Source: an uncultured Ferruginibacter sp. (GTDB lineage: Bacteria; Bacteroidota; Bacteroidia; Chitinophagales; Chitinophagaceae). From it: a stretch of DNA of 64,000 nucleotides. Where the stretch lies: contig CAYTQB010000003.1 in assembly GCA_964439615.1 (NCBI GenBank), forward strand, positions 21,453-85,452, given 5' to 3'. The notes under the pieces were generated by a model. It saw only the letters and a program-made list of their open reading frames with translations, did no database searches and was not told the origin of the DNA. The position numbers and the translations under genes are program-made. Shown here in pieces: positions 1 through 64,000 of this stretch. Each line of letters starts with the position of its first letter. Position 1 is the first letter of the stretch.

Positions 1-902
1 CTGTACAGGTAAATCCAAATGCTGAAAGTTATATGCAGGATTATTTAAGACTGCATAGTAACAACCTGATAAAAATGAAGGGATGGGGTCAGCCTTATTT
101 TAATTTAATAGACAATATTCTTTCGCAATATGGCTTGCCCAGGGAGCTTAAATATCTTGCAGTGATTGAAAGTAATTTGAATTCAGGAGCTACAAGTTGG
201 GTAGGCGCCGGTGGACCATGGCAGTTTATGCCATATACAGCAAGAGATTATGGCCTTGTAGTGAACAGGGTTTTCGATGAACGCCGTGATTATTACAAGA
301 GTACTCATGCAGCGGCAAGGTATCTTTTAACCCTATACAGTCAAATGCACGACTGGTTACTGGTAATTGCTGCTTATAATGGCGGACCTGGAAGGGTTTA
401 TAGTGCCATCAAAAAAAGCGGCAGCAGAAATTTCTGGTCATTGCAGTATTATTTGCCTGAGGAAAGCAGGAATCATGTAAAGAAATTTATAGCCACACAT
501 TATATTATGGAAGGCTCGGGAGGCATTACCACCACGCCAAATCTAAGTGGGGGCAGTAATGGTATGAACGCCTACGATAACAAGCCTGCGCTTACAGAGC
601 AGGAACTTGAAACTGCTGTCACCCAAAGTATAACAGGGAAATACAATTCTTTAGTGATCACAAAAAATTTGTCAATGGACATTGTAACATTCAATCGGTA
701 CAACCCTGATTTTGATAACATGATGTCTATTAATGGTAATTATGATCTTAGGTTACCTGCCGATAAGATGCAGATTTTTTTAGCTAACAAGTATGTTATA
801 TTAAATGAGTGTGTACAACTGCTGCTGGGAGATAACCCTGTACCATCCAATCAAACTACCACCTATCCTAACCAAAAAGCGCCTAAGAAAAAAAAGAATT
901 GA
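1..902 (+). CDS. Lytic transglycosylase (SLT/MltD-like), 5'-truncated by the window edge
   Basis: LAVIES (catalytic Glu), WQFMPYTA and AAYNGG SLT motifs. The frame is open upstream of ATG 33 to the window edge. Confidence 0.85.
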   Translation, partial: VQVNPNAESYMQDYLRLHSNNLIKMKGWGQPYFNLIDNILSQYGLPRELKYLAVIESNLNSGATSWVGAGGPWQFMPYTARDYGLVVNRVFDERRDYYKSTHAAARYLLTLYSQMHDWLLVIAAYNGGPGRVYSAIKKSGSRNFWSLQYYLPEESRNHVKKFIATHYIMEGSGGITTTPNLSGGSNGMNAYDNKPALTEQELETAVTQSITGKYNSLVITKNLSMDIVTFNRYNPDFDNMMSINGNYDLRLPADKMQIFLANKYVILNECVQLLLGDNPVPSNQTTTYPNQKAPKKKKN

Positions 903-904
903 CA

Positions 905-2221
905 TTATTGCAGAACCTTTATCATGGCAGTTGCTTTTAGCATACATTCTTCATATTCCAGGGCAGCATCGCAATAATAAGTAATACCGCTGCCTGCTTG
1001 AAATGAAACGTACTTATTTGTTTCATTATAAAGAATACTCCGGATTACTACATTAAAATCAAAATCACCCGCCGGATTTACATAGCCTATTGCCCCGGAA
1101 AATAAACCACGCCTTGTTTGTTCGTATTGTTCAATCAATTCCATAACTCTTTTTTTAGGCGCTCCTGTCATTGATCCCATCGGGAATGTTGCCTTGATAC
1201 AATCTATCCAGTTAAACCCCTCTTCAATTTCACCACTTACCGTACTTATCATTTGATGAACCTGGGGAAAACTATAAAGCCCAAACAATTCATCCACTTT
1301 TACCGAACCTGCTTTACAGATCCTGCTGAGGTCATTTCTCACCAGGTCAACTACCATTACATTTTCACTTTTTTCCTTGGGGCTCTGTAAAAGATAATCT
1401 CTTGATCTTTCATCTTCCGTATCGTTCCCAAGGTTTCTTTTTGATGTTCCTTTTATAGGCTGAGAAAAGAGCCTGTCGCCGGTTTTCTTCAAATATCTTT
1501 CAGGGCTGGCGCACAAACAATACCGGTCATTTACTTTATAGAAGACAGAAAAAGGATTCGGAGAAAGGTTCGTTAACTGATCATAAACATACAAAGCATC
1601 AATTTCTGCCCTTTCTGCGAAGAATTCCTGGCAAAAATTGATCTCATAACAGTCGCCCCGCAGAATATGTTGCCGCAATTTCTCTATAATGTTTATATAG
1701 ACATCCTTCTCTATTTTATTACGTATTGCAGGCCTTTTCTTTATGGCTCCTGTAATAAATAAAGGTTGAGCTATAATGTCGGAGTAAATTTCTTCAGCAC
1801 CTGAATGGCAGAATATGATTATCTCTTTCGCATTGAGTTGAAGCACAATTTCAGGCTCAAAAAAATGAAGGTCGCTAAAACCTATATGGTCTTCATGTCC
1901 AGAACTTAATTTCTCCGTTTCATTCTTTAGATCGTATCCAAAATGGCCAAAAAGCCATGTTGATCTATTTACTTCATAAAATTTTTGCAATTCCTCATAA
2001 GCCTTGCCGGCATTAACTTCAATATTTCTTTTGCACCCGGTAGCCAGCAAACACTCAAAAGCCGGCTCTGAATAATTGTAATTCCGGTTATCCAGAAAAC
2101 AAAAAATGTTGAACCGGTTTGTCCAATTCAACATTTGTACTCTAAACTTATTAAAATCATCAACAGGGAAAGAAGTACCTGTTTTTTCTTGTTTAATTTT
2201 CCGGGTCAATGAATTTTGCAT
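905..2221 (-). CDS. pabB: Aminodeoxychorismate synthase component I / chorismate-binding enzyme
   Basis: GDCYEINFC, SPERYL, PIKGT, KSENVMVVDLVRNDL and GSMTGAPK chorismate-binding motifs. Confidence 0.85.
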   Translation of the reverse strand: MQNSLTRKIKQEKTGTSFPVDDFNKFRVQMLNWTNRFNIFCFLDNRNYNYSEPAFECLLATGCKRNIEVNAGKAYEELQKFYEVNRSTWLFGHFGYDLKNETEKLSSGHEDHIGFSDLHFFEPEIVLQLNAKEIIIFCHSGAEEIYSDIIAQPLFITGAIKKRPAIRNKIEKDVYINIIEKLRQHILRGDCYEINFCQEFFAERAEIDALYVYDQLTNLSPNPFSVFYKVNDRYCLCASPERYLKKTGDRLFSQPIKGTSKRNLGNDTEDERSRDYLLQSPKEKSENVMVVDLVRNDLSRICKAGSVKVDELFGLYSFPQVHQMISTVSGEIEEGFNWIDCIKATFPMGSMTGAPKKRVMELIEQYEQTRRGLFSGAIGYVNPAGDFDFNVVIRSILYNETNKYVSFQAGSGITYYCDAALEYEECMLKATAMIKVLQ

Positions 2222-2655
2222 TAATAGTCATCGTCGTCATCATCAAAATCTCCGCCACCATCCAGGTCATCAAAACCAAGATCTTTAAAATCATCATCTA
2301 CTTTAAAATCATCATCATCTCCTCCCTTGTTGCCTTTCTTTCCTTCTGATTTTTTTCCTTTTGATTTCGGTACGTCAAATTCATCGAAATCCGGGTCCCA
2401 TTCTTCCTCTTCGTCCGGTTTTTCCCAATCATCTGCAACTTCTACATCATCATCATCATCTTCATCGTCATCTGTTTTTTTCTTTGGAGAAGATTTTTTC
2501 TTTGATGGCTGTTTCATATCCACTTCATCGTCATCATCAAAATCATCATCATCGTCATCCTGTTTTGGTTTGGATGATTTTTTTGCAGATTTAGTTTCAG
2601 GTGGAGTACCTGCTTTAGCAGCTGTCTTTTTAGTTTTATCAGATTTTAAAACCAT
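2221..2655 (-). CDS. Hypothetical highly charged protein (alternating Lys-rich and Asp/Glu-rich blocks)
   Basis: 144-aa ORF whose stop overlaps the pabB start (TAATG). A TATTTTTG -7 element lies upstream (~2706-2713). Confidence 0.75.
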   Translation of the reverse strand: MVLKSDKTKKTAAKAGTPPETKSAKKSSKPKQDDDDDDFDDDDEVDMKQPSKKKSSPKKKTDDDEDDDDDVEVADDWEKPDEEEEWDPDFDEFDVPKSKGKKSEGKKGNKGGDDDDFKVDDDFKDLGFDDLDGGGDFDDDDDDY

Positions 2656-2736
2656 AGTTCAAAAAGGATTATTAGTGTAAAATTTCCTAGAGTTTTTTAA
2701 ATAGCCAAAAATATTGCGAACTTTTTTTTAATTTTT

Positions 2737-3999
2737 TTAAGCCATTACCAGTTGGTCCCTGCCGGGACCGTTACTGATGTACTTAACAGGCACTCCTAAA
2801 AATTTATTCAGGTAATCGATATAATTTTTCATCTCCTTTGGCAGGTTACTGTATTCCGTTATTGCAGTTATATCTTTCTTCCAGCCGGTAAAGGTCTTGT
2901 ATTGAGGCTTAACATCCACTCGGTTCATTTGAAAAGGCACAAAATTTTTTTCTTCACCATTAATGTTGTAGCCATTGCACACATTCAATTCGGGTAGTGC
3001 ATCTAAAATATCTGCCTTGGTCATGATAATTTGTGTAACGCCGTTTATCATGCAGGCAAACTGCAAAGCAACCAGGTCAATCCACCCACACCTGCGGGGG
3101 CGACCGGTGGTACTTCCAAATTCACTCCCTGTCTTTCGTATCAGTTCGCCTGTTTCGTCATTCAACTCAGTAGGGAAAGGTCCACTGCCAACCCGGGTAC
3201 AATACGCTTTAGAAACGCCAAACACTTCTTTGATCTTTTGTGGCGCTATCCCCAATCCGGTACAGACACCAGCCGATATGGTACTGCTGCTTGTAACAAA
3301 CGGGAAAGTACCAAAATCAACATCTAACATACTTCCTTGCGCACCTTCTGCCAACACCCTTTCCCCCTTTTGTATCTTTTCATTAATAAAGTACTCTCCA
3401 TTCACGATTTTGAAGCCCCTTAAAAATTCAAGCGCTTCAAAAAACTCTTCTTCCCATGCGCTAATATCTTCCTGGAAATTAAAACTGTCCAATAGCTTCT
3501 GGTGCTTCAGCCTCAGTTTTATATATTCCGTTGTAAAACTTTTGTTTAATAAATTACCAACCCGTAAACCATTACGGCCGGTTTTATCCATATACGCCGG
3601 GCCTATGCCTTTTAACGTACTTCCTATCTTTTCATTGCCTTTGGATAATTCACTGGCTTTATCAATGGCCCGGTGAGTAGGCAGGATAAGGTGGGCCCGT
3701 TCGCTGATGTATAGATTCTTTTTATAGTCGATCCCCATGGCTGCCACATTTTCACATTCCCTTTTTAAAGTAACTGCGTCAAGTACCACGCCATTACCGA
3801 TCAGGTTGGTTTTGTCTTCATGAAAAATGCCGCTGGGTATCTGGTGAAGAACAATTTTCTTTCCATCTACATACAAAGTATGCCCCGCATTCGGCCCACC
3901 CTGGAAACGGGCAATTACATTATAATTTTTAGCAAAAAAATCTACAATTTTCCCTTTGCCTTCATCACCCCACTGCAATCCAAGTATAACATCTACCAT
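2737..3999 (-). CDS. purA: Adenylosuccinate synthetase
   Basis: QWGDEGKGK, GGPNAGHT, EGAQG and TTGRPRRCGW motifs. Confidence 0.98.
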   Translation of the reverse strand: MVDVILGLQWGDEGKGKIVDFFAKNYNVIARFQGGPNAGHTLYVDGKKIVLHQIPSGIFHEDKTNLIGNGVVLDAVTLKRECENVAAMGIDYKKNLYISERAHLILPTHRAIDKASELSKGNEKIGSTLKGIGPAYMDKTGRNGLRVGNLLNKSFTTEYIKLRLKHQKLLDSFNFQEDISAWEEEFFEALEFLRGFKIVNGEYFINEKIQKGERVLAEGAQGSMLDVDFGTFPFVTSSSTISAGVCTGLGIAPQKIKEVFGVSKAYCTRVGSGPFPTELNDETGELIRKTGSEFGSTTGRPRRCGWIDLVALQFACMINGVTQIIMTKADILDALPELNVCNGYNINGEEKNFVPFQMNRVDVKPQYKTFTGWKKDITAITEYSNLPKEMKNYIDYLNKFLGVPVKYISNGPGRDQLVMA

Positions 4000-4092
4000 T
4001 TAGTATTGAATATTTAAGATTTGATTTGAATAATATTACCGCCGGCATTAATGCTACCAGGACCGGACATGGCAACCGTGTAAAAATAAATT

Positions 4093-4129
4093 GAAAAATA
4101 ACAACCACCTAAAATGATATAGGGTTGTT
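4093..4129 (-). terminator. Probable intrinsic terminator after clpX
   Basis: AACAACC...GGTTGTT stem followed by a T-rich run on the minus strand. Confidence 0.55.
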
Positions 4130-4174
4130 TGAAAATTGGGGAAAGCATATCAGAAGACCTGGTTCAATTCTGCG

Positions 4175-5416
4175 TTAAGCTACTTTGAGCATACTCAGCT
4201 TGCTGCTGCTGAATTTTCGGTGTGCATACTCCAGGGTAACGTCAAATACTTTTACTTTTTGAGAGGGTAATTCATACATGGCATCTGTAAGTATGCTTTC
4301 GCAGATACTACGTAGCCCACGGGCACCCAGTTTATATTCCATGGCCTTTTGAACCATAAAATCCAAAACCGCCGGGTCAAATTTTAGCTCGATACCCTCG
4401 ATCTCAAATAAGCGGGTGAACTGTTTTACAAGGGCATTTTTGGGCTCTGTCAAAATACTGCGGAGTGTTTCGGCATCCAATGGATTTAAATAAGTAACTA
4501 CCGGTAACCGGCCAAGCAGCTCCGGGATCAATCCAAAATGCTTCAGATCGACAGCATTTACAAAATGTAAGAGATTATCATGCTGGTATTCCTGTAATTC
4601 TTTATTTACGTTGAAACCAATAGCATTGGTGTTAACACGACGGGCAATGATTTTATCCACCCCGTCAAACGCTCCGCCACAAATAAAGAGAATATTCTGT
4701 GTGTTTACTTTTATCAGTTTTTGTTCGGGGTGCTTGCGGCCGCCCTGTGGGGGTACCAGCACTTCTGTACCTTCCAATAGTTTTAATAACCCTTGCTGTA
4801 CACCTTCGCCACTTACATCTCTCGTTATTGAAGGGTTATCGCTTTTACGGGCTATCTTATCTATTTCATCAATGAATACAATTCCCTTTTCTGCAGCAGC
4901 TACATCATAATTGCAGGCCTGTAATAAACGGCTTAACATGCTTTCCACGTCCTCACCCACATAACCGGCTTCTGTAAAAACAGTGGCATCCACAATGGCA
5001 AAGGGAACATTCAGCATACGGGCAATTGATTTTGCCAATAAGGTTTTACCGGTTCCGGTTTCACCAACCATGATGATGTTGCTTTTTTCAATTTCAACAT
5101 CATTTTCAATTTTCTGATTCAGCCTTTTGTAATGATTATAAACAGCTACTGATAATATTTTTTTAGCATCGTCCTGGCCTATTACATAATCGTCGAGGAA
5201 TTTTTTTATTTCAATCGGTTTCTTTACGCTTAGTTTATGTGTGGCAGAATTGGCATTCTTACTATCGTTTGCATTACCCAATTCCTGCTCAATGATCTCC
5301 TCGGCATGTTCAACGCAGTTTTCACAAATATGCCCATCCTGACCCGCAATGAGTATTTTAACTTCATCACGGTTACGTCCGCAAAATGAGCAATGTAGTG
5401 TTTGTTGTTTTGCCAT
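4175..5416 (-). CDS. clpX: ATP-dependent Clp protease ATP-binding subunit ClpX (start moved to ATG 5416)
   Basis: CSFCGR...ICENC zinc finger, GETGTGKT Walker A, DEIDK Walker B and IGF loop. The first 64 codons of the ORF-track call look non-coding. Confidence 0.97.
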
Positions 5417-5585
5417 ATCAATTTTCAGTTTAACTGAGTCGAACTCTTCGAGCCGGGGTAAAGTTACAAAAAAGCAATTTACATAGCATAGACAATATCC
5501 AAGACTATAACGTTGCTTTTGGCCGGTTATGATACAAAAACAGTCTCTTTTAGAGACTGTTAAGCATATTTTAGGGTTTAATATC

Positions 5586-6209
5586 CTAAATTTTTGTGAG
5601 CACGGCATCCACTATTCCATAGTCAACCGATTCCTTTGCATCCATCCAGTAATCCCGGTCAAAATCCTTCATAACCTTTTCAGTTGTCTGCCCGCAGTTC
5701 CTGGCTAGTATTTCGGCTCCCATTAGTTTTGTTTTCCTGATCTGTTCGGCCATTATTTCCAGGTCAGCACTAGTACCCTGGCCACCGCCACTTGGCTGGT
5801 GTATCATTACTTCTCCATTTGGGTAAATAAATCTCTTCCCCTTTTTCCCTCCACTTAATAAAATACTGGCCATACTGGCAGCCATACCCATACATACAGT
5901 GCTAATCGGAGAACTGATCATCTGCATAGTATCATAAATTACCATGCCGCTGGTTACAATACCTCCTGGGCTGTTTATATAAAAAGTAATTTCCTTACCG
6001 GGATCAATAGCCTCCAGGTACATTAGCCGGTTAGTTATGTCTTTTGCGCTTTTATCATCCACCACACCCCATAAAAACACTTTTCGTTGTTCAATAAATT
6101 TTTTATCAAACTGCCAGCCACTCATCATCTTTTCCATGGGATTTTCCGGGCTTCCTTCTGGTTTTTCTTCTTCTTCAAAACGGGTAGTATTGTTTTTATA
6201 CAGATTCAT
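5586..6209 (-). CDS. clpP: ClpP protease subunit, paralog 2
   Basis: INSPGG, AASMA (Ser), IHQP (His) and DRDYW (Asp) triad intact. Confidence 0.95.
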
Positions 6210-6224
6210 AGTTAATACTTGTTT

Positions 6225-6923
6225 TTATTTCTGATCTTTCTTTATTTTTTTCTGGTTCATTAATAATACTTCATCAATTAAACCATATTCTTTGGCTTCA
6301 AGAGAAGTCATCCAGTGGTCCCGGTCACAATCAACGGCTACCTTATCAACAGGTTGGTCAGTATGAAATGCGATAACCTCATACAATTCCTTTTTCACTT
6401 TCTTCACTTCGTTAACCGTAATCTCAATATCTGTCGCCTGTCCTCCTGCCCCAGCACTGGGTTGGTGCATCATAATGCGGCTATGCTTTAATGCGGTACG
6501 TTTTCCTTTAGCTCCTGCACACATCAAGACAGCACCCATACTTGCTGCCATGCCTGTACAAATAGTAGCAATATCCGGTGTAATGAACTGCATGGTATCA
6601 TACATACCAAGGCCTGCATAAACACCACCGCCAGGGCAATTTATATACATTTGTATATCCCTGCTGCGATCTGTACTTTCTAAAAATAATAATTGGGCAG
6701 TTACAATGTTAGCCACCTCATCGCTTATTGGGTAACCCAGGAAAATGATTCTGTCCATCATCAACCGGCTATAAACATCCATTACAGCGATGTTCATTGG
6801 GCGCTCTTCAATGATGTTGGGTGTAAGATTGGTGACATTATGTTTTAGATACGCATCCAGCATATTACTGCTGATGCCTTTATGCTTTACTGCGTATTTT
6901 TCAAATTCTTTTCCAAAGTTCAT
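6225..6923 (-). CDS. clpP: ClpP protease subunit, paralog 1 (likely start ATG 6923)
   Basis: YSRLMMDRIIFLG, AASMG, MHQP and DRDHW motifs. Confidence 0.95.
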   Translation of the reverse strand: MNFGKEFEKYAVKHKGISSNMLDAYLKHNVTNLTPNIIEERPMNIAVMDVYSRLMMDRIIFLGYPISDEVANIVTAQLLFLESTDRSRDIQMYINCPGGGVYAGLGMYDTMQFITPDIATICTGMAASMGAVLMCAGAKGKRTALKHSRIMMHQPSAGAGGQATDIEITVNEVKKVKKELYEVIAFHTDQPVDKVAVDCDRDHWMTSLEAKEYGLIDEVLLMNQKKIKKDQK

Positions 6924-6986
6924 ACGAGGAAGATGTTTTTTAGTAGACAAATATAGTTGATTGTGATACCTGAAAAATCAAATTGT

Positions 6987-7682
6987 TTAATCCCTGCTCC
7001 TGGATTGATAAATTAAAATGTATTGCACAAGCATCGCAATAGAAGCCAATGCAGCCACCACATAAGTAAGCGCTGCCCATTTGAGCGCATCTTTTGCCTG
7101 TGCATGTTCGGTATTGGTTGTAATTAGAGCCGAATCAAGCCATTTCAAAGCTCTGGCTGAGGCATCAAACTCCACGGGCAATGTAATTACAGAGAACAGG
7201 GTTGTAACAGCGAATAAAATAATTCCGATCAATAAAATTGTTGGATTGCCGCCACCGAAACCTAAAAAGCCAAGCCCGGCTATGATGACCCATTGCGACA
7301 AAGTGCTGCTGATCTTAACAGCCGGAACTAAACGGCTGCGTAACATCAACATTGAATAAGCGGTGGCATGCTGAACAGCATGGCCACATTCATGGGCTGC
7401 CACGGCGGCAGCAGAAACAGTTCTCCCCTCAAAAACATCAGCACTGAGATTAACGATTTTATTTAAAGGATTGTAATGATCAGATAAAAAACCATCTGAC
7501 GAAATTACCTGTACGTCATAGATGCCATTATCTTTCAGCATCTTTTCTGCAACTTCTTTCCCACTCATTCCACTACTTGTGGCTACCTGGCTGTATTCAG
7601 CGAATTTACTTTTCAGGCGATACTGTACCAGCATGCCAACCACCATAAATATCAGCGAAACAGCTATTATACCAAATGTCAT
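6987..7682 (-). CDS. Membrane-bound neutral zinc metallopeptidase (YugP-like)
   Basis: LSDHYNP, AAVAAHECGHAVQH (HExxH), LPVEFDAS and ALTYV motifs; hydrophobic segments. Confidence 0.9.
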   Translation of the reverse strand: MTFGIIAVSLIFMVVGMLVQYRLKSKFAEYSQVATSSGMSGKEVAEKMLKDNGIYDVQVISSDGFLSDHYNPLNKIVNLSADVFEGRTVSAAAVAAHECGHAVQHATAYSMLMLRSRLVPAVKISSTLSQWVIIAGLGFLGFGGGNPTILLIGIILFAVTTLFSVITLPVEFDASARALKWLDSALITTNTEHAQAKDALKWAALTYVVAALASIAMLVQYILIYQSRSRD

Positions 7683-7756
7683 ATTGTGAATTTTCCGGAA
7701 GAAAATACAAATGACAAGCCAAATGGTTTTTATGCCATTTCGGCAAAAAAAGGAAA

Positions 7757-7784
7757 TAAAAAAGGAGAGAATTGCTTCTCTCCT
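7757..7784 (-). terminator. Intrinsic terminator after atpA
   Basis: AGGAGAGAA-gcaa-TTCTCTCCT followed by T6 on the minus strand. Confidence 0.85.
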
Positions 7785-7808
7785 CTCATATAAAACAAAT
7801 TTTAAAGC

Positions 7809-9389
7809 TTATGCTTTGTATTGTGCAACCAGTCCGGCGGCCAATTCTGTCATTTTCTTCAGTCCGTCTTCTGGCAGAGCGCCTTTCTTAAATTCTGCCA
7901 GCAGGTCGGGATGCTTATTTTCCATTTCCATCAAAAAGTGATCTTCAAATGCTTTCACATTTTTAACGGCAACGTCTCTCAACAAACCCTGTGTTCCTAA
8001 ATAAATAATAGCAACTTGTTTCTCAACTGTAAATGGAGAATATTGAGGTTGTTTTAGTATTTCCACGTTTCTTGCCCCTTTGTCAATTACGTTCTTTGTA
8101 GCAGCATCAAGGTCACCACCAAATTTAGAGAAGGCTTCAAGTTCACGATAAAGCGCCTGGTCAAGTTTTAATGTACCGGCAACTTTTTTCATTGATTTGA
8201 TCTGGGCATTACCACCCACTCTGCTTACCGAGATACCTACGTTGATAGCTGGCCGGATACCAGCGTTGAACAGGTTACCTTCCAAAAATATCTGTCCATC
8301 GGTAATAGAGATTACGTTTGTAGGGATATAGGCAGATACGTCACCCGCCTGTGTTTCGATAATTGGTAGCGCTGTTAATGAACCTCCTCCTTTTACCAGG
8401 TGTTTGATCGTATCAGGAAGATCATTCATTTGCTTTGCGATCTCGTCTTTAGATACCACTTTCGCAGCCCTTTCCAGTAAACGACTATGCAGGTAGAATA
8501 CGTCACCGGGATAAGCCTCACGGCCCGGTGGCCTTCTTAACAACAGGGATACTTCACGATATGCCACCGCTTGTTTAGAAAGATCATCATAGATGATCAG
8601 TGCCGGGCGACCAGTATCACGGAAGTATTCCCCGATTGCAGCTCCTGCAAATGGGGCATAGAACTGTAACGGAGCAGGATCAGAAGCAGATGCTGCCACA
8701 ATAGTGGTATAAGGCATTGCTCCATTCTCTTCCAGGGTCTTCATGATACCTGCAATGGTAGAAGCTTTCTGTCCGATTGCCACATAAATACAGTAAACCG
8801 GCTTACCGGCTGCATAGAATTCTTTTTGGTTGATTATAGTATCAACAGCAATTGCAGTTTTACCGGTTTGCCGGTCACCGATGATCAATTCCCTTTGGCC
8901 ACGCCCGATTGGAATCATGGCGTCAATAGCTTTAATACCAGTTTGGAGTGGTTCTTTTACCGGCTCACGGAAAATTACCCCTGGCGCTTTACGCTCCAGC
9001 GGCATTTCATATAACTCACCTTTTATAGGGCCTTTTCCATCAATTGGTTCACCCAACGTATTTATTACACGACCGCTCATTCCTTCTCCTACTTTTATAG
9101 AAGCGATCTGGCCGGTACGCTTTACCTTATCTCCTTCTTTGATCTCGCTGCTGTCACCCATTAATACCACACCCACATTGTCTTCCTCAAGGTTTAGCGC
9201 AATTGCCCTAACACCATTATCAAATTCCACCAGTTCACCTGAACGAACGTTTTTCAACCCATAAACACGGGCAATACCGTCACCTACCTGTAATACTGTT
9301 CCTACTTCTTCCAGGCTGGCGCTGGCATTAAAATTACTAAGCTGTTGGCGGAGAATCGCTGAGATCTCATCTGGCTTAATTTCTACCAT
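7809..9389 (-). CDS. atpA: F0F1 ATP synthase subunit alpha (monocistronic)
   Basis: [32 protein letters not shown] and [14 protein letters not shown] motifs. Confidence 0.99.
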
Positions 9390-9435
9390 AATTATTTAAT
9401 TGAATTGTTTTTAAAAGGCCTTTTTTAATCGGCTG

Positions 9436-9443
9436 CAAAGGTA
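9436..9443 (-). promoter_or_regulatory. Bacteroidota primary-sigma -7 element for atpA
   Basis: TACCTTTG on the minus strand matches TAnnTTTG. Confidence 0.75.
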
Positions 9444-9533
9444 GGGGAACAGGGTCGGAATGGCAAAAAAAGGGAGTTTAAAATTCAAAAAAAGCGGCAT
9501 CCCCTCACAAACCTGTTTTACAGGCTGGCAATA

Positions 9534-9563
9534 AAAAATGGCAGTCTTTGAACTGCCATTTTT
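9534..9563. terminator. Bidirectional intrinsic terminator after the T9SS cargo gene
   Basis: AAAAATGGCAGT-ctttga-ACTGCCATTTTT. Confidence 0.85.
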
Positions 9564-9580
9564 GACGAGGTTAACTCCAT

Positions 9581-12556
9581 TTATTTTGATACCGTGAAGG
9601 GTTTACTGTCGGAAAAATTTCCTGTTTCAAACCTGCAGTAATACAACCCTGCCGGTAAATTATCTGTTGAAAAAGTTGCTATATGCGTTCCGGCAATTTT
9701 CTTTTCATCAACCAATTGTTTTATCAATCTTCCGGAATTATCAAAGATGCGTATGGTTAAAAAACCATCTTCAGGAAGTCTGAATTTGATATTCGCTGTA
9801 TTTTTAACCGGGTTGGGATAAACTGCATATAAGCCATAGTCAACGCCTTTTAGTACAACCAATTTATTCTCACTGTATTTAAATTTGTTATCAAGATCAA
9901 TTTGTTTCAACCTATACAGAAATTTCTTTCCGCCCAGGGGTTCATCTTCAAAATAATAGCGTTTGGGTGTGGAAGAATTTAAACTTCCATTTACAAAACC
10001 AATATTCTGCCATTGATAATTACCGCTGCCATCTTCCAGAGTCCTTTCTATCTGGAAACCTTTATTGTTCTGTTCAGTTGAAGTTACCCATTCCAGGTAA
10101 ACACGGCCATTATCCCTCGCAGTAGCTGTAAAGTAATTTAGTTCGATAGGTACTATAACAACCGAAGTAGAACTCCACATCCCACGTCCATGTGTTGAAA
10201 TACGAATTCCTCGGCTAACAGGGTGAACAGCCATATCAAACACAGGAGTCACCGGTAACCCTGCGCTGAATGAAGACCAGTTTGCACCGGCATCTATTGA
10301 AGAGTAAACACCAATATCGGTACCGCAATACATAACACTTGAGTTGACTGGGTCTATCGCCATTGAATTAACCGGAACATCTGGCACACCAGTACCTGAT
10401 GCTACCCAGGTTGGAGCTGCATTATTAAAGTTGCTCGTTTTCCAAATGTGTTGACCTGCTGTTACTCCGTAGCCACCATAACATACATAAGCTACATTCT
10501 TATTTGTTGGATCAATGGCAACACGCTGTGCTGCTCGTGCTGGTGCACCAGCCGGAGTTATATTTACAAGAGTAGATGATCCGGTAAAAGTTCCCCAAAC
10601 CTGGCCATTGGTAAGGCCTACTATCCTGAAATTATCATCCTGCTTTGCGATGGCTGCTGTTGATATAGCTACTCCAGACACAATCGGGTTCTGGCTTACT
10701 ATAGAAAAATTTACTCCTTTATCTACTGATCTGTACAATTTGTCGGCACAATAATATACAGTATTGGGATTACCGGGCCCTAAGGCAATGGGTGCATAAA
10801 ACATAACAGTACCCGTACAGGCGATACCATTTGCACTAACTCCATTACAACCATAAAAAGGCCATGCTCCATCAACTGCGCCCGATACCAGGTCAACCCT
10901 TGCTAATCCCAATAAAGGGGCAGCGGTTGAATTATAATAAGTGTGATACATAGTTACATTAGTAGTATTGGTCGCATTTTGATCTATTAATGCATATCCT
11001 CCATCACCGAAGTCTATACGATTCCATGTACCATCAGGTTTATACATATTCGTTCCGTTATCCTGTGTTCCTCCAATAGAAAATTTCAAATCACTAGGAT
11101 GAATTGCTAAGCTTTGGAATTGAGTAGCACTTAATCCCGTGGTATTCATACTTGCCCATGTTACACCCGAGTTGGTACTTTTAAAAATACCGCCATCACA
11201 ACCCAAATAGATCGTTGTTGGGGTTGACGGCGCTACAACAATCGAATGCACATCGGCATGAAGATTATTGGTTGATGCGGTAAAAGAGGTTGCCCCATTT
11301 GTACTGTATCGGAAAATATTGGTGCCAGATGATCCGCCTATATAAAAGTTATTGGCATTAGTGGGATCCACATCCAGCGCCTGGTCATAGAAACATTGTC
11401 CGCTGCAAAAAGTGAAGCTGCCCGCTGTAGCACCAAATGAAGCACCACCATCTACGGATTTAACTATTAGTCCATTGCCATTTCCTACCCCTGCATAAAC
11501 AGTAACAGTTATCCCAACTTTACAAATGGCCAGTTCAGCTCTTACGGCATTTGCCCCAAAAAGATATGTTTGAGTAAAGGTGGGCGTTACACCCAATGCA
11601 TTGGTGCTTCTGTAAATTCCGCCATCGCCGGCAGCGTTGAGACCGTAAACAGTACAAAGGACATTATTGGGTGTATTGGGTTCCATGACCATGTCTATCA
11701 CGGCCCGATTGCCAGCATTTGCTGTAGCAACTGTTAATTTGGTAAAGGCAACAGTGCCTGCCGCCGCGGTGGCATTAGTACTTCTGAAAACACCCATAGA
11801 AGCAGTTCCGGGATTACTATTAACTATTCCCGCTATGCCGCTTGCAGTAGAAACAAAAACGTTGGCAGCATTTGTTGGATCAACCAATATTTTGCTCATT
11901 GATCTATATGTAAAAATACCAGCCGGGTTAATAGGACCAACTAAGGTTGGAGATACATCAGCATTGTCAATCCTGTATAGCCCGGCGCCAAAATAACTAT
12001 CTGCAGATAGTGCAGCTTCCCCGGTACCAACATATAAAGTTGTAGGACTGCTGGGCGCCAATGCAAGTGAACCAATGGCAAGTGTTACAGCATTATCAAA
12101 AATGGCCGTCCAGTTAGTTCCTCCATCCATGCTCCGGTAAACACCTCCGTTAGCAGTACCTATATACACAATATTTGCATTGGTGGGATGAACTGCGATG
12201 GAGGTGACCCTTCCGCTTACCGGTACACTGAATCCTGTAGTTTGTCCATTAGGAATGGGAAAAGGGCCTTCGGCTATCCAGTTAGGTGCCAGTGCTGTGA
12301 TGTTGGGATTATTGCGGGCATCTATTTCCTGCCTTATCTTTTCTTCAATGGCTTTAATGCGTGGCTCATAGGGCAGGTTATGTGGAAATCCTCTCTTTTC
12401 CAGAATGTATTCTGACCTGGCTTTCAGATAAGCTTCCTTGTCAACGTTTAGCGCATGTTTAGGCAGATCGGGATCTTCCTGGGCAAATGCCGCAGAAAAA
12501 AATAAAATTGCTGAAAAAAACAGGGAAGTTTTTTTAAGGAGACTGATCATTTTCAT
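9581..12556 (-). CDS. Secreted Asp-box/BNR beta-propeller protein (VPS10/GH74-like) with T9SS type A C-terminal domain
   Basis: Sec signal peptide; about six S-x-D/N-x-G-x-x-W/F Asp-boxes; VPIEL...LEW.T..EQNNKGF..ER module; YPNPV...G.Y..R C-terminal domain. Confidence 0.85.
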   Translation of the reverse strand: MKMISLLKKTSLFFSAILFFSAAFAQEDPDLPKHALNVDKEAYLKARSEYILEKRGFPHNLPYEPRIKAIEEKIRQEIDARNNPNITALAPNWIAEGPFPIPNGQTTGFSVPVSGRVTSIAVHPTNANIVYIGTANGGVYRSMDGGTNWTAIFDNAVTLAIGSLALAPSSPTTLYVGTGEAALSADSYFGAGLYRIDNADVSPTLVGPINPAGIFTYRSMSKILVDPTNAANVFVSTASGIAGIVNSNPGTASMGVFRSTNATAAAGTVAFTKLTVATANAGNRAVIDMVMEPNTPNNVLCTVYGLNAAGDGGIYRSTNALGVTPTFTQTYLFGANAVRAELAICKVGITVTVYAGVGNGNGLIVKSVDGGASFGATAGSFTFCSGQCFYDQALDVDPTNANNFYIGGSSGTNIFRYSTNGATSFTASTNNLHADVHSIVVAPSTPTTIYLGCDGGIFKSTNSGVTWASMNTTGLSATQFQSLAIHPSDLKFSIGGTQDNGTNMYKPDGTWNRIDFGDGGYALIDQNATNTTNVTMYHTYYNSTAAPLLGLARVDLVSGAVDGAWPFYGCNGVSANGIACTGTVMFYAPIALGPGNPNTVYYCADKLYRSVDKGVNFSIVSQNPIVSGVAISTAAIAKQDDNFRIVGLTNGQVWGTFTGSSTLVNITPAGAPARAAQRVAIDPTNKNVAYVCYGGYGVTAGQHIWKTSNFNNAAPTWVASGTGVPDVPVNSMAIDPVNSSVMYCGTDIGVYSSIDAGANWSSFSAGLPVTPVFDMAVHPVSRGIRISTHGRGMWSSTSVVIVPIELNYFTATARDNGRVYLEWVTSTEQNNKGFQIERTLEDGSGNYQWQNIGFVNGSLNSSTPKRYYFEDEPLGGKKFLYRLKQIDLDNKFKYSENKLVVLKGVDYGLYAVYPNPVKNTANIKFRLPEDGFLTIRIFDNSGRLIKQLVDEKKIAGTHIATFSTDNLPAGLYYCRFETGNFSDSKPFTVSK

Positions 12557-12647
12557 GTAATAATTATTGTTAAGGGGGTAGAAATTTATCTATAAAGTTA
12601 ATGCAAATTTTTTGCTCCGTGAAAACATAAAGAGGCATTTACCTTAA

Positions 12648-12680
12648 AAACAAAACCGGGAGCGATTATTGCTCCCGGTT
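12648..12680 (-). terminator. Intrinsic terminator of the ECF sigma operon
   Basis: AACCGGGAGC...GCTCCCGGTT followed by TTGTTTTT on the minus strand. Confidence 0.8.
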
Positions 12681-12705
12681 GTATTTGTAACAAATCAAAT
12701 TTTAT

Positions 12706-13134
12706 TTATTGCCCTCTTCTTACCCTAGGCCGCTGATTGGGTCTTATCTGGTCATTCCTGTTATTCTTTATGCGGTCCAAAAGCCGGCGTTTGAATTCAC
12801 CATCCATCCTGAAAAATCTTTCACACCGGTTTACGCCTAATATGCGGTTAAAATTTTCCTGGTATTTCTTTTTGATGTTTAAAAAGGTCTGTTGCTTATC
12901 CAGTTCCGGCATATCTGTCTTTACAGCCTTTAAGTCACTGGTGAACTGTGCATGCACGGGCCAGAATTTCTGTGCTTCATCGGGTGTTAATGCAAGCTGC
13001 TGTGTAATATAAGCTACATACAATGCCTGAATTTTCTCTTGTTGCTTGGTTTCGTCAACCGGTTGGCCACCCTGGGCCTGCACAGCATAAAAACCACCTA
13101 TCAAAAAAGAGAATATGAGTAAATATTTTTTCAT
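12706..13134 (-). CDS. Exported helical protein, Spy/CpxP-like
   Basis: Signal peptide, YITQQLALTPDEAQKFWP motif, Arg-rich tail; third gene of the ECF operon. Confidence 0.6.
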   Translation of the reverse strand: MKKYLLIFSFLIGGFYAVQAQGGQPVDETKQQEKIQALYVAYITQQLALTPDEAQKFWPVHAQFTSDLKAVKTDMPELDKQQTFLNIKKKYQENFNRILGVNRCERFFRMDGEFKRRLLDRIKNNRNDQIRPNQRPRVRRGQ

Positions 13135-13142
13135 GATTGGGT

Positions 13143-13889
13143 TTAATTTTTTAATTCTTTTACGTTAATACTATTGAGATATTTATCCAGAGCTTTTTCA
13201 TCCATTAAATAATCTTCCTGGGAAGGCAATTCATTTTCATCAACACTACTGGCAACCAGTGCAGCTTTTACATCGCTTCCATTGGCCTCAAGGAATTTTA
13301 CAATATCCGCATCAGTAACTTTTTCCAGCTCTTCGTCAAACCTGTTTTCCCTGGCTATTTTATCTCCAAGGGCTACAACAGGATCAACACTATTTTCATT
13401 GCTGCTGGTAAATTTAAAAACACCCAGCGCCATTACACCGGTGAAGGCGGCAGCTACTGCATATTTAATGAACGTGGTACTGCGCCTTTTCATCACAACC
13501 ACTTTTGTTTGCTGTGGTTTTATCTTGCTACCAACCGTACCGGCCAATTCATCGAAATAACCTGAAGGAACTTCAAATACATTTTTGTTTTGAATGCCAT
13601 AGAGCATGGGTGACAAACTTTTCAGCTCATCAGCAGCATTCATGGCCTTGATCTTATCCATGATCCGATCACTCAGGTTCTCGAAATAACCTCCGGGAAT
13701 ATCGGCAGAAAAAGAGTTGAGTATAGAGCTAATGATTCCACTTCTTTCGCTTGATATGCCAGTCAGGATATCAGTGCTGAGATTTTCAAAATACCCTGCC
13801 GGAACAGTAAAAACATTTATCTTTTCCATTTCTGCAATGACAGGACTTAATTCCTTTAACTCGTTCAATATGTCAACACTATTTTCCAT
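13143..13889 (-). CDS. Putative single-pass anti-sigma factor with three VPxGYF repeats
   Basis: Follows the ECF sigma; repeats VFTVPAGYFENL, DIPGGYFENL, VFEVPSGYFDEL; one TM (YAVAAAFTGVMALGVF). Confidence 0.6.
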   Translation of the reverse strand: MENSVDILNELKELSPVIAEMEKINVFTVPAGYFENLSTDILTGISSERSGIISSILNSFSADIPGGYFENLSDRIMDKIKAMNAADELKSLSPMLYGIQNKNVFEVPSGYFDELAGTVGSKIKPQQTKVVVMKRRSTTFIKYAVAAAFTGVMALGVFKFTSSNENSVDPVVALGDKIARENRFDEELEKVTDADIVKFLEANGSDVKAALVASSVDENELPSQEDYLMDEKALDKYLNSINVKELKN

Positions 13890-13897
13890 TGCTTAAT

Positions 13898-13926
13898 TCA
13901 GACCTTTTAATCAGCTTAAAGTTTAA
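13898..13926 (-). promoter_or_regulatory. Candidate ECF-sigma promoter before the anti-sigma gene
   Basis: TTAAACTT-N16-TCTGA; the -35 overlaps the sigma stop codon. Confidence 0.6.
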
Positions 13927-14474
13927 CGATTCAGTATAAAATCCTCAATTTTTTTTACAGCATGGTGGTAGCTTGCTTTTAAGGCTCCTTCACTGGTTTC
14001 CAGTATCTGGCTCATTTTTTCGTAAGGCATTTCATCATAATACCGAAGATTAAATACAACCCTTTGTTTTTCAGGCAATTGCTGTATGGCCACCTGTAAC
14101 TTCCATTCCAGTTTATTGGCATCAAAATGCTTATCGGCCTTTAGCCGGTTACTTAATCCCGATTCCACATCACTCAGCGAAACCGAAGCCCTTTTTTTCT
14201 GTTGTTCCAGAAAAGTAAGGCTTTCATTTGTAGCTATGCGGTAAAGCCAGGTATACAACTGGCTGTCTTCCCTGAAGTTTTCAAGGGCATTCCAGACTTT
14301 TATAAACATGTTTTGAAGCACATCATTAGCATCGTCATGTGAAACAACCATACGGCGGATATGCCAGTAAAGTTTTTCCTGGTACTTTTTAATGATGAGG
14401 GTGAAACTGCGTTCTTTGGTAGCAGGATCCCTGAACTGAACAAGCAGTTCCTTATCGTCTAATTGTTGGTTCAT
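13923..14474 (-). CDS. ECF RNA polymerase sigma-70 factor (likely start ATG 14474)
   Basis: DANDVLQNMFIKVW, TWLYRIATN, LPEKQRVVFNLRYY and SEGALKASYHHA (sigma regions 2 and 4). Confidence 0.95.
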   Translation of the reverse strand: MNQQLDDKELLVQFRDPATKERSFTLIIKKYQEKLYWHIRRMVVSHDDANDVLQNMFIKVWNALENFREDSQLYTWLYRIATNESLTFLEQQKKRASVSLSDVESGLSNRLKADKHFDANKLEWKLQVAIQQLPEKQRVVFNLRYYDEMPYEKMSQILETSEGALKASYHHAVKKIEDFILNR

Positions 14475-14509
14475 ATAAGGTTGAGCAGTAAAAATAAAAA
14501 AACCAATCA

Positions 14510-14538
14510 TAAGATTGGCTTTTTACAAAAAGGTTTAA
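14510..14538 (-). promoter_or_regulatory. Candidate autoregulatory ECF promoter before the sigma gene
   Basis: TTAAACCT-N16-TCTTAT; overlaps the AGCCAATC/GATTGGTT terminator hairpin after the transketolase gene. Confidence 0.65.
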
Positions 14539-14543
14539 TCCAC

Positions 14544-15497
14544 TCACTTACGGGATATCACTTTTTCGGCTGCAGCAACTATATCCTTTGTATCCAAGCC
14601 GTACTTTTTAAGCAGGTCCAGGGGTTTACCACTCTCACCAAAAGTATCATTGGTTCCAACATACTCAATAGGTACCGGAAAATGTTTTGAAGCTGCCTGT
14701 GCAATACTATCACCGAGGCCCCCAATAATATTATGCTCCTCAGCAGTTACTGCACATTTGGTTTTTCTTATTGAAGCAACCACGGCTTCTACATCCAAAG
14801 GTTTTATAGTGTGAATATTTATCAGTTCAACGCTTATGCCTTTTTCTTCAAGAATTTTTGCGGCTTCAATAGCTTTCCAAACCATATGCCCGCAGGCAAA
14901 AATGGTCACATCGGTTCCGGTAGAAAACTGCTGAGCTTTACCAATTACAAAATCATTTTCGTTAGTAAAAATGGGCCAAACCGGGCGACCGAAACGAAGA
15001 TAAACAGGCCCCTGGTAATCAGCTATCGCAATAGTAGCCGCTTTGGTTTGATTATAATCTGCAGGTACGATCACCGTCATCCCCGGCAACATTTTCATTA
15101 AGCCGATATCTTCAAGTATCTGGTGTGTGGCTCCGTCTTCACCCAAAGTGAGGCCGGCATGGGATGCACATATCTTTACGTTTTTTCCACTGTAAGCGAT
15201 ACTCTGCCTTATCTGGTCATACACTCTGCCGGTTGAAAAATTTGCGAAAGTGGTTGTATAGGGAATCTTGCCACCGATAGTAAGCCCGGCCGCAATGCCC
15301 ATCATATTGGCTTCAGCAATACCACATTGAATGAAGCGATCAGGAAATTCTTTAATAAAGCCATTCAACTTCAAAGAACCTGCAAGGTCAGCTGTAAGTG
15401 CAACTATATTTGAATTTTTCCTGGCGGCATCTAAAATACCATCACCAAAACCACTGCGGGTGTCTTTATTACCGGTAACCTGAATATTGTTGAGCAT
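14544..15497 (-). CDS. Transketolase C-terminal subunit (pyrimidine-binding plus C domains); likely start ATG 15497
   Basis: GIAEANMMGIAAG, GEDGATHQ, GPVYLRFGR and EEHNIIGGLG motifs; TACTTTTG -7 element at 15532-15539. Confidence 0.9.
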   Translation of the reverse strand: MLNNIQVTGNKDTRSGFGDGILDAARKNSNIVALTADLAGSLKLNGFIKEFPDRFIQCGIAEANMMGIAAGLTIGGKIPYTTTFANFSTGRVYDQIRQSIAYSGKNVKICASHAGLTLGEDGATHQILEDIGLMKMLPGMTVIVPADYNQTKAATIAIADYQGPVYLRFGRPVWPIFTNENDFVIGKAQQFSTGTDVTIFACGHMVWKAIEAAKILEEKGISVELINIHTIKPLDVEAVVASIRKTKCAVTAEEHNIIGGLGDSIAQAASKHFPVPIEYVGTNDTFGESGKPLDLLKKYGLDTKDIVAAAEKVISRK

Positions 15498-15675
15498 AAA
15501 TAAAAAATTGAACACTGTATTAAAACAGGCGCAAAAGTAAAAGAAAGATTTGGTTGAAATAATGGGCAACTTAAAAAAAGTTGCTCACATTGTTTATCGA
15601 ACAATCTATTATGTGCTTTGTAAAAGTAATAGTCAGGAGTTTCCTTGTGAGGAGAGATGAAGATAACAGAGAAAA

Positions 15676-16731
15676 TCAATTCAACCCGGCTATCTGTGCC
15701 TTATACAGATTTTCGTCGTTTTTCAGCATTAATTCCCATTTCCATGCTGTAGCCATCATGTCTTGCAAGCTGAATTTGGGTATCCAGCCCAGTAGATTTT
15801 TAGCCTTATCGTTATTGGCATAAATAGCTATAACATCACCCGGCCGACGTGGGCCGATACGATAATTCAATTTAACTCCACTTATTTTTTCAAATTCATT
15901 AATAAGCTCCAATACACTAATGCCGTTTCCTGTGCCCAGGTTAAATACATCGCAATTAGTTTGATTCTTATCTTGAATAAGATAGTTTAGTGCCAGGGTA
16001 TGTGCATGAGCTATGTCGCATACATGAATATAGTCCCTGATACAACTACCGTCACGGGTGTCATAATCATTTCCATAAACCTGCATCATTGGTAATTTTC
16101 CAATCGCTGTTTGTGTAATTGCGGGAACAAGGTTTTCTGGCTTTCCTAATGGGAGCTCTCCCATTAAAGCCGAAGGGTGTGCTCCAACCGGGTTAAAATA
16201 ACGGAGTAAAATGGCTTTACTATTATTACAATTAACGGCTTCCTTTACTATTAACTCCCCCATTTGTTTGGTAGCGCCATAAGCCGATTCTGCCGCTTTC
16301 ATTGGCGTTTCTTCTGTAACGGGAATTTGATCGGGGTTACCATATACGGTGCAGGACGAAGAGAATACAATGTTTGTGATTTTGAATTCATCTGCACACT
16401 TTAAAATATTGATAAGGGAGTTTAAATTATTCTCGAAATAAAGCAATGGTTTTTTGACTGATTCTCCTACTGATTTGTAAGCTGCAAAATGAATAATGCC
16501 ATTGATATCCGGGTTTTCCTGGAAAACGGCAACAGTATCATCATAGATACAAAGGTCTACTTTATAATTCTTGATCTTTTTGCCCGTTATTTTTTCTACT
16601 GATTCCAGAATACTATCATTACTCCTGGAATTATTATCAGCAGAAATGACTTCAAAACCATTTTCAATCAGATCGACTATGGTATGAGCGCCTATATAAC
16701 CACAGCCGCCGGTAACTAGGATCTTATTCAT
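15676..16731 (-). CDS. galE: UDP-glucose 4-epimerase
   Basis: TGGCGYIGAHT, HFAAYKSVGES, YGATK and LRYFNPVGAH motifs. Confidence 0.96.
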   Translation of the reverse strand: MNKILVTGGCGYIGAHTIVDLIENGFEVISADNNSRSNDSILESVEKITGKKIKNYKVDLCIYDDTVAVFQENPDINGIIHFAAYKSVGESVKKPLLYFENNLNSLINILKCADEFKITNIVFSSSCTVYGNPDQIPVTEETPMKAAESAYGATKQMGELIVKEAVNCNNSKAILLRYFNPVGAHPSALMGELPLGKPENLVPAITQTAIGKLPMMQVYGNDYDTRDGSCIRDYIHVCDIAHAHTLALNYLIQDKNQTNCDVFNLGTGNGISVLELINEFEKISGVKLNYRIGPRRPGDVIAIYANNDKAKNLLGWIPKFSLQDMMATAWKWELMLKNDENLYKAQIAGLN

Positions 16732-16747
16732 AAATGCAAAGAAAACA

Positions 16748-16779
16748 AAAAATCACTCACAGCAATGCGTGATTTTTAA
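16748..16779. terminator. Probable terminator after the PiT gene
   Basis: AAAAAATCAC...GTGATTTTTT inverted repeat. Confidence 0.7.
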
Positions 16780-16795
16780 ACGATTGATTTAAATC

Positions 16796-18505
16796 TTAAA
16801 AAAACCAATGAAGAATATAGAATATGCCTGCAGCCAGTAAACCACTTACGGGTATCGTTAATATCCAGGCCCAGAGTAAATTTACAGTAACCCCCCAACG
16901 AACAGCAGATAATCGTTTGGTTGCCCCCACACCCATGATAGACCCTGTAATGGTATGTGTGGTTGATACCGGTATCCCCATCTGCCCGGTAAAAAATAAA
17001 GTAAATGCTCCTGCTGTCTCCGCTGCAACTCCCTCCAGTGGGGTAACCTTTGTAATTTTTGTTCCCATGGTCTTCACAATCTTCCAGCCTCCGCTCATAG
17101 TACCCAAACCAATGGCCAGGTAGCAGGCTATTGGCACCCAATTAGGCAAATCAGAAAAATTCTGGATGGATCCACTGGCTATTAAAGCAGCGCCGATGAT
17201 GCCCATTACTTTTTGTGCATCATTTCCACCGTGCCCGATACTGAATGCAGCAGAACTAAAGAGCTGCAGTTTTTTAAACATGTTGGCGACCTTGAAGGCA
17301 GTTGGAGTTCTTATTTTTTCAACATACAGGTAAACAAGGGAGAATAATATTGAAGTAAAGATGATACCCCAAACGATCATACTGTTATCTGCTTTATCAA
17401 TATCTTTTGCCAGTGATTTTTCTATGCTGAACCCTGCAATTTTCTTTTTCACTTTTGGTTTATTTACTTCTCCGATCGGGTAAATAGCTTGTAAAGCGGT
17501 CATTGTGCTATCGAGTGAGATCTCTTTTTTAAAGTATTTCTTTAAAGGTTCTTTATACTTTTCAGTAGCCTCTTTTGCAATAGCATATTCGGTTTTTATT
17601 TTATCGTCACTGGCAGACCTGGCTTCCAATACAAGAAAGTCATTGGCGTTGCGTACATCATCTTTTAAACGACTGGCTTCAATATCCTTTAACCAGCCAC
17701 TGTCCATAGCGGCTTTTGCAACACCTTTTGCTCCCAGGTTATCAAAATCATTTACCAGTGCATATATCTTTTTATAATTGGGTAATGCTTTATCAAGTTT
17801 TTCTTTTGCCACATTATATGCTTTAATGGCAGCTGTATCAGAAGGGTTATTTTCCTTTTTGGCCAGTGCTTCAGCCGCTTCTTTTTTATATTTGTCTATC
17901 TTTAAAAATTTCTGCAGGTTTTCATCCATCTTACTGGTCTCAAACTTATCAAATAACAGGACGGTTAAAAATGTTGCTAAAGCAATGATCCCGATCCTGG
18001 CCCATATATTCCTCATGATGGTTACGATGGTGATGAAAATAGAGATCAGCATGCCGATAAGCGGCGCCAGAAAAATAAAAATAACGGTGTTGAAGATGAT
18101 ACTTGATTCTACGATCTTACCCCAGTTGTAGCCCATGCCTTTCAGCAACAATGCATGAGCTATTGCTGCTCCGGCAAATCCTCCTATCAATGTATGCGAA
18201 GAAGAAGACGGAATACCATACCACCAGGTAAGCAGGTTCCAGAATATAGCTGCAATTAAGCCTGCTAAAATTACCGGTAGCGTGATGAACTCTTTATTTA
18301 CCGTTTTGCTGATTGTATTTGCCACCGCATGATCCTTGAAAATAAAATAAGCCACACAATTAAAAATGGCTGCCCAAACCACAGCCTGAAATGGCGTAAG
18401 CACTTTTGTTGAAACTACTGTAGCTATTGAGTTTGCTGCATCATGAAACCCATTGATGTAGTCGAAGATCAAGGCAAGGGCTATAATTACTATTACTAAG
18501 GTCAT
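16796..18505 (-). CDS. Inorganic phosphate transporter (PiT family) with a large insertion
   Basis: NGFHDAANSIAT, GIPSSSSH, GHGGNDAQK and PVSTTH signatures; ~230 extra residues in the middle. Confidence 0.93.
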   Translation of the reverse strand: MTLVIVIIALALIFDYINGFHDAANSIATVVSTKVLTPFQAVVWAAIFNCVAYFIFKDHAVANTISKTVNKEFITLPVILAGLIAAIFWNLLTWWYGIPSSSSHTLIGGFAGAAIAHALLLKGMGYNWGKIVESSIIFNTVIFIFLAPLIGMLISIFITIVTIMRNIWARIGIIALATFLTVLLFDKFETSKMDENLQKFLKIDKYKKEAAEALAKKENNPSDTAAIKAYNVAKEKLDKALPNYKKIYALVNDFDNLGAKGVAKAAMDSGWLKDIEASRLKDDVRNANDFLVLEARSASDDKIKTEYAIAKEATEKYKEPLKKYFKKEISLDSTMTALQAIYPIGEVNKPKVKKKIAGFSIEKSLAKDIDKADNSMIVWGIIFTSILFSLVYLYVEKIRTPTAFKVANMFKKLQLFSSAAFSIGHGGNDAQKVMGIIGAALIASGSIQNFSDLPNWVPIACYLAIGLGTMSGGWKIVKTMGTKITKVTPLEGVAAETAGAFTLFFTGQMGIPVSTTHTITGSIMGVGATKRLSAVRWGVTVNLLWAWILTIPVSGLLAAGIFYILHWFF

Positions 18506-18514
18506 ATTATTTTT

Positions 18515-18613
18515 AATGTGCTAATGTGCTGATTTACTAATATGCTAATTCCAAAAATGCAGAGAGCATGCGTTAAACATTAGCAAATAAGCACATTGGC
18601 TAATTAGCAAATT
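18515..18613. repeat. Inverted array of 8-nt units (AATGTGCT x4 / AGCACATT-like x4)
   Basis: Left aatgtgct-aatgtgct-gatttact-aatatgct; right cattagca-aataagca-cattggct-aattagca. Confidence 0.75.
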
Positions 18614-18615
18614 AA

Positions 18616-19266
18616 TTATGCATACTTCACAATTATACTTTCTATTACGTTTGCAGCATCCTCACATTTGTCAGTCACAATTTCCATCACCTGGTAAATC
18701 TCCCTTTTCTTGATCACCTCTTTGGCATCTGGTTCTTCAGCAAACAATTTTTCAATACTCATATCAAAAATATCATCACCCTGGTTTTCTATACTGTTGA
18801 TGGTAACAAGTGCATCGGTGATCTGGCGCATGTTCTTCATATTACGCAGTTCCTTTACTGCCGCATGTACCGCCACACATCCCTGTGCAATAATATCTGC
18901 CATCTTGTGAATGCCGGTGTCATTGGGATTAACCCGGTAAAAATTGATCTTCTTAGCTGATGCCTGGATATAGTCGGCAATATCATCCAGTGCAGAGGCC
19001 AGGTAGTGAATATCTTCCCGGTCAAAGGGTGTAATAAAATTCTTTCCCAGTTCGGTAAATATCTGGTGGGTGTAATCATCATTCACATGCTCCATATCTT
19101 CAATTTCTTTGATCAGCTTTGCCCTTTCATCAAAGTCGGGTTCATTAACCACTTCCTTTAATTTCTCTCCCATTTTTACCAATACATCTACCACGTTTTC
19201 GAACAATTGAAAAAACACCCTGTCTTTAGGTAAAAAGATCTTGAGAATTGAATTTAACCCTGCCAT
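18616..19266 (-). CDS. DUF47 / PhoU-like phosphate transport regulator (likely start ATG 19266)
   Basis: TELGKNFITPFDREDI, ENQGD and TDKCEDAANVIESIIVKYA motifs; directly upstream of PiT. Confidence 0.92.
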   Translation of the reverse strand: MAGLNSILKIFLPKDRVFFQLFENVVDVLVKMGEKLKEVVNEPDFDERAKLIKEIEDMEHVNDDYTHQIFTELGKNFITPFDREDIHYLASALDDIADYIQASAKKINFYRVNPNDTGIHKMADIIAQGCVAVHAAVKELRNMKNMRQITDALVTINSIENQGDDIFDMSIEKLFAEEPDAKEVIKKREIYQVMEIVTDKCEDAANVIESIIVKYA

Positions 19267-19327
19267 ATAATAAGTTTTGGGCAAAGATTGGTTATTACAC
19301 AAAAAACCAGTGTCTCATCAGGATTGA

Positions 19328-19355
19328 TAATAATTTCTTAACACAGGGGTAATAT
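19328..19355 (+). promoter_or_regulatory. Pho-box-like array upstream of the porin gene
   Basis: TAATAA (19328), TAACAC (19339), TAATAT (19350) at 11-bp period. Confidence 0.55.
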
Positions 19356-19390
19356 TAAATTGTTATTCCTTTGCGGCGAAATTTGCTATA

Positions 19391-20698
19391 ATGCTTACAA
19401 AAAGACTGCCTTTGCTGCTTGCAGCATTGCTATTGTGCCAATGGCTGCATGCCCAGTTCTTAATGGATATGGTAGATACCACCAAAGAAACAGGTAAAGG
19501 TCTATTGGCTGTATATAAAAAGTTCGATCACCTGCGTATCGGCGGGTATATTCAACCCCAGTTCCAGGTAGCTTCTGCAAAAGGGGCGAAAAATTTTGAG
19601 GGTGGCGATTTTGCTTCCCAGGTAAATAACCGTTTTATGTTGCGCAGGAGCAGGGTACGTATCGACTATATTCATTTTGGCAAAGACACAAAACCCGGTG
19701 TACAGATCGTTTTTCAGTTTGATGCCAATGAAAGGGGATTTACTGTAAGGGATGTATGGGGCAGGATCGTTGAAAATAAATTCAAACTCTTTTCTTTTAC
19801 CACCGGTATTTTTGCCAGGCCATTTGGTTATGAAATAAACCTGAGCAGCAGCGACCGGGAAAGCCCCGAACGTGGACGCATGAGCCAGTTGCATGCAAAG
19901 AGCGAGCGTGACCTGGGCGCCATGTTAAGCTTTGAAGTAAGGCAAAAATCAAATCCATTAAAAAATATCAGGATCGACCTTGCTGTATTCAATGGACAGG
20001 GCATTAATGCCACAGGCGAATTCGACAATACAAAGGATCTTGTAGGACGAATAATATTAAAGCCTGTTCCTATCAGCAAAACTATCCAGCTATCGGCTGG
20101 GGCTTCCTTTCTGCATGGTGGCCTACAGAATAATACCAAATACATTTATACAACAGAAGCCACCGGTGCTGTAAAAAGAGTAGTAGTTGATTCTGCCGCC
20201 AGTAATATTGGTACCACATCGCCCCGGCGCTATTATGGAGCCGATATGCAACTGAAATTCAATAATGGCCATAACCGAATTACCGAATTGAGGGCCGAAT
20301 TCATCACCGGCATACAAACCGGCACAGCCAATAACCCCGAAACACCTACCGCATTACTTACAGGAACCGATGGTTTTCACAAACGGCATTTCACCGGCGC
20401 TTATTTTTATTTACTGCAGCACCTTTTTTCAACCCAGCACCAGTTAATTATCAAATATGACTGGTATGACCCAAACAGTAAAGTAAAAGGCAACGAGATC
20501 GGGGCCCCGGGTTCTAATTTTACAGCTGCCAACATAAGATATAATACGCTTGGTTTAGGCTACCTGTATTATGTTACCGAAAACATCAAACTGGTTTTAT
20601 ACTATGCCCGGGTTTGGAATGAAAAAACATTACTCACCGGTTATACAACCGATGTAAAAGACAATGTTTTCACTTGCAGGCTGCAATACCGTTTCTGA
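19391..20698 (+). CDS. Phosphate-selective porin (OprO/OprP family)
   Basis: Signal peptide, RIGGYIQPQF, ESPERGRM, alternating beta strands, C-terminal LQYRF; phosphate-gene context. Confidence 0.75.
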   Translation: MLTKRLPLLLAALLLCQWLHAQFLMDMVDTTKETGKGLLAVYKKFDHLRIGGYIQPQFQVASAKGAKNFEGGDFASQVNNRFMLRRSRVRIDYIHFGKDTKPGVQIVFQFDANERGFTVRDVWGRIVENKFKLFSFTTGIFARPFGYEINLSSSDRESPERGRMSQLHAKSERDLGAMLSFEVRQKSNPLKNIRIDLAVFNGQGINATGEFDNTKDLVGRIILKPVPISKTIQLSAGASFLHGGLQNNTKYIYTTEATGAVKRVVVDSAASNIGTTSPRRYYGADMQLKFNNGHNRITELRAEFITGIQTGTANNPETPTALLTGTDGFHKRHFTGAYFYLLQHLFSTQHQLIIKYDWYDPNSKVKGNEIGAPGSNFTAANIRYNTLGLGYLYYVTENIKLVLYYARVWNEKTLLTGYTTDVKDNVFTCRLQYRF

Positions 20699-20711
20699 GT
20701 GCATATTCCGT

Positions 20712-20750
20712 TAACATATACGTAACATAGCAGTAACAATTACCTAACCT
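20712..20750 (+). promoter_or_regulatory. Pho-box-like array upstream of the TonB-dependent receptor
   Basis: TAACAT (20712), TAACAT (20723), TAACAA (20734), TAACCT (20745) at exact 11-bp period. Confidence 0.8.
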
Positions 20751-20805
20751 TACTTTCATCTTGACATAATACATAAGTAGTCTTTTTGCAGTAAATATTT
20801 ATTGC

Positions 20806-23586
20806 ATGAAACTGTTATCACTACTACTTGCTTTTATTACATTCTCTCTTGCAGCTATAGCCCAAAAAGGAAAGATCGAAGGAAAATTAACTGATGCCAG
20901 AACTGGCCTGCCATTAGCAGGTGTTTCGGTAATCATTAAAAACACCAATAAGGGAGTTGCATCGGACCAGGAAGGAAGATATGTGATCAATGCAGACGGA
21001 GGCTCAAAGGTCACTTTAGTTTTCTCTTATAACAATGTTTCTAAAGAAGTAGAAGATATTGAAGTTGCAAGCGGTAAAGTGGCAACTCAGGATGTTACAC
21101 TGGAAGTGAAAGCCAAAACAGCTGATGCCGTTGTTGTCCGCTCCTCCAGCAATGCCAGGAAAGAAACAGCAGCAGCTTTGATCAGCTACCAACGGAACAC
21201 TTCAGTAGTAGCACAGGTGATCAGTGCAGAAACGATCAAGCGTTCGCCTGATAAAAATACCGGTGAAGTTTTAAAAAGAGTTACCGGCACCAGTGTGCAG
21301 GAAGGAAAATATTTAGTAGTAAGGGGCCTTAGCGACCGTTACAATCAGGCCATGTTGAATGGAATAGCTTTGAGCAGTACCGAACCGGACAGGAAGACAT
21401 TCAGTTTTGACATTTTTCCTTCGACAATGATAGATAATATCATCATGAATAAAACCTTTATTCCCGAATTACCGGGCGAATGGGCGGGTGGTTTGGTTCA
21501 GGTACAAACAAAAGACATTCCCTCTTCTTCTTTCTTTAATATTCAGCTAGGCACGGGTTTTAACAGTAATACTATCGGCAAAAAATTTTTACAGGCTCCC
21601 GGTGATAAATTAGATTGGTTGGGTATTGATAACGGAGCAAGGGCTATTCCTTCTTCTTTGCCTTTAAAAACAGCATTCAGTGCCTTATCACCTGCAGAAA
21701 AAGCTGAATTAGGGAAAAACTTCCGGAATAACTGGGTAACCAAATCGGGAACTGCGCCTGTTAACTCTTCTTTCCAGATCAATGGCGGCGGTACTACAAA
21801 AATATTTGGTAAAAAGGTAGCCGGCATTTTCGCTCTAACGTATAATCAAAGCAATAAGCGCACTCCTTTTGATAATACATTCATAGCAAACAATGCCGGG
21901 GATGTGGAGTTACGGTACAACAACAATAAATTCAGCAGGGATGTGCTGGCGGGTGCACTTGCTAATGTAACCGTACAGTTAAACAATAACAACAAAATAT
22001 CTGTAAAGAACCTCATCAACATCAATACTTCTGATTTTGTGAATGACCGTTATGACGGAAGGGATTATATTTTAAGTGGTGGTGGCGCAGGTGACAGGAT
22101 AAGGGCAACAGAGATTGGATTCAGACAGAATACTTTTTTCAATACGCAGATCATTGGCGAACACAATATGCCAAAGATAGAAACAAGGGTTAAATGGTAT
22201 GGAGGTTTTAATATTCTTGATCAGTATATACCCGATCAGCGCCGATTATTTTATACCCAGGATGGCACTACGCCCAATGCTCCTTACTATGCTTTACTTG
22301 GCCTGGGAGCAGGTCAAAAAAGCGGCAGTATCTTTTACAGTTTCTTAAATGACTATATCTATAATGCAGGCGGTGATGTTACCAAATCATTTAACCTGAA
22401 AGGTAAAAAACACAGTGTAAAAGCCGGTTATCTTTTCCAGGTAAAAGACAGGTTGTTTGACAGCCGTCCATTTTACACCAATACCGCCAGCAATGCGTTA
22501 AAATTATTGTCGGCTGATCAATTATATGCTCCTGAAAATTTTGGTATTGGAAATGACAAAGTACAGTTTGATGAAATTAACGGAAATGCTTACCGATATG
22601 TGGCAAATACCATTTTAAATGCTGTTTACCTTCAGTTTGATAACCCCATTGGAAATAGACTTCGTTTGGTGTGGGGTGTAAGATTCGAGAGTTTTGACCA
22701 GCTGGTAGGTAGTGTACAAAAGAGCGACCCAAGGCATGTAAACACATTGGTAAAAGATTTTTTGCCCGGCCTGAATCTTACTTACAGGTTAAATACAAAA
22801 ACAAATTTCCGTTTTGCAGCTAGTCAAACTGTTATCCGGCCTGAGTTCAGGGAATTAAGCCCGTTTGCATTTTATGATTTTGAACTGGGAGCACAGGTAG
22901 TGGGTAACAGAACTGCACAACGTACAAAAGTTTCAAACTTTGACCTGCGTTATGAACTTTATCCACGGGCAGGGGAATTAATTACTGTGGGCGCTTACTT
23001 TAAACATTTTGACAAACCTATTGAGTATTATTTTAACCGAACAGGTCCAGGTACCAATACCTTCAACATTTTAAATACAAAAAATGCAACTGCATTTGGT
23101 GGCGAACTGGAATTCAGGAAAAAACTGGATTTTGTAAACGCACTTAAGAATTTCACATTAAGCGGAAACATGAGTTACATCTACAGCCGTGTTAAAGATA
23201 CTACCGGAACAGTCGATCGTCCGTTGCAGGGCCAAAGTCCCTACCTCATTAACTTCGGAATTCAGTATGATATTGAAAAGATCGGATTCAGCAGTACCCT
23301 GTTATTTAACCAGATCGGCCGTCGCATCTTGTTTGTAGGTAATGAAGCCATATCAGATATATGGGAAGCACCAAGGCCATTACTGGATTTACAGCTTTCT
23401 AAAAAAATATTTGGTAAAAAGGGAGAGGTGAAGCTGAACATCAGCGATATCATAAACAGGAAAGCTAATTTTTATCACGACCTGGATGACAATAAAAAAT
23501 ACAGCAGTTCTTCCAAAGATGTGTTGGCTATCACCAGGAATTATGGCACCAACTATACAATAACATTTGCTTACAGTATCAAATAA
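20806..23586 (+). CDS. TonB-dependent receptor with N-terminal carboxypeptidase-regulatory-like domain
   Basis: Signal peptide; G.PLAGVSV N-domain; plug motif VVRGLSDRYNQAMLNG; barrel strands; GRPLQGQSPY-type motif. Confidence 0.92.
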   Translation: MKLLSLLLAFITFSLAAIAQKGKIEGKLTDARTGLPLAGVSVIIKNTNKGVASDQEGRYVINADGGSKVTLVFSYNNVSKEVEDIEVASGKVATQDVTLEVKAKTADAVVVRSSSNARKETAAALISYQRNTSVVAQVISAETIKRSPDKNTGEVLKRVTGTSVQEGKYLVVRGLSDRYNQAMLNGIALSSTEPDRKTFSFDIFPSTMIDNIIMNKTFIPELPGEWAGGLVQVQTKDIPSSSFFNIQLGTGFNSNTIGKKFLQAPGDKLDWLGIDNGARAIPSSLPLKTAFSALSPAEKAELGKNFRNNWVTKSGTAPVNSSFQINGGGTTKIFGKKVAGIFALTYNQSNKRTPFDNTFIANNAGDVELRYNNNKFSRDVLAGALANVTVQLNNNNKISVKNLININTSDFVNDRYDGRDYILSGGGAGDRIRATEIGFRQNTFFNTQIIGEHNMPKIETRVKWYGGFNILDQYIPDQRRLFYTQDGTTPNAPYYALLGLGAGQKSGSIFYSFLNDYIYNAGGDVTKSFNLKGKKHSVKAGYLFQVKDRLFDSRPFYTNTASNALKLLSADQLYAPENFGIGNDKVQFDEINGNAYRYVANTILNAVYLQFDNPIGNRLRLVWGVRFESFDQLVGSVQKSDPRHVNTLVKDFLPGLNLTYRLNTKTNFRFAASQTVIRPEFRELSPFAFYDFELGAQVVGNRTAQRTKVSNFDLRYELYPRAGELITVGAYFKHFDKPIEYYFNRTGPGTNTFNILNTKNATAFGGELEFRKKLDFVNALKNFTLSGNMSYIYSRVKDTTGTVDRPLQGQSPYLINFGIQYDIEKIGFSSTLLFNQIGRRILFVGNEAISDIWEAPRPLLDLQLSKKIFGKKGEVKLNISDIINRKANFYHDLDDNKKYSSSSKDVLAITRNYGTNYTITFAYSIK

Positions 23587-23612
23587 ATAAAAAACACTTA
23601 AAAAAAATAAAC

Positions 23613-25022
23613 ATGAAAAAGTTATTCATTGCAGCCGCCTTCTTAGGTTTAATAACCGCGGGTTGCCGTAAAATTGAAGTTGACGGCACTACAACAACTG
23701 TTGTATCGGGTGGCAACACTGGTGGTACCCCTACAGAAAATGTGATCCTGGAAGGAAGGATCATTGAAAACCGTACACTAAAAGCACAGTTCACTTACAA
23801 ACTCCGTGGTTTGGTGTATGTAACCAATGGCGCTGTTCTTGCTATTGAGCCAGGAACTAAAATAGTTGGCGAAACCGGTAAAAATGGTGGCTTGATCATT
23901 TGCCGAAGTGCAAAAATTGTTGCTGATGGTACAGTAGATAAACCTATTGTATTTACTTCTGAATCTGCTACTCCTGCACCAGGTGATTGGGCAGGGCTGG
24001 TGATACTGGGCAACGCCCCCACAAATGCAACTTTTAACGGCCAGACAGGTATTGGTGAGATTGAGGGTGGAATAAATAACAGTGATGGGTTGGGTTTGTA
24101 TGGCCTCGGGGCAAGCAGCAACCCTGCTGATAACAGCGGTATATTGAGATACGTTCGTATTGAATATGCCGGTTATGCTTTTTTACCCGATAAAGAAATT
24201 AATGGATTAACATTGGGTGGTGTTGGTAACAAAACCATTATTGATTATGTAGAAGTTTACCATGCCAATGATGATAGTTTTGAATGGTTTGGCGGAACAG
24301 TAAATTGCTCACACCTTATTGCATACAAAGGTCTGGATGATGACTGGGATGTAGATAATGGTTTCTCCGGTAAAGTACAATTTGGCATCAGTCTGAGAGA
24401 CAGTTCTGTTGCAGATATTAGTGGGAGTAATGGATTTGAAGTTGATAATGATGCAAGCGGAAGTAATACAGCCCCGCAAACCAGCGCTGTATTCAGTAAT
24501 ATGACAGTTATTGGCCCCAGAGCTACTTTGACAAATGCAGGCAACAGTAATTTTAAAAGAGGCATGCACCTTCGCCGTAACAGTTCTATCAGTATTTTTA
24601 ATTCAATTATTATGGGGTGGCCGGTAGGCCTACTGGTAGATGCTTCTACAGGGCGGCCAACTGATCTGAACATATCAGGCGGGACCATGGTACTGGCTAA
24701 TAATATCCTTGCATCTAACAACACTCCCTTTTCTTACACAGCAAGTGCAAGCGCTCCTACCGGCTGGACAACAACAGACCTGGCCAGTTTCTTTAACCAA
24801 CCAGCTAACAACAACAGTGTGCTTGCAACCAACAATGATGTAGCATTAGGTGCACCATTCAAATATGACAATACGGTTGATTTTAACCCGGCTGCCTCAT
24901 CGCCGGCTTTAACAGGAGCAGCTTTCTCCAATGCAAAACTAACAGGTTTTACCTCAGTGACCTACCGTGGTGCAACTAACATTAGCGATGCCTGGTGGAA
25001 AGGATGGACAAAATTCAATTGA
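23613..25022 (+). CDS. Uncharacterised lipoprotein, predicted parallel beta-helix
   Basis: Lipobox ITAG-C; SGILRYVRIEYAG, DDSFEWFGGTVN, DDDWDVDNG and NGFEVDN motifs; not SusD-like. Confidence 0.8.
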   Translation: MKKLFIAAAFLGLITAGCRKIEVDGTTTTVVSGGNTGGTPTENVILEGRIIENRTLKAQFTYKLRGLVYVTNGAVLAIEPGTKIVGETGKNGGLIICRSAKIVADGTVDKPIVFTSESATPAPGDWAGLVILGNAPTNATFNGQTGIGEIEGGINNSDGLGLYGLGASSNPADNSGILRYVRIEYAGYAFLPDKEINGLTLGGVGNKTIIDYVEVYHANDDSFEWFGGTVNCSHLIAYKGLDDDWDVDNGFSGKVQFGISLRDSSVADISGSNGFEVDNDASGSNTAPQTSAVFSNMTVIGPRATLTNAGNSNFKRGMHLRRNSSISIFNSIIMGWPVGLLVDASTGRPTDLNISGGTMVLANNILASNNTPFSYTASASAPTGWTTTDLASFFNQPANNNSVLATNNDVALGAPFKYDNTVDFNPAASSPALTGAAFSNAKLTGFTSVTYRGATNISDAWWKGWTKFN

Positions 25023-25046
25023 TAAAAAAATCTTAAGCAAATAGCG

Positions 25047-25070
25047 ATCCTGAACGCAGTTGAAGGACTC
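25047..25070. repeat. Degenerate REP-like palindrome (CCTGAACGCAGTTGAAGG)
   Basis: Resembles the GAGCGAAGTCGA hairpins at 34179-34227. Confidence 0.45.
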
Positions 25071-25078
25071 ATGCTTGA

Positions 25079-25112
25079 GCCGGCTTTATTCTTATTGCCG
25101 GCCTTTTTATTT
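25079..25112 (+). terminator. Intrinsic terminator after the lipoprotein gene
   Basis: GCCGGC-N12-GCCGGC stem followed by CTTTTTATTTCTTT. Confidence 0.65.
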
Positions 25113-25119
25113 CTTTCCA

Positions 25120-25147
25120 GTATTAAGTTAATGTTACCAAATTGTTA
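25120..25147 (-). promoter_or_regulatory. Pho-box-like array in reverse orientation
   Basis: Minus strand TAACAA (25147), TAACAT (25136), TAATAC (25125) at 11-bp period. Confidence 0.55.
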
Positions 25148-25232
25148 CTGTGCACATTTAAATCACATTTTTTTTAACAGATGATAATTCCGGGCATTTG
25201 AAATTACATTCACATCATCAAAATCATTTTCT

Positions 25233-25718
25233 ATGAAATGGGTTAGCGTAAATACAGGTACTGCCGATGAGACTTTCGAATTATGGAACAGCGAGAAAAA
25301 ACTGGCTGATATATCTTTCAGTAACCGCACCAGGTTTGCAAGGATTGTAAGCAGCCTCGGCAAGAGAATTTTCTCCTTCGAAAAAAAAGGATTCCTGCTC
25401 TCCAAAGAAATTGTAAAGAACGAGTATGGTATAAAGATGGGTGAAGTAGAAGAATCGAGACCCGGTTCTGGTAAAGGCCAGGTAATGCTCGATGGAAAGA
25501 AATATCTCTTTGTTTACAACGAAAATAATTCCGGTGAACTGGTACTGTATGATGAGCTGATGCAAAAAAGCCTGCTCACCTGCAGTTTCAATATGGTGAA
25601 CAAAGGGCTGATGAAAACAAAGTCCTTATTCGATAATAAATTCGCCAGCCTCTTACTGATACTTTGCTGGTACACATTTCAGCCGCATTCCGCTTCGGCA
25701 GCAAAAGTGGTTTCCTGA
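25233..25718 (+). CDS. Hypothetical protein (beta-rich, 161 aa)
   Basis: Fills the gap between the lipoprotein and the kinase; no recognised motif. Confidence 0.7.
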   Translation: MKWVSVNTGTADETFELWNSEKKLADISFSNRTRFARIVSSLGKRIFSFEKKGFLLSKEIVKNEYGIKMGEVEESRPGSGKGQVMLDGKKYLFVYNENNSGELVLYDELMQKSLLTCSFNMVNKGLMKTKSLFDNKFASLLLILCWYTFQPHSASAAKVVS

Positions 25719-25850
25719 TTTCTTTTTCATCCTGCAGCAACTCTTCCCTACAACCCCATTGCAAGGTCCAGGGAAGTTTGTACCTAGAAGCCTATAAACA
25801 AATCCTTACGCCAGTGTTTTGTGCGTGTTAAGCGAAAGCAATAAGGCATA

Positions 25851-26900
25851 TCAATCTTTCCTGGTTTGTAACGTAAATCCAAACGTACTCCCCACATCTG
25901 TCTTGCTTCGTACATGAATGGTTTGCCCGTGTGCCTCAATAATGTGTTTGCAGATAGATAAACCCAGGCCGCTGCCGCCCACTTTCCGGCTCCTTGCCAG
26001 GTCGGTACGGTAGAACCGTTCAAATATGCGGTGCAGGTGCTCTTCAGAAATGCCGGAACCATCGTCACTTATCTCAATTAATATTCTTGCCCCGTCAACT
26101 TTATAGAAACTGGATTCAATGATACCATGCTGTTTTCCGTATTTAATGGCGTTATCCACCAGGTTAATAAATACCTGACGTATCTTTTCTTTATCTGCAA
26201 AAACGGTCAATGGTAATTCGCAACCTTTTTTAATGATGCACCTGATCTGTTTTTCATCTGCTTTCATCGCTAAGGATTCATACACTTCTTTCAGCAGGTC
26301 CTGTATAACAAAACTGTCTTTTAATAAAAGTTGTTCCCCGCTTTCTAATTTTGAGATGGCATCCAGGTCATCTACTAGGTTCACCAGCCGGTCAATATTG
26401 CGGGAAGTACTCTGCAGGAATTTTTTATTCACTTCAGGATTATCCAATGCACCGTTGATGAGCGTATCCACATAACCCTGTATGGCAAAGATGGGTGTCT
26501 TCAGTTCGTGGCTCAGGTTCTGCAAAAATTCTTTGCGGTAGGCTTCATTCTGCTGCAACATCTCTATCTCTGCCTTGCGTTGCCGGGCCCAGCTTTCCAC
26601 ATCATCCCTTACTTCATCAATACTTTTTTGCGGTAGAATATTTTTATAATAAAATTCTTCTTTCTTGCTTGCCTTGGTCTGGTAAATGAATTTGTAGATG
26701 AGTTTTATTTTACGGTAAATGAAATTCTGCAGCGTGTATAATATCAACCCGTAAGAACCAAGGAAGATGACAACAAATGATGAAAGGGCTATCCACCATA
26801 CCGGCTTAAATATATATATACCCAGTGCAATAGGAATGGCCAGCGCTAATGCGGTTAAACCCGATAATTGCTGTGGTGAAATGTTTTTTGAAGATGGCAT
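25851..26900 (-). CDS. phoR: Sensor histidine kinase, PhoR-like
   Basis: Two N-terminal TMs, FLQNLSHELKTP H-box, NLVDNAIKY, DDGSGI, FERFYR and GSGLGLSI motifs; phosphate context. Confidence 0.85.
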   Translation of the reverse strand: MPSSKNISPQQLSGLTALALAIPIALGIYIFKPVWWIALSSFVVIFLGSYGLILYTLQNFIYRKIKLIYKFIYQTKASKKEEFYYKNILPQKSIDEVRDDVESWARQRKAEIEMLQQNEAYRKEFLQNLSHELKTPIFAIQGYVDTLINGALDNPEVNKKFLQSTSRNIDRLVNLVDDLDAISKLESGEQLLLKDSFVIQDLLKEVYESLAMKADEKQIRCIIKKGCELPLTVFADKEKIRQVFINLVDNAIKYGKQHGIIESSFYKVDGARILIEISDDGSGISEEHLHRIFERFYRTDLARSRKVGGSGLGLSICKHIIEAHGQTIHVRSKTDVGSTFGFTLQTRKD

Positions 26901-26904
26901 GGTT

Positions 26905-26989
26905 GGTCATTACTCATTAGTCACTTGTCATTTCTGTCGATAGTAAAGTTACTGGCAAAAAATGACTCAATGACCAATGACTAATGATC
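26905..26989. repeat. Inverted array of 7-nt units (AGTCATT x4 / AATGACT x4)
   Basis: Left ggtcatt-actcatt-agtcact-tgtcatt; right aatgact-c-aatgacc-aatgact-aatgatc. Confidence 0.8.
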
Positions 26990-26994
26990 GATTT

Positions 26995-27678
26995 TTATAT
27001 TTGGAACTTATACCCCACTCCTTTCACCGTCGTGATACAATCGAGATTGAGCTTCTGCCTTATCTTACGGATATGTACATCAATGGTGCGGTCTCCCACA
27101 ATCACTTCAGTTCCCCAAACCTGGTTCAATATTTCGTTGCGGAGAAAAACTTTACCCGGTTTACCTGCCAGCAACGCCAGCAATTCAAATTCCTTACGGG
27201 CCAGGATGATATTATTACCCAGGTAATTGATGATGTATTTTTCCCGGTCAATTTTCAGGTCGCCTATCTGCAGCAAGCCGGTATCTTCTTTATTGATACG
27301 CCTGAACAGGGCGTTCACCTTACTCACCAAAACCTTAGGGCTTACCGGTTTGGTTAGATAATCATCAGCCCCTGTCTCCAGCCCCTTCACCTCACTTCCT
27401 TCGTCGCTCAATGCGGTAAGGAATATGATGAGTGTATCATTGAATGCAGGTTGCAGGCGAAGGATATTACATACTTCAATCCCATTCTTGCCGGGCATCA
27501 TAATATCGAGAATGATCAGGTCGGGTTGGAATTTTTTCGCCATGTCAATGGCTTCATTACCATTCTTTGCGGTAACCACTTCATATCCTTCATTCCGCAG
27601 GTTGTATTGGATGATTTCAAGGATATCCGGTTCGTCGTCGGCAATTAATATTTTTTTAACAGTATTTGCTGTCCCCAT
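26995..27678 (-). CDS. phoB: OmpR/PhoB-family response regulator (likely start ATG 27678)
   Basis: ADDE, LDIMMP, GADDYLTKP receiver; RTIDVHIRKIR...TVKGVGY winged helix. TATTTTTG -7 at 27685-27692 covers the ORF-track TTG start. Confidence 0.85.
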   Translation of the reverse strand: MGTANTVKKILIADDEPDILEIIQYNLRNEGYEVVTAKNGNEAIDMAKKFQPDLIILDIMMPGKNGIEVCNILRLQPAFNDTLIIFLTALSDEGSEVKGLETGADDYLTKPVSPKVLVSKVNALFRRINKEDTGLLQIGDLKIDREKYIINYLGNNIILARKEFELLALLAGKPGKVFLRNEILNQVWGTEVIVGDRTIDVHIRKIRQKLNLDCITTVKGVGYKFQI

Positions 27679-27722
27679 ACAATGCAAAAATAGTCTTTAC
27701 CGTTAATTAGGAACCCGGTTTG

Positions 27723-27750
27723 CTGTTCGTTTTGTATTATCAAATTGTTA
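27723..27750 (-). promoter_or_regulatory. Pho-box-like array upstream of the response regulator
   Basis: Minus strand TAACAA (27750), TAATAC (27739), GAACAG (27728) at 11-bp period. Confidence 0.6.
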
Positions 27751-27846
27751 AGGCAATACAGCATATCCGCAGCCATTTTCATCTTAATCCCAAATGAATA
27801 TGCAGGCCATCATGTATTTTTAGCATCTTTGCAGTTGAACAGGACT

Positions 27847-30060
27847 ATGAAAAAATATTTATTCTTCTTTTCCCTCTTACTAACAGCCGTTCCCGTTTTT
27901 GCAACCGTGGATACAGTTAAAGTACCCATTTATCGCCAGCTTTTTCACGACAGGATCAATGAAGAGCAACGCCTGCTGGACAGGATGGATGGCAAAATAG
28001 ACGGCATCATCAAAGCCACTCATAAACCTGAAATAAACCTCGCCATTACTGATGTGATGGTAAGGAAGATTGACCTGTTGCAGCAGGCTGTGGAGGGTAA
28101 CGACAAGTTAGTGACCAACAATGAAAAGATCAGGTATTTAAGTTATATTGAAAACGTAGTTAAGGGATATAAATACGGATTAAAGACCAAAGAACTCAAT
28201 CCGGCTTATGCCCCTATGCTGATTGAAAACTTTGAAAAAATAATGACGGATAATATTGACAGCCTGAGTATGGTTGCCGATATTGAAAAGGTTCCCTATG
28301 CTGTAGGTAAAATAATTACTGAAATATTTTCGGAGAATAAAGGTTACGGGGAAAGTAAAAAAATACTGTATAAAAAATTCTGCATACTCAATCCCGATAA
28401 GATATTACAAACCATCGAACCTTACGTTAATGAACCCTTTGCCGATTCATTGATCACCATAAGTTGTAAGTTCAACCCTACGGCTATTTATTCAGTAGCA
28501 CAGGCAAAGGAATCCAAAATGGGGATGCTTGTTCACCGGAACACCAACTCACTGGTAACCGCTGTGGTGGAACTCAGCAAAACCCCCAATGCCCTTTTGT
28601 ATTTTCCTTTTTTAGATGATATAATAAAAGGGAAGAAAACCGTGGAAAGCATTAAGAAATATGTAGGCGACGGTGAAGTTGGTTATGATAGTGTTGGTTA
28701 TTTTAAACTGTTGGTTCAAACAGAAATTGAATATTTTAAACGACTTGTATCGCCGGCGAAAGATACACCTATTGCTATGTTTGGCGCCAATGGGTTAAGG
28801 GAAGTATTGAGGGGAAAAGCCATCCAGCATTTTGTCACACCAATAAACACACTGCACGACCTGAGCAATATTAACCTGAGGATGAAAGCCATTGATTCGC
28901 TCTCAGCAGTTGATCTTTACTTTATGATGGTGATGAGTGAAAGTGAGATCTATACATCCAGCTATAAACATAGTTTTTTCAGGATGCTGCAACGAATGGG
29001 TGCCGAGCCAAGAACAGATTCTTTATTACTGAACGTTCATTTTGATTACTTCAAAAAGTTTATCAAGATGGCAGCCAATTATAATAAGCTGGATACTTTT
29101 TTAAAGTTTATGCCCAAGACAGCATCAGAAACTTTAATGCGTGGGTTTATCGCCAACCTGGATAATACGGGCAACCTCGAAGATGCGGTTGATGTGGCAG
29201 ACTCCTACAGTAGTATCAATGACGAAAAACTGCAGAGCACCATCCTGGGTTATGTAATAGAGAATGAAAAAAAATGTATAGAGAATAATAACGTGAGGGG
29301 TAAAACAATTTATGGTTTGCTGAAATCAATTTTTCTTTCGGCAGACAGTACCAATAAAATAGACCTCACCAATATCCTCGGTATTCCTTCAATTTATGAA
29401 ATAGAGAGTAAAAATATACAGGATGACAGCGGAAGGATCATTCAGCAGGTGTATTGGTACGGCGATGAAGATGGTAAAACCTATTTCCCTTTCTTTATAA
29501 GTTCATTCTCACCCAAAGAATGGAAAATAACATCCAATAAAGAATGGTACGAAATAAGGTCATTAAAAGGTAATGTTTGGATCTATGCAAACCGGCCATT
29601 AGATAATGATGCCAACCTGGATGACAGTGCACAGATACATTTAAACAACTACCTGGCAGAAAATAACATGCAGCCTGCAGTAGTGGTACATCGTGGCCAT
29701 AGCTACTGGCTTCCACGTACCATCAGGCAAATGTCGGGTAATGCAAAAATTGTTGTCCTGGGTTCCTGTGGTGGTTATAAAAACTTAAATGATATCATCG
29801 AGAGCAATCCTGATGCACATATTATCTCCACCAAAGAGATCGGCGCAGGAGATATCAACAGGCCCATCCTGAATTATTTAAATCAAACCTTCGAATCGGG
29901 AAACAAACTGGTGTGGAAGAATATGTGGGCTGCACTCACTAAATTATTTTCAACCGATCCTAATAAGAATGTACGGGAGAGTTGGGAAGATTATATTCCG
30001 CCTTATAAAAACCTGGGCGCTATTTTCCTGAAAGGATATAACAATTCATTGCTCCAGTAA
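27847..30060 (+). CDS. Exported hypothetical protein (737 aa) with C-terminal HRGH...GSCGG motif (likely start ATG 27847)
   Basis: Signal peptide MKKYLFFFSLLLTAVPVFA; helical N-terminal part; AVVVHRGHSYW and KIVVLGSCGG. Confidence 0.8.
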   Translation: MKKYLFFFSLLLTAVPVFATVDTVKVPIYRQLFHDRINEEQRLLDRMDGKIDGIIKATHKPEINLAITDVMVRKIDLLQQAVEGNDKLVTNNEKIRYLSYIENVVKGYKYGLKTKELNPAYAPMLIENFEKIMTDNIDSLSMVADIEKVPYAVGKIITEIFSENKGYGESKKILYKKFCILNPDKILQTIEPYVNEPFADSLITISCKFNPTAIYSVAQAKESKMGMLVHRNTNSLVTAVVELSKTPNALLYFPFLDDIIKGKKTVESIKKYVGDGEVGYDSVGYFKLLVQTEIEYFKRLVSPAKDTPIAMFGANGLREVLRGKAIQHFVTPINTLHDLSNINLRMKAIDSLSAVDLYFMMVMSESEIYTSSYKHSFFRMLQRMGAEPRTDSLLLNVHFDYFKKFIKMAANYNKLDTFLKFMPKTASETLMRGFIANLDNTGNLEDAVDVADSYSSINDEKLQSTILGYVIENEKKCIENNNVRGKTIYGLLKSIFLSADSTNKIDLTNILGIPSIYEIESKNIQDDSGRIIQQVYWYGDEDGKTYFPFFISSFSPKEWKITSNKEWYEIRSLKGNVWIYANRPLDNDANLDDSAQIHLNNYLAENNMQPAVVVHRGHSYWLPRTIRQMSGNAKIVVLGSCGGYKNLNDIIESNPDAHIISTKEIGAGDINRPILNYLNQTFESGNKLVWKNMWAALTKLFSTDPNKNVRESWEDYIPPYKNLGAIFLKGYNNSLLQ

Positions 30061-30067
30061 CAGGCAT

Positions 30068-30084
30068 CCCGATAGCTATCAGGA
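30068..30084. repeat. REP-like palindrome (CC)GATAGCTATC(AGG)
   Basis: cccgatagctatcagg with a perfect 10-bp palindromic core. Confidence 0.5.
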
Positions 30085-30113
30085 ACGAAGCCTAAACTCT
30101 ATACCTTTGCTAT

Positions 30114-31919
30114 ATGACCGAAAAAACGAAGGCGAAAAGAAAGATTTTTAATTTTTCATTACTGCGCAGGGTATTTCGTTTTGCTGCTCCATATAAAAAT
30201 AAGTTCTATGGTTCCCTCGTATTGGCGATAATACTTGCTGCAATTGCACCCATACGCCCCCTGTTGATTCAGCTCACTATTAATGACGGTATCAAGGGGG
30301 AAACAAGTTCTCATTTTGTAAATGGCCCGGGAGGTTTTATTATTGAGATCACCATAATACAGATCATATTGTTGTTGCTGGAAACAGCAGGACGTTTTTT
30401 ATTTACTTTCCTTACGGCATCGCTGGGGCAAAGTGTGGTAAAAGATCTGAGAGTAAGCACCTACAATAAGATACTACACCTTAATTTAACACAGTACGAC
30501 AAAACACCTATCGGCACACTCACTACAAGAACAATAAATGACATTGAATCCATCAACGATATTTTCAGCGACGGATTGATACCCATCATTGCCGATATGC
30601 TTTCCATCATTTCAATACTCACTTACATGTTTTATGTTGACTGGGGTTTGACCCTGGTTTGCCTGGCACCTTTTCCATTCCTGATCGTAGCTACGTACTT
30701 TTTCAAAGAAAGCGTGAACAAATCTTTTATCCGTGTCCGCAATGCAGTAGCCAGCCTTAACGCATTTGTACAGGAGCATATCACAGGCATGGCGATAGTA
30801 CAGGCTTTTGCAGCAGAGAAAAGAGAGTTCAATAAATTCAAAACCATTAATAAGGAACACCGCAATGCCAACATAAAAGCCATTTTTGCTTACTCTGTTT
30901 TTTTTCCTGTTGTGGAACTGGTGATGGCTTTATCAATCGGCTTATTGGTATGGTGGGCAGCAAGAGATGTGGTTAATCATGACCAGGCAGAAAAAGTGGC
31001 CGGAGTGATAACAGCATTCATTCTTTGCCTCAATCTGTTATTTCGTCCGCTCCGGGTAATTGCTGATAAGTTCAATGTGCTGCAGATGGGTATGATTGCC
31101 AGTGAACGGGTGTTTAAGGTGCTGGATAACGAGGATACAATCATCAACGAAGGCAATCTTAAAGCCGATCATATAAAAGGCAAAGTTGAATTTGACAAGG
31201 TTTGGTTTGCGTACATTGATGAACAATATGTTTTAAAAAATATTTCTTTTACCATCAATGCCGGCGAAACACTGGCCATTGTGGGGTACACCGGCAGCGG
31301 CAAAACATCCATCATCAGTTTATTGAACCGGTTGTACCAGATAAACAAAGGCCGGATAAAAATTGATGATACCAATATTGAAGATTTTCATTTAGACGAC
31401 CTGAGGGCCAGAATAGCTGTGGTACTACAGGACGTTTTCCTCTTCAGTGGTTCTGTAGCTGATAACGTTACGCTGCGTAATCCCTCAATAAAAAAAGAAG
31501 ACGTGGTGAAAGCTGCGGAACTCATCGGCATTCATGATTTCATTATGCAGTTGCCCGGCAACTATGATTACCATGTTATGGAAAGGGGAGCCACTTTATC
31601 ATTAGGACAACGGCAATTGCTGTCTTTTGTAAGAGCCTTACTTTATGACCCCGCCATTTTGATACTGGATGAAGCCACTTCGTCGGTTGATACAGAAAGT
31701 GAGGCGTTGATACAACATGCCATTGAAAAACTGATCGCCAACCGCACTTCAATTATTATTGCCCATCGTTTGTCCACCATCCGTAAAGCCAATAAGATCA
31801 TAGTACTTGACCGGGGCGAAATAAAAGAGATCGGCACACATGATGAACTTTTAGAAAAGAAGGGATTCTATTACCAGCTCCATAAAATGCAGTTTGAAAA
31901 CCAGGAAAAAGTGGCGTAA
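30114..31919 (+). CDS. ABC transporter, fused permease/ATPase (ABCB/MsbA-like exporter)
   Basis: Six-TM N-domain, GYTGSGKT, LSLGQRQ, ILILDEATS and IAHRLST motifs; TACCTTTG at 30102-30109. Confidence 0.95.
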   Translation: MTEKTKAKRKIFNFSLLRRVFRFAAPYKNKFYGSLVLAIILAAIAPIRPLLIQLTINDGIKGETSSHFVNGPGGFIIEITIIQIILLLLETAGRFLFTFLTASLGQSVVKDLRVSTYNKILHLNLTQYDKTPIGTLTTRTINDIESINDIFSDGLIPIIADMLSIISILTYMFYVDWGLTLVCLAPFPFLIVATYFFKESVNKSFIRVRNAVASLNAFVQEHITGMAIVQAFAAEKREFNKFKTINKEHRNANIKAIFAYSVFFPVVELVMALSIGLLVWWAARDVVNHDQAEKVAGVITAFILCLNLLFRPLRVIADKFNVLQMGMIASERVFKVLDNEDTIINEGNLKADHIKGKVEFDKVWFAYIDEQYVLKNISFTINAGETLAIVGYTGSGKTSIISLLNRLYQINKGRIKIDDTNIEDFHLDDLRARIAVVLQDVFLFSGSVADNVTLRNPSIKKEDVVKAAELIGIHDFIMQLPGNYDYHVMERGATLSLGQRQLLSFVRALLYDPAILILDEATSSVDTESEALIQHAIEKLIANRTSIIIAHRLSTIRKANKIIVLDRGEIKEIGTHDELLEKKGFYYQLHKMQFENQEKVA

Positions 31920-31929
31920 ATTTGGGTAT

Positions 31930-32112
31930 ATGCAGAAAGCTAAATTTATTAAATATAATAGCCTGGAAGAATTGGAAAACGCAAGAGCATTCGAAGCTTC
32001 ACAAACCTCTTATACAGAACGTTTCTATACTTTAATGAGACTAATCAAAATTTCAAGTATGATCAGGAATGCGAGGATCATCAAATCTCCGGAGATACCA
32101 TCACACAAATAA
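31930..32112 (+). CDS. Small hypothetical protein (60 aa), partner of the downstream nucleotidyltransferase
   Basis: ATG 31930 follows TAAATTTG (31917-31924); stop abuts the next ATG (TAAATG). Confidence 0.65.
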   Translation: MQKAKFIKYNSLEELENARAFEASQTSYTERFYTLMRLIKISSMIRNARIIKSPEIPSHK

Positions 32113-32598
32113 ATGGATCTTTTTGACGAAGACATATTATCTCTTTGGAATTGCCTTTACAAAAATGAAGTAAGATATATAATGATTGGCGGCTTTGCCA
32201 CCAACTTACATGGGTATAGCAGGGCTACAAAGGATATTGATATATGGATCGAGGATAACCTGGAAAACAGAAAAAAACTCAGAAAAGCACTCAAAGAACA
32301 GGGCTCTGGCGATTATTCAGTTATTGAAACAATGGATTTTATCCCGGGATGGACAGATTTTCAGCTAAACATGGGTTTCAAATTAGATATCATGGTGTCT
32401 GTAAAGGGATTAGAAGAGACTGGTTTTGCTGAATGTTATGAATATGCTGTAGTTGCAGAAATAGAAAACATTAAGGTAAGGTTTTTACATTATAACCACT
32501 TGATAGCCTGTAAAAAAGCGGCAGGAAGGCCAAAAGATTTACTTGATATAGATGAATTGGAGAAAATCAGAAAAGCTTCAGCAGGAAATAATAGCTAA
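32113..32598 (+). CDS. Minimal nucleotidyltransferase-fold protein
   Basis: IGGFA...HG...ATKDIDIW (GG, DxD) and KKAAGRPKDLLD motifs. Confidence 0.85.
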   Translation: MDLFDEDILSLWNCLYKNEVRYIMIGGFATNLHGYSRATKDIDIWIEDNLENRKKLRKALKEQGSGDYSVIETMDFIPGWTDFQLNMGFKLDIMVSVKGLEETGFAECYEYAVVAEIENIKVRFLHYNHLIACKKAAGRPKDLLDIDELEKIRKASAGNNS

Positions 32599-32637
32599 AT
32601 TCTTAATCCTCAATTTCATATTTCCCCCCTCCCCCCT

Positions 32638-32645
32638 TATCTTTG
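32638..32645 (+). promoter_or_regulatory. -7 promoter element of the atpBEFH operon
   Basis: TATCTTTG 20 nt before ATG 32666. Confidence 0.75.
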
Positions 32646-32665
32646 CGCCAAAATCAAGGGATAAT

Positions 32666-34125
<1,460 letters not shown>

Positions 34126-34131
34126 ACCCTT

Positions 34132-34172
34132 TACTGCATCCAAAGCACAGGGCGGAGGATGCAGTATTTTTA
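34132..34172 (+). terminator. Stem-loop with U-tract between atpE and atpF (attenuator or stabiliser)
   Basis: TACTGCATCC-N15-GGATGCAGTA followed by TTTTT. Confidence 0.65.
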
Positions 34173-34178
34173 ACCACA

Positions 34179-34227
34179 CACTGAGCGAAGTCGAAGTGGC
34201 GTGAAGCTCCGAGCGAAGTCGAGGAGC
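34179..34227. repeat. Two tandem REP-like hairpins with a GAGCGAAGTCGA core
   Basis: CACT-GAGCGAAGTCGA-AGTG (34179-34198) and GCTCC-GAGCGAAGTCGA-GGAGC (34206-34227). Confidence 0.75.
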
Positions 34228-34263
34228 AAATACAATTAAGAATAGTATTTTAAAATAGTTTTT

Positions 34264-34758
34264 ATGCAGTTACTTACACCGGCCTTTGGCCTTATTATCT
34301 GGACACTCTTAGCATTCCTTATTGTTTTTTTTCTGCTGAAAAAATTCGCATGGCCAATGATCATTGGTGGATTGGCACAAAGAGAAAAGACCATTGCTGA
34401 TTCTTTGGCCACTGCCGAAAAGATAAAGCTTGAAATGGCACAGATGAAGAATGATAATGAAGCCATTCTTGCCAAAGCCCGTGAAGAAAGGGCAACCATG
34501 CTTAAAGAAGCAAAGGAAACCAAGGATAAGATGATCAACGATGCTAAAGAAGAGGCAAAAGTACAGGCAGCTAAGATCGTTGCCGATGCACAGGCTTCTA
34601 TCAATAATCAGAAAATGGCTGCGTTGACAGAGATAAAAAACCAGGTAGGTAGCCTCGTACTTGAAGTAAGTGAAAAAGTATTGAGAAAAGAATTAAGCAA
34701 CAAAGCAGAGCAGGAGAATTATATCAAAACCCTGGCTGCAGAAGTAAAACTTAACTGA
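34264..34758 (+). CDS. atpF: F0F1 ATP synthase subunit b
   Basis: N-terminal TM with LLKKFAW, followed by a coiled coil. Confidence 0.95.
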   Translation: MQLLTPAFGLIIWTLLAFLIVFFLLKKFAWPMIIGGLAQREKTIADSLATAEKIKLEMAQMKNDNEAILAKAREERATMLKEAKETKDKMINDAKEEAKVQAAKIVADAQASINNQKMAALTEIKNQVGSLVLEVSEKVLRKELSNKAEQENYIKTLAAEVKLN

Positions 34759-34838
34759 TTTGATAATTTGAAGATTTGGTAATGTGCTAGTTGTGCAGAC
34801 TCCTATCACCAAATCTTCAAATTACCAAATTACCAAAT
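34758..34838. repeat. Inverted array of 8-nt units (ATTTGGTA / TACCAAAT)
   Basis: TGATAATTTGAAGATTTGGTAAT pairs with ATCACCAAATCTTCAAATTACCA (21/23). Confidence 0.85.
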
Positions 34839-34845
34839 CGAAGAA

Positions 34846-35412
34846 ATGAACAATCCACGTTTAGCAGGACGCTACGCAAAAAGTTTACTGGACCTGGCAA
34901 CAGAACAAAACCAGGTAGATGTGGTGTATGCCGATATGAAATGGCTGCACAGCATTTGTAAAAGCAATCCTGACTTTGTAACGCTTTTACGCAGCCCGAT
35001 CATTAAGCCTTCTGCCAAGCAAAAGATAATTGAATCGGTTACAAAAGACAGGGTAGGTAAACTTACCGGCGCTTTTATACAATTACTGGTGGCTAAAAAC
35101 AGGGAACTGAACCTACCTGAGATTGTGACTACTTACATTGACCAGTTCAATGCTTTACGTAATATTCATAAAGTAAAGATCACTTCAGCCGATCCTATTT
35201 CGGAAGAAATGAAGACGGCCATCCTGGCCAACGTGAAAGCAGCTGCAGCTCCCGGACAAACCTTTGAAATTGAGACAAGCATTAAAAATGAACTGATTGG
35301 TGGTTTCTTATTGGAAACAAATGGCGTGTTGGTTGATGCCAGTATTTTAAGGGACCTGAAGGATATCCAAAAGCAATTTATGAATAATGATTACCTGCAC
35401 AGGATTCGTTAA
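34846..35412 (+). CDS. atpH: F0F1 ATP synthase subunit delta
   Basis: RLAGRYAKSLL, LIGGF and VDASI motifs; follows atpF. Confidence 0.95.
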   Translation: MNNPRLAGRYAKSLLDLATEQNQVDVVYADMKWLHSICKSNPDFVTLLRSPIIKPSAKQKIIESVTKDRVGKLTGAFIQLLVAKNRELNLPEIVTTYIDQFNALRNIHKVKITSADPISEEMKTAILANVKAAAAPGQTFEIETSIKNELIGGFLLETNGVLVDASILRDLKDIQKQFMNNDYLHRIR

Positions 35413-35432
35413 TCGAACTTGAATATTTTTTT

Positions 35433-35462
35433 AAAGCTGTTACCTTTGTAGCAGCTTTTTTA
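35433..35462 (+). terminator. Intrinsic terminator ending the atpBEFH operon
   Basis: AAAGCTGTTAC-cttt-GTAGCAGCTTT followed by a T run. Confidence 0.8.
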
Positions 35463-35487
35463 TTTTGGAGAAGTGGATTGTCAATTA

Positions 35488-36234
35488 TTAAGCAAAGGAA
35501 TACACCGGCGATTTGATATCGTGATAAAACAAGAAGGTCCACTTCTCTTCCCTTCCCTGTTTCCACCATTGCTGTCTTAGCTCCATACATTTTTTCCCGT
35601 CAAAATCGTATTTGGCTATGAACCGGTTCTTCATTTGTTGCAGTTGCGGAGCCACATCGCCACCAAAGAAAACTTTTTTCCCGTCTTCTTCTATCCAGAA
35701 CACCTGGTGAAACGGGCTATGCGCCCCACTCACATGATGCGTAATATATCTGTCAAGTTTTCCATCACCTTCCAGCAAAACAACCTGGTCGGAGTTTTGC
35801 AACCCGTCAAAATCCGAAAGCTTGTATGATTTAGACCCTTTACCCAAGGCAAATTCCATCTCTTGCTTTTGCACATAATATGTGGCATTAGGAAAGCTCA
35901 GGAATTTTTGTTTCAATATCACATCATCTTTATAAATACCGCCTGCATGGTCTTTGTGCAGGTGACTCATTAATACTTTGGTTACTTCCATTGGACCAAT
36001 GCCATTGTTCAGTAAGTTCTGGTGTATCTGTAAAGTTCCATCAGGTGTCGAAAAGCCAAGGCCTGTATCAATAACGATGATATCGTTTGCGGTAATTACA
36101 GCAAAAGGCTGTATCTCTACGAGCAAGCTGCCGGTTGGCCGTTTTTGCAAGTTATCCTTTAAAAGATCGAATGGAACAAATTTTTTGGTTGCATCTATGG
36201 TAAAAGCGCCTTCACTTAAAGGAATAATTTTCAT
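35488..36234 (-). CDS. MBL-fold metallo-hydrolase (YtnP-like)
   Basis: SHLHKDHAGG (HxHxDH), GAHSPFHQ, GGDV and FYHD motifs. Confidence 0.88.
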   Translation of the reverse strand: MKIIPLSEGAFTIDATKKFVPFDLLKDNLQKRPTGSLLVEIQPFAVITANDIIVIDTGLGFSTPDGTLQIHQNLLNNGIGPMEVTKVLMSHLHKDHAGGIYKDDVILKQKFLSFPNATYYVQKQEMEFALGKGSKSYKLSDFDGLQNSDQVVLLEGDGKLDRYITHHVSGAHSPFHQVFWIEEDGKKVFFGGDVAPQLQQMKNRFIAKYDFDGKKCMELRQQWWKQGREEKWTFLFYHDIKSPVYSFA

Positions 36235-36237
36235 ATC

Positions 36238-36373
36238 ACACCCCCTCAGCCCCCTAAAGGGGAAACCGGGACTCTAATTGTTTAAGCTCTATTAAAAAAT
36301 AATTACCAGGCAAAAATAGTCGAAAAGAAATTCAAACCGCAGAGTACAGACTCCCCTTTAGGGGCTGGGGGTG
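36238..36373. repeat. Inverted pair of REP-like elements (CCCCCAGCCCCTAAAGGGGA family)
   Basis: ccccctcagccccctaaagggga (36241-36263) versus tcccctttaggggctgggggtg (36352-36373). Confidence 0.75.
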
Positions 36374-36377
36374 TCTT

Positions 36378-37730
36378 TTATCTCAACACCATTTGCCTAT
36401 CGGCATCCAGTTTTATTAAAATAAAAAGCAGTATGGTAAATGTAAGTAAGGAAGACCCGCCGTAACTCATCAGCGGAAGCGTAATACCTATTACCGGGGC
36501 AAGGCCAATGGTCACACAAATATTTACAGCTACATGGAAAAAAATAATTCCTGCAACCGAATACGCATACACCCGGCTGAATGTACTTCGTTGCCTTTCG
36601 GCGATCTTAATGATACGCAACAAAAGAACCAGGTATATCAACATCAATAACCCACTTCCCCAAAAACCAAAATTCTCACCCACCGAAGTAAAAATAAAGT
36701 CGGTATGCTGCTCCGGAACGAAATCACCCTGGGTTTGTGTGCCCTTTAAAAATCCTTTCCCGGCAAAGCCACCAGACCCAATTGCAATTTTTGATTGCTT
36801 TACATTATAATTCTGCTGTTCACTTTTCTTTTGTTTTGTCTTCTGCTCTTCCGTATCGCCCAGTGCAACAGTGCCTGGGTCTGCAAATGGGTTATCTACT
36901 CCCACCATGCTGAATATCCTGTCGGCCTGGTACCCTTTAAACACATGCTTGAATGCAAATGGTACGGCTATGCCAACAAATGCCGAGCAAAAAGCCCAGC
37001 TGATAACGATCACAGCAAGTATACGACTGTTTCTCTTTATTTGCCGCCGGTAATAATATATAGCCAGAGCAGCCAGTACAGCAAAAGCTATCAATAAAGT
37101 TTTTGTATGAAACAACAGCGATGCCACCAGCAATACCGCCATAGATGCTCCTGCGATAAGATAGCCCGGCGGCAAGCCCTCCCTGTACATGGGAATTAAA
37201 AAGGCGAAGTACACTAACGCAAGCCCGGTTTCTCCCTGCAGTATGGATAATACTCCCGGCGCAAAAGCAATAGCAGCAGCAATGAGCTGGGCCTTGGGTT
37301 TTTTAAAATCCGTCTCCTGCATGGACAAATATTTTGACAATGCCAGCGCCGTAAATATTTTGCACAACTCAACAGGTTGCAGGTTCATAAAACCCAATGG
37401 TATCCAGCTCTTAGAACCTTTTATTTCTTTACCAACCACAAAGGTGGCTAGTATTAATGCGATGCCTATAAGGTAAGAGAGATTGGCGGTGGCTGTAAAA
37501 AGCTTGCTGTCGGTTAATAAGATAAAAAAGGCAAGTACTATGCAGACGGTAAAAAAATATAATTGCTTGCTGTAATTCTTTTTAAAACCAAGTAGACTTT
37601 GAACTACATTATCACTGCTTCTGAATTCTACCGAAAAGATACAAAGGATGCCAATGATCACAATGATGGCATACAACCATACCATCAGCCAGTCGATCCC
37701 TTTTGATATAGAAGCATTTTTTTGATACAC
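36378..37730 (-). CDS. rodA: Rod shape-determining protein RodA (GTG start)
   Basis: QPVELCK, QSKIAIGSGG, PEQHTDFIF and LPLMSYGGSS motifs. Confidence 0.95.
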   Translation of the reverse strand: MYQKNASISKGIDWLMVWLYAIIVIIGILCIFSVEFRSSDNVVQSLLGFKKNYSKQLYFFTVCIVLAFFILLTDSKLFTATANLSYLIGIALILATFVVGKEIKGSKSWIPLGFMNLQPVELCKIFTALALSKYLSMQETDFKKPKAQLIAAAIAFAPGVLSILQGETGLALVYFAFLIPMYREGLPPGYLIAGASMAVLLVASLLFHTKTLLIAFAVLAALAIYYYRRQIKRNSRILAVIVISWAFCSAFVGIAVPFAFKHVFKGYQADRIFSMVGVDNPFADPGTVALGDTEEQKTKQKKSEQQNYNVKQSKIAIGSGGFAGKGFLKGTQTQGDFVPEQHTDFIFTSVGENFGFWGSGLLMLIYLVLLLRIIKIAERQRSTFSRVYAYSVAGIIFFHVAVNICVTIGLAPVIGITLPLMSYGGSSLLTFTILLFILIKLDADRQMVLR

Positions 37731-37753
37731 CGTTATCCGTTAATGGTTATTTG

Positions 37754-39907
37754 TTAATTGTTGCCTGGGTTATTATTTAATGAATCATTTGGTTCGGGTT
37801 TCTTTTTCGTATCCGGAAGTATCCCTTCTGTTTTAATCATTATTTTCTTATCACCACTATCCCTACGGGGCTGATTTGTGTTCCTGAGGTCTTCCTTATC
37901 TTTTTTTATCTGTTCCAGGGCCTCCTCTTCATCTCCCGCATCCACTTCCATTGTATCTTTTATTGACCTGATATATCCTTTTGCCAGTAGATAAGCAGAA
38001 TCTTTTCTATGCAATAAAGAATCAAGTGTTTTCATCTCGCTGTACACACGTGGAGGTATCAGGTTCAGGTTAACAAATTTATCAACAATGGCCTGGCGGC
38101 TGGCAGCAATGGTATCATTTAAATATTTTTCTATCATCAATCCAACGATTGGCGCAGCATAAGTACCACCAAAGCGTCCACTGTTTTCCACCACACACAT
38201 GATGGCTATTTTGGGGTTGTCTCTTGGCGCAAAGCCGCAGAAGAAGGCATGATTGGGTTGCTTAACTCCCCTGTAATAATTTTCAACAGTACCGGTCTTA
38301 CCACAAATGGCAATGCCAGCAACCCTTGCTCCTGCACCGGTACCACCGTCCACCACCGCCTGCATACCATCATGTACTACATTAAATACCGTATCAGGAA
38401 TATCCATGGCGCTGTGTTTCTCTTTGAACTTTGACAGCATATCAAATTCATCACCACCTTCAATGGAATCAACGAGATGAGGAATTTTATACCAGCCTTT
38501 ATTTGCGATGTAAGCCATTTCATTGGCCACCTGTATGGGTGTCACATTCACTTCTCCCTGCCCGATACTTACTGAACGGAAATTACAGTAATTCCACCTG
38601 CCCTTACCATAAGTTTTATCATACAATGACGATGAAGGAATAAGCCCGGGTTTTTCAAAAGGTACATCAACCCCAAGTTTATGCCCCAAGCCAAAGGCAG
38701 ACATATACCTGTCCCATACAGCCAGGCTACTGTCCTGGCTTGGATACCTGGGATTGGTTATTACCCGTTGCATGACAGTAGCAAAATAAGTATTATCCGA
38801 TATCCTTATCGCATTTCGCAGATCAAACGTACCAACGTCTAAACATTTCATGGGCTTACCTCCGCCACAACCATAGAATGCGCCCGAACAGGAAACCCTG
38901 AAATCAGTAGTGATCACTCCTTCGTGCAGCCCAACAAGCGCTTGCAAAGTTTTGAATGTGGAACCTGGTGAATAGATAGCGCCTACTGACCTGTTAAATA
39001 ATGGCTTGGCCGGACTTAATAATAATTCAGCAAAATGTTTTTTTCTTTCTGCACCAGTTAATAGTTTGGGTTTGTAGGTGGGGCTGCTCACCATACAAAG
39101 TATGCCTCCTGTCTTAGGGTCAACTGCAACTATCGACCCTAATTTGTTCTCCATTAACTTTTCGCCTAATTCCTGTAATTCTATATCTATAGAAGTATGC
39201 ATGTTTTGACCAGCAATGGCTGCAGTATCAAATTTTCCATTCTCCAATGGCTCGGTCAGGCGGTTCTTATTATCCCTTTTCCAGAATTCAATACCTCTTT
39301 GCCCCATCAATACTTTTTCATAGGTTCTTTCCAAACCCGCTTTCCCGATATAATCGCCCATTACATAACCCTGGTACTTCGGACTCTTCAAAATATTTGA
39401 ATCCACTTCGCCCAAATAACCAAGAATGTTTCCCCCGGCATCGTAAGGATAATCCCTTACCGAACGTTGTTGCAGATAATACCCGGGTACCAGCTTGTAC
39501 ATATTCTCATTGAGCTTTGCCATTTTTTCGTTGCTCAATAACGGTTCAAATATGGAAGCCCGGTAACTTTTATTTTTTATGATGGCGGTAATTATCCTTT
39601 TTTTGAACTCGGCTGTATCAATACCCAGGATATTGCAGAGCGTCATGGTATCTGTTCCTTTTATTTTTCCTGGAATGACCATCAGGTCGTAGATGATGGT
39701 GTTTTGTAAGATGGCCCTCCCCTTTCTGTCGTAAACAATACCACGGTCGGGGTAGATCACTTTACGGAATGTGCCCTGGTCATCTGCCTGCATCCTGTAT
39801 TTGGAGGAAAATAACTGCAGGTTGGCCAATTGCAAAATAATGATGACGAACATGCCGATAAAAACCAGCATGATCACAGTTTTTCTTGATTGGTTAAATA
39901 CAGGCAC
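37754..39907 (-). CDS. mrdA: Penicillin-binding protein 2 (GTG start) with a charged C-terminal tail
   Basis: PGSTFK (SxxK), SDN and GKTGT motifs; within the mre operon. Confidence 0.95.
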   Translation of the reverse strand: MPVFNQSRKTVIMLVFIGMFVIIILQLANLQLFSSKYRMQADDQGTFRKVIYPDRGIVYDRKGRAILQNTIIYDLMVIPGKIKGTDTMTLCNILGIDTAEFKKRIITAIIKNKSYRASIFEPLLSNEKMAKLNENMYKLVPGYYLQQRSVRDYPYDAGGNILGYLGEVDSNILKSPKYQGYVMGDYIGKAGLERTYEKVLMGQRGIEFWKRDNKNRLTEPLENGKFDTAAIAGQNMHTSIDIELQELGEKLMENKLGSIVAVDPKTGGILCMVSSPTYKPKLLTGAERKKHFAELLLSPAKPLFNRSVGAIYSPGSTFKTLQALVGLHEGVITTDFRVSCSGAFYGCGGGKPMKCLDVGTFDLRNAIRISDNTYFATVMQRVITNPRYPSQDSSLAVWDRYMSAFGLGHKLGVDVPFEKPGLIPSSSLYDKTYGKGRWNYCNFRSVSIGQGEVNVTPIQVANEMAYIANKGWYKIPHLVDSIEGGDEFDMLSKFKEKHSAMDIPDTVFNVVHDGMQAVVDGGTGAGARVAGIAICGKTGTVENYYRGVKQPNHAFFCGFAPRDNPKIAIMCVVENSGRFGGTYAAPIVGLMIEKYLNDTIAASRQAIVDKFVNLNLIPPRVYSEMKTLDSLLHRKDSAYLLAKGYIRSIKDTMEVDAGDEEEALEQIKKDKEDLRNTNQPRRDSGDKKIMIKTEGILPDTKKKPEPNDSLNNNPGNN

Positions 39908-39951
39908 TTACTTGTTTGATATTTGAGGTTTGATGTTTTTCATTACGGATC

Positions 39952-40485
39952 TTATATCGTATTTGTTCTGAATTTTTGTTTGCGTACAAACAACAACTCG
40001 GTTATAATAATCAAAAGCAAACTTACTGCAGTGGACAATAATGTTTTTAATATGAAGTACCAGATATTTCCAAACTGCCAGGCTTCCAGTAAAAACAGCC
40101 AGCCATGGTGAATGAATGTGAGCACCCCGGTAAATATCAAATAAGGCAACATGCCACCCATGCTTTTAAACGAAGGTTCCTCGTAATTGGTATCTGCACC
40201 CTCCTGCGGAATTAAAAGATTGACAAGAAAGGGGCGTATATAGGCTATCAGCACACAGGCAGCAGAATGAAAGCCCGGGTGATGGCGGAAACTATCCATG
40301 GTAAAGCCCAGGGCAAAGGCTATGATCATCTGCCAGGTACGCCCCATACGGAATGGCAACCACAAAATGAAAAGAAAGTAAATATAAGGCGTCACCATCT
40401 GGTGCAGCCGTATCTTATCCAGTACAAAAACCTGTACCAGTATGAACAGTGCAAAACGCAGAATATTTTTAACCAGTGTACTCAT
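39952..40485 (-). CDS. mreD: Rod shape-determining protein MreD
   Basis: Hydrophobic 177-aa protein between mreC and mrdA. Confidence 0.9.
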   Translation of the reverse strand: MSTLVKNILRFALFILVQVFVLDKIRLHQMVTPYIYFLFILWLPFRMGRTWQMIIAFALGFTMDSFRHHPGFHSAACVLIAYIRPFLVNLLIPQEGADTNYEEPSFKSMGGMLPYLIFTGVLTFIHHGWLFLLEAWQFGNIWYFILKTLLSTAVSLLLIIITELLFVRKQKFRTNTI

Positions 40486-40503
40486 GGGTTGGCCATAATA
40501 TCC

Positions 40504-41361
40504 TTATTGGATCTTCTTTTTTACTTTATCCAGCAAATTATTGATGTCTTCGGTTTGTTTATTGTCAATAGCAAATACATATTCCAGGTTATAAAAATTG
40601 GCTGCCGACCTGAACCTGATCAGGTAGTTGCTGGTACTTTTTTCAGGTATCAATTCTGTTACCGTACCAACGATCATCCCTTTCGGCAGGCTGGTACTGA
40701 ACCCGCTGGAGATAATTGTATCTCCCACGGCTACCTTAGCGCTTTTTGGAATACCGATAAGGGAAATAATATTAGGTATCCGGCCATCCCAGTTAAGTGT
40801 TCCGGTTTCTCCACTCTTCAATAATTTTCCGCTGATATGGCTGTCCTTATGCAAGAGGCTCATCACAACCGCATAGTCTTTACTAAGCTCTGTAATAATA
40901 CCTACCACACCATTGTTAGGATCTATAATACCCATGCCCTCTTTTAATTGTTGCGCCTGGCCCCTGCCCAATACAATAAAATTGTTTTGCGATGCTACCG
41001 AATTATATACCACTTTGGCGCCATAATAAGTATATTTTCTATGTTGCTCAATCGAATCAACCCGTATGGTATCAATTACAGTTTTGCTGGTGGTGTCGGG
41101 CAGTTCAAAGTTGGCTTTAAGTTTATTGTACAATTTCTCATTGGCGCTTACCAGTGAGTCATTGGTTTTTTTAAGCCTGAAATAATGCTCCACTCTGCTG
41201 TACTGTGTATTTACTTTACCGGTAAGCTGGTTTGCTATATTACCGAAGACCGCATTATGGTATTTGCTGTAATGAACGATCAAATAGATGCAGAACCCCT
41301 GCAATAAGAGGAAGAAAAGAAAATTAAAATACCTGCGAATGAAAAGAAAAATATTACGCAC
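40504..41361 (-). CDS. mreC: Rod shape-determining protein MreC (GTG start)
   Basis: N-terminal TM, GVVG, GDTIISSG and PKGMIVG motifs; operon position. Confidence 0.93.
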   Translation of the reverse strand: MRNIFLFIRRYFNFLFFLLLQGFCIYLIVHYSKYHNAVFGNIANQLTGKVNTQYSRVEHYFRLKKTNDSLVSANEKLYNKLKANFELPDTTSKTVIDTIRVDSIEQHRKYTYYGAKVVYNSVASQNNFIVLGRGQAQQLKEGMGIIDPNNGVVGIITELSKDYAVVMSLLHKDSHISGKLLKSGETGTLNWDGRIPNIISLIGIPKSAKVAVGDTIISSGFSTSLPKGMIVGTVTELIPEKSTSNYLIRFRSAANFYNLEYVFAIDNKQTEDINNLLDKVKKKIQ

Positions 41362-41375
41362 CGGGGAAGGATATT

Positions 41376-41458
41376 TTAAATATTGAATGTTAAATGCTGA
41401 ATTAAAGACTTTAAGTTTTTGTTACCCGCCATTTAAAATTCAAAATTCAACATGTAAC
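41376..41458. repeat. Inverted array of 7-nt units (TTGAATG / CATTCAA)
   Basis: Left ttaaata-ttgaatg-ttaaatg-ctgaatt; right atttaaa-attcaaa-attcaac-atgtaac. Confidence 0.7.
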
Positions 41459-41467
41459 ATAGAAATA

Positions 41468-42493
41468 CTATCTCATTACAAAAGGATACCTGTCATAATG
41501 TTTCAATGCAATACCTGTACCCCTTACCACACTTTTCAATGGATCGTCAGCCACATGAACCGGAAGTTTGATCTTTGCATTTAACCGTTTGTCAAGTCCT
41601 CTTAGCAAAGCACCACCACCGGTTATATATAATCCCCGGCGATAGATATCGGATGCCAGTTCAGGAGGAGTTGTTTCCAAAGCTTTCAGAATGGCTTCTT
41701 CAATCTTAAAAATACTCTTGTCTAATGCTTCGGCTACTTCCTGGTAACTAACCATCACTTGTTTAGGTATGCCGGTAACCAGGTCTCTTCCGTTAACCGG
41801 AATGTCGTCGGGTGGGTTTTCAAGGTCTTTTGTTGCAGCGCCAACCTGTATTTTTATCTGTTCTGCTGTACGTTCTCCAATCAATAAACTATGGTAACGA
41901 CGAAGGGCTTCCATAATATCGGCTGTAAACTCATCACCGGCAATACGAATACTTTGGTCGCAAACAATACCAGCGAGGGCAATTACAGTAATTCCCGTAG
42001 TACCACCACCAATATCGATGATCATATTACCAACAGGCTCTTCCACATCAATACCAATACCTAAGGCCGCAGCCATAGGCTCGTGTATAAGATAAACCTC
42101 CTTGGCTCCGGCCTGCTCGGCACTATCCCGTACGGCACGTTTTTCTACCTCGGTGATGCTGCTGGGTATGCATATCATCATACGCCAGCTGGGCGCAAAC
42201 AGTGGTTTTTTGGGATAGATGAGTTTGATCATTTCCCTGATCATCAACTCAGCAGCATTAAAGTCGGCAATTACCCCATCTTTTAAAGGGCGGACGGTGC
42301 GGATGCTTTCATGAGTCTTCTCATGCATCATCAGCGCTTTTTTACCTACTGCTAAAATGTTCTTCGGATTGTTCCGGTCTAATGCGACAATAGAGGGTTC
42401 ATTTACTACGATCTCATCATTGTGGATAATGAGGGTATTGGCTGTTCCTAGATCAATTGCAATTTCCTGTGTAAAAAAATTAAAAAGGCCCAT
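41468..42493 (-). CDS. mreB: Rod shape-determining protein MreB
   Basis: IDLGTANT, DIGGGTT and TGGGALL motifs. Confidence 0.98.
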   Translation of the reverse strand: MGLFNFFTQEIAIDLGTANTLIIHNDEIVVNEPSIVALDRNNPKNILAVGKKALMMHEKTHESIRTVRPLKDGVIADFNAAELMIREMIKLIYPKKPLFAPSWRMMICIPSSITEVEKRAVRDSAEQAGAKEVYLIHEPMAAALGIGIDVEEPVGNMIIDIGGGTTGITVIALAGIVCDQSIRIAGDEFTADIMEALRRYHSLLIGERTAEQIKIQVGAATKDLENPPDDIPVNGRDLVTGIPKQVMVSYQEVAEALDKSIFKIEEAILKALETTPPELASDIYRRGLYITGGGALLRGLDKRLNAKIKLPVHVADDPLKSVVRGTGIALKHYDRYPFVMR

Positions 42494-42736
42494 ATATGGT
42501 TTATGTGAAAAGGATTTTAATCAATGCCAGCAAAGTTGGTGGAAAATATTTGAAATAACAACGGCAAACCCTTTATTTTTCAACATTTTACAGAAAGTTT
42601 TACAAACCGGGTGTTTTGTCCAACCCGGTCTTCACCCCATATTCACCGGATTTTTTGTGCATCATTTTCTTGTTTGGGGAATGATTTTGATAAAACTAAA
42701 AGAACAAAAAACACAAACAAAAGAGAAGAAGAAAAA

Positions 42737-44032
42737 CTACAAAGCAAGGTCGGTTTTAAATTCATAACCAATGTCTGAACGAAAGTACATTCCTTCAAAA
42801 AATAATTGTTCCATTGCATAATTGGATTGTTCAACAGCTTCTGTAATATTATCGCCAAAAGAAGTGATGGTAAAAATTCTTCCTCCATTCGTAACAATCT
42901 TATCTCCATCTTTTTTTGTACCCGAATGAAAAATAATACTATCGGTCAAAGAATTTTCATTCAATCCACTGATCTCTTTTCCTTTCTCGTAATCTCCGGG
43001 ATAACCTCCACTAACAGCTACCACTGTTGCTGCAGCACGTTCATCAGTTTCAATGCTGATTTCATGCAGCCGGTTTTGCGATGCAGCGATTAATATTTCA
43101 ACGAGATCATTTTTTACTCTTGGTATCACCACTTCTGTTTCGGGATCGCCCATGCGGCAATTATATTCAATAACTTTTGGTTCACCGTTATCATTCATTA
43201 GTCCGAAAAAGATAAAACCTTTATATTCAAGCTTATCTTTTTTTAACCCTGCAATAGTTGGTTCAATAATTTTTTCTTTTACCTTCTTTAAAAAATCTTT
43301 ATCTACAAAAGGCAAAGGACTTACTGCACCCATACCACCTGTGTTGAGCCCTGTATCAGCTTCTCCTACTCTCTTATAATCTTTTGCTTCCGGAAGCAAC
43401 ACATAATGTTCTCCATCAGTTATCACAAACATGCTCAGTTCAATACCCTGAAGAAAATCTTCAATAACCACTTTCTTGCCAGCCTCACCAAATTTTGAAC
43501 GCAGCAGCATGAGATCAAATTCCGAAACAGCTTCCAGGTGGTTCTGACAGATCAATACACCTTTACCGGCAGCAAGCCCATCAGCTTTTAAAACTATCGG
43601 AGGCGTTTGCGCTTTAATATAATTAACCCCTTCTAAATATTTATCGGCAGTGAACTCTTCATAAGCGGCTGTTGGTATCCCATGCCTTTTCATAAATGCT
43701 TTTGCAAATGCCTTGCTTCCTTCTAACTGTGCAGCATTTTTTGATGGACCGATCACTTTTAATTTTTCAAAATCTTTCTTTCCCTGGAAAAAATCATATA
43801 TACCTTTTACCAATGGTTCTTCGGGGCCAACCAGAATAATATCAATAGCATGTTCTTTACATGCAGCAGAAAGTTTATCAAAATCTGTAGTAGCTATAGA
43901 AAGATTGGTACCACATAAAGCAGTGCCTGCATTACCGGGTGCAATAAATAATTGTTTGCATAACTTACTTTGTTTCATCTTCCAGGCCAGGGTATGCTCT
44001 CTTCCTCCTGAGCCAATTAACAGTATATTCAT
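42737..44032 (-). CDS. purD: Phosphoribosylamine-glycine ligase (likely start ATG 44032)
   Basis: IGSGGREH, GPEEPL, KADGLAAGKGV, NTGGMGA and EYNCRMGDPE motifs. Confidence 0.97.
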   Translation of the reverse strand: MNILLIGSGGREHTLAWKMKQSKLCKQLFIAPGNAGTALCGTNLSIATTDFDKLSAACKEHAIDIILVGPEEPLVKGIYDFFQGKKDFEKLKVIGPSKNAAQLEGSKAFAKAFMKRHGIPTAAYEEFTADKYLEGVNYIKAQTPPIVLKADGLAAGKGVLICQNHLEAVSEFDLMLLRSKFGEAGKKVVIEDFLQGIELSMFVITDGEHYVLLPEAKDYKRVGEADTGLNTGGMGAVSPLPFVDKDFLKKVKEKIIEPTIAGLKKDKLEYKGFIFFGLMNDNGEPKVIEYNCRMGDPETEVVIPRVKNDLVEILIAASQNRLHEISIETDERAAATVVAVSGGYPGDYEKGKEISGLNENSLTDSIIFHSGTKKDGDKIVTNGGRIFTITSFGDNITEAVEQSNYAMEQLFFEGMYFRSDIGYEFKTDLAL

Positions 44033-44248
44033 TGATGGTGTGATTGTGGTAGTGCTTGAGTTTATGGTTTGCGAATTTAAAATTCTGGCTGAAGATTTCA
44101 ATATTAATTTTTAAAACCCGGTTGGCACATAGGCTTTTTTCTTAACTTATCTTTTTAAAATAGGAGGACTGATTTTGATTGTACTAAAGAGAATTTCACT
44201 ATTTTGGGTAACTAAACCAACTAACGAGCATCTAAAAAATCACAAAAC

Positions 44249-46123
44249 ATGACTGAACAAGCAATAAAACAAACCGGCCACCCCAAGGGGTTATGGGTTC
44301 TTTTTGGAACAGAAATGTGGGAGCGTTTCAACTTTTATGGAATGAGGGCGCTTCTTTCATTATTTCTTGCTGAGGCATTATTAATGGGTGAAACCGAAGC
44401 TTCTATCATCTATGGAGGTTTCCTTGGCTTATGTTATCTCACCCCGATGCTGGGTGGTTATATTTCAGACAAATACCTGGGCAACCGCAACTGTATCTTA
44501 CTAGGCGGAACCGTCATGGGTATTGGCCAGTTACTGCTTTTCTTCAGCGGTACTTTATACAGCACCAATTTAGAACTGGCAAGGACCATTATGTGGCTGG
44601 CCCTTGTTGCGATCATATTTGGTAATGGCTTCTTTAAACCCAATATTTCTTCCATGGTAGGTAGCCTTTACCCCAAAGAGCAAAAAAATAAGCTGGATTC
44701 TGCTTTTACACTTTTTTACCTTGGTATAAATGTAGGTGCCACCCTCGGACAGATATTGTGCCCGATTGTTGGTGATGTTACAACAGATGGTGTAAGGGAC
44801 CTCACCGCATTCAAATGGGGTTTTCTTGTTGCAGCAGCAGCCATGTTTACCGGCACCCTGACCTTCCTGTTCTTAAAAAATAAATATGTAAAAACACCCG
44901 AAGGAGTTGCAATTGGTGGCAGGCCAAATAAATCAGATACACCTTCAGATGAGTCTGATACCGCAAAGTTTACGACCACAAATATTATCATTTCTATAGT
45001 TCTTCTGATCGCTGTTACTTACGGGTTCCATCTTGTATTTGATTCTCCCGGCGTTTCACTGATCAAAGCATGGCTTTACCCATTCATTTTTGCTTCAGGT
45101 ATCAGTTTGGGATTTCTGATCCTTTCCGATAAAACAATATCTAAAATAGAGCGTGACAGGATATGGGTCCTTTACATCGTTTGCTTCTTTGTAATGTTCT
45201 TCTGGGGGGCTTTCGAACAGGCAGGTTCTTCCTTAACCTTTATTGCCAATAACCAGACAGATACCCGGATACTTGGCTGGACTATGCAACCCAGTATGGT
45301 TCAAAGTTTCAACGGAATTTTTGTAATGGTATTTGCAATCCCCTTCAGCATTATGTGGGCCTGGATGAGTAAAAAAAGGCTTGAACCTATTTCACCGGTA
45401 AAACAGGCATGGGGATTATTACTGATAGCACTTGGTTATTTAATAATAGCAACCCAGGTAAAAGGCCTTGGGGATGGAGCTAAGATCGGTATCATATGGA
45501 TGATCGTTCTTTATCTGCTGCATACCTGGGGTGAACTTTGTTTATCTCCTATTGGTTTATCATTGGTAGCAAAGCTTGCACCAAAAAGATTTGCTTCACT
45601 GCTGATGGGTGTGTGGTTCCTCGGTAATGCAGGAGGATACGTTCTTACTGGTGTTCTCGGCGCATTACTTCCTCCATCGCCTGATAAATATATTGCCATG
45701 ACAAAAGAGAATGTGGACCTGAAGGCCATTCTTGAGGGTCAGAAGGAAGCAAGTGGAAGGGAATTGTTTATCCTGGGGCAGCAAAAGATCTCCTCGGCCA
45801 TTGATGTAAAGAAGGCAAAGGAAAATAATATTGATCTTGACAAAGCTTTTGAACAATCAAATGCCATGATCAAAGCAGCAGTAAAAAACAAAGACACAAC
45901 TTATACTATAAGCAAGACACTTGATTCTGTTTTAACACCTGCTCAATATGAGACCATCAAAGCCCAGGGACTTATAAAACCTGCGTATCCTTCCTTTATG
46001 GGATTCAAACTTAGGGATGTATACGATTTCTTCATGCTGTTCGTGGTGCTTTGCGGGCTGGCAGGACTTGTATTGTATGCCTTAACCCCCATGATGAAAA
46101 AGATGATGCATGGAGTAAGATAA
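44249..46123 (+). CDS. POT/PTR family di-/tripeptide:H+ symporter with a long C-terminal loop
   Basis: EMWERFNFYG (ExxER), GFFKPNIS, FEQAGSS and ELCLSPIGLS motifs. Confidence 0.93.
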   Translation: MTEQAIKQTGHPKGLWVLFGTEMWERFNFYGMRALLSLFLAEALLMGETEASIIYGGFLGLCYLTPMLGGYISDKYLGNRNCILLGGTVMGIGQLLLFFSGTLYSTNLELARTIMWLALVAIIFGNGFFKPNISSMVGSLYPKEQKNKLDSAFTLFYLGINVGATLGQILCPIVGDVTTDGVRDLTAFKWGFLVAAAAMFTGTLTFLFLKNKYVKTPEGVAIGGRPNKSDTPSDESDTAKFTTTNIIISIVLLIAVTYGFHLVFDSPGVSLIKAWLYPFIFASGISLGFLILSDKTISKIERDRIWVLYIVCFFVMFFWGAFEQAGSSLTFIANNQTDTRILGWTMQPSMVQSFNGIFVMVFAIPFSIMWAWMSKKRLEPISPVKQAWGLLLIALGYLIIATQVKGLGDGAKIGIIWMIVLYLLHTWGELCLSPIGLSLVAKLAPKRFASLLMGVWFLGNAGGYVLTGVLGALLPPSPDKYIAMTKENVDLKAILEGQKEASGRELFILGQQKISSAIDVKKAKENNIDLDKAFEQSNAMIKAAVKNKDTTYTISKTLDSVLTPAQYETIKAQGLIKPAYPSFMGFKLRDVYDFFMLFVVLCGLAGLVLYALTPMMKKMMHGVR

Positions 46124-46143
46124 GGTACTGATAAAATTATCTG

Positions 46144-46170
46144 AAAGGCGATCTCACAGTCGCCTTTTTA
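46144..46170 (+). terminator. Intrinsic terminator between the two POT genes
   Basis: AAAGGCGA-tctcacag-TCGCCTTT followed by TTATTT. Confidence 0.75.
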
Positions 46171-46193
46171 TTTGTTCTCTAAAACGATCTATT

Positions 46194-47834
46194 ATGTGGA
46201 AAAAACATCCTAAGGCTTTACCTTTTTTATTCTTCAGTGAAATGTGGGAACGGTTTGGTTATTATTTAATGATAGGCATTTTCACTTTTTATTTAAAAGA
46301 TGCCACCGCTGGGTTTAATATGGATGAAAAAGATTCGGCGAGCCTTTATGGAACTTTTATAGCCCTTGTATTTTTTACCCCGTTTTTAGGAGGCCTTATT
46401 GCTGACAGATACCTGGGCTACAGAAAATCTATAATTCTGGGCGGCCTTCTTATGGGTGCAGGTTACTGCCTGATGGGCATACACAGCATACAAATGCTTT
46501 ACGTTGCCATGACCTTGGTAATTGTAGGAAATGGTTTCTTTAAGCCAAATATTTCAACACTATTAGGTAATGTATATTCTGTTCCGGAGCATAAACATCA
46601 AAAAGATGAAGGGTACAATATTTTTTACATGGGCATAAATATTGGCGCTTTTATCTGCAATTTTTTTGGAGCAGCATTATATACCACAATCGGTTGGGCC
46701 GCTGCTTTTGCAGCAGCAGGAGTAGGAATGTTTATTGGCGTAATTGTATTTATTGCCGGCACCAAACATTATGCACAATTTGATGTACGTAAGCCATTAC
46801 AACCGGGAGACATGTCTTTGTGGAAAATAATGGCACTGGTTATTTTGCCTTGCCTGGTATTTGGCATCATTGGCTGGTTCATTAAAGGGGATGGCTACAT
46901 CTTTGATTCAAATTCAACCGATGCTTTCATTTTTGCATGCATACCTGTATTGCTTTTTTACACCGCATTGGTTTTTAAAAGCAATAAAGATGAACGGCCT
47001 GCAATGGGGGCAATGCTCTCCATTTTTTTAGTGGTTATATTATTTTGGGCTATTTTCAAACAAAATGGCAGCGCCTTAAATACATGGGCCAGCCGCTATA
47101 CAGAAAGGCATGTAAGCGGCTCAGGTGAAACTGTTTTATCTGCATTGAAACAAACGCAAACAATAGAATATAAAAAAGATACGGTAACAAAGCTGGATAA
47201 CCAGTTTAGAAAAGTGAAAATAAATGGCCAGGAAATAAAAGAATATAATTATCCTTCTTATTTCTTTAATATGGATTTTGCGAAAGATCCAATTACCGAG
47301 CCTGGTAAAATTAAAGCATGGGTGCCAAGCCTTAGTCAATCCATTAATCCTTTTTGGGTAATTGTACTTACTCCGCTGGTTGTTGTCTTTTTTACATGGC
47401 TTCGAAAAAAGGGTAAGGAGCCTTCTACACCTACCAAGATCGCATTTGGCTTATTATTATCAGCATTATCAGTTTTGGTTATGGTGGCAGCTGTAAAGAT
47501 CAGTAACAATGGCATTGAAAAAGTAAGCGTATGGTGGCTTATTGCCAGCTACGGTATTATTACCATTGGCGAGCTTTTTCTAAGCCCGATGGGATTATCA
47601 TTGGTATCAAAACTCAGCCCTGTCCGGATCACATCGCTAATGATGGGCGGATGGTTTCTATCTACTTCTATCGGCAATAAACTAAGTGGTATCCTTGCCA
47701 GCAAATGGGATGAATATGACAACAAAGCAAATTATTTCTGGCTGAATTTTATATTATTATTTGCTGCAGCAATATTGTTATTTGCCATGCTGAAATGGCT
47801 CAATAAGGTAATGAAAGAAAAAGGAGTAAACTAA
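46194..47834 (+). CDS. POT/PTR family peptide transporter, second paralog
   Basis: EMWERFGYY, GFFKPNIST and ELFLSPMGLS motifs. Confidence 0.93.
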   Translation: MWKKHPKALPFLFFSEMWERFGYYLMIGIFTFYLKDATAGFNMDEKDSASLYGTFIALVFFTPFLGGLIADRYLGYRKSIILGGLLMGAGYCLMGIHSIQMLYVAMTLVIVGNGFFKPNISTLLGNVYSVPEHKHQKDEGYNIFYMGINIGAFICNFFGAALYTTIGWAAAFAAAGVGMFIGVIVFIAGTKHYAQFDVRKPLQPGDMSLWKIMALVILPCLVFGIIGWFIKGDGYIFDSNSTDAFIFACIPVLLFYTALVFKSNKDERPAMGAMLSIFLVVILFWAIFKQNGSALNTWASRYTERHVSGSGETVLSALKQTQTIEYKKDTVTKLDNQFRKVKINGQEIKEYNYPSYFFNMDFAKDPITEPGKIKAWVPSLSQSINPFWVIVLTPLVVVFFTWLRKKGKEPSTPTKIAFGLLLSALSVLVMVAAVKISNNGIEKVSVWWLIASYGIITIGELFLSPMGLSLVSKLSPVRITSLMMGGWFLSTSIGNKLSGILASKWDEYDNKANYFWLNFILLFAAAILLFAMLKWLNKVMKEKGVN

Positions 47835-47836
47835 CC

Positions 47837-49030
47837 TTAAAGAAATTTCAGATAATCGTATTGTTTTCCGAGTATGGTCTTATCATCGGCACTAAGCCAT
47901 TTATTTAACACCGTAGCATATACATTTTTGAAGTCAACTTTGTGTTTCAGGTCACCCTCATTAAGATCAGCGAGATCTGGCATTGCATTCAAAATTCCTT
48001 TTTCCTTCAATCCACCACTGATAAAGAACATATTGTTTGCTGTTCCGTGATCGGTTCCGCCGCTTGCATTCTGGGATACCCTTCTGCCAAATTCACTGAA
48101 GGTCATCATCAGAACATCCTGGAAACGGTTATTGGCTTTCAGGTCGGCAATAAATGATTTTACGGCGTCATTCAGTTCTGTAAATAATCTTTTCTGCTGG
48201 TTGTCCTGGTTCACATGCGTATCAAAACTTCCCAGGCTTACATAATACACTTTGGTATTGATGTCGGAGAAGATAAGCGAAGCAATGGTCTTCAGGTCTT
48301 TCCCAAGTTCGGTATTAGGGTAGGTTTGTGATGAGGGATGAACCCGGCTTTGCTGATAAATATAATCAGCGCTGCTGAGTGTTGCACTCATGGTTTTGTA
48401 CAAATAGTCAATAGTTTCTTCCCCGTGCTGATGGTCGCTGTTCACATCTTTAAAATACTTTCCATTGCTGCTGTTGAATAATTTTTTAGGGTCCTTGAAT
48501 GCAAGGCCTTTATTCTCTTCTCCTTTTAATGCAAGACTTAATACATCATCCAGTTCCATAGCCTGGGTGGGTTTATCGCATCCTTTGCATTGAGCATCCA
48601 AATAGCGGCCAACCCAGCCTGTATTTATATATTCATTACTGTTGCTGGCGCTGTGCCAGATATCCATACTGCGGAAATGAGAACGGTCGGGGTTGGGATA
48701 CCCCACGCTGTTCAGTATGGACAGGTTTCCTTCATCATACAAACCTTTGAACGTTTCCAATGCCGGATTCAATGCTGTTTCATCGGTAAGCAACAAAGAT
48801 TTTTCCTTCGTAATCCCAAGCTTGGGCCTTTCCTTGTAATAAATATCATTACGCACAGGTATTACGGTGTTCAAACCGTCATTACCTCCGCTAAATTGAA
48901 TTACCACCACTACTTTATTACCGGGTGGCACCATCATCGGTCTTTCAAATGCCTTTAAGAATTTAGGCAGCATGAATGATGCCGTGGCCAATGAACCTAC
49001 TTGTAAAAATTCTTTGCGCTTAATAAGCAT
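47837..49030 (-). CDS. DUF1501 family protein with a Tat-like signal
   Basis: KRKEFL signal, GGNDGLNT, DRSHF, GSFDTH, FSEFGRR and GTDHG motifs. Confidence 0.9.
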   Translation of the reverse strand: MLIKRKEFLQVGSLATASFMLPKFLKAFERPMMVPPGNKVVVVIQFSGGNDGLNTVIPVRNDIYYKERPKLGITKEKSLLLTDETALNPALETFKGLYDEGNLSILNSVGYPNPDRSHFRSMDIWHSASNSNEYINTGWVGRYLDAQCKGCDKPTQAMELDDVLSLALKGEENKGLAFKDPKKLFNSSNGKYFKDVNSDHQHGEETIDYLYKTMSATLSSADYIYQQSRVHPSSQTYPNTELGKDLKTIASLIFSDINTKVYYVSLGSFDTHVNQDNQQKRLFTELNDAVKSFIADLKANNRFQDVLMMTFSEFGRRVSQNASGGTDHGTANNMFFISGGLKEKGILNAMPDLADLNEGDLKHKVDFKNVYATVLNKWLSADDKTILGKQYDYLKFL

Positions 49031-49041
49031 AATTTTTTATT

Positions 49042-49105
49042 TTGAATGTTGAATTATAAATGTTGAATAAGGCCTTCATTCAACATTCATCATTTATCAT
49101 TTAAC
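49042..49105. repeat. Inverted array of 7-nt units (TTGAATG / CATTCAA)
   Basis: Left ttgaatg-ttgaatt-ataaatg-ttgaata; right attcaac-attcatc-atttatc-atttaac. Confidence 0.8.
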
Positions 49106-50552
49106 ATAGTTGGTATTCCGGTGTACTCATCAGATTTACGATAGCGCTTTTTATATAGTTTTCCCTGTTCTCTGTATTCAGGTATTTCTCCAGCACTTTA
49201 TTACTTACCTGGCTTTTTGTTTGTAAGACCGTTGCTGATACATTCTCTAACAATTTTTCCCGTTGAACCTTCTCAAAAATTTTATTTACTACCGGCCATT
49301 CAATAGTGGCTGTACCACCTTTCACCGCTTCTTTCATTCTTTTTACATTGGCTTCCATCATTTGCCCCATCATTACATCATCATCGGCTTTGGGACGAAT
49401 GTCGGGCATCTCGTTTGCTGTAAGTATTTGAGGAATACGTAAACGCAACATCAGCGAACTGCTGTCTATCCAGCTCTTCCCCCCGGGCCAGCCCGCAACA
49501 TTGGGCGGAAAGAACAGTACCTGGCCCAAGGTGCGTTGAAACAATAATTGCGCCTGGTCATTTTCCATTTGCATAGGCAGTAACCTTCTTATGCCAACCA
49601 ATAATTCTACCGGGGATTTTATTTTAGTGCCCATATTTTTTTCAGCATAAAACCAGTCGCTGGTATATATATCTTCCAGCAGTTTTTTTATCTCGTAGCC
49701 GTTTTGATAAAAGCGGTTGCTTAACCATTCCACTTTCGCCTCATCAATCGTATCGTTTACAAAATATTTGTACAGTTTCTTTGTGATAAACCTGGCCGTT
49801 TGTTTTTGCTCTGTCAAAAGTTTAATGATCTCATCTCCGTCGAAATTTCCTGTTTTACCTAATACGGTTTTATTGCCATTATCATGCTGGTTAGGCCTGA
49901 AAACAAATTCGCCACGTGGATTAAAGCCCCAGCCCGTAAATGCCCTTGCTGCTTCCTTTACATCATTTTCGGTGTAATTTCCACGGCCCATGGTAAAAAG
50001 TTCCATCACTTCCCGGGCAAAATTTTCATTGGGGTGCTGTTTCCTGTTTTGCTGGTTATTCAGGAATTGGAGCATGGCCGGGCTTTTGCTCACAGCCATT
50101 AACATGTCTTTGAAGTTACCCAATGCATTCTCCCTGATCACATGCAATAACTCCTGCTGAAAATAACTGTTGTTAACACGGCAGGCAAAATGCCCATGCC
50201 AGAACAGGCTCATTTTTTCCCTCAACTGCGATTGACTGTTAACCATTTTATCAAGCCACGCAATGTTCAGTTTTTTCAATCCCTCCCTTGACATATCCTG
50301 TATTTCCTTTCGCTGCTCCCTGGTTAATTCGGATCTTTTCATGCCATCCATCTCTTTTGCCCCGGCGAAATAAGTATCGATCAGGTTTTGAGATACATTC
50401 ATCTTCTCAGGCATCTTTTCCGAGGTCTTTACCAAAAGCTCCCATAATTTTTTCTGTGAAATAGTATCAAGTGATTCAGCATTTTCGGCCATGGGGCCAA
50501 ATGCAGCACGCCACAATAAATGCTGATTTTTTAAACGATTGGATGCCGGCAT
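49101..50552 (-). CDS. DUF1800 family protein
   Basis: HLLWRAAFGP, LFWHGHFA, PNENFAREVMELFTMG, ARAFTGW and PPNVAGW motifs. Confidence 0.92.
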   Translation of the reverse strand: MPASNRLKNQHLLWRAAFGPMAENAESLDTISQKKLWELLVKTSEKMPEKMNVSQNLIDTYFAGAKEMDGMKRSELTREQRKEIQDMSREGLKKLNIAWLDKMVNSQSQLREKMSLFWHGHFACRVNNSYFQQELLHVIRENALGNFKDMLMAVSKSPAMLQFLNNQQNRKQHPNENFAREVMELFTMGRGNYTENDVKEAARAFTGWGFNPRGEFVFRPNQHDNGNKTVLGKTGNFDGDEIIKLLTEQKQTARFITKKLYKYFVNDTIDEAKVEWLSNRFYQNGYEIKKLLEDIYTSDWFYAEKNMGTKIKSPVELLVGIRRLLPMQMENDQAQLLFQRTLGQVLFFPPNVAGWPGGKSWIDSSSLMLRLRIPQILTANEMPDIRPKADDDVMMGQMMEANVKRMKEAVKGGTATIEWPVVNKIFEKVQREKLLENVSATVLQTKSQVSNKVLEKYLNTENRENYIKSAIVNLMSTPEYQLC

Positions 50553-50591
50553 AACAGTGAAGTTATTTTATGAAGGTCAACAAAACCGGTA

Positions 50592-50620
50592 TAAGACCAG
50601 TGTTATGACTCAAGGTTTAA
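50592..50620 (-). promoter_or_regulatory. Candidate ECF-sigma promoter before DUF1800
   Basis: TTAAACCT-N16-TCTTAT, identical boxes and spacing to the site before the ECF sigma gene. Confidence 0.65.
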
Positions 50621-50652
50621 TACCTAAAGTTACTATTATGGCAATAAACCTA

Positions 50653-50682
50653 AAAAGGGCCTGTAGGTTTACAGGCCCTTTT
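50653..50682. terminator. Bidirectional terminator after the cytochrome c gene
   Basis: AAAAGGGCCTGTA-ggtt-TACAGGCCCTTTT. Confidence 0.85.
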
Positions 50683-50735
50683 AATGATTTTATTTGACGA
50701 ATCTGGGGGAATAGAATTGAAAATGACAGGGTAAA

Positions 50736-51167
50736 CTATCCTTTTTTTGAATTTGCTTTTACGTAAGCATATACATTGTCTTTTTCTGCGTCGGTCAGCT
50801 TGGCCCTTGGCGCCATTACGGCGAGGATACTTGCCCACCTGTCGGCCGTATAATCAGTAGTAACTTTTAAACCATGACATTTCCCGCATTTGGCATTATA
50901 CGTTGCCTGGCCGGCAATTGCTGCGTTAGTTTCAGGATTGCTTGTACCTGTTGGGGCAACTTTTGTTCCGGTTGCACCTGTATTTTCGATAGGCGCCTGC
51001 GTTGTTGTTGAAGTAGTTGCTTTGCCTGGGTCGGTTGCAACAGGCCTGGTTTGTCCAATCACAGACCCTGTGTTGGTTGCAGGTGTTTCAGACTGCGTTG
51101 GCGTGACTTTTTTTGCACAACCCCAAACCAGTATTATTGTAGCTAAAATGGTAAACGTTTTTTTCAT
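50736..51167 (-). CDS. Monoheme c-type cytochrome lipoprotein
   Basis: Lipobox VWG-C, Thr/Pro-rich linker, CGKCH haem motif, distal Met (VMAP). Confidence 0.85.
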   Translation of the reverse strand: MKKTFTILATIILVWGCAKKVTPTQSETPATNTGSVIGQTRPVATDPGKATTSTTTQAPIENTGATGTKVAPTGTSNPETNAAIAGQATYNAKCGKCHGLKVTTDYTADRWASILAVMAPRAKLTDAEKDNVYAYVKANSKKG

Positions 51168-51241
51168 GTTTGTTATAATTTTTTACGAATGATAAATATA
51201 GCGACTTTAAACAAACCAAGGTCGCAACAAAATTTAAAAAA

Positions 51242-52513
51242 TTAGTTAATGCTGGTTTGACCGAAGTATTTGTGAAGTACCGCAGGCAGGTTTATCGTCT
51301 TATCTGACTGGTTATTTTCCAGCAGGCAGGCAACGATCCTCGGCAATGCAAGGGAAGATCCGTTCAACGAATGCAGTAGTTGTGTTTTATTATCCCCGTC
51401 TTTAAATCTTATCTTCATCCTGTTGGTTTGAAAGGTTTCAAAATTACTTACCGAACTTACCTCCAGCCATTTTTGTTGTGCAGCGCTATACACTTCAAAA
51501 TCGTAAGTGAGTGCAGAGGCAAAGCCCATATCGCCGCCGCAAAGTCTTAATATCCGGTAAGGCAGTTCAAGTGAGTTCAATAATTTTTCTACATGGTTCA
51601 CCATTTCTTCCAACACATTATAACTCTTATCCGGGTGAACTATCTGAACAATTTCAACCTTATCGAACTGGTGTACCCTGTTCAAACCCCTCACATCGGC
51701 TCCAAAACTTCCTGCCTCCCTTCTGAAACATGGAGTGAAGGCCGTCATTTTTACGGGCAGGTCATTTTCTTTTAAAATTTCATCCCGATAAATATTGGTC
51801 AGTGGTACTTCGGAAGTTGGTATCAAATAAAAATTATCTTCTGCTGCATGGTACATCTGTCCTTCTTTATCCGGCAATTGTCCTGTTCCATATGCAGAAG
51901 CTGCATTCACCATCAGTGGCGGCAGGTATTCGGTATAACCTGCTGCTGTATTATAATCCAGAAAATACTGGATAAGTGCCCTTTGTAGTTTTGCACCCTG
52001 GCCTTTATATAATGGAAAGCCGCTTCCGGTTAATTTAGCGCCGGTTTCAAAATCAACAATGTCATATTTTTTTATGAGTTCCCAGTGCGGAACAGCCGAT
52101 GCAGGCAGTGAGGTTTTTTTACCCCCTTCCCTCACCACTTGATTTTCTTCAGGTGTTTTACCTTTTGGTACAGAACTATGAGGCAGGTTAGGTAGTTTTA
52201 CCAGTTCATCATGCAATGATATTTCAGCGTCTGTCAACTGCTGGTTCAGGCTTTGTAAATTAGTTTTATAGCCTGCAACTGCCTGTTTTTTATTTTCGGC
52301 AGCATCCTTTTCCCCCTTTCCCATCAACATCCCTATTTCTTTGCTGGCTGTATTAATGGCTGCTTGTAAGCTTTCAGTTTCGGTCTTTAGTTTTCTTACC
52401 TGTTCGTCTGTTTCCAGGATCTTATCGACCACAGACAGATCTCCAAAGTTCTTTAATGTCAATCTTTCTTTTACCAATGCGGTATTCTGCCTTATATAAC
52501 CGATCTGTAACAT
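51242..52513 (-). CDS. serS: Seryl-tRNA synthetase
   Basis: LIPTSEVP, CFRREAGS, RVHQFDKVE, EVSSVSN and SLNGSSLA motifs; TATCTTTG at 52533-52540. Confidence 0.98.
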   Translation of the reverse strand: MLQIGYIRQNTALVKERLTLKNFGDLSVVDKILETDEQVRKLKTETESLQAAINTASKEIGMLMGKGEKDAAENKKQAVAGYKTNLQSLNQQLTDAEISLHDELVKLPNLPHSSVPKGKTPEENQVVREGGKKTSLPASAVPHWELIKKYDIVDFETGAKLTGSGFPLYKGQGAKLQRALIQYFLDYNTAAGYTEYLPPLMVNAASAYGTGQLPDKEGQMYHAAEDNFYLIPTSEVPLTNIYRDEILKENDLPVKMTAFTPCFRREAGSFGADVRGLNRVHQFDKVEIVQIVHPDKSYNVLEEMVNHVEKLLNSLELPYRILRLCGGDMGFASALTYDFEVYSAAQQKWLEVSSVSNFETFQTNRMKIRFKDGDNKTQLLHSLNGSSLALPRIVACLLENNQSDKTINLPAVLHKYFGQTSIN

Positions 52514-52559
52514 GTGTCCTTAAAAATTTCGCCAAAGATACAGTTTTGAGCCAAGGATA

Positions 52560-52638
52560 GAACGCTGATCAGGCGGATAACGCTGATGATCGTTGGTTTA
52601 ATCCGTGATCATCGGCTTAATCTGTGTCATCCGTGTTC
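52560..52638. repeat. Imperfect inverted array of ~9-nt units (ACGCTGAT/ACACGGAT family)
   Basis: gaacgctgatcaggcggataacgctgatgatc versus gatcatcggcttaatctgtgtcatccgtgttc, between divergent promoters. Confidence 0.65.
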
Positions 52639-52650
52639 TATATTTGCAGG

Positions 52651-53004
52651 ATGCAACAGGCAAAAGACGATCTTCAGGTAAGGTGGCTTAAATTACGCAT
52701 CAGGTTAAAAGAACAGTTTGGTATTAAACCCGATGTGGATGGTATACTTTTTTTGATCGGCATACAGGAACTGGGTAGCGGTAAACAGGATTTTACCAAG
52801 GAAGAGAAGCAGGACCTGATGCATATTGCAGTTTGTACCGTACTTTCGCCAAGCGGTTATTATATACTGGAAGGCAATGACGAGGAAGGCTGGCCGCATT
52901 TTAAACAGCTTAAACCCTTACCGGAATTTATGCTGGTAGAACAGGAAAATTTTTTAAAGGACCATATTTTATTATATTTTCAAAACCAGGATTTTATTGA
53001 CTAA
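52651..53004 (+). CDS. Conserved hypothetical protein (likely start ATG 52651)
   Basis: FLIGIQELG, EKQDLMHIAVC and DEEGWPHF motifs; TATATTTG at 52639-52646. Confidence 0.8.
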   Translation: MQQAKDDLQVRWLKLRIRLKEQFGIKPDVDGILFLIGIQELGSGKQDFTKEEKQDLMHIAVCTVLSPSGYYILEGNDEEGWPHFKQLKPLPEFMLVEQENFLKDHILLYFQNQDFID

Positions 53005-53014
53005 TTATTTACTT

Positions 53015-53761
53015 ATGAAGAAGTTTAGTGTTTTTATTTCTGTATTGCTGATGATGTTTCTTACGGTTAGTGTACATGCCCAGAAAAAACCCGTAACCAA
53101 AAAGGCGCCGGTAAAGAAAGCTGCAGCCAAAAAACCAGTTGTAAAAAAAGTGGCCAATGCCCCAAAACTGATAAGGGTTCCTGGCACAAGGGTTAAAATA
53201 ACAACCGACTCAGGTGTTATTGTTATCCGGCTGTATGACAAGACACCTAAACACCGGGATAATTTTATCAAATTAGCCAATGAACATTTTTTCGACAGCC
53301 TTCTGTTTCACCGGGTGATCAGTGAATTTATGATACAGGGTGGCGATCCGCTCAGCAAAAATGCACCTCCTGGCACCATGTTAGGCAGTGGGGATGTTGG
53401 CTATACCATTCCTGCTGAATTTGACACTTCTTTATTCCATAAAAAAGGAGCGCTTGCTGCAGCCCGTACCAACAACCCCGAAAAAGCCAGTAGTGGTTGC
53501 CAGTTTTATATTGTACAGGGAAAGAAATACAGCGATGGCGACCTGAATATGATTGAAATGCAGACCGGTATAAAATTCTCACCTGCAAAAAAGAATATTT
53601 ATAAAACCATAGGTGGAACGCCCTTCCTGGATATGAACTATACCGTATTTGGAGAAGTGGAGAGTGGCCTGGAGGTTATTGACAAAATCGCTTCGGTACA
53701 AAAAGGAATGGGTGACAGGCCTGTTGGCGACGTACGCATGTATATAGAAGTAATCAAATAG
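53015..53761 (+). CDS. Cyclophilin-type peptidyl-prolyl isomerase, exported (likely start ATG 53015)
   Basis: TPKHRDNF, FHRVISEFMIQGGD, GCQFYIVQG and YTVFGEV motifs; signal peptide plus K/A/P-rich linker. Confidence 0.93.
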   Translation: MKKFSVFISVLLMMFLTVSVHAQKKPVTKKAPVKKAAAKKPVVKKVANAPKLIRVPGTRVKITTDSGVIVIRLYDKTPKHRDNFIKLANEHFFDSLLFHRVISEFMIQGGDPLSKNAPPGTMLGSGDVGYTIPAEFDTSLFHKKGALAAARTNNPEKASSGCQFYIVQGKKYSDGDLNMIEMQTGIKFSPAKKNIYKTIGGTPFLDMNYTVFGEVESGLEVIDKIASVQKGMGDRPVGDVRMYIEVIK

Positions 53762-53816
53762 TTCAGCAGTAAAAACCTTATTTTGCACCCGATTTAAAAA
53801 CTTCAAATTATATAAA

Positions 53817-54194
53817 ATGAATTTTCCTGATAATCTCCGTTACACCAAAGATCATGAATGGATATCACTGAATGGCAATGTTGCCACTATCGGCATTACC
53901 GATTTTGCCCAGCGTGAATTGGGTGATATTGTTTATATCGATATCAACGCAAAAGGCAAGGCGCTAAGCGCTGAAGAAGTGTTTGGTACCGTAGAAGCAG
54001 TTAAAACAGTGAGTGACCTTTTTCTGCCTGTAGCCGGAACCATTACCGAAATAAATCCATTACTGGATTCAAAACCTGAGTTGGTGAACAGCGACCCCTA
54101 TGGAGATGGCTGGATGGTAAAAATGACGGTGAATAATCCTGCTGATGTTGAAAGCCTGATGAATGCAGAAGCATACGCCGCTTCTGTAGGATAG
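53817..54194 (+). CDS. gcvH: Glycine cleavage system H protein
   Basis: HEWI, GITDFAQ and EAVKTVS (lipoyl-Lys) motifs. Confidence 0.97.
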   Translation: MNFPDNLRYTKDHEWISLNGNVATIGITDFAQRELGDIVYIDINAKGKALSAEEVFGTVEAVKTVSDLFLPVAGTITEINPLLDSKPELVNSDPYGDGWMVKMTVNNPADVESLMNAEAYAASVG

Positions 54195-54209
54195 TTATTA
54201 CATTATGCC

Positions 54210-54644
54210 ATGAATAATAAGCAAGCTCAGGGTACGGGGATGCACATTTCAAAATTTTATCCAGGCATAGCCTGGTTTTTTCTTGTATTAACTGCAATTT
54301 GTATCCCCGGGTATGATCTGCCCAAAGTTGATGAGTGGTTCATTGAGGTGAATTTTGATAAACTGATACATGTTGGTTTATTTGCCGTGCTGGCCTACCT
54401 GTTCATGCTGCCAATTATAAAATCCTCTTTACCACAAAAAGAAAAACGGAACTACCTGGTTAAGATAGCTATAGCCACCATTCTCTGGGGCATCACTACA
54501 GAATTCATTCAAAAATTCTTTATCCCCGGCAGGAGCTTTACCCTTGGTGATTGGGTGGCCGATGGTTTAGGTGGTATAGTTGCATTATTCTATGGCCGCT
54601 GGCGCTTGTCAAAAATGAAAGGTTCTTCCCCAATTAAAAGCTGA
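54210..54644 (+). CDS. VanZ family membrane protein (start may be ATG 54240)
   Basis: DKLIHVGLF, TEFIQ, PGRSF and DWVADGLG motifs. Confidence 0.88.
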   Translation: MNNKQAQGTGMHISKFYPGIAWFFLVLTAICIPGYDLPKVDEWFIEVNFDKLIHVGLFAVLAYLFMLPIIKSSLPQKEKRNYLVKIAIATILWGITTEFIQKFFIPGRSFTLGDWVADGLGGIVALFYGRWRLSKMKGSSPIKS

Positions 54645-54723
54645 AAGCCCTGTGGGGTGGGGTTAGCTTGTTTCAACGGCTTTTAGTCCGTACATTTGTA
54701 AATACGCAAAACATAAAAATAAC

Positions 54724-55443
54724 ATGGAGTACAATACCACCAGGAACCATTTGATCATGAGGGAATATGGAAGGCATATCCAGAAAATGGTAGAATACCT
54801 CTTAACAATAAAAGACAAAGAAGAAAGACAACGTAATGCCCAGGCTGCTATTGAACTGATGGGTTTCTTAAATCCGCATTTGAAAAACGTAGAAGATTTT
54901 CGCCATAAGTTATGGGATCACCTTTTCCTCATCAGCGATTTTACCCTCGAAGTAGATAGCCCTTATCCCATCCCTACAAGGGAAACATTAAAAGCAAGGC
55001 CCGAACGCCTCCGCTATCCAAAAAAATATCCCAAGTTCAACCACCTGGGAAAAAATATTGAAGTGGTGATCGACAAAGCATTGAAAGAAGAGAATCCCGA
55101 AAAGAAACAGGGCTTCGCCAATGCCATTGCCTATTACATGAAACTTACTTACAGTAACTGGCATAAGGAGCTGGTGCATGATGATAATATCCAGACTGAA
55201 TTGTCGGACATGACCAATGGCGAACTGGAATTTAACAACCGGCCTTTTGTAAAACACCGTGTTGATACCCGTGATGAAAGAGATGATTACGGAAAGCGCA
55301 GTGGTGGTAATTACCGCAAAAATTTTGGAGGCAGAAGTAATTCCGGTGGCGGAAGGGATAACCGTGGCGGTGGCAGAGGCGGTAACCGTGGCGGTAATGG
55401 CGATAACAGGAACAATAACCGTAATTTTAAAAAGAGATATTGA
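54724..55443 (+). CDS. DUF4290 family protein with an RGG/N-rich tail
   Basis: EYGRHIQKM, HKLWDHL and FANAIAYYMK motifs; upstream of murA; TACATTTG at 54691-54698. Confidence 0.88.
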   Translation: MEYNTTRNHLIMREYGRHIQKMVEYLLTIKDKEERQRNAQAAIELMGFLNPHLKNVEDFRHKLWDHLFLISDFTLEVDSPYPIPTRETLKARPERLRYPKKYPKFNHLGKNIEVVIDKALKEENPEKKQGFANAIAYYMKLTYSNWHKELVHDDNIQTELSDMTNGELEFNNRPFVKHRVDTRDERDDYGKRSGGNYRKNFGGRSNSGGGRDNRGGGRGGNRGGNGDNRNNNRNFKKRY

Positions 55444-55446
55444 TAA

Positions 55447-55566
55447 ACACGAATTAGGCGAATTATACGAATTTAAAATACATACCTGGTGCCAAAGAAC
55501 ATCAGGTTTTTTATTTACGTTTGCCTGTCTAATTCGTGTAATTGGTGTAATCAGTTAAATTAGTGT
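55447..55566. repeat. Inverted array of 9-nt units (ACACGAATT / AATTCGTGT) enclosing a terminator hairpin
   Basis: Left acacgaatt-aggcgaatt-atacgaatt; right aattcgtgt-aattggtgt-aatcagtta-aattagtgt; inner ACCTGGTG/CATCAGGT+T (55484-55512). Confidence 0.75.
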
Positions 55567-56880
55567 ATGCAATCATTTGAGGTAAGCGGCGGAAAAAAAC
55601 TTTCAGGAGAAATTACTCCCCAGGGTGCAAAGAACGAAGCCTTGCAGGTGATATCGGCAGTACTATTGAGCCCCGGAAAAATTACCATCAGCAATATTCC
55701 TGATATACTGGATGTAAACCTGCTGATAGAATTGCTGGGCGAAATGAAAGTGAAGATAAACAGGACAAGCAGAGATACCTGCAGTTTCCAGGCAGATGAC
55801 GTTGATATTGATTACCTGCATAGTGAGTCGTATCACAAAAAGAGTGGAAGATTAAGAGGTTCTGTAATGTTAGCCGGACCCATGCTTGCCAGGTTTAAAA
55901 AAGTATATATACCAAAACCCGGTGGTGATAAAATTGGCCGGCGCAGGTTAGATACCCATATCATAGGGTTTGAGAAATTAGGTGCAAAGTTTTCTTATGA
56001 TAGTGATGATGGATTCTTTCATCTGGAATCTGCAGGATTAAAGGGAACTAAGATTTTGCTGGATGAACCCAGCGTTACCGGCACTGCCAATATTTTAATG
56101 GCAGCTTCTATGGCAAGCGGCACAACCACCATCTACAATGCTGCCTGTGAACCCTATGTACAACAACTTTGCAAAATGCTTAACCGCATGGGAGCAAAGA
56201 TCAGCGGTATCGGCAGTAATATGCTTATCATTACCGGGGTTGATCATTTAGGCGGAACAGAGCATCGCATGTTACCCGATATGATTGAAGTAGGTTCCTT
56301 CATTGGTTTGGCCGCCATGACACAAAGTGATATTACTATCAGGAATGCAGGTGTTGAACATTTGGGTATCATCCCCGAAAAATTTCAACAACTCGGTATT
56401 CAACTGAATTGTAAAGGAGATGATATACATATTCCTGCACAGGAATTTTATGAAGTGCAGAAATATATGGATGGGGGTGTTTTGACTGTTTATGATCATC
56501 CCTGGCCGGGTTTTACACCCGACCTGTTGAGTATAGTTTTGGTAACCGCTATACAGGCAAAAGGAAGTGTATTGATACACCAGAAGATGTTTGAGAGTCG
56601 CTTGTTCTTTGTAGATAAACTGATCGACATGGGAGCCCAGATCATTCTCTGTGATCCTCATCGTGCAGTTGTTATTGGTTTGGAAAGAGAACAACATTTG
56701 CGTGGCATTACAATGAGTAGTCCCGATATACGTGCAGGAGTTGCTTTGCTTATTGCTGCATTAAGTGCACAGGGAAAAAGTGTCATCCAAAATATTGAGC
56801 AAATTGACAGGGGCTACCAGCATATTGATGAGCGCCTGAGGAACCTGGGAGCAGATATTAAACGGGTAATGAGCCTCTAA
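55567..56880 (+). CDS. murA: UDP-N-acetylglucosamine 1-carboxyvinyltransferase
   Basis: GAKNEAL, PGGDKIGRR (Asp in place of the catalytic Cys), PWPGFTPD and DIRAG motifs. Confidence 0.96.
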   Translation: MQSFEVSGGKKLSGEITPQGAKNEALQVISAVLLSPGKITISNIPDILDVNLLIELLGEMKVKINRTSRDTCSFQADDVDIDYLHSESYHKKSGRLRGSVMLAGPMLARFKKVYIPKPGGDKIGRRRLDTHIIGFEKLGAKFSYDSDDGFFHLESAGLKGTKILLDEPSVTGTANILMAASMASGTTTIYNAACEPYVQQLCKMLNRMGAKISGIGSNMLIITGVDHLGGTEHRMLPDMIEVGSFIGLAAMTQSDITIRNAGVEHLGIIPEKFQQLGIQLNCKGDDIHIPAQEFYEVQKYMDGGVLTVYDHPWPGFTPDLLSIVLVTAIQAKGSVLIHQKMFESRLFFVDKLIDMGAQIILCDPHRAVVIGLEREQHLRGITMSSPDIRAGVALLIAALSAQGKSVIQNIEQIDRGYQHIDERLRNLGADIKRVMSL

Positions 56881-56924
56881 AGTACAGGTAATTGCGCTTT
56901 GACTTGTTTTTCTTTTCTTTGCAC

Positions 56925-57500
56925 ATGGCTTCCATTCACCAGAAAATATTAATTATCACCGCTCCTTCAGGCGCAGGTAAAACGTCTATTACAAGATACC
57001 TGATGAAAGTTTTTCCCGTACTGGAATTTTCGGTATCTGCAGCAACACGTGCTGCAAGAGGTACTGAAAAAGACGGCGTGGATTATTATTTTATGAGTGA
57101 AGATGATTTCAAACAGAAGATACAGAACAAGGAATTTGCTGAATGGGAAATGGTGTATGAGGGAAAATATTATGGCACATTAAAATTTGAATTGAAAAGA
57201 ATATGGGCGCTCAACAAGATCCCTGTATTGGATATTGATGTGAAAGGAGCCATACACATACAACAGCAATATCCTGAGAATACACTCAGTCTTTTTGTAG
57301 AGCCTCCGTCGGTAGATGAATTGAAGAAGCGACTCCTCAGCCGTGGCACCGAAACGGAAGAATCATTAGCCGCACGGGTAAATAAAGCCACCTATGAAAT
57401 TTCTTTCAAAGAACACTTCAATAAAAGCGTGGTAAATGACAACCTGGTACGTGCCTGCGCCGAAGCCGAAAAAATTGTGGGTGATTTTATCAGCCAGTAA
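56925..57500 (+). CDS. gmk: Guanylate kinase (likely start ATG 56925)
   Basis: APSGAGKT, SVSAATR, DGVDYYF and DIDVKGA motifs. Confidence 0.96.
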   Translation: MASIHQKILIITAPSGAGKTSITRYLMKVFPVLEFSVSAATRAARGTEKDGVDYYFMSEDDFKQKIQNKEFAEWEMVYEGKYYGTLKFELKRIWALNKIPVLDIDVKGAIHIQQQYPENTLSLFVEPPSVDELKKRLLSRGTETEESLAARVNKATYEISFKEHFNKSVVNDNLVRACAEAEKIVGDFISQ

Positions 57501-57541
57501 CCCCAAAAAACAGGTTTAAAAACTCTTTCTTATTTTTAGGT

Positions 57542-58828
57542 ATGGATTGGATAACCCCGCTTGCCATTATTATTTCGCTTTTGCTGATCGGTTTTTTTGC
57601 CGGTATCGAAATTGCCTTTATTTCGGCCAATAAATTATCCATTGAATTAAACCGTAAGCAAGGCACCCATAGCGGAAAGGTATGGGGATATTTTTCTGAC
57701 CGCCCCACCCGTTTCATAGGCACCATATTAGTGGGTATCAATATCGTATTTGTTGTTTATGGGTTGTTGATAGTGGATATGTTATCTCCCATCTGGCTTT
57801 GGATAAAATCAAACCTGCCCGTTTCTTTTAAAAGTTCAGTGGATTATATCAAGCTCTTTGTTGAAACCATCCTGTCCACCCTAATCGTTCTTTTTGTAGA
57901 GTTTATATGCAAGGCTTTCTTCCGGGCCAGGAACAACAATGTACTTAATTCAGGAACCATCAGCTATATCATGCAGTTCTTCTACTGGTTGCTCTCTTCT
58001 ACAGCAGCCCAGTTGGTCAATATTGCCGAATGGATACTGAAATATATTTTCAATGTGAAGATCCACAATAAAAAAGAGATGTTCAGCAAAGTTGACCTGG
58101 AGCATTTTATGCAGCAAAGCGCAGGCAATGAAGAAGAAGACAGCAGCGAGATCAATAAAGAATTATTTGAAAATGCATTATCGCTCAGTGAAACCAAACT
58201 AAGGGAATGCCTGATACCACGGAAAGAGATTGAAGGCGTAAGCAGTAATACATCCATAGTGGAGGTAAAAGAAAAATTCATTAAAACGCAACTAAGCAAA
58301 CTGGTGGTGTACGACAATAATATTGATACCATAGCAGGATATATTCACCAGCTTGACCTGTTTAAGCACCCTTCTTCTGTAAAAGACATATTACTACCGA
58401 TACCTACGGTGCCTGAAAGCATGAGTGCAACCGACCTGATGAATAAATTCAGCAAGGAAAGAAAAACCATTGCCTGGGTAATTGATGAGTTTGGTGGCAC
58501 GGCGGGTATTGTAACCATGGAAGACCTGCTGGAAGAGATCTTTGGAGAGATCAAAGACGAATATGATACGGAAGAGTTTGTAGAGAAACGTTTGTCAGCC
58601 AATGAATTTATTTTCAGCGGCAGGGTTGAGCTTGATTATATAACCGAAAAATACAAGCTGGCATTTCCGAATGATGAAGAAACGGAAACGCTTTCGGGCT
58701 ATATTATTAAGAACAATGAAGAGATCCCCCGGTTAAAAGACCATATCATCATCGGTAATTATGAAATCGACATTCTGAATGTAAGCGATACCCGGATAGA
58801 AATGGTAAAGCTTAAAGTTTTAAAATAA
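57542..58828 (+). CDS. Hemolysin-family CNNM/CBS/CorC protein
   Basis: FFAGIEIA CNNM TM domain, CBS pair, DEFGGTAGIVTMEDLLEEIFGEI and CorC-like C-terminus. Confidence 0.92.
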   Translation: MDWITPLAIIISLLLIGFFAGIEIAFISANKLSIELNRKQGTHSGKVWGYFSDRPTRFIGTILVGINIVFVVYGLLIVDMLSPIWLWIKSNLPVSFKSSVDYIKLFVETILSTLIVLFVEFICKAFFRARNNNVLNSGTISYIMQFFYWLLSSTAAQLVNIAEWILKYIFNVKIHNKKEMFSKVDLEHFMQQSAGNEEEDSSEINKELFENALSLSETKLRECLIPRKEIEGVSSNTSIVEVKEKFIKTQLSKLVVYDNNIDTIAGYIHQLDLFKHPSSVKDILLPIPTVPESMSATDLMNKFSKERKTIAWVIDEFGGTAGIVTMEDLLEEIFGEIKDEYDTEEFVEKRLSANEFIFSGRVELDYITEKYKLAFPNDEETETLSGYIIKNNEEIPRLKDHIIIGNYEIDILNVSDTRIEMVKLKVLK

Positions 58829-58864
58829 TGGTGTTGCAACCAACCCTCTCTTATTTTATTTAAC

Positions 58865-59983
58865 ATGATAATCGCCGTTAACAGCAGGTTTTTAGGGGAA
58901 ACTCAGCCTGATGATTTAGAGAACTTTATCACTGAATGTTTTTCCAGGTTAGCTTTTAAATATGCACAACATCAATTCCTCTACATTTTTAATAAGCCCT
59001 TTGATAAGGACCTGAATTTTCCAAAAAATGTAACGGCTGTTTTTGCCGGCCCCGAAACAAAAAATACCATTTTGTTACAATACTGGCTTAATTATAAATT
59101 ACCTGCCCTCTTACGAAAGTACAAAGCTGAAGTATTTGTAAGTATAGATGGCATGTGTTCCCTGCGTACCAAGCTACCTCAGTGTATGTTAGTGCATGAT
59201 CTCTCTTTCCTGCAATATCCAGGTCTTTTGAAAAAAACGCAGGTACGGTTTCTGAAAAAGTTTACATCGCTGTTTTTAGCTAAAGCAAAAAATATTGTGA
59301 CTGTTTCTCAATTTCACAGATCGCTCATCATTGATCAATACAAAGTTGATACTGGTAAGATCGATACAATCTATCCGGGTATCAATAAACTTTTTATTCC
59401 TGTTTCATTTGAAGAAAGGGAATTGACCAAAGAAAAATATGCAGAAGGAAGAGAATATTTCTTATGCTTGGGTTCAACCGGCTTCAACAGTAATCTCATC
59501 AATCTCTTAAAAGCTTTTTCTTTTTTTAAAAAAAGGCAGAAGAGCAATATGATGTTGCTCATTGCTGATAAAACAGATGAGCAGTTTAAGCAGGAACTGA
59601 AGACATTTAAGTTCAGGAACGAGGTTAAACTTTTGGAAGCTCTATCAAAAGAGGACGTAGCGAAAATAACGGCTGCTGCTTATGCTATGGTTCACCCGGT
59701 TTTTTATGATGCATTTGCAACAGCCCCATCAGGAGCTATGCAATGCAGAGTGCCTGTGCTGTGCAGTAATACTGATACACTGAATGAGTTGTGTGGGAAT
59801 GCGGCATTATATTTTAACCCCGAAGATTTTAAAGACATTGCCGAAAAAATGATGTTGGTATTCAAGGATGAAGACATGGCCAAGGGGCTTGTTAGGACAG
59901 GAGAAATTCGATGCAGGGACTACGATTGGGATAAAACGACCGGTTTGTTATGGCAATCCATACTAAAAGCCATTGATAACTAA
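58865..59983 (+). CDS. Glycosyltransferase family 4-like protein with degenerate donor-binding motifs
   Basis: GT-B features (VHDL, IVTVSQF, PVLCSN, ALYFNP) but DAFATAPSGAM replaces EGFGxPxxEAM. Confidence 0.75.
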   Translation: MIIAVNSRFLGETQPDDLENFITECFSRLAFKYAQHQFLYIFNKPFDKDLNFPKNVTAVFAGPETKNTILLQYWLNYKLPALLRKYKAEVFVSIDGMCSLRTKLPQCMLVHDLSFLQYPGLLKKTQVRFLKKFTSLFLAKAKNIVTVSQFHRSLIIDQYKVDTGKIDTIYPGINKLFIPVSFEERELTKEKYAEGREYFLCLGSTGFNSNLINLLKAFSFFKKRQKSNMMLLIADKTDEQFKQELKTFKFRNEVKLLEALSKEDVAKITAAAYAMVHPVFYDAFATAPSGAMQCRVPVLCSNTDTLNELCGNAALYFNPEDFKDIAEKMMLVFKDEDMAKGLVRTGEIRCRDYDWDKTTGLLWQSILKAIDN

Positions 59984-60064
59984 ATTCAGCTAATTTTGCA
60001 ACCTGCCTGCCATAAGGCAGGTTCACAAACGAAACAGCTATGGATGAGACCCATAGATAAAACC

Positions 60065-60409
60065 ATGAATCAATCTACCATAAAAATTGATGTACTACTA
60101 GACCCCAACAAAATACCCGAGCAAATAAACTGGTCGGCCACCGACAGCACGGCAGATATGATGCAAAAAGCCAAGGCTATGAACATAGCATTTTGGGACG
60201 GCGCTGATAAGACCGCTATGCGTATTGACCTTTGGACAAAAGATATGATGGTGGATGAGATGGCCGATTTTTATTACCAGATGCTAATGGGTATGGCCGA
60301 TACTTTTAAAAGAGCTACCCACCAGCAGGAAATGTGTGATGATATGAAAAAATTTGCGAAAGAATTTTTTGAAAAATTCAGAGCCATACAACTGAAGGAA
60401 CAAAAATAG
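60065..60409 (+). CDS. gldC: Gliding motility protein GldC (likely start ATG 60065)
   Basis: LDPNKIPE, FWDG, RIDLWTKDMMVDEM and TFKRAT motifs; TAATTTTG at 59991-59998. Confidence 0.9.
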   Translation: MNQSTIKIDVLLDPNKIPEQINWSATDSTADMMQKAKAMNIAFWDGADKTAMRIDLWTKDMMVDEMADFYYQMLMGMADTFKRATHQQEMCDDMKKFAKEFFEKFRAIQLKEQK

Positions 60410-60411
60410 CT

Positions 60412-60469
60412 GGAATTAGTAATTTGGAAAACCTGCAAATTAAAAGTACCCAACCTAATTACAAATTCC
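60412..60469. repeat. Short inverted array of 8-nt units
   Basis: GGAATTAGTAATTTGG versus CCTAATTACAAATTCC (14/16). Confidence 0.55.
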
Positions 60470-60503
60470 TATAAAATAACTTAAAACTTAAAAGATAACC
60501 ACT

Positions 60504-60956
60504 ATGAGTTTAGAACAGCAAATAATGACCGAAATGAAAGAGGCAATGAAGGCCAGGGATGAAGGTGTTTTACGTGGCTTACGTGCCATTAAAGCCGAAA
60601 TCATCAAAGCAAAAACAGAACCGGGTGCCGCAGGTGAAATTGATGAAGCAACTGAACAGAAGTTTTTGCAAAAGATGATGAAGCAGCGCAGGGATTCTTT
60701 GGAAATATTTGAGAAGCAGGGGCGGGCCGATCTTGCTGCAAAAGAAAAAGAAGAGATGGCGGTGATAGAAAAGTTTTTACCTAAGCAATTAGATACAAAT
60801 GAGCTGAAAGCAGCAATCCAAAAAATAATTGCAGAAGCGGGAGCATCTTCACCAGCCGACATGGGAAAAGTAATGGGTGTTGCCAGCAAACAACTGGCGG
60901 GAAAGGCCGATGGAAAAACAATCAGTGCAGTGGTAAAAGAGTTGCTTGCCGGTTAA
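60504..60956 (+). CDS. GatB/YqeY domain protein
   Basis: MKEAMKA, KQRRDS, FLPKQL and DMGKVMG motifs. Confidence 0.93.
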   Translation: MSLEQQIMTEMKEAMKARDEGVLRGLRAIKAEIIKAKTEPGAAGEIDEATEQKFLQKMMKQRRDSLEIFEKQGRADLAAKEKEEMAVIEKFLPKQLDTNELKAAIQKIIAEAGASSPADMGKVMGVASKQLAGKADGKTISAVVKELLAG

Positions 60957-60988
60957 TTCCTTTTGATTGAACCAGTGTAAAACATGAT

Positions 60989-61528
60989 ATGCTCATAGAT
61001 TTGGTTTTTGCCGTATTACTTGTGATAGCTATTATTAAAGGTTATCAGAAAGGTTTGATCATTGCGCTTTTTTCCATCATCGCATTTGTGATAGGCCTGG
61101 CAGCGGCATTAAAATTATCTGCTGTTGTTGCATCTTATTTAAAAGACAGTGTTAATGTATCCGCTAAATGGTTGCCCTTTGTTGCCTTTATTATTGTCTT
61201 CCTTGTTGTGGTATTATTGATCAGGCTGGGAGGAAAATTAATTGAGAAGGCATTACAGGTTGTATTGCTGGGTTGGCTTAACCGCATCGGGGGAATAATT
61301 TTGTATGCTGCGCTTTACACTATTATTTTCAGCATTTTTATATTTTACGCCGAAAAATTACAATTGATACAGCCTTCTGTCATCCAGGCTTCTCAAACAT
61401 ATAGTTTCATTCAGCCCTGGGGCCCCGTTATCATGGACAATTTTGGAAAGCTTATTCCGGTTTTTAAAGACATGTTTACGGGATTGGGAGATTTTTTTAG
61501 TGCGATATCCAACAAAATGCCGCATTAA
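60989..61528 (+). CDS. CvpA family membrane protein
   Basis: KGYQKGLI and LGWLNRIGG motifs; four to five TMs. Confidence 0.88.
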   Translation: MLIDLVFAVLLVIAIIKGYQKGLIIALFSIIAFVIGLAAALKLSAVVASYLKDSVNVSAKWLPFVAFIIVFLVVVLLIRLGGKLIEKALQVVLLGWLNRIGGIILYAALYTIIFSIFIFYAEKLQLIQPSVIQASQTYSFIQPWGPVIMDNFGKLIPVFKDMFTGLGDFFSAISNKMPH

Positions 61529-61587
61529 TTTCAGCCATTATCTTATTTAACGTAATTTTAGCCCGAATCGCCGGCCTATATCGTAAT

Positions 61588-62397
61588 ATGGCGGTTTATT
61601 TAAACAATGTGTATCGGGGAATGAGCTACGAAATAAAACAAGACGGGAAATTTAAATTTATAGAAGAAGGCGATGGCGAACCGCTGGTATTGCTGCATGG
61701 ATTATTTGGAGCTTTAAGCAACTTCCAGTTTCTTATTGAGCATTTTCGTAAGTCCAATAAAGTAGTTGTGCCGCTGCTGCCACTACTTGATCTTGATCTT
61801 TTACATACATCGGTTGGGGGGTTACAAAAATTTGTACAGCGTTTTATTGAACACCGGAATTACAACGACATTCATTTGCTTGGAAATTCATTAGGTGGCC
61901 ATGTAGCCCTTGTACATATTTTAAAACATCCGGAGCGTATCAAATCACTCATACTTACCGGTAGTTCGGGCCTGTTTGAGAATGGCATGGGTGATACATA
62001 TCCAAAACGTGGAGACAAAGAGTACATCCGCAAAAAAACAGAACTCACTTTTTATGACCCGGCAATGGCAACAGATGAACTGGTGAACGAGGTTTTTGAA
62101 ATTACCAATAACCGGATGAAGGTCATTAAAATAATTGCCCTGGCCAAGAGCGCCATAAGGAATAACCTGGGAGAAGAATTAAACCAGATAAAACAACCTG
62201 CCTGCCTTATTTGGGGAAACAATGATACCATTACCCCGCCATTTGTTGCCAAAGAATTTCACCGGTTGATACCACATAGTGAATTACATTTTGTTGATAA
62301 ATGCGGCCATGCCCCGATGATGGAAGTGCCCGAAGAGTTCAATAAACTACTGGACGGGTTTTTGACAAGGCTCAAAACCCAGGCTGCGGCTGTATAA
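61588..62397 (+). CDS. Alpha/beta hydrolase (start may be ATG 61621)
   Basis: LHGLFG, GNSLGG nucleophile, WGNND and CGHAPM motifs. Confidence 0.92.
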   Translation: MAVYLNNVYRGMSYEIKQDGKFKFIEEGDGEPLVLLHGLFGALSNFQFLIEHFRKSNKVVVPLLPLLDLDLLHTSVGGLQKFVQRFIEHRNYNDIHLLGNSLGGHVALVHILKHPERIKSLILTGSSGLFENGMGDTYPKRGDKEYIRKKTELTFYDPAMATDELVNEVFEITNNRMKVIKIIALAKSAIRNNLGEELNQIKQPACLIWGNNDTITPPFVAKEFHRLIPHSELHFVDKCGHAPMMEVPEEFNKLLDGFLTRLKTQAAAV

Positions 62398-62473
62398 CAA
62401 AATATTTTGCTCTTATACTTTAAACAAAAAATCCACGTTATTATTTAACTGTAAATTACCTTAAACCAGTTAT

Positions 62474-63136
62474 ATGCTAACTATTGAGCTTATCAATAAC
62501 AATATCCCACGCCTGCAATTAAAAGATTCAGTAAGTAAAGCATTAAGGCTTATCACCGATTTCAGGGTTTCCCATTTGCCTGTTGTAGAAGATGATAAAT
62601 TTCTCGGCCTCATCAGCGAAGAAGACCTTCTTGACCAGGACGAATCAAAAATGCCCATTGAACTGATGCAGGAAACCTTTGTACATGTCTCTGTACGTGA
62701 TAATGAACATTTTTTGAATGCGGTGACCTGCAGCAATCAGGTTGACAGTAACGTGGTGGCTGTTATCAATGAAGAAAGTGAACTAATGGGAGTGATCACC
62801 ACCAACGACCTGTTAAAGACCATCGGTAATTTTGCCGGCACCAATGAGATAGGCGGCATTATCGTATTGGAAATGGAACGCAGCCAGTTTGCTATTTCAG
62901 AGATCAGTCGCATTGTAGAAAGCAACGACGCCACTATTCTTCATCTGAATACAACCGTACATGCAGAAACGGGCATGCTAACAGTTACCATCCATATTAA
63001 TAAAAAAGAAATTTCGGCAATAGTATCAACCTTTGAACGATACGAATTTGACGTTATCTATTATTTTGGCAACGAGAATTTTGAAAATGAGATCCACAGT
63101 AATTACCGCCACCTGATGAATTACCTGGATATTTAA
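62474..63136 (+). CDS. CBS domain protein with an ACT-like C-terminus
   Basis: HLPVV, GLISEEDL and GVITTNDLL motifs. Confidence 0.85.
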   Translation: MLTIELINNNIPRLQLKDSVSKALRLITDFRVSHLPVVEDDKFLGLISEEDLLDQDESKMPIELMQETFVHVSVRDNEHFLNAVTCSNQVDSNVVAVINEESELMGVITTNDLLKTIGNFAGTNEIGGIIVLEMERSQFAISEISRIVESNDATILHLNTTVHAETGMLTVTIHINKKEISAIVSTFERYEFDVIYYFGNENFENEIHSNYRHLMNYLDI

Positions 63137-63194
63137 GAAATATTTTTTACTGCTTATCTTTAAGTGCTCAGCGGTGAAGCAAAGTGTTTATGTA

Positions 63195-64000
63195 ATGATC
63201 TACTTTAAAAAAATATTTTGCTGCAGCCTTATTATTTTCACCTTCCTGTTTGGTCGTGCACAAAAGACTGGGTCTGCTCATATCAGCTTCACCGGCATAG
63301 CGTTACAATCTGCTGATTCGGCTAAGAAAGTTTGTATTACAGAAATCACCGTCCGGGGTAACAAAAGAACCAAAATCGCTGTCATTCTCCGGGAATTACC
63401 TTTTGTAAAAGGTGACTCTATCCCCATCTCAAAACTTGCAGCCGAAATGGAACAGGCCAGAACACAGGTGTACAACACTTCCTTATTTGAAATGGTGAAA
63501 ATAGAAGTGAATATTGATTCATCATCCGCCATCACCGTTAATATCATTACCAACGAGCGCTGGTATATTTATCCTATTCCACAGTTCCAGCTCGTTGACA
63601 GGAATTTCAATGTTTGGTACAAAACCTTTCATCGCAGCCTGAGAAGAGTGAATTACGGTGTAAAATTTGAACACAGCAATCTCACAGGCAACCGTGACAA
63701 ACTGAGGTTATACCTGATCAACGGTTATAGCAGGAACATCTTGTTTAATTATTCTAACCCCAATGTGAATGTTGCACGCACAATGGGATTTTCTTTTGGC
63801 GGAGGTTATTCACAGAACAGGGAAATATCCTATGCCACCAGCGATAGTAACGTGGTGCAGTTCTATCCTCCCGACTCTATAAGAAAGAATATCACTCCTT
63901 TTGTACGCCAGAGTTGGTTTATTAATGCCGGTTACACCATCCGCAAAGGTTTTTTTTCGAGGCATTCTTTTAATGCCGGATATACTTACCTCAAAGTAGT
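63195..64000 (+). CDS. POTRA-domain outer-membrane protein (BamA/TamA-like), 3'-truncated; absent from the ORF track
   Basis: From ATG 63195: MIYFKKIFCCSL...ITEITVRGNKRTKIAVILRELPF...NTSLF...VERWY-like (NERWYIYP); no stop before the window end. Confidence 0.8.
   Translation, partial: MIYFKKIFCCSLIIFTFLFGRAQKTGSAHISFTGIALQSADSAKKVCITEITVRGNKRTKIAVILRELPFVKGDSIPISKLAAEMEQARTQVYNTSLFEMVKIEVNIDSSSAITVNIITNERWYIYPIPQFQLVDRNFNVWYKTFHRSLRRVNYGVKFEHSNLTGNRDKLRLYLINGYSRNILFNYSNPNVNVARTMGFSFGGGYSQNREISYATSDSNVVQFYPPDSIRKNITPFVRQSWFINAGYTIRKGFFSRHSFNAGYTYLKV

Follow-up and report, generated by a model that had tools for sequence, protein, structure and literature searches.

A probable RpoE-like ECF sigma factor regulon conserved across Chitinophagaceae, with DUF1800-DUF1501 as its predicted distal target

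Introduction

The described systems closest to the locus reported here are sigmaE of Escherichia coli (rpoE-rseABC) and AlgU-MucA of Pseudomonas aeruginosa (ECF02). Both comprise a two-domain ECF sigma factor with a membrane-spanning partner encoded directly downstream. AlgU and sigmaE use promoters of the same ECF type as those discussed below, with the consensus GGAACTT-N16-TCAAA or TCTGA. E. coli provides the precedent for a layout with two promoters, namely rpoE P and rseA P3 (PMC8595263). According to Todor et al. 2020 (PMC7776599), a motif upstream of the own sigma gene is the usual hallmark by which ECF autoregulation is recognised, and the ECF regulon footprinting described there resembles ours in that it proceeds from the autoregulatory promoter to conserved copies at orthologous genes. 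Among the ECF groups, ECF03 (Staron 2009; Casas-Pastor 2021, PMC7826278) is reported in the latter source to have its members mainly in Bacteroidetes. Here we analyse a locus of an uncultured Ferruginibacter sp., contained in a 64-kb stretch of DNA (the window), which resembles the sigmaE and AlgU systems in its sigma factor and promoter geometry and differs from them in its partner proteins and distal target.

Results and Discussion

The sigma factor operon

The minus strand of the window encodes at 13923..14474 an RpoE-like ECF (group IV) sigma factor of 183 aa, as assigned by Pfam, NCBIfam and PDB profile searches. Since the alignment of the orthologues begins at MNQQ, the ATG at 14474 (MNQQLDD...) was taken as its start in preference to that of the longer ORF at 14510. 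Pfam detected Sigma70_r2 (3e-15) and Sigma70_r4_2 (7e-14) and no further domains, i.e. sigma2 and sigma4 only, and the NCBIfam model sigma70-ECF gave 98.5 bits (cut-off 42.9). The closest PDB chains are AlgU 6in7 (3e-21) and E. coli sigmaE 1or7 (1.5e-20), so that the promoters of sigmaE and AlgU, with which the sites of this locus had originally been compared, belong to the closest solved relatives. With the RpoE equivalog TIGR02939 the protein reached 97.4 bits, below the cut-off of 236. With ECF03 it shares its origin in Bacteroidota and its RpoE-like sequence, the two features compared. The sigma factor is 80-93% identical across 80 Chitinophagaceae genomes, and no second sigma gene was found in the 64-kb window.

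Directly 3' of the sigma gene, an arrangement found in 79 of 80 loci, a 248-aa membrane protein is encoded (13143..13889, minus strand) that is presumed to be the cognate anti-sigma factor on the basis of this position, hydropathy and alignment. According to hydropathy and sequence, the candidate has three VPxGYF(E/D)xL repeats in its cytoplasmic N-terminal part, one transmembrane segment (~140-160) and then a periplasmic tail of ~85 aa. No anti-sigma domain was found in it by Pfam, NCBIfam or PDB profile search, and Pfam and NCBIfam gave no RseA, RseB or RseC matches in either protein encoded downstream of the sigma gene. Unlike in the sigmaE and AlgU systems, the partner is not RseA/MucA-like but carries VPxGYFExL repeats, RseB/RseC genes are lacking, and the third gene encodes an unclassified helical protein that is predicted to be secreted.

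This third gene (12706..13134, minus strand) starts 8 nt past the stop codon of the anti-sigma candidate and is present in at least 58 of the 80 loci. Its product, a 142-aa protein predicted from sequence to be all-helical, belongs to a family of 2,721 members for which Pfam has no domain. An N-terminus that on sequence inspection looks like a signal peptide (MKKYLLIFSFLIGGFYAVQAQ) is conserved in the orthologues and points to a periplasmic location. RNA contigs, which are sparse and may contain DNA, cross the junction between the two downstream genes, and an intrinsic terminator (12654..12680, minus strand; hairpin of 10-12 bp with 7 G-C, then a T-run) ends the operon. The original prediction had called the protein Spy/CpxP-like, a label that our searches do not support. 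Like Spy, CpxP and ZraP it is small, apparently secreted, all-helical and co-expressed with a stress-type sigma factor, but its conserved core is LxLTxxEAQKFWP (with a basic C-terminal tail) and not LTxxQ, and no sequence relationship was detected. Pfam, even at E = 10, and NCBIfam gave no match, and a profile built from 40 sequences retrieved no chain from the PDB, those of Spy, CpxP and ZraP included. The AlphaFold2 model shows four helices at a mean pLDDT of 66.5; with this low-confidence model no Foldseek match reached E <= 0.001, and the best 50 included neither Spy nor CpxP, the first of them being a weak one to a Salmonella STV protein (probability 0.85, E = 0.8).

Three ECF-type promoter sites

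Three minus-strand sites had been proposed to share two boxes separated by an exact 16-nt spacer, and their positions, boxes and spacers were all verified in the sequence. The common motif is TTAAAC(C/T)T-N16-TCT(T/G)A(T/A), in each case shortly 5' of a start codon. Site S1 (14509..14538; TTAAACCT-N16-TCTTAT) is located 34 nt from the sigma ATG and is predicted to be P1, the ECF promoter through which the sigma gene is autoregulated, with a predicted transcription start at ~14503-14501. Site S2 (13897..13926; TTAAACTT-N16-TCTGAA), at the sigma/anti-sigma junction, is a predicted second ECF-type promoter, P2. Its -35 box overlaps the sigma stop codon, and 7 nt separate the end of its -10 box from the ATG of the anti-sigma candidate at 13889, so that transcripts from P2 would have no leader or almost none. 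Site S3 (50591..50620; TTAAACCT-N16-TCTTAT) has boxes identical to those of S1 and lies 38 nt from the ATG of a DUF1800 gene at 50552; it is the predicted ECF-type promoter of DUF1800-DUF1501, P3, with a start at ~50585-50583. The traits of ECF autoregulation appear to be present at the sigma gene, namely an AAC-containing -35, a short -10 and fixed spacing that are conserved upstream of orthologues. When compared with the sigmaE/AlgU consensus as generally known, the 16-nt spacer and the elements AAC(C/T)T and TCT(G/T)A are alike, whereas the -35 begins with TTAAAC and not with GGAAC. The predicted layout is also that of sigmaE, with autoregulation and a second sigma-dependent promoter before the anti-sigma gene, except for the leaderless transcript predicted for P2.

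The surroundings of the sites contain several hairpins. Upstream of P3, a strong terminator of the cytochrome c gene (50653..50682, minus strand; 13-bp hairpin with a T-run) insulates the promoter from read-through. RNA-run contigs fit the proposed operons, and none of them reveals transcription running through into P1 or P3, with the reservation that they are sparse and may contain DNA. A terminator scan further detected a terminator-like hairpin of the upstream gene for a transketolase C-terminal subunit (14497..14524, minus strand; CCAATC-TTAT-GATTGG with a T-run). The -10 box of S1 sits in the loop of this hairpin, an observation absent from the original prediction, and the hairpin could interfere with the use of P1. 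A small hairpin (50601-50585) likewise surrounds the -10 box of S3, with TCTTAT in its loop. Given these two structures, the shared feature might be a hairpin or terminator with TCTTAT in the loop and no promoter at all. We regard this as very improbable, since the S1 hairpin is confined to a Ferruginibacter-like clade and the boxes are conserved beyond it, and since the -10 box is not generally enclosed by a hairpin: at 63 DUF1800 sites the folding energy was no better than that of shuffled sequence (mean z = -0.2).

How far the three sites stand out within the window depends on the query. The degenerate pattern of the original prediction has three matches against 0.02 expected, but was derived from these very sites, and the bare core AAAC-N18-TCT is about as frequent as the background predicts (13 matches vs 10.6 expected in the window). 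For a fairer test the S1 boxes were taken as the given query over 14 positions and compared with 200 Markov simulations. S3 matched at all 14 positions, a value reached in none of the simulations, and the runner-up in the window at 12; S2 matched at just 11, which was equalled by ten other places and represents background. A weight matrix trained solely on orthologous sigma promoters from other genomes, with the window excluded, ranked S1 (20.6 bits), S3 (15.3 bits) and S2 (14.1 bits) as the top three of the window, while the best random match in shuffled windows scored 14.2 +/- 2.4 bits. In the window alone, the motif exceeds chance only in part: the box identity of S1 and S3 does so, but by matrix score S2 and S3 lie within the chance range and are not significant. 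Their significance derives from conservation in other genomes.

Conservation across Chitinophagaceae

In many genomes the motif shows selective conservation, and it does so for each of the three gene classes. Upstream of the sigma orthologues TTAAAC-N18-TC(T/A)(T/A)A was present in 60 of 80 cases (~1.2 expected), with divergent spacers. At the sigma/anti-sigma junction a matrix score of at least 10 was obtained in 64 of 79 orthologous loci, at a near-constant distance of ~8 nt to the ATG. Of the 74 DUF1800 orthologues, 64 had a match scoring at least 12 in the 200 nt preceding the gene, compared to 1.9% of control segments, and 73 of the 74 carried TTAAAC-N18-TC; here the motif is located 20-70 nt upstream, protein identities range from 58 to 90% and the spacers are unrelated. 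Information content is ~1.7 bits per position in the boxes vs ~0.15 in the spacers, which fall into about 19 and 24 independent families. Across related loci totalling 0.9 Mb, no more than two further matches of at least 15 bits were found, both within rodA-like coding sequence.

These counts bear on two alternatives to the reading of the sites as promoters. That S3 resembles S1 by chance, as a functionless match in A+T-rich intergenic DNA, would agree with its 15.3 bits lying in the range of the best random matches and with the background frequency of the bare core. This explanation is effectively refuted by the occurrence of the motif at 64 of 74 DUF1800 loci, down to 58% identity, against 1.9% of controls, and by the 14/14 box identity of S1 and S3 in 0 of 200 simulations; its probability is negligible. 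For S2, some other constraint on the junction (re-initiated or coupled translation, or a signal for RNA processing) would leave P1 and P3 as the only promoters. A -10 box 7 nt from an ATG is unusual and gives no room for a leader, there is the overlap of the -35 box with the stop codon of sigma, and against the S1 boxes S2 is at background in the window. On the other side, the letters conserved in 64 of 79 loci are exactly those of the promoter boxes at exact spacing (TTAAACTT-N16-TCTGAA), the boxes and spacing are kept whatever the preceding stop codon or reading frame, the spacer varies, and E. coli has a sigmaE-dependent promoter dedicated to its anti-sigma gene (PMC8595263). We therefore consider a non-promoter role of S2 unlikely and retain the prediction of P2 as a promoter.

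Phylogenetic footprinting at three positions, where the motif is conserved while spacers and flanks diverge, lends strong support to the central proposal that one ECF-type motif links the sigma operon with DUF1800-DUF1501. As to whether the two gene sets are neighbours in other genomes, a check suggested with the original prediction, both share genomes, but DUF1800/DUF1501 were never adjacent to the sigma gene set. The distance within one genome is 36 kb in this window, 42 kb in the MAG CAZYAT01 (18.7 bits) and 89 kb in Ferruginibacter sp. SUN106 (21.8 bits). The predicted regulon link is well supported because the motif is conserved at three gene classes and the gene sets share genomes.

From its position and make-up we infer that the motif is read by the sigma factor encoded here. 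Its reader might instead be another ECF paralogue or a regulator that binds DNA at a bipartite site, in which case DUF1800-DUF1501 and the sigma operon would be co-targets and not target and regulator. Bacteroidetes are reported to average ~22 ECF sigmas per genome (Casas-Pastor 2021, PMC7826278), the sigma-to-motif tie rests on sequence, and our search for sigma genes covered 64 kb of the genome. Such a reader nevertheless seems improbable to us, given the ECF geometry of the motif (AAC in the -35, a 16-nt spacer and a TC-type -10) and its location, which in almost all genomes is immediately 5' of both the sigma gene and the partner gene, as is usual in ECF autoregulation (PMC7776599). AlgU and sigmaE, the closest solved relatives of the sigma factor, moreover use promoters of this type. 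Taken together, we think it likely that the window carries a small RpoE-like ECF sigma regulon that is conserved across Chitinophagaceae, has three promoters and includes DUF1800-DUF1501.

The DUF1800-DUF1501 operon

The DUF1800 protein (483 aa; 49101..50552, minus strand) matched Pfam PF08811 with 1.4e-116 over profile positions 1-419 of 419, and additionally gave a weak Pfam match to PSD2 (DUF1585; 6e-5). No signal peptide was seen in its sequence, no PDB relative was found by sequence, and the quality of its AlphaFold2 model was too poor for use. The DUF1501 protein (397 aa; 47837..49030, minus strand) matched PF07394 with 6.4e-25 and 88.6 bits (cut-off 27), the best stretch being the C-terminal third of the model. 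Its N-terminus has a Tat-like signal (KRKEFLQVGSLATASFMLP), and the Tat-like motif K-R-(R/K)-x-F-(L/I) is found in 74 of 75 DUF1501 orthologues. DUF1501 follows DUF1800 in 72 of 80 loci, and the 70-nt gap between the two genes is crossed by RNA-run contigs, which suggests co-transcription as far as these sparse and possibly DNA-containing contigs allow. Around P3 no RNA contig bridged 50560-50642, the contigs being sparse and stopping short of the promoters.

In planctomycetes, DUF1501 proteins pair with proteins carrying PSCyt/PSD domains. The pair described here is alike in that DUF1501 is encoded beside a larger partner, with DUF1800 showing the weak PSD2 match, and differs in that this partner is DUF1800. 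Neither DUF1501 pairing has, to our knowledge, been assigned a function or a mode of regulation. Literature on DUF1800 is scant, and we found nothing in it on regulation or function. A link of DUF1800/DUF1501 to an ECF sigma factor was likewise not found in the literature searched, outside of which lie the datasets of Todor et al. 2020.

Proposed regulatory circuit

In the proposed circuit, the sigma factor would be kept inactive by the adjacent membrane protein (13143-13889) and, once released, would direct RNA polymerase to start at the three TTAAAC-N18-TC(T/A)(T/A)A promoters. P1, before the sigma factor's own gene, would provide positive autoregulation. From P2, a leaderless or near-leaderless mRNA for the anti-sigma candidate and the secreted helical protein could exert negative feedback, comparable to rseA P3 of E. 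coli. P3, 36 kb away, would drive transcription of DUF1800-DUF1501. Given the Tat-like export signal of DUF1501, the response probably has a periplasmic enzyme as its output, with DUF1800 as a possible partner. This signal and the transmembrane topology of the anti-sigma candidate are the two observations in favour of the original, still tentative proposal that DUF1800/DUF1501 may be an effector in the response to envelope or periplasmic stress. As a circuit, autoregulation plus feedback via the anti-sigma gene is conventional; the newly assigned target is DUF1800-DUF1501, where the sigmaE and AlgU systems have porin-assembly or LPS genes.

A more far-reaching joint reading is possible, although we regard it as somewhat less probable than its converse. 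DUF1800-DUF1501 would then be the main and perhaps the only distal output of a core Chitinophagaceae RpoE-like envelope-stress sigma factor, and would form a periplasmic enzyme complex that is exported by the Tat pathway when the envelope is damaged. The anti-sigma candidate, with VPxGYFExL repeats in variable copy number, would represent a previously unrecognised class translated from a leaderless mRNA whose synthesis depends on the sigma factor, and the secreted helical protein would represent a new family of ~2,700 members.

For DUF1800 and DUF1501, two widespread and little-studied families, the promoter link to one highly conserved ECF sigma factor provides a first regulatory context and makes their function a testable question. 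Two more unclassified partner families are flagged by the analysis, that of the anti-sigma candidate with its repeats and that of the helical protein predicted to be secreted. Chitinophagaceae are abundant in soil and activated sludge, and for a core alternative sigma factor of this family the conserved motif would define both the promoter specificity and a minimal regulon.

The predicted promoter sites

The reading that best accounts for the sequence comparisons is, in our view, a well-supported regulon of one ECF sigma factor with three predicted promoters. The underlying prediction of three minus-strand sites, each with two boxes and an N16 spacer, was re-read in the sequence and is exact. 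S1 (TTAAACCT-N16-TCTTAT, 14538-14509) lies before the sigma gene (13923-14474), S2 (TTAAACTT-N16-TCTGAA, 13926-13897) at the junction between the sigma gene and that of the anti-sigma candidate (13143-13889), and S3 (TTAAACCT-N16-TCTTAT, 50620-50591) before a DUF1800 gene (49101-50552); as promoters we refer to them as P1, P2 and P3. The sigma start codon is located 34 nt downstream of S1, where ATG 14474 is taken as the real start rather than the longer ORF start at 14510, since alignments of the orthologues begin at MNQQLDD. S2 and the sigma stop codon overlap, and the end of the S2 -10 box is 7 nt away from the start codon of the gene that follows. A cytochrome c gene ends in a strong terminator just ahead of S3, and the DUF1800 gene follows 38 nt downstream of the site.

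The -10 box of S1 is contained in the loop of a hairpin, which is the terminator of the upstream transketolase subunit gene. A hairpin element shared between S1 and S3, with TCTTAT in the loop, was rejected, since the folding energy at 63 DUF1800 sites was about that of shuffled sequence (mean z = -0.2). In six related genomes (L002, L003, L005, L008, L014 and L019) the terminator hairpin is interrupted by an insertion of 60-70 nt, placed after the P1 -10 box and ahead of the sigma start. It lengthens the distance from the -10 box to the ATG to 77-100 nt, compared with 32-47 nt otherwise, and leaves the boxes intact.

Inside the window, the motif stands out from chance only partly. The degenerate pattern of the original prediction has three matches against 0.02 expected, but it was derived post hoc from the same three sites, and the bare core AAAC-N18-TCT occurs at background frequency. 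What did exceed background was the identity between the S1 and S3 boxes: with the S1 boxes as query, S3 matches at 14/14 positions, the runner-up place in the window at 12/14, and a 14/14 match was absent from all 200 simulated sequences. For S2 the agreement with the S1 boxes is 11/14 positions, the same as at ten other places in the window. With a weight matrix built from orthologous sigma-promoter sites, the window itself left out, S1 (20.6 bits), S3 (15.3 bits) and S2 (14.1 bits) are the three best scores in the window, but the best matches in shuffled windows score 14.2 +/- 2.4 bits, so that S2 and S3 are not established by score alone. As statistics within the window cannot decide, comparative data were needed.

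Conservation of the motif in related genomes

The window stems from a Ferruginibacter-like member of the Chitinophagaceae found in activated sludge, and its sigma factor is 80-93% identical across 80 Chitinophagaceae genomes. Of the 80 loci, 60 have TTAAAC-N18-TC(T/A) in the 200 nt preceding the sigma gene, where about 1.2 would be expected. The P1 spacers are wholly different from clade to clade, and the motif is also present in clades without the Ferruginibacter hairpin. At the sigma/anti-sigma junction, TTAAACTT-N16-(G)TCTGAA occurs in 64/79 loci irrespective of the preceding stop codon, with about 8 nt between the end of the -10 box and the ATG.

For DUF1800 we examined 80 metagenomic loci with orthologues of 58-90% identity, 74 of which had enough upstream sequence. 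In 64 of the 74, the 200 nt before the start codon contain a match of at least 12 bits; among 800 control segments from the same loci the rate is 1.9%. TTAAAC-N18-TC was seen by eye in 73/74, mostly 25-50 nt from the ATG. Information content is about 1.7 bits per position in the boxes and about 0.15 in the spacers, with about 19 independent spacer families among the sigma sites and about 24 among the DUF1800 sites. We regard the conservation on the DUF1800 side as the decisive comparative result, and the proposal that one motif links the sigma operon to DUF1800-DUF1501 is strongly supported by its conservation at all three positions.

The sigma and DUF1800 genes were adjacent in none of 160 loci, but both can occur in one genome with the motif at both loci. 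This is the case in the isolate Ferruginibacter sp. SUN106 (L018/L161; 89 kb apart) and in a MAG, CAZYAT01 (L001/L162; 42 kb apart). The two gene sets share the same chromosomal neighbourhood in three Ferruginibacter-like genomes, at distances of 36, 42 and 89 kb.

The weight-matrix scan identified no further regulon members in the window. Of the next-best matches, some have no TC in the -10 box, some fall within genes but on the wrong strand, and others score at background. The 36 kb between the two loci encode unrelated housekeeping functions (among them phosphate transporter, TonB receptor, ATP synthase subunits, mreBC-PBP2-rodA, purD and peptide transporters), and the motif was not found at any of these genes. 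In 0.9 Mb of related loci just two matches of at least 15 bits fall outside the three gene classes (L052:6264-6293, plus strand, 20.3 bits; L069 near 6492, minus strand, 15.9 bits). Both lie within rodA-like coding sequence near a conserved KIAIGSGG motif, one in antisense and the other in sense orientation, and are probably chance by-products of this conserved coding segment. An Rfam scan of the window (1-64000) returned no family at its gathering threshold.

One match at background score (11.6 bits; 6990-6961, minus strand), TTAAACAA-N16-TCACAA, lies upstream of clpP (6225-6950). Its geometry resembles that of S2: the match runs over the stop codon of a Zn-peptidase gene, and 10 nt separate its end from the first gene of a tandem clpP pair, after which comes clpX (4175-5608). 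In the E. coli sigmaE pathway an anti-sigma fragment is degraded by ClpXP.

Gene products of the sigma operon and the target pair

The sigma factor (183 aa) consists of sigma2 and sigma4 domains only and is encoded by the sole sigma-like ORF in the window. It scores above the cut-off of the general ECF model, no specific equivalog passed, and the nearest solved structures by sequence are P. aeruginosa AlgU and E. coli sigmaE (about 1e-21). The anti-sigma candidate (248 aa) has three VPxGYF(E/D)xL repeats, one transmembrane segment after basic residues and a tail of about 85 aa; domain searches detected no known anti-sigma domain. In the candidate and its orthologues (L001-L080), which are 243 to 431 aa long, the repeat reads N-V-(F/Y)-x-V-P-x-G-Y-F-(E/D)-x-L and is present in 3-5 copies. 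No database family covers it, and leucine-rich-repeat matches were discarded as spurious products of the internal repeats.

Eight nt after the anti-sigma gene starts the gene of a 142-aa protein (12706-13134, minus strand) whose N-terminus resembles a signal peptide; a strong terminator lies behind this gene. The label 'Spy/CpxP-like' given to this protein earlier is not supported: there was no family match in Pfam (to E = 10) or NCBIfam, searches of the PDB with the single sequence and a 40-sequence profile gave no Spy/CpxP relationship, and Spy/CpxP was absent from the top 50 Foldseek matches of its AlphaFold2 model (four helices, moderate confidence), the best, weak, fold match being the Salmonella STV protein. 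The 142-aa protein is one of about 2,700 members of an unnamed family. Directly past the terminator, a gene at 9581-12556 (minus strand) encodes a BNR/sortilin-like repeat protein of 991 aa that carries a C-terminal sorting domain for type IX secretion. This gene has no ECF motif upstream and is placed outside the conserved unit, since only 6/80 sigma loci have it.

Downstream of the DUF1800 gene (Pfam match 1e-116), across a gap of 70 nt, lies DUF1501 (6e-25; 47837-49030, minus strand). Inspection of the DUF1800 sequence showed no signal peptide. DUF1501 carries a Tat-like K-R-(R/K)-x-F-(L/I)-Q motif with a hydrophobic stretch in 74/75 orthologues, and the output of the regulon is therefore probably periplasmic. 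Neither protein has PDB relatives by sequence; the AlphaFold2 model of DUF1800 (mean pLDDT 54) rests on a shallow alignment, in which identity is 73% or higher throughout, and its Foldseek matches are noise. Residues 241-301 of DUF1800 show a weak Pfam match (E = 6e-5) to PSD2 (DUF1585), a domain of planctomycete proteins, which hints at a distant relationship to the planctomycete partner proteins of DUF1501.

Public metatranscriptome contigs from sludge communities indicate that all genes of the sigma operon and of DUF1800-DUF1501 are expressed. These contigs, which inform on operon continuity and expression and are too sparse for start sites, bridge the junction of the anti-sigma and 142-aa genes as well as the DUF1800/DUF1501 gap; short, of low depth and possibly including DNA, they show no coverage that extends from the transketolase gene into P1 or from the cytochrome c gene into P3.

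A putative ECF regulon with a new target

Promoters of the RpoE/AlgU type read GGAACTT-N16-TCAAA or TCTGA, and P1-P3 resemble them in box geometry: the spacing, AAC(C/T)T and TCT(G/T)A agree, but the -35 box starts TTA instead of GG. P1 would mediate autoregulation of the sigma factor, and P3 would drive transcription of DUF1800-DUF1501. From P2, synthesis of the anti-sigma candidate and the secreted helical protein would be sigma-dependent, giving negative feedback, and the position of P2 implies that its mRNA may be leaderless or nearly so. Such feedback would resemble the sigmaE-dependent rseA P3 promoter of E. coli (PMC8595263), likewise a sigma-dependent promoter for an anti-sigma gene. 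The circuit would work like sigmaE/AlgU circuits; however, the sigma factor is not a member of that group, since it scores below the RpoE model cut-off and genes for RseA, RseB and RseC are missing. It may belong to ECF03, characterised in PMC7826278 as an RpoE-like group mainly of Bacteroidetes. A role in envelope stress may reasonably be guessed from the membrane partner, the export signal and the sigma type.

ECF regulons have been surveyed on a large scale by footprinting (Todor et al. 2020, PMC7776599). Our search of the literature library found no paper tying DUF1800 or DUF1501 to an ECF sigma factor; an earlier listing in the data of the ECF surveys is possible. While the circuit is of an already known type, the new part is its target: the assignment of DUF1800-DUF1501 to an ECF sigma factor appears well supported by the comparative evidence and is testable.

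Follow-up and report, generated by a model that had tools for sequence, protein, structure and literature searches.

The 64-kb window analysed here, a stretch of 64,000 nt from a 3.7-Mb, 92%-complete Ferruginibacter assembly, contains eight intergenic sites at which two inverted arms, each built of two to four degenerate tandem units of 7, 8 or 9 nt, enclose a unique spacer. Inverted repeats of this kind had been picked out at the eight sites in a sequence-only reading of the same DNA, and they are borne out both by reading each site and by RNA folding, which returns a long hairpin in every case (-11.8 to -39.5 kcal/mol, z -2.5 to -6.9 against dinucleotide shuffles), with a stem long enough for RNase III in about five of the eight. 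The unit is 7 nt long in four elements, 8 nt in two and 9 nt in one, and the remaining element has a longer composite unit. That seven of the sites lie between co-directional genes is likewise confirmed by the gene context (PhoU_div/PHO4, response regulator/histidine kinase, atpF/atpH, mreB/mreC, DUF1800/DUF1501, DUF4290/murA and gldC/yqeY). None of the eight contains an ORF, and Rfam 15 at its gathering score has no match across the 64-kb window. For seven of them a clear cognate cassette that carries a gene is found elsewhere in the genome, and it is only in full-size cognates that an S23p ORF occurs.

The first element (18510..18616) is a gene-less hairpin with about four AATGTGCT-type 8-nt units per arm, seen in the sequence, by the detector described below and in the fold (-29.4 kcal/mol, z -3.7); by Pfam, it lies between a PhoU_div/DUF47 gene (18616-19302, minus strand) and a PHO4 phosphate transporter gene (16796-18505, minus strand). 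No cognate cargo cassette was found for it in this assembly, and its flavour, or type of repeat unit, also occurs at atpF/atpH in another genome (G016, L010). The other seven are likewise gene-less, are read from sequence and fold and, like the first, are given without strand. AGTCATT-type 7-nt units form the arms at 26903..26990 (-33.6 kcal/mol, z -6.1; cognate IVP cassette C40:15991-16454), between genes for a phoB-like response regulator (26995-27687, minus) and a histidine kinase (25851-26900, minus). At 34755..34841, a hairpin of ATTTGGTA/GATTTGGT 8-nt units (-28.9 kcal/mol, z -6.9; cognate IVP cassette C38:13825-14341) takes up the atpF-atpH gap, beginning at the stop codon and ending 5 nt ahead of the ATG. 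TTGAATG-type 7-nt units are found twice, at 41371..41464 (-16.6 kcal/mol, z -3.3) between mreB (41468-42493, minus) and mreC (40504-41361, minus) and at 49038..49108 (-15.9 kcal/mol, z -3.3) between the DUF1800 (49101-50552, minus) and DUF1501 (47837-49030, minus) genes, and this common flavour has its cognate in IVP cassette C15:33835-34255. The element at 52553..52641, of the GGATAGAACGCTGAT flavour (-39.5 kcal/mol, z -6.0), sits in the sole divergent gap among the eight, between serS (51242-52513, minus) and an unknown ORF (plus); it was missed by the period-based detector, and its arms match those of a PDDEXK_3 (GxxExxY) cassette, C97:6752-7221. In the DUF4290/murA gap, the element at 55446..55566 (-33.1 kcal/mol, z -4.2; cognate PDDEXK_3 cassette C185:1456-1905) has arms of ACACGAATT-type units 9 nt long, one at about 55447-55474 and the other at about 55530-55566, and within their spacer homology places an intrinsic-terminator-like hairpin with a T-run on the plus strand (55484..55516). 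The weakest fold is that of a short hairpin with GGAATTA-type 7-nt units in the gldC/yqeY gap (60411..60471; -11.8 kcal/mol, z -2.5), both arms of which match IVP cassette C28:27325-27794.

The several flavours had been taken to be unrelated, which has to be corrected, as each proves to be a family dispersed over the genome. A detector that asks for two tandem arrays of equal period, at most 90 nt apart and reverse-complementary to each other, finds 78 (strict) or 103 (relaxed) elements in the whole genome, against none in 200-nt block shuffles. Restricted to intergenic DNA, with a GC content of 34%, it finds 79, and 20 dinucleotide shuffles of that DNA give 0-3 each (mean 0.85). Equally frequent arrays in shuffled AT-rich intergenic controls had been named as a refutation; the shuffles therefore do not refute the observation. 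We put the total size of the family in this genome at about 100-160 elements. They come in two sizes, 50-150 bp and 400-600 bp, the range from 200 to 400 bp being empty, and their edges lie a median of 4 nt from a stop codon. Beyond co-directional gaps, 18 convergent and 7 divergent ones are occupied, and elements are also present inside nuo and ribosomal-protein operons. Many intergenic arrays are single or chimeric and still have a left-type or right-type polarity.

In its full form, of 420-570 bp, the element consists of a left array of two to five tandem 7-9-nt units, one small gene and a reverse-complementary array. The gene encodes either a PF05635 four-helix-bundle protein (S23p or 23S-IVS protein, Avd-like; 14 genes in the genome) or a PF13366 PD-(D/E)XK 'GxxExxY' nuclease (7 genes). 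Inverted flanking arms (score >=11), 17-44 nt long, surround 20 of these 21 cargo genes, and 13 of the 14 if PF05635 is taken alone; most are visibly made of tandem units, in flavours common to gene-less elements. The gene-less copies, of 50-150 bp, keep the arms around unrelated spacers and are about five times as numerous as cargo copies. A cargo left arm is matched in the same polarity by 69 of 104 gene-less elements and in the opposite polarity by 3, with 21 matches in a reversed-sequence control; at a score of >=14, the corresponding numbers are 52, 1 and 7. Usually a single copy of a flavour bears cargo and is accompanied by several gene-less ones of fixed polarity, and for one flavour, GGTTTGA (about 11 copies), no cargo copy is present in this 92%-complete assembly. 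Cargo proteins that are 65-73% identical keep one flavour at sites without flank similarity (L040/L043/L041; L031/L051), and arms and cargo are thus inherited together. Each of the 21 cargo genes reads in the direction of the genes on either side of it, and 38 of 43 in a sample from the genus share the direction of the gene downstream. One possibility raised for the eight sites had been that they are empty miniature forms of a small-gene cassette, with a genome-wide search for copies with an ORF between the arms as the proposed check. The arms around 20 of the 21 PF05635/PF13366 genes support the idea, together with the polarity matches, the seven cognates and the differences between species and strains described below.

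Compared with one another and with cargo interiors, the spacers of gene-less copies show no match beyond chance, and therefore neither simple loss of the cargo nor the duplication of entire hairpins accounts for them. The DUF4290/murA element is instructive in this respect. Members of the genus that are free of arms here have a homologous terminator (...CAGGTTTTTTATTTACGTTTGC) at this junction (L254, L235, L233, L234), and in two others (G012 and G013; L236, L237) arms of the same flavour surround the homologous terminator. Judged by this homology, the terminator at 55484..55516 is native host sequence outside any mobile unit, and an element with such a spacer cannot be produced by insertion of a hairpin in one piece. 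It is tempting to speculate that each PF05635 pentamer or PF13366 nuclease recognises one 7-9-nt flavour and creates, spreads or maintains its own cassette together with gene-less arrays, placed symmetrically on both sides of existing sequence, native terminator palindromes included; we regard this as possible but less likely than not.

Comparison of orthologous junctions, also suggested at the outset, reveals that occupancy and flavour both vary between species. The atpF/atpH junction has at least five flavours across the genus or is empty, at phoB/phoR, congeneric species have at least six further flavours or no element, and at mreB/mreC three flavours are found among genomes whose MreB proteins are 100% identical. 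The same cassette also lies at non-orthologous sites. Per 100 kb, the number of elements is 0-0.46 in genomes with a single cargo gene, 1.25 in one with three (G006), where they are of the flavour of its own cargo cassette, and 2.8-3.0 in two of the three with 21-34; the exception, G017, has the most cargo genes (34) yet only 0.61 gene-less elements per 100 kb. From the junction turnover and the cassettes at non-orthologous sites we infer mobility, no transposition event having been seen. The elements have no transposase, and target-site duplication is absent, as the longest direct word in the 12-nt outer flanks averages 3.02 nt, versus 3.21 nt in permuted pairs. Strain polymorphism, the absence of which had been named as a refutation, is present: strains with identical YqeY differ by one 7-nt unit, gained or lost, in the right arm of the gldC/yqeY element, and strains with identical AtpF differ by four clustered substitutions, all in one left-arm unit of the atpF/atpH element; the element at 49038 has no differences across six strain-level contigs.

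Such unit-sized indels and clustered substitutions would also be expected of passive by-products of replication, in which tandem units come from slippage and palindromes from template switching wherever selection is weak, with neither mobility nor function, and slippage of the polymerase has been invoked for the general surplus of heptamers in bacterial genomes (PMC4692102). However, that explanation has to contend with flavours that recur with fixed polarity at many loci and around cargo genes, with cassettes of identical type at non-orthologous sites and with the complete absence of elements from 400 kb in two genomes of the genus with similar GC content. The recurrent flavours in particular argue strongly against it, and we consider it very improbable.

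The position of the elements raises the question of whether the host has selected RNA hairpins for processing, for protecting 3' ends or for insulating translation, so as to tune cistron stoichiometry, and the cassettes merely reuse them. The sites include operons where subunit ratios shift, such as those of atpF/atpH and mreB/mreC; the gap is filled from the stop codon nearly to the following start; about five of the eight stems are RNase III-competent; and the repeated occupation of one junction by differing flavours could mean selection for 'some hairpin here'. Yet the orthologous junctions are empty, with gaps of 3-36 nt, in several members of the genus and almost throughout the other families sampled from the order (3-29 nt for the atpF/atpH gap in other families), the two genomes just mentioned do without elements over 400 kb, convergent and divergent gaps are occupied too, and the link between flavour and cargo is left unexplained. 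Nor is there strand asymmetry, since stability does not differ between folds of the sense strand (-21.8 kcal/mol) and the antisense strand (-21.4 kcal/mol; p = 0.65) and G-U pairs are equally frequent on the two (134 vs 127); there is no sign of RNA-level selection on the stems. Host selection of this kind seems to us a rather unlikely source of the elements.

A different emphasis would make each unit a putative protein site, in DNA or RNA, possibly for the cognate pentamer or nuclease, with the pair of arms operator- or cruciform-like and folding secondary. This would fit the conservation of units among dispersed copies with unrelated spacers, the usual presence of one cargo gene per flavour, the way in which the flavour of the arms tracks the similarity of cargo proteins, the polarity retained by single or chimeric arrays, and the ability of arms to bracket a native palindrome, the host terminator. 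The S23p protein of Xanthomonas has been described as a homopentamer (PMC4990558). PDB entry 2GSC, the structure of a PF05635 relative, contains five chains as deposited. Proteins of the Avd type are reported to bind nucleic acid without marked sequence specificity, however, which tells against such arrays, as does the mismatch between periods of 7-9 nt and the DNA helical repeat; moreover, dozens of flavours would require dozens of specificities in proteins of ~120 residues. As a sufficient account we judge it improbable, and it overlaps the explanation that we prefer instead of replacing it: both the RNA-hairpin and the binding-array readings could coexist with that of a cassette.

The explanation that we prefer, at a probability of roughly 75%, is that the eight sites are gene-less members of a genome-wide hairpin-cassette family, a proposal that includes read-through, tolerance through RNase III and dependence on cargo. 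The cargo would be transcribed by read-through from host promoters. RNase III, for which a gene is present in the genome, would most likely cut the long stem out of the polycistronic RNA, by analogy with 23S rRNA intervening sequences, and most likely it is because the stem is removed in this way that the host would tolerate the insert. Slippage together with templated correction between the arms may keep these repetitive and complementary, and the spread and maintenance of a flavour probably relies on its cognate cargo protein, as REPINs rely on RAYT, with other proteins taking part. Several observations given above count against this explanation: the lack of any sign of RNA-level selection, spacers that leave no trace of how gene-less copies arise, the host terminator in one spacer, the absence of transposition hallmarks, the exceptions formed by G017 and by GGTTTGA, and the many arrays that are single or chimeric.

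The closest parallel is to the ORF-bearing intervening sequences in the 23S rRNA of Coxiella burnetii, Leptospira and Brucella. The Coxiella sequence measures 428 nt, contains an S23p ORF, closes in a terminal stem of 28 bp and is cleaved by RNase III (PMC4990558). Full-size cassettes are of similar length (420-570 bp vs 428-444 nt) and likewise have terminal inverted repeats, a 20-35-bp stem and PF05635/S23p cargo, and, like intervening sequences, they lie in sense orientation within a host transcription unit and are sporadic among relatives (PMC4990558). They differ in that intervening sequences are found in helix 9, 25 or 45, whereas all eight elements in the window lie between protein-coding genes, and, since the assembly lacks a 23S rRNA gene, an additional copy may lie in rRNA. 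They also differ in arms made of tandem 7-9-nt units of many flavours, in a second cargo family, PF13366, and in gene-less copies that outnumber cargo copies by about 5 to 1; excision by RNase III is proposed here by analogy. With REPIN-RAYT systems the elements share dispersed intergenic inverted doublets, several flavours per genome and usually a single gene flanked by its own repeat (PMC3116915), but the partner is a PF05635 or PF13366 protein and not a Y1/HUH transposase (PF01797), the arms are tandem arrays and not one palindromic REP, and the cargo lies inside the doublet. Three clear PF01797 (Y1_Tnp) genes in this genome have GC-rich palindromes or nothing similar alongside, and never arms of tandem units. 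Like MITEs, the elements are short, non-coding, dispersed, intergenic and bounded by inverted repeats; unlike them, they have no target-site duplication, no internal sequence common to copies and no transposase-encoding parent.

Head-to-tail 7-nt arrays of variable copy number in intergenic DNA are also familiar as the heptamer repeats, among them cyanobacterial STRR, the TAACTGA of Beggiatoaceae, Cyanobacteria and Bacteroidetes, and the GGGAATC of Xanthomonas, of which 70-75 pairs are in convergent orientation (PMC4692102; PMC4679880). These have been treated as stand-alone simple-sequence repeats, G-quadruplex formers or translational signals, and the tie to PF05635/PF13366 genes and to gene-less hairpins that we observe here is absent from both papers (PMC4692102; PMC4679880). 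The same build is found in Calothrix, Geminocystis, Stanieria, Picosynechococcus, Pseudanabaena and Gemmatirosa and lies on cyanobacterial and Gemmatimonadota plasmids, and the cyanobacterial S23p genes that were inspected have heptamer arrays alongside. Our literature search found no published description of this type of element.

In practical terms, the elements break assemblies and inflate spacers within essential operons, and they could act as strain markers. Three puzzles have been kept apart since ~1990: the nature and origin of ORF-bearing 23S intervening sequences, the excess of tandem heptamers (STRR, GGGAATC, TAACTGA), and the role of PF05635 and PF13366, both very large families of small proteins. 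Here they are seen together as components of a single cassette system, in which the link between flavour and gene can be counted, and which is therefore open to experiment. If the cargo were the sequence-specific partner of the arm units, the two would form a two-component selfish system, from which both rRNA intervening sequences and the heptamer repeats found in Cyanobacteria, Xanthomonas and Bacteroidota would originate.

Each of the eight intergenic inverted repeats described in the sequence-only reading was confirmed when the sites were read individually: two inverted arms of 2–4 degenerate tandem units enclose a unique spacer, with a unit length of 7 nt in four sites, 8 nt in two, 9 nt in one and a longer composite in the last. 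Their gene context had also been given correctly, as seven sites lie between co-directional genes and the eighth is flanked by a divergent pair, serS and an ORF of unknown product. As RNA of the neighbouring-gene strand, all eight fold into single long hairpins (-11.8 to -39.5 kcal/mol; z-scores of -2.5 to -6.9 relative to dinucleotide shuffles), the weakest being the gldC/yqeY element, and an Rfam search of the 64-kb window returned no match and no family for any of them.

Such elements are found throughout the assembly that contains the window (3.70 Mb in 238 contigs, 40% GC, 92% complete). Proteins nearly identical to those it encodes bear names that place it in Ferruginibacter (Chitinophagaceae). 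We used a detector that looks for two reverse-complementary tandem arrays of equal period (6–11 nt) no more than 90 nt apart, and this identified 78 elements under strict settings and 103 under relaxed ones, which recover six of the eight window sites, with none in 200-nt block shuffles in either case; still laxer settings gave 178 real and 20 shuffled. The sequence-only reading named, as an outcome that would refute it, shuffled AT-rich intergenic DNA equally rich in these arrays; the intergenic segments taken alone (34% GC) contain 79 as opposed to 0–3 (mean 0.85) in 20 dinucleotide shuffles, and this refutation therefore fails. Only about one third of the excess intergenic arrays sit in detected pairs. 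When sorted by flavour, that is, by the sequence of the tandem arm unit, the largest family is AAAAGTC, followed by GGTTTGA, GGCAATN, TGAATGT, GATTTGGT, CACNAAGG, ACGAATTAC and others, and polarity is constant within every family.

When a wider inter-arm distance is allowed, a second size class appears at 400–600 bp, with none at 200–400 bp, and these longer elements contain one small ORF. The genome encodes 14 PF05635 (23S_rRNA_IVP, four-helix bundle) and 7 PF13366 (PDDEXK_3, 'GxxExxY') proteins, and inverted arms (score ≥11) flank 20 of these 21 genes, most of them visibly of the same flavours as the gene-less hairpins. The match extends to handedness: when the 104 gene-less elements are compared with the left arms of cassettes (arms plus one cargo gene), 69 match in the same polarity and 3 in the opposite one, with 21 in a reversed-sequence control, and for higher-score matches the corresponding numbers are 52, 1 and 7. 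As a rule, one flavour corresponds to one cargo gene; AAAAGTC, for example, has 27 gene-less copies and a single cassette, on contig C31. Clear cognates were found for seven of the eight window elements: four-helix-bundle cassettes on C40 for 26903 (phoB/phoR), C38 for 34755 (atpF/atpH), C15 for both 41371 (mreB/mreC) and 49038, and C28 for 60411 (gldC/yqeY), and nuclease cassettes on C97 for 52553 and C185 for 55446 (DUF4290/murA); the element at 18510 has no cognate in this 92%-complete assembly. The first of the three readings offered from the sequence alone, namely that the hairpins are empty miniature forms of a cassette carrying small genes, is thus supported, and the copies with an ORF between the arms for which it proposed a search do exist.

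The C38 cassette (13825–14341) is nested, with the cargo gene followed by a second left-type array, a 70 nt spacer and the right arm, and a run of 23 bases (TTTGAAGATTTGGTAATGTGCTA) in it is identical to window positions 34768–34790, extending into the spacer. Cargo genes decay while arms persist: those at C28:27402–27719 and C62:7805–8134 each have an in-frame stop (TAA and TGA), as do many cargo copies in the genus. The closest solved relative of the four-helix-bundle cargo is Xanthomonas XCC0516 (PDB 2GSC), and a solved-structure sequence search with the nuclease cargo found no relative. A universal rule that the G-rich arm comes first was dropped, as only 17 of 25 flavour clusters here obey it (p = 0.11) and the order is reversed in nuclease-type CACNAAGG and ACGAATTAC, although having the G-rich arm first is striking in cyanobacterial and many four-helix-bundle flavours.

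The elements fill their intergenic spacers, with a median distance of 4 nt from stop codon to element edge. Among 103 elements, the gaps are co-directional in 57 cases, convergent in 18 and divergent in 7, and the remainder are mostly artefacts in which ORFs read through stop-free flavours. All 21 cargo genes of this genome are co-directional with both flanking genes, and in a cruder genus-wide sample the cargo agrees with the downstream gene at 38 of 43 loci and with the upstream gene at 29 of 43; because of this shared orientation, it seems likely that host promoters drive the cargo by transcriptional read-through. Neither fold stability nor the frequency of G-U pairs differs between the sense and antisense strands of the elements, so there is as yet no sign of selection at the RNA level.

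Within the genus, the number of cargo genes per genome varies from 0 to 24 for PF05635 and from 0 to 10 for PF13366. Of 58 cassettes sampled, some two thirds to three quarters have arms that can be recognised, adding dozens of flavours, and arm flavour tracks cargo protein similarity. Some pairs with similar cargo and flavour occupy orthologous sites, and others have neither flank in common (L040, L043 and L041 with GAGCTGY; L031 and L051 with AAGTAWT), so that arms stay with their cargo both in inheritance and in relocation. The arms also drift in concert at orthologous sites, as in GGGTTTAA versus GGTTTAA, or GTTGGCC versus GTTGATA where the cargo proteins are 69% identical. Comparison of orthologous junctions, which the sequence-only reading had proposed, reveals differences in both occupancy and flavour. 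Within the genus, the atpF/atpH junction has five or more flavours or else a gap of 7–47 nt, and in other families of the order the gap is 3–29 nt in 11 of 12 genomes, the twelfth having an unrelated 133-nt spacer; phoB/phoR has at least six flavours, and mreB/mreC has three among genomes with identical MreB protein. At atpF/atpH in two related genomes (L002 in G001, L005 in G011), the junction is occupied by an element of a different kind, 141–143 nt long, with GC-rich outer arms (CCCCTATCCCC...GGGGCAGGGG or CTCCGCCAGC...GCTGGCGGA) and a conserved, AT-rich core containing a hairpin of its own. Where strains have identical flanking proteins, their elements are unchanged apart from a single 7-nt unit indel at gldC/yqeY and four substitutions clustered in one unit at atpF/atpH, a pattern consistent with slippage and with templated correction of one arm by the other.

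Several observations constrain how the gene-less elements arise. The spacers (median 27 nt) resemble neither one another nor cargo interiors, and their comparison gave no support to the idea that they are remnants of deleted cargo or a shared family sequence. No target-site duplications were found at element ends. At 55446 the spacer is an intrinsic terminator that belongs to the host and is conserved between DUF4290 and murA in genus members without arms; in this genome and two others (G012 and G013), ACGAATTAC arms flank it on both sides. There are also chimeric pairs, with a left arm of one flavour and a right arm of another, and one-sided arrays. Both kinds occur at the gldC/yqeY junction of four related genomes (L267 in G011, L261 in G009, L262 in G001 and L263 in G031): at L267 a left-type GGCAATN array lies beside right-type arrays of other flavours (CTAAACC, TTAACAA), and at L263 seven CAATCAAC units stand alone, lacking a partner arm. 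These observations are explained neither by the insertion of a hairpin already formed nor by simple loss of cargo. The arms seem able to originate or relocate as half-elements of fixed handedness.

Across seven related genomes element density follows cargo number loosely, a correlation that is only suggestive (rho 0.74, p 0.06). Where there is just one cargo gene, as in three of the genomes, the densities per 100 kb are 0, 0 and 0.46; they reach 2.8–3.0 in genomes with 21 such genes, but in one with 34 the value is no more than 0.61. Another of the related genomes (G006) yielded three elements, two of which have the flavour of its own cassette. The relationship of one gene to many gene-less doublets is reminiscent of REPIN-RAYT systems, but RAYT was rejected as the mobilising enzyme here, as the repeat found at this genome's Y1 transposase genes is another one, GC-rich and of the REP type. 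Three are clear Y1_Tnp genes (PF01797, RAYT/IS200-like; C16:52112–52456, C52:1030–1374 and C5:62254–62592), two of them flanked by GC-rich REP-like palindromes (GCCCCGTAGGGGC, GCCCCGGAGGGGC), and this REP-RAYT-type system exists beside the tandem-unit hairpins, separate from them.

Other phyla were sampled by a tblastn search of plasmids, in which S23p genes were almost exclusively cyanobacterial. The same tandem-arm build is present at six of eight plasmid loci examined, with arm units GGGTGTA in Calothrix, GGGAARA in Geminocystis, GGCAGRA in Stanieria, GGAGATAA in Picosynechococcus, AAAAGCY in Pseudanabaena and GGGCAGGA in Gemmatirosa (Gemmatimonadota). Two of these four-helix-bundle cassettes, both with tandem-unit arms and in the sense orientation, lie inside CRISPR-cas operons: one between cas6 and cas4 in Pseudanabaena (L066), with very long AAAAGCT/AAAAGCC arrays, and one between cas10 and cmr3 in Picosynechococcus (L067). 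Nostoc sp. PCC 7120 plasmids gamma and alpha (L061 and L062) have identical four-helix-bundle genes with only a 3' arm (CTCTGCC units); their upstream sequences are alike with no 5' arm seen in either, and on gamma the annotation places an ISL3 transposase gene immediately upstream.

No explanation is on record for the STRR tandem heptamer repeats. The same is true of TAACTGA repeats (PMC4679880) and of GGGAATC repeats, with 70–75 convergent pairs in Xanthomonas (PMC4692102), and full-text searches, which covered few subscription journals, found no paper tying such repeats to PF05635 or PF13366 genes. The nearest described system is the ORF-bearing 23S rRNA intervening sequence (IVS); in Coxiella it is 428 nt long, ends in a stem of 28 bp, carries an S23p ORF and is excised by RNase III (PMC4990558). 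The four-helix-bundle cargo here is of the S23p family too. The window elements are not strict IVSs, because they lie outside a 23S gene, none of which is assembled in this 92%-complete genome, and contain no ORF. They are best filed as gene-less derivatives of IVS-like cassettes, with repeats of the heptamer type. An RNase III gene is present in this genome and the elements may well be processed by its product, and the cargo proteins may have a role in their spread.

Follow-up and report, generated by a model that had tools for sequence, protein, structure and literature searches.

The repeat unit described in this report is closest to two known regulator sites, the PhoP box of Bacillus subtilis and, read on the other strand, the TGTTA repeat of Escherichia coli ArcA. 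The B. subtilis box was reportedly defined by Liu and Hulett in 1998 as a TT(A/T/C)ACA core whose repeats lie about 11 bp apart, with at least four per activated promoter, and the core of the E. coli Pho box is CTGTCAT. For the unit as such, the nearest precedent, judged from the available part of its published account, is the motif of PhoP from Riemerella anatipestifer, a species that belongs to the Bacteroidota. DAP-seq with that regulator gave TTTAACA as the most conserved nucleotides, validated by EMSA, and yielded 583 peaks with few regulated genes; the same part of the account describes the motif without a phased multi-unit architecture, a promoter register or a phosphate regulon (PMC9603813). 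More broadly, proteins of the OmpR/PhoB family, with PhoB, B. subtilis PhoP, Streptomyces PhoP and ArcA as established cases, bind as head-to-tail dimers to direct repeats one helical turn apart and oligomerise along additional units (PMC9306846, PMC4173790, PMC2275107). The E. coli Pho box consists of two 11-bp direct repeats, and PhoB contacts sigma-70 (PMC9306846). Sites for E. coli ArcA are built of TGTTA repeats spaced 11 bp centre to centre, as a minimal pair with one to three more, and both binding and repression varied in strength with how many repeats there were and how good they were (PMC4173790, PMC3798270). Streptomyces PHO boxes likewise comprise 11-nt direct repeat units in variable number, of which the core units are bound first and the adjacent ones at higher protein concentration (PMC2275107).

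In soil, water and wastewater, organic phosphorus is recycled to a major extent by Bacteroidota, whose phosphate-starvation genes have been identified by proteomics and transcriptomics. The phoBR cluster PUSIV of Flavobacterium johnsoniae encodes a receptor, Fjoh_0545, and a lipoprotein of pectate-lyase fold, Fjoh_0546, with an OprP gene nearby; upon phosphate depletion Fjoh_0545 rises about 8 log2-fold, and receptor and lipoprotein rise 8-10 log2-fold (PMC8115612). That study names no cis-element, the terms 'Pho box' and 'promoter' having zero occurrences in its text (PMC8115612). In Bacteroides fragilis, PhoB binds the pstC promoter, the motif not being given (PMC3547664). Full-text literature searches returned neither a description of a Pho box for Bacteroidota nor a cis-element that defines the phosphate regulon.

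Here we describe an array of TAACAT-type direct repeats in front of a TonB-dependent receptor gene in a 64-kb stretch of DNA (the window) from activated sludge, for which the closest genome bin is a Ferruginibacter whose receptor is 97% identical. The array is probably a Pho box, that is, a tandem array for the phosphorylated form of the neighbouring response regulator, activating a weak promoter. Most likely the kind of switch is an ordinary one, and what appears new is its definition, at family level, for the Chitinophagaceae. The earlier note on this DNA had spoken of a candidate Bacteroidota Pho box; the evidence given here covers Chitinophagaceae and one further contig (L158), and a phylum-wide label goes beyond that scope.

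The genes that surround the array form a cluster connected with phosphate:

16796-18505, minus strand: PHO4/Pit phosphate transporter gene, divergent from the porin gene
18616-19302, minus strand: PhoU_div gene, divergent from the porin gene
19391-20698, plus strand: OprP-like porin gene, 435 aa, product 37% identical (E 6e-75) to the Porin_O_P porin of contig L158
20806-23586, plus strand: TonB-dependent receptor gene, with the Pfam families CarbopepD_reg_2, Plug and OMP_b-brl_3
23613-25022, plus strand: lipoprotein gene, 469 aa, Pfam PF28492, predicted right-handed beta-helix
25233-25718, plus strand: ORF of 161 aa, no family match
25851-26900, minus strand: gene for a short, PhoR-like histidine kinase, 349 aa, best NCBIfam matches PnpS/PhoR
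26995-27687, minus strand, likely ATG at 27678: gene for an OmpR/PhoB-family response regulator, Response_reg and Trans_reg_C

The receptor shares all three of its Pfam families with Fjoh_0545. Its partner, the lipoprotein gene, always lies 3' of the receptor gene wherever the sequence of relatives extends beyond the receptor end, and a metatranscriptome contig of a relative bridges the junction between the two; the metatranscriptome contigs, from a relative 93-97% identical, cover coding regions and this junction, and they lie outside 20084-20967, the stretch that includes the receptor promoter. Segetibacter aerophilus, too, has such a lipoprotein, 68% identical. Neither the porin nor the lipoprotein sequence had a match when searched against the PDB. 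A structural model of the lipoprotein (pLDDT 78.6, pTM 0.84) gave weak PDB matches (best E 5.6e-4, TM at most 0.35), the better of which were nearly all right-handed beta-helix proteins, among them pectate lyases, alginate epimerases and tailspikes, in agreement with the fold published for Fjoh_0546. An ORF of 771 aa with no Pfam match is transcribed divergently from the regulator gene and is followed by an MsbA-like ABC exporter gene (27745-31919); in many relatives, too, this pair adjoins the genes of regulator and kinase. The remainder of the window holds housekeeping genes, and at 5586-6950 a pair of ClpP paralogue genes sits beside clpX.

The receptor promoter itself is arranged, from 5' to 3', as the dinucleotide cc, six repeat units, AGTAG, a -7 box TCTTTTTGC, AGTAAATATTTATTGC and the receptor ATG at 20806. 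Its elements are listed below, the bit scores being taken from a matrix built from the units of relatives with the window left out and the offsets being counted from the TTTG of the -7 box:

20710-20720, plus strand: unit 1, GTTAACATATA, TAACAT at 20712, offset -73, 8.6 bits
20721-20731, plus strand: unit 2, CGTAACATAGC, TAACAT at 20723, offset -62, 11.7 bits
20732-20742, plus strand: unit 3, AGTAACAATTA, TAACAA at 20734, offset -51, 8.6 bits
20743-20753, plus strand: unit 4, CCTAACCTTAC, TAACCT at 20745, offset -40, 7.5 bits
20754-20764, plus strand: unit 5, degenerate, TTTCATCTTGA, TCATCT at 20756, offset -29, 1.0 bit
20765-20775, plus strand: unit 6, CATAATACATA, TAATAC at 20767, offset -18, 3.7 bits
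20781-20789, plus strand: non-consensus -7 box of the receptor promoter, TCTTTTTGC, of which 20781-20788 is TCTTTTTG

When the coordinates were read again, the four hexamers that the earlier note had placed at 20712, 20723, 20734 and 20745, with a period of exactly 11 bp, proved correct, as did its placing of TCTTTTTG at 20781, 36 bp past the start of the fourth hexamer. Its four units are the strong ones; the total has to be raised to six, with in-phase units at 20756 and 20767 filling the 36-bp gap, so that direct repeats at an exact 11-bp period abut the -7 box. The consensus is thus six copies of cgTAACATTnc that share one face of the helix and occupy the stretch between about -75 and -10 bp, counted from the TTTG of the -7 box. 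No other locus in the 64-kb window has a 4-mer repeated four times at an exact period of 11 bp, and under a first-order Markov model of the window the expected number of such loci is 0.02 for period 11 and 0.455 for periods 5-30 taken together. Given these simulated expectations the repeat by itself is inconclusive, its origin by chance being, taken alone, moderately improbable and not overwhelmingly so. In the control scan, 4-mers repeated four times were also found at 2445-2475, 34810-34842, 37732-37760 and 49077-49105, with periods of 6, 8, 7 and 7 bp, respectively.

Among the sequence comparisons, the decisive support for the array being real is its conservation across relatives. A scan of species-representative genomes yielded 80 loci in Chitinophagaceae and allied groups, at which the receptor orthologue is 50-97% identical, and 78 upstream regions, the window counted in, were aligned after each had been anchored at the TTTG closest to the start codon. 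Units start at -73, -62, -51, -40, -29 and -18 from this TTTG in 77 of the 78. The core cgTAACATT is conserved, with spacers that mostly drift: information is maximal at T-A-A-C-A-T(-T), as in columns -40 to -37 (T 77, A 75, A 77 and C 64, n = 78), the two bases that precede each core (c/g, then g) are moderately conserved, most spacer positions hold 0.04 to about 0.3 bits, and upstream of -76 the content is near zero. Although units 5 and 6 score poorly in the window, relatives conserve these two positions as well as almost any in the array. Columns -29 to -26 of unit 5 (T 74, C 36 or A 28, A 75, C 48 or T 27, n = 78) read T(C/A)A(C/T) in relatives, and unit 6, with T 75, A 77, A 77 and C 53 or T 24 in columns -18 to -15 (n = 78), is TAACAT in most of them.

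Conservation extends to the fault in the promoter. The -7 box of the receptor promoter has the family consensus TCTCTTTGC, in which TTTGC is invariant or nearly so, and the A that TAnnTTTG, the consensus for Bacteroidota, has in second place is present in only 8 of the 78 regions and missing in 70. The deviation that had been noticed in the window alone is therefore itself a conserved property of this promoter.

These patterns bear on the idea that the array is no protein site at all, and is either an 11-bp tandem repeat born of slippage or bent, UP-element-like DNA without a sequence-specific reader. Phased A-rich units are able to bend DNA, and when metagenome contigs were scanned for exact matches to TAACAT-N5-TAACAT-N5-TAACAT, a high proportion of the matches listed were TAACAT-bearing 11-bp microsatellites in unrelated DNA, where such repeats are evidently common. 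Here, however, spacers vary from unit to unit and from species to species while TAACAT is kept, its C and T positions included; the register to the -7 box is fixed; the core recurs at other genes with other spacers, and in inverted orientation too; and neutral repeats are not expected to persist down to 50% protein identity. We consider this explanation very improbable, and for a slippage repeat in particular the conserved cores, the mostly drifting spacers and the fixed register led us to reject it.

The same alignment weighs on an equally improbable reading at the level of RNA, by which transcripts reading through from the porin gene would carry UAACAU repeats in the inter-cistronic RNA that bind a protein or form a structure. 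In favour of it, no terminator-like site turned up in a consensus scan of the DNA from the porin stop (20698) to the receptor ATG. Against such an element, the register of the array follows the promoter element rather than the start codon, and the array persists where the upstream gene differs or is absent and is inverted elsewhere. The predicted fold of 20699-20810 is no better than that of shuffled sequences (z = +0.63), and an RNA element was rejected on this result; Rfam gave no match over 19200-27800 save a chance snoRNA. A palindrome between the -7 box and the ATG, GCAGTAAATATTTATTGC (20787-20804), is imperfect in the window and was also discarded as a general feature, palindrome lengths overall being no greater than in shuffles; in three relatives (L003, L036 and L078) it is perfect over arms of 9-10 bp.

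An 11-bp matrix was built from the units of relatives without the window, and three consecutive units were scored on both strands. The three best sites in the window start at 20710 (receptor, 29.0 bits), 25149 on the minus strand (26.4 bits) and 19326 (porin, 21.4 bits); the next scores about 13 bits, and the maximum over 40 simulated windows is 19.2 bits. All three are intergenic and fall within 19.3-25.2 kb, inside a single 8.5-kb phosphate cluster. The two further arrays, with the -7-like box of the porin promoter, are as follows:

19326-19358, plus strand: three-unit porin array, GATAATAATTT CTTAACACAGG GGTAATATTAA, third best in the window
19366-19374, plus strand: -7-like box of the porin promoter, TTCCTTTGC, with units at -42, -31 and -20 from its TTTG
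25117-25149, minus strand: inverted three-unit array upstream of the 161-aa ORF, AGTAACAATTT GGTAACATTAA CTTAATACTGG, second best in the window

The register of the porin array is shifted by 2 bp from that of the receptor promoter. The Pit/PhoU_div operon (16796..19302, minus strand) has no strong array of its own in the matrix scan of the window.

Across the 80 loci of relatives the matrix finds 139 sites of at least 20 bits, compared with 0 in five simulations. Seventy-four of the 139 precede the receptor gene and are circular, being the training data of the matrix, and the other 65 are independent of training. The porin gene is preceded by a site of at least 20 bits in 16 relatives, PAP2 phosphatase genes are preceded by arrays at six loci, and arrays also stand before a choice-of-anchor-I protein gene and a metallophosphoesterase gene. 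Inverted sites, about 20 in number, lie roughly 125 bp upstream of the 161-aa ORF, and 19 of the 21 loci with this ORF have an inverted site of at least 18 bits. Around these sites is a nearly invariant block of about 50 bp (25117-25181 in the window), ATGTTACCAAATTGTTACTgtGCACATTTAAATCACATT...T(A/C)ACAG, upstream of the 161-aa ORF. It comprises two to three inverted TAACA units followed by forward CACATT units at an 11-12-bp period, occurs in 19 of the 21 ORF-bearing relatives and is conserved far beyond the spacers of the receptor array. The block could be a repressing or dual-orientation regulator site.

The regulator gene has a site of its own, weaker than the three top sites of the window:

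27731-27752, minus strand: two-unit site of the regulator gene, CTTAACAATTT GATAATACAAA, at -62 and -51 from the TTTG of its own -7 box
27685-27692, minus strand: consensus -7 box of the regulator promoter, TATTTTTG

Before this gene TTAACAATTnnATAATA is conserved in 16 of 20 relatives, and the -7 box of the regulator promoter in relatives is TATTTTTG or TACTTTTG, a consensus box in contrast with the conserved non-consensus one of the receptor promoter. The two-unit site overlaps the annotated TTG start of the divergent 771-aa ORF.

As to the proteins, the best NCBIfam matches of the regulator are PhoB at 227.5 bits (cut-off 296.2) and Bacteroidetes PhoB at 206.5 bits (cut-off 270), and the PhoR and PnpS scores of the kinase are likewise under the curated cut-offs. 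The genomic context supports a putative PhoB/PhoR orthology, with NCBIfam scores that stay below the cut-offs. The kinase has two adjacent transmembrane segments with almost no periplasmic loop and no PAS domain match.

A further organism places the same site beside genes of phosphate uptake. In the scan for three exact TAACAT units, the promoter-like cases among the matches listed were contigs L093 and L096 (receptor), L108 (receptor-like) and L158 (oprP-pstSCA). On L158 (36% GC) the order is a kinase gene of 342 aa, an array, a small ORF, a second array, and then the genes for Porin_O_P, PstS, PstC and PstA. The second array reads TAACAA followed by three TAACAT, its last unit 18 bp before the TTTG of TAAGTTTG. 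The L158 kinase is similar in size and layout to that of the window, with a core 42% identical. The same unit in the same register as in the receptor array thus precedes a predicted pst operon, beside the gene of a PhoR-like kinase, in a different organism; the window itself has no pst operon. The two arrays of L158 (4180-4620, minus strand) are near-duplicates of four units each, about 260 bp apart, and the first precedes an ORF for a membrane protein of roughly 60 aa, with the PhoR-like kinase gene immediately upstream.

With these sites in hand we can consider a different reader for the array: an OmpR-family regulator that is not the neighbouring one, or one that does not respond to phosphate, in the manner of ArcA or of Riemerella PhoP, global regulators with a TAACA/TGTTA core. 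The TGTTA/TAACA core at 11-bp spacing belongs to ArcA as well, Riemerella 'PhoP' has no tie to phosphate in the available part of its account, the neighbouring regulator scores under the PhoB cut-offs, and in some relatives the receptor operon and its array are distant from the regulator gene. The array accompanies the receptor operon also in relatives in which the porin, PhoU and regulator genes do not adjoin it. On the opposite side, the gene of the neighbouring regulator is itself preceded by the conserved motif, the targets of the motif are phosphate-related (the OprP-like porin, PAP2 phosphatases, and oprP-pstSCA next to a PhoR-like kinase), and the long ORFs of the window include no further OmpR-family regulator. 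We judge such a reader to be unlikely. An ArcA-type operator agrees with the array in repeat and spacing, and disagrees in core-promoter overlap and redox regulon, the targets here being phosphate-related.

For the Pho-box reading, by comparison, the locus offers repeats of about 11 bp, a fixed promoter position, recurrence at phosphate genes that include pst (on L158) and a putative autoregulatory site. The suggestion that the repeats are an activator site for the neighbouring regulator at a weak promoter finds support in this comparative evidence, namely the register, the deviation of the -7 box, and the sites at porin, regulator, phosphatase and pst genes. Counted against the Pho-box reading are the 2-bp shift at the porin gene, the weakness of units 5 and 6, the Pit/PhoU_div operon without a strong array and the NCBIfam scores below cut-off. 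The inverted array of the 161-aa ORF also weighs against a simple activator model, which does not explain it.

From the arrangement of sites and genes we infer the following sequence of events. Upon phosphate limitation the short PhoR-like kinase (25851-26900) would phosphorylate the adjoining regulator (26995-27687), which would settle on the units head to tail, probably in the form of three dimers in tandem. Binding may be nucleated at the four strong distal units, and cooperativity may fill the two weak proximal ones; such filling toward the promoter is suggested by the very distribution of strength, strong distally and weak proximally. The proximal units would replace a -33 element and recruit RNA polymerase to a -7 box, TCTTTTTG, that is without the consensus TA. 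Direct recruitment of RNA polymerase fits because the proximal pair occupies the place of the -33 element and the -7 box is defective. The outcome would be that the operon of the TonB receptor and the beta-helix lipoprotein is switched on. Through the shorter arrays the same regulator may act on the OprP-like porin gene and, in positive autoregulation, on its own gene, and through the inverted array it may also act on the 161-aa ORF.

Seen in this light, the array can be set beside the systems introduced at the outset. It is like the B. subtilis PhoP box in having a TAACA core on the coding strand, a core of about 6 bp with a 5-bp spacer, and several tandem units, suggestive of oligomerising dimers, that abut from upstream the core promoter of genes linked to phosphate starvation. 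It differs in its -33/-7 promoter (with a TTTG-containing -7 box) in place of -35/-10, in its six units of strict register, in its preferred unit cgTAACATT and in a regulator that is only distantly related. With the E. coli Pho box it has in common the 11-bp period, the replacement of the upstream promoter element, a weak promoter that would depend on its activator and a likely autoregulation of the regulator; its core, in contrast, is TAACAT, and it has three times as many units. The ArcA repeat TGTTA is the reverse complement of the TAACA of the array, at equal spacing; at icdA, however, ArcA is a redox-responsive repressor with a footprint over the transcription start, whereas the array stands 5' of the -7 box and belongs to a phosphate cluster. 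The Streptomyces PHO box differs in its GC-rich unit and belongs to another phylum.

If validated, the unit (cgTAACATT at an 11-bp period, the last at -18) would allow Pho regulons to be read from genomes and metagenome bins of Chitinophagaceae and would flag uncharacterised members, such as the receptor with its beta-helix lipoprotein, the 161-aa protein and a candidate small RNA. A further use would be as a test case for OmpR-family activators on the unusual -33/-7 promoters of the phylum. A broader proposal, which we regard as rather doubtful at this stage, is that the architecture is specific to Bacteroidota, three dimers replacing the -33 element of the sigma-A(Bfr) type, and that the regulon includes a conserved candidate small RNA of about 100 nt. 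Were the latter true, it would be a Pho-regulated riboregulator in a phylum with very few known.

The candidate corresponds to a conserved element at 25031-25112, which in the window is the 3' end of the receptor/lipoprotein operon and has no match in Rfam. It consists in order of (T)TCCTTAAGCAAATAGCAA, CATGCTTG and a terminator hairpin with the conserved loop TTAYTCTTAT, and it carries the motif TTCCTTAAGCAAATAGCAA. The stem of the hairpin, whose covariation was read by eye, has compensatory changes (CCACCCG/CGGGTGG, CCACCTG/CAGGTGG and CCAGCG/CGCTGG, with GCCGGC/GCCGGC in the window). Copies are found in relatives, for example at L039:11317-11483 and L023:11283-11461, and 14 of the 24 copies in the loci of relatives have a TAACAT array of their own within 170 nt upstream, several with a CTTGCA -7-like box.
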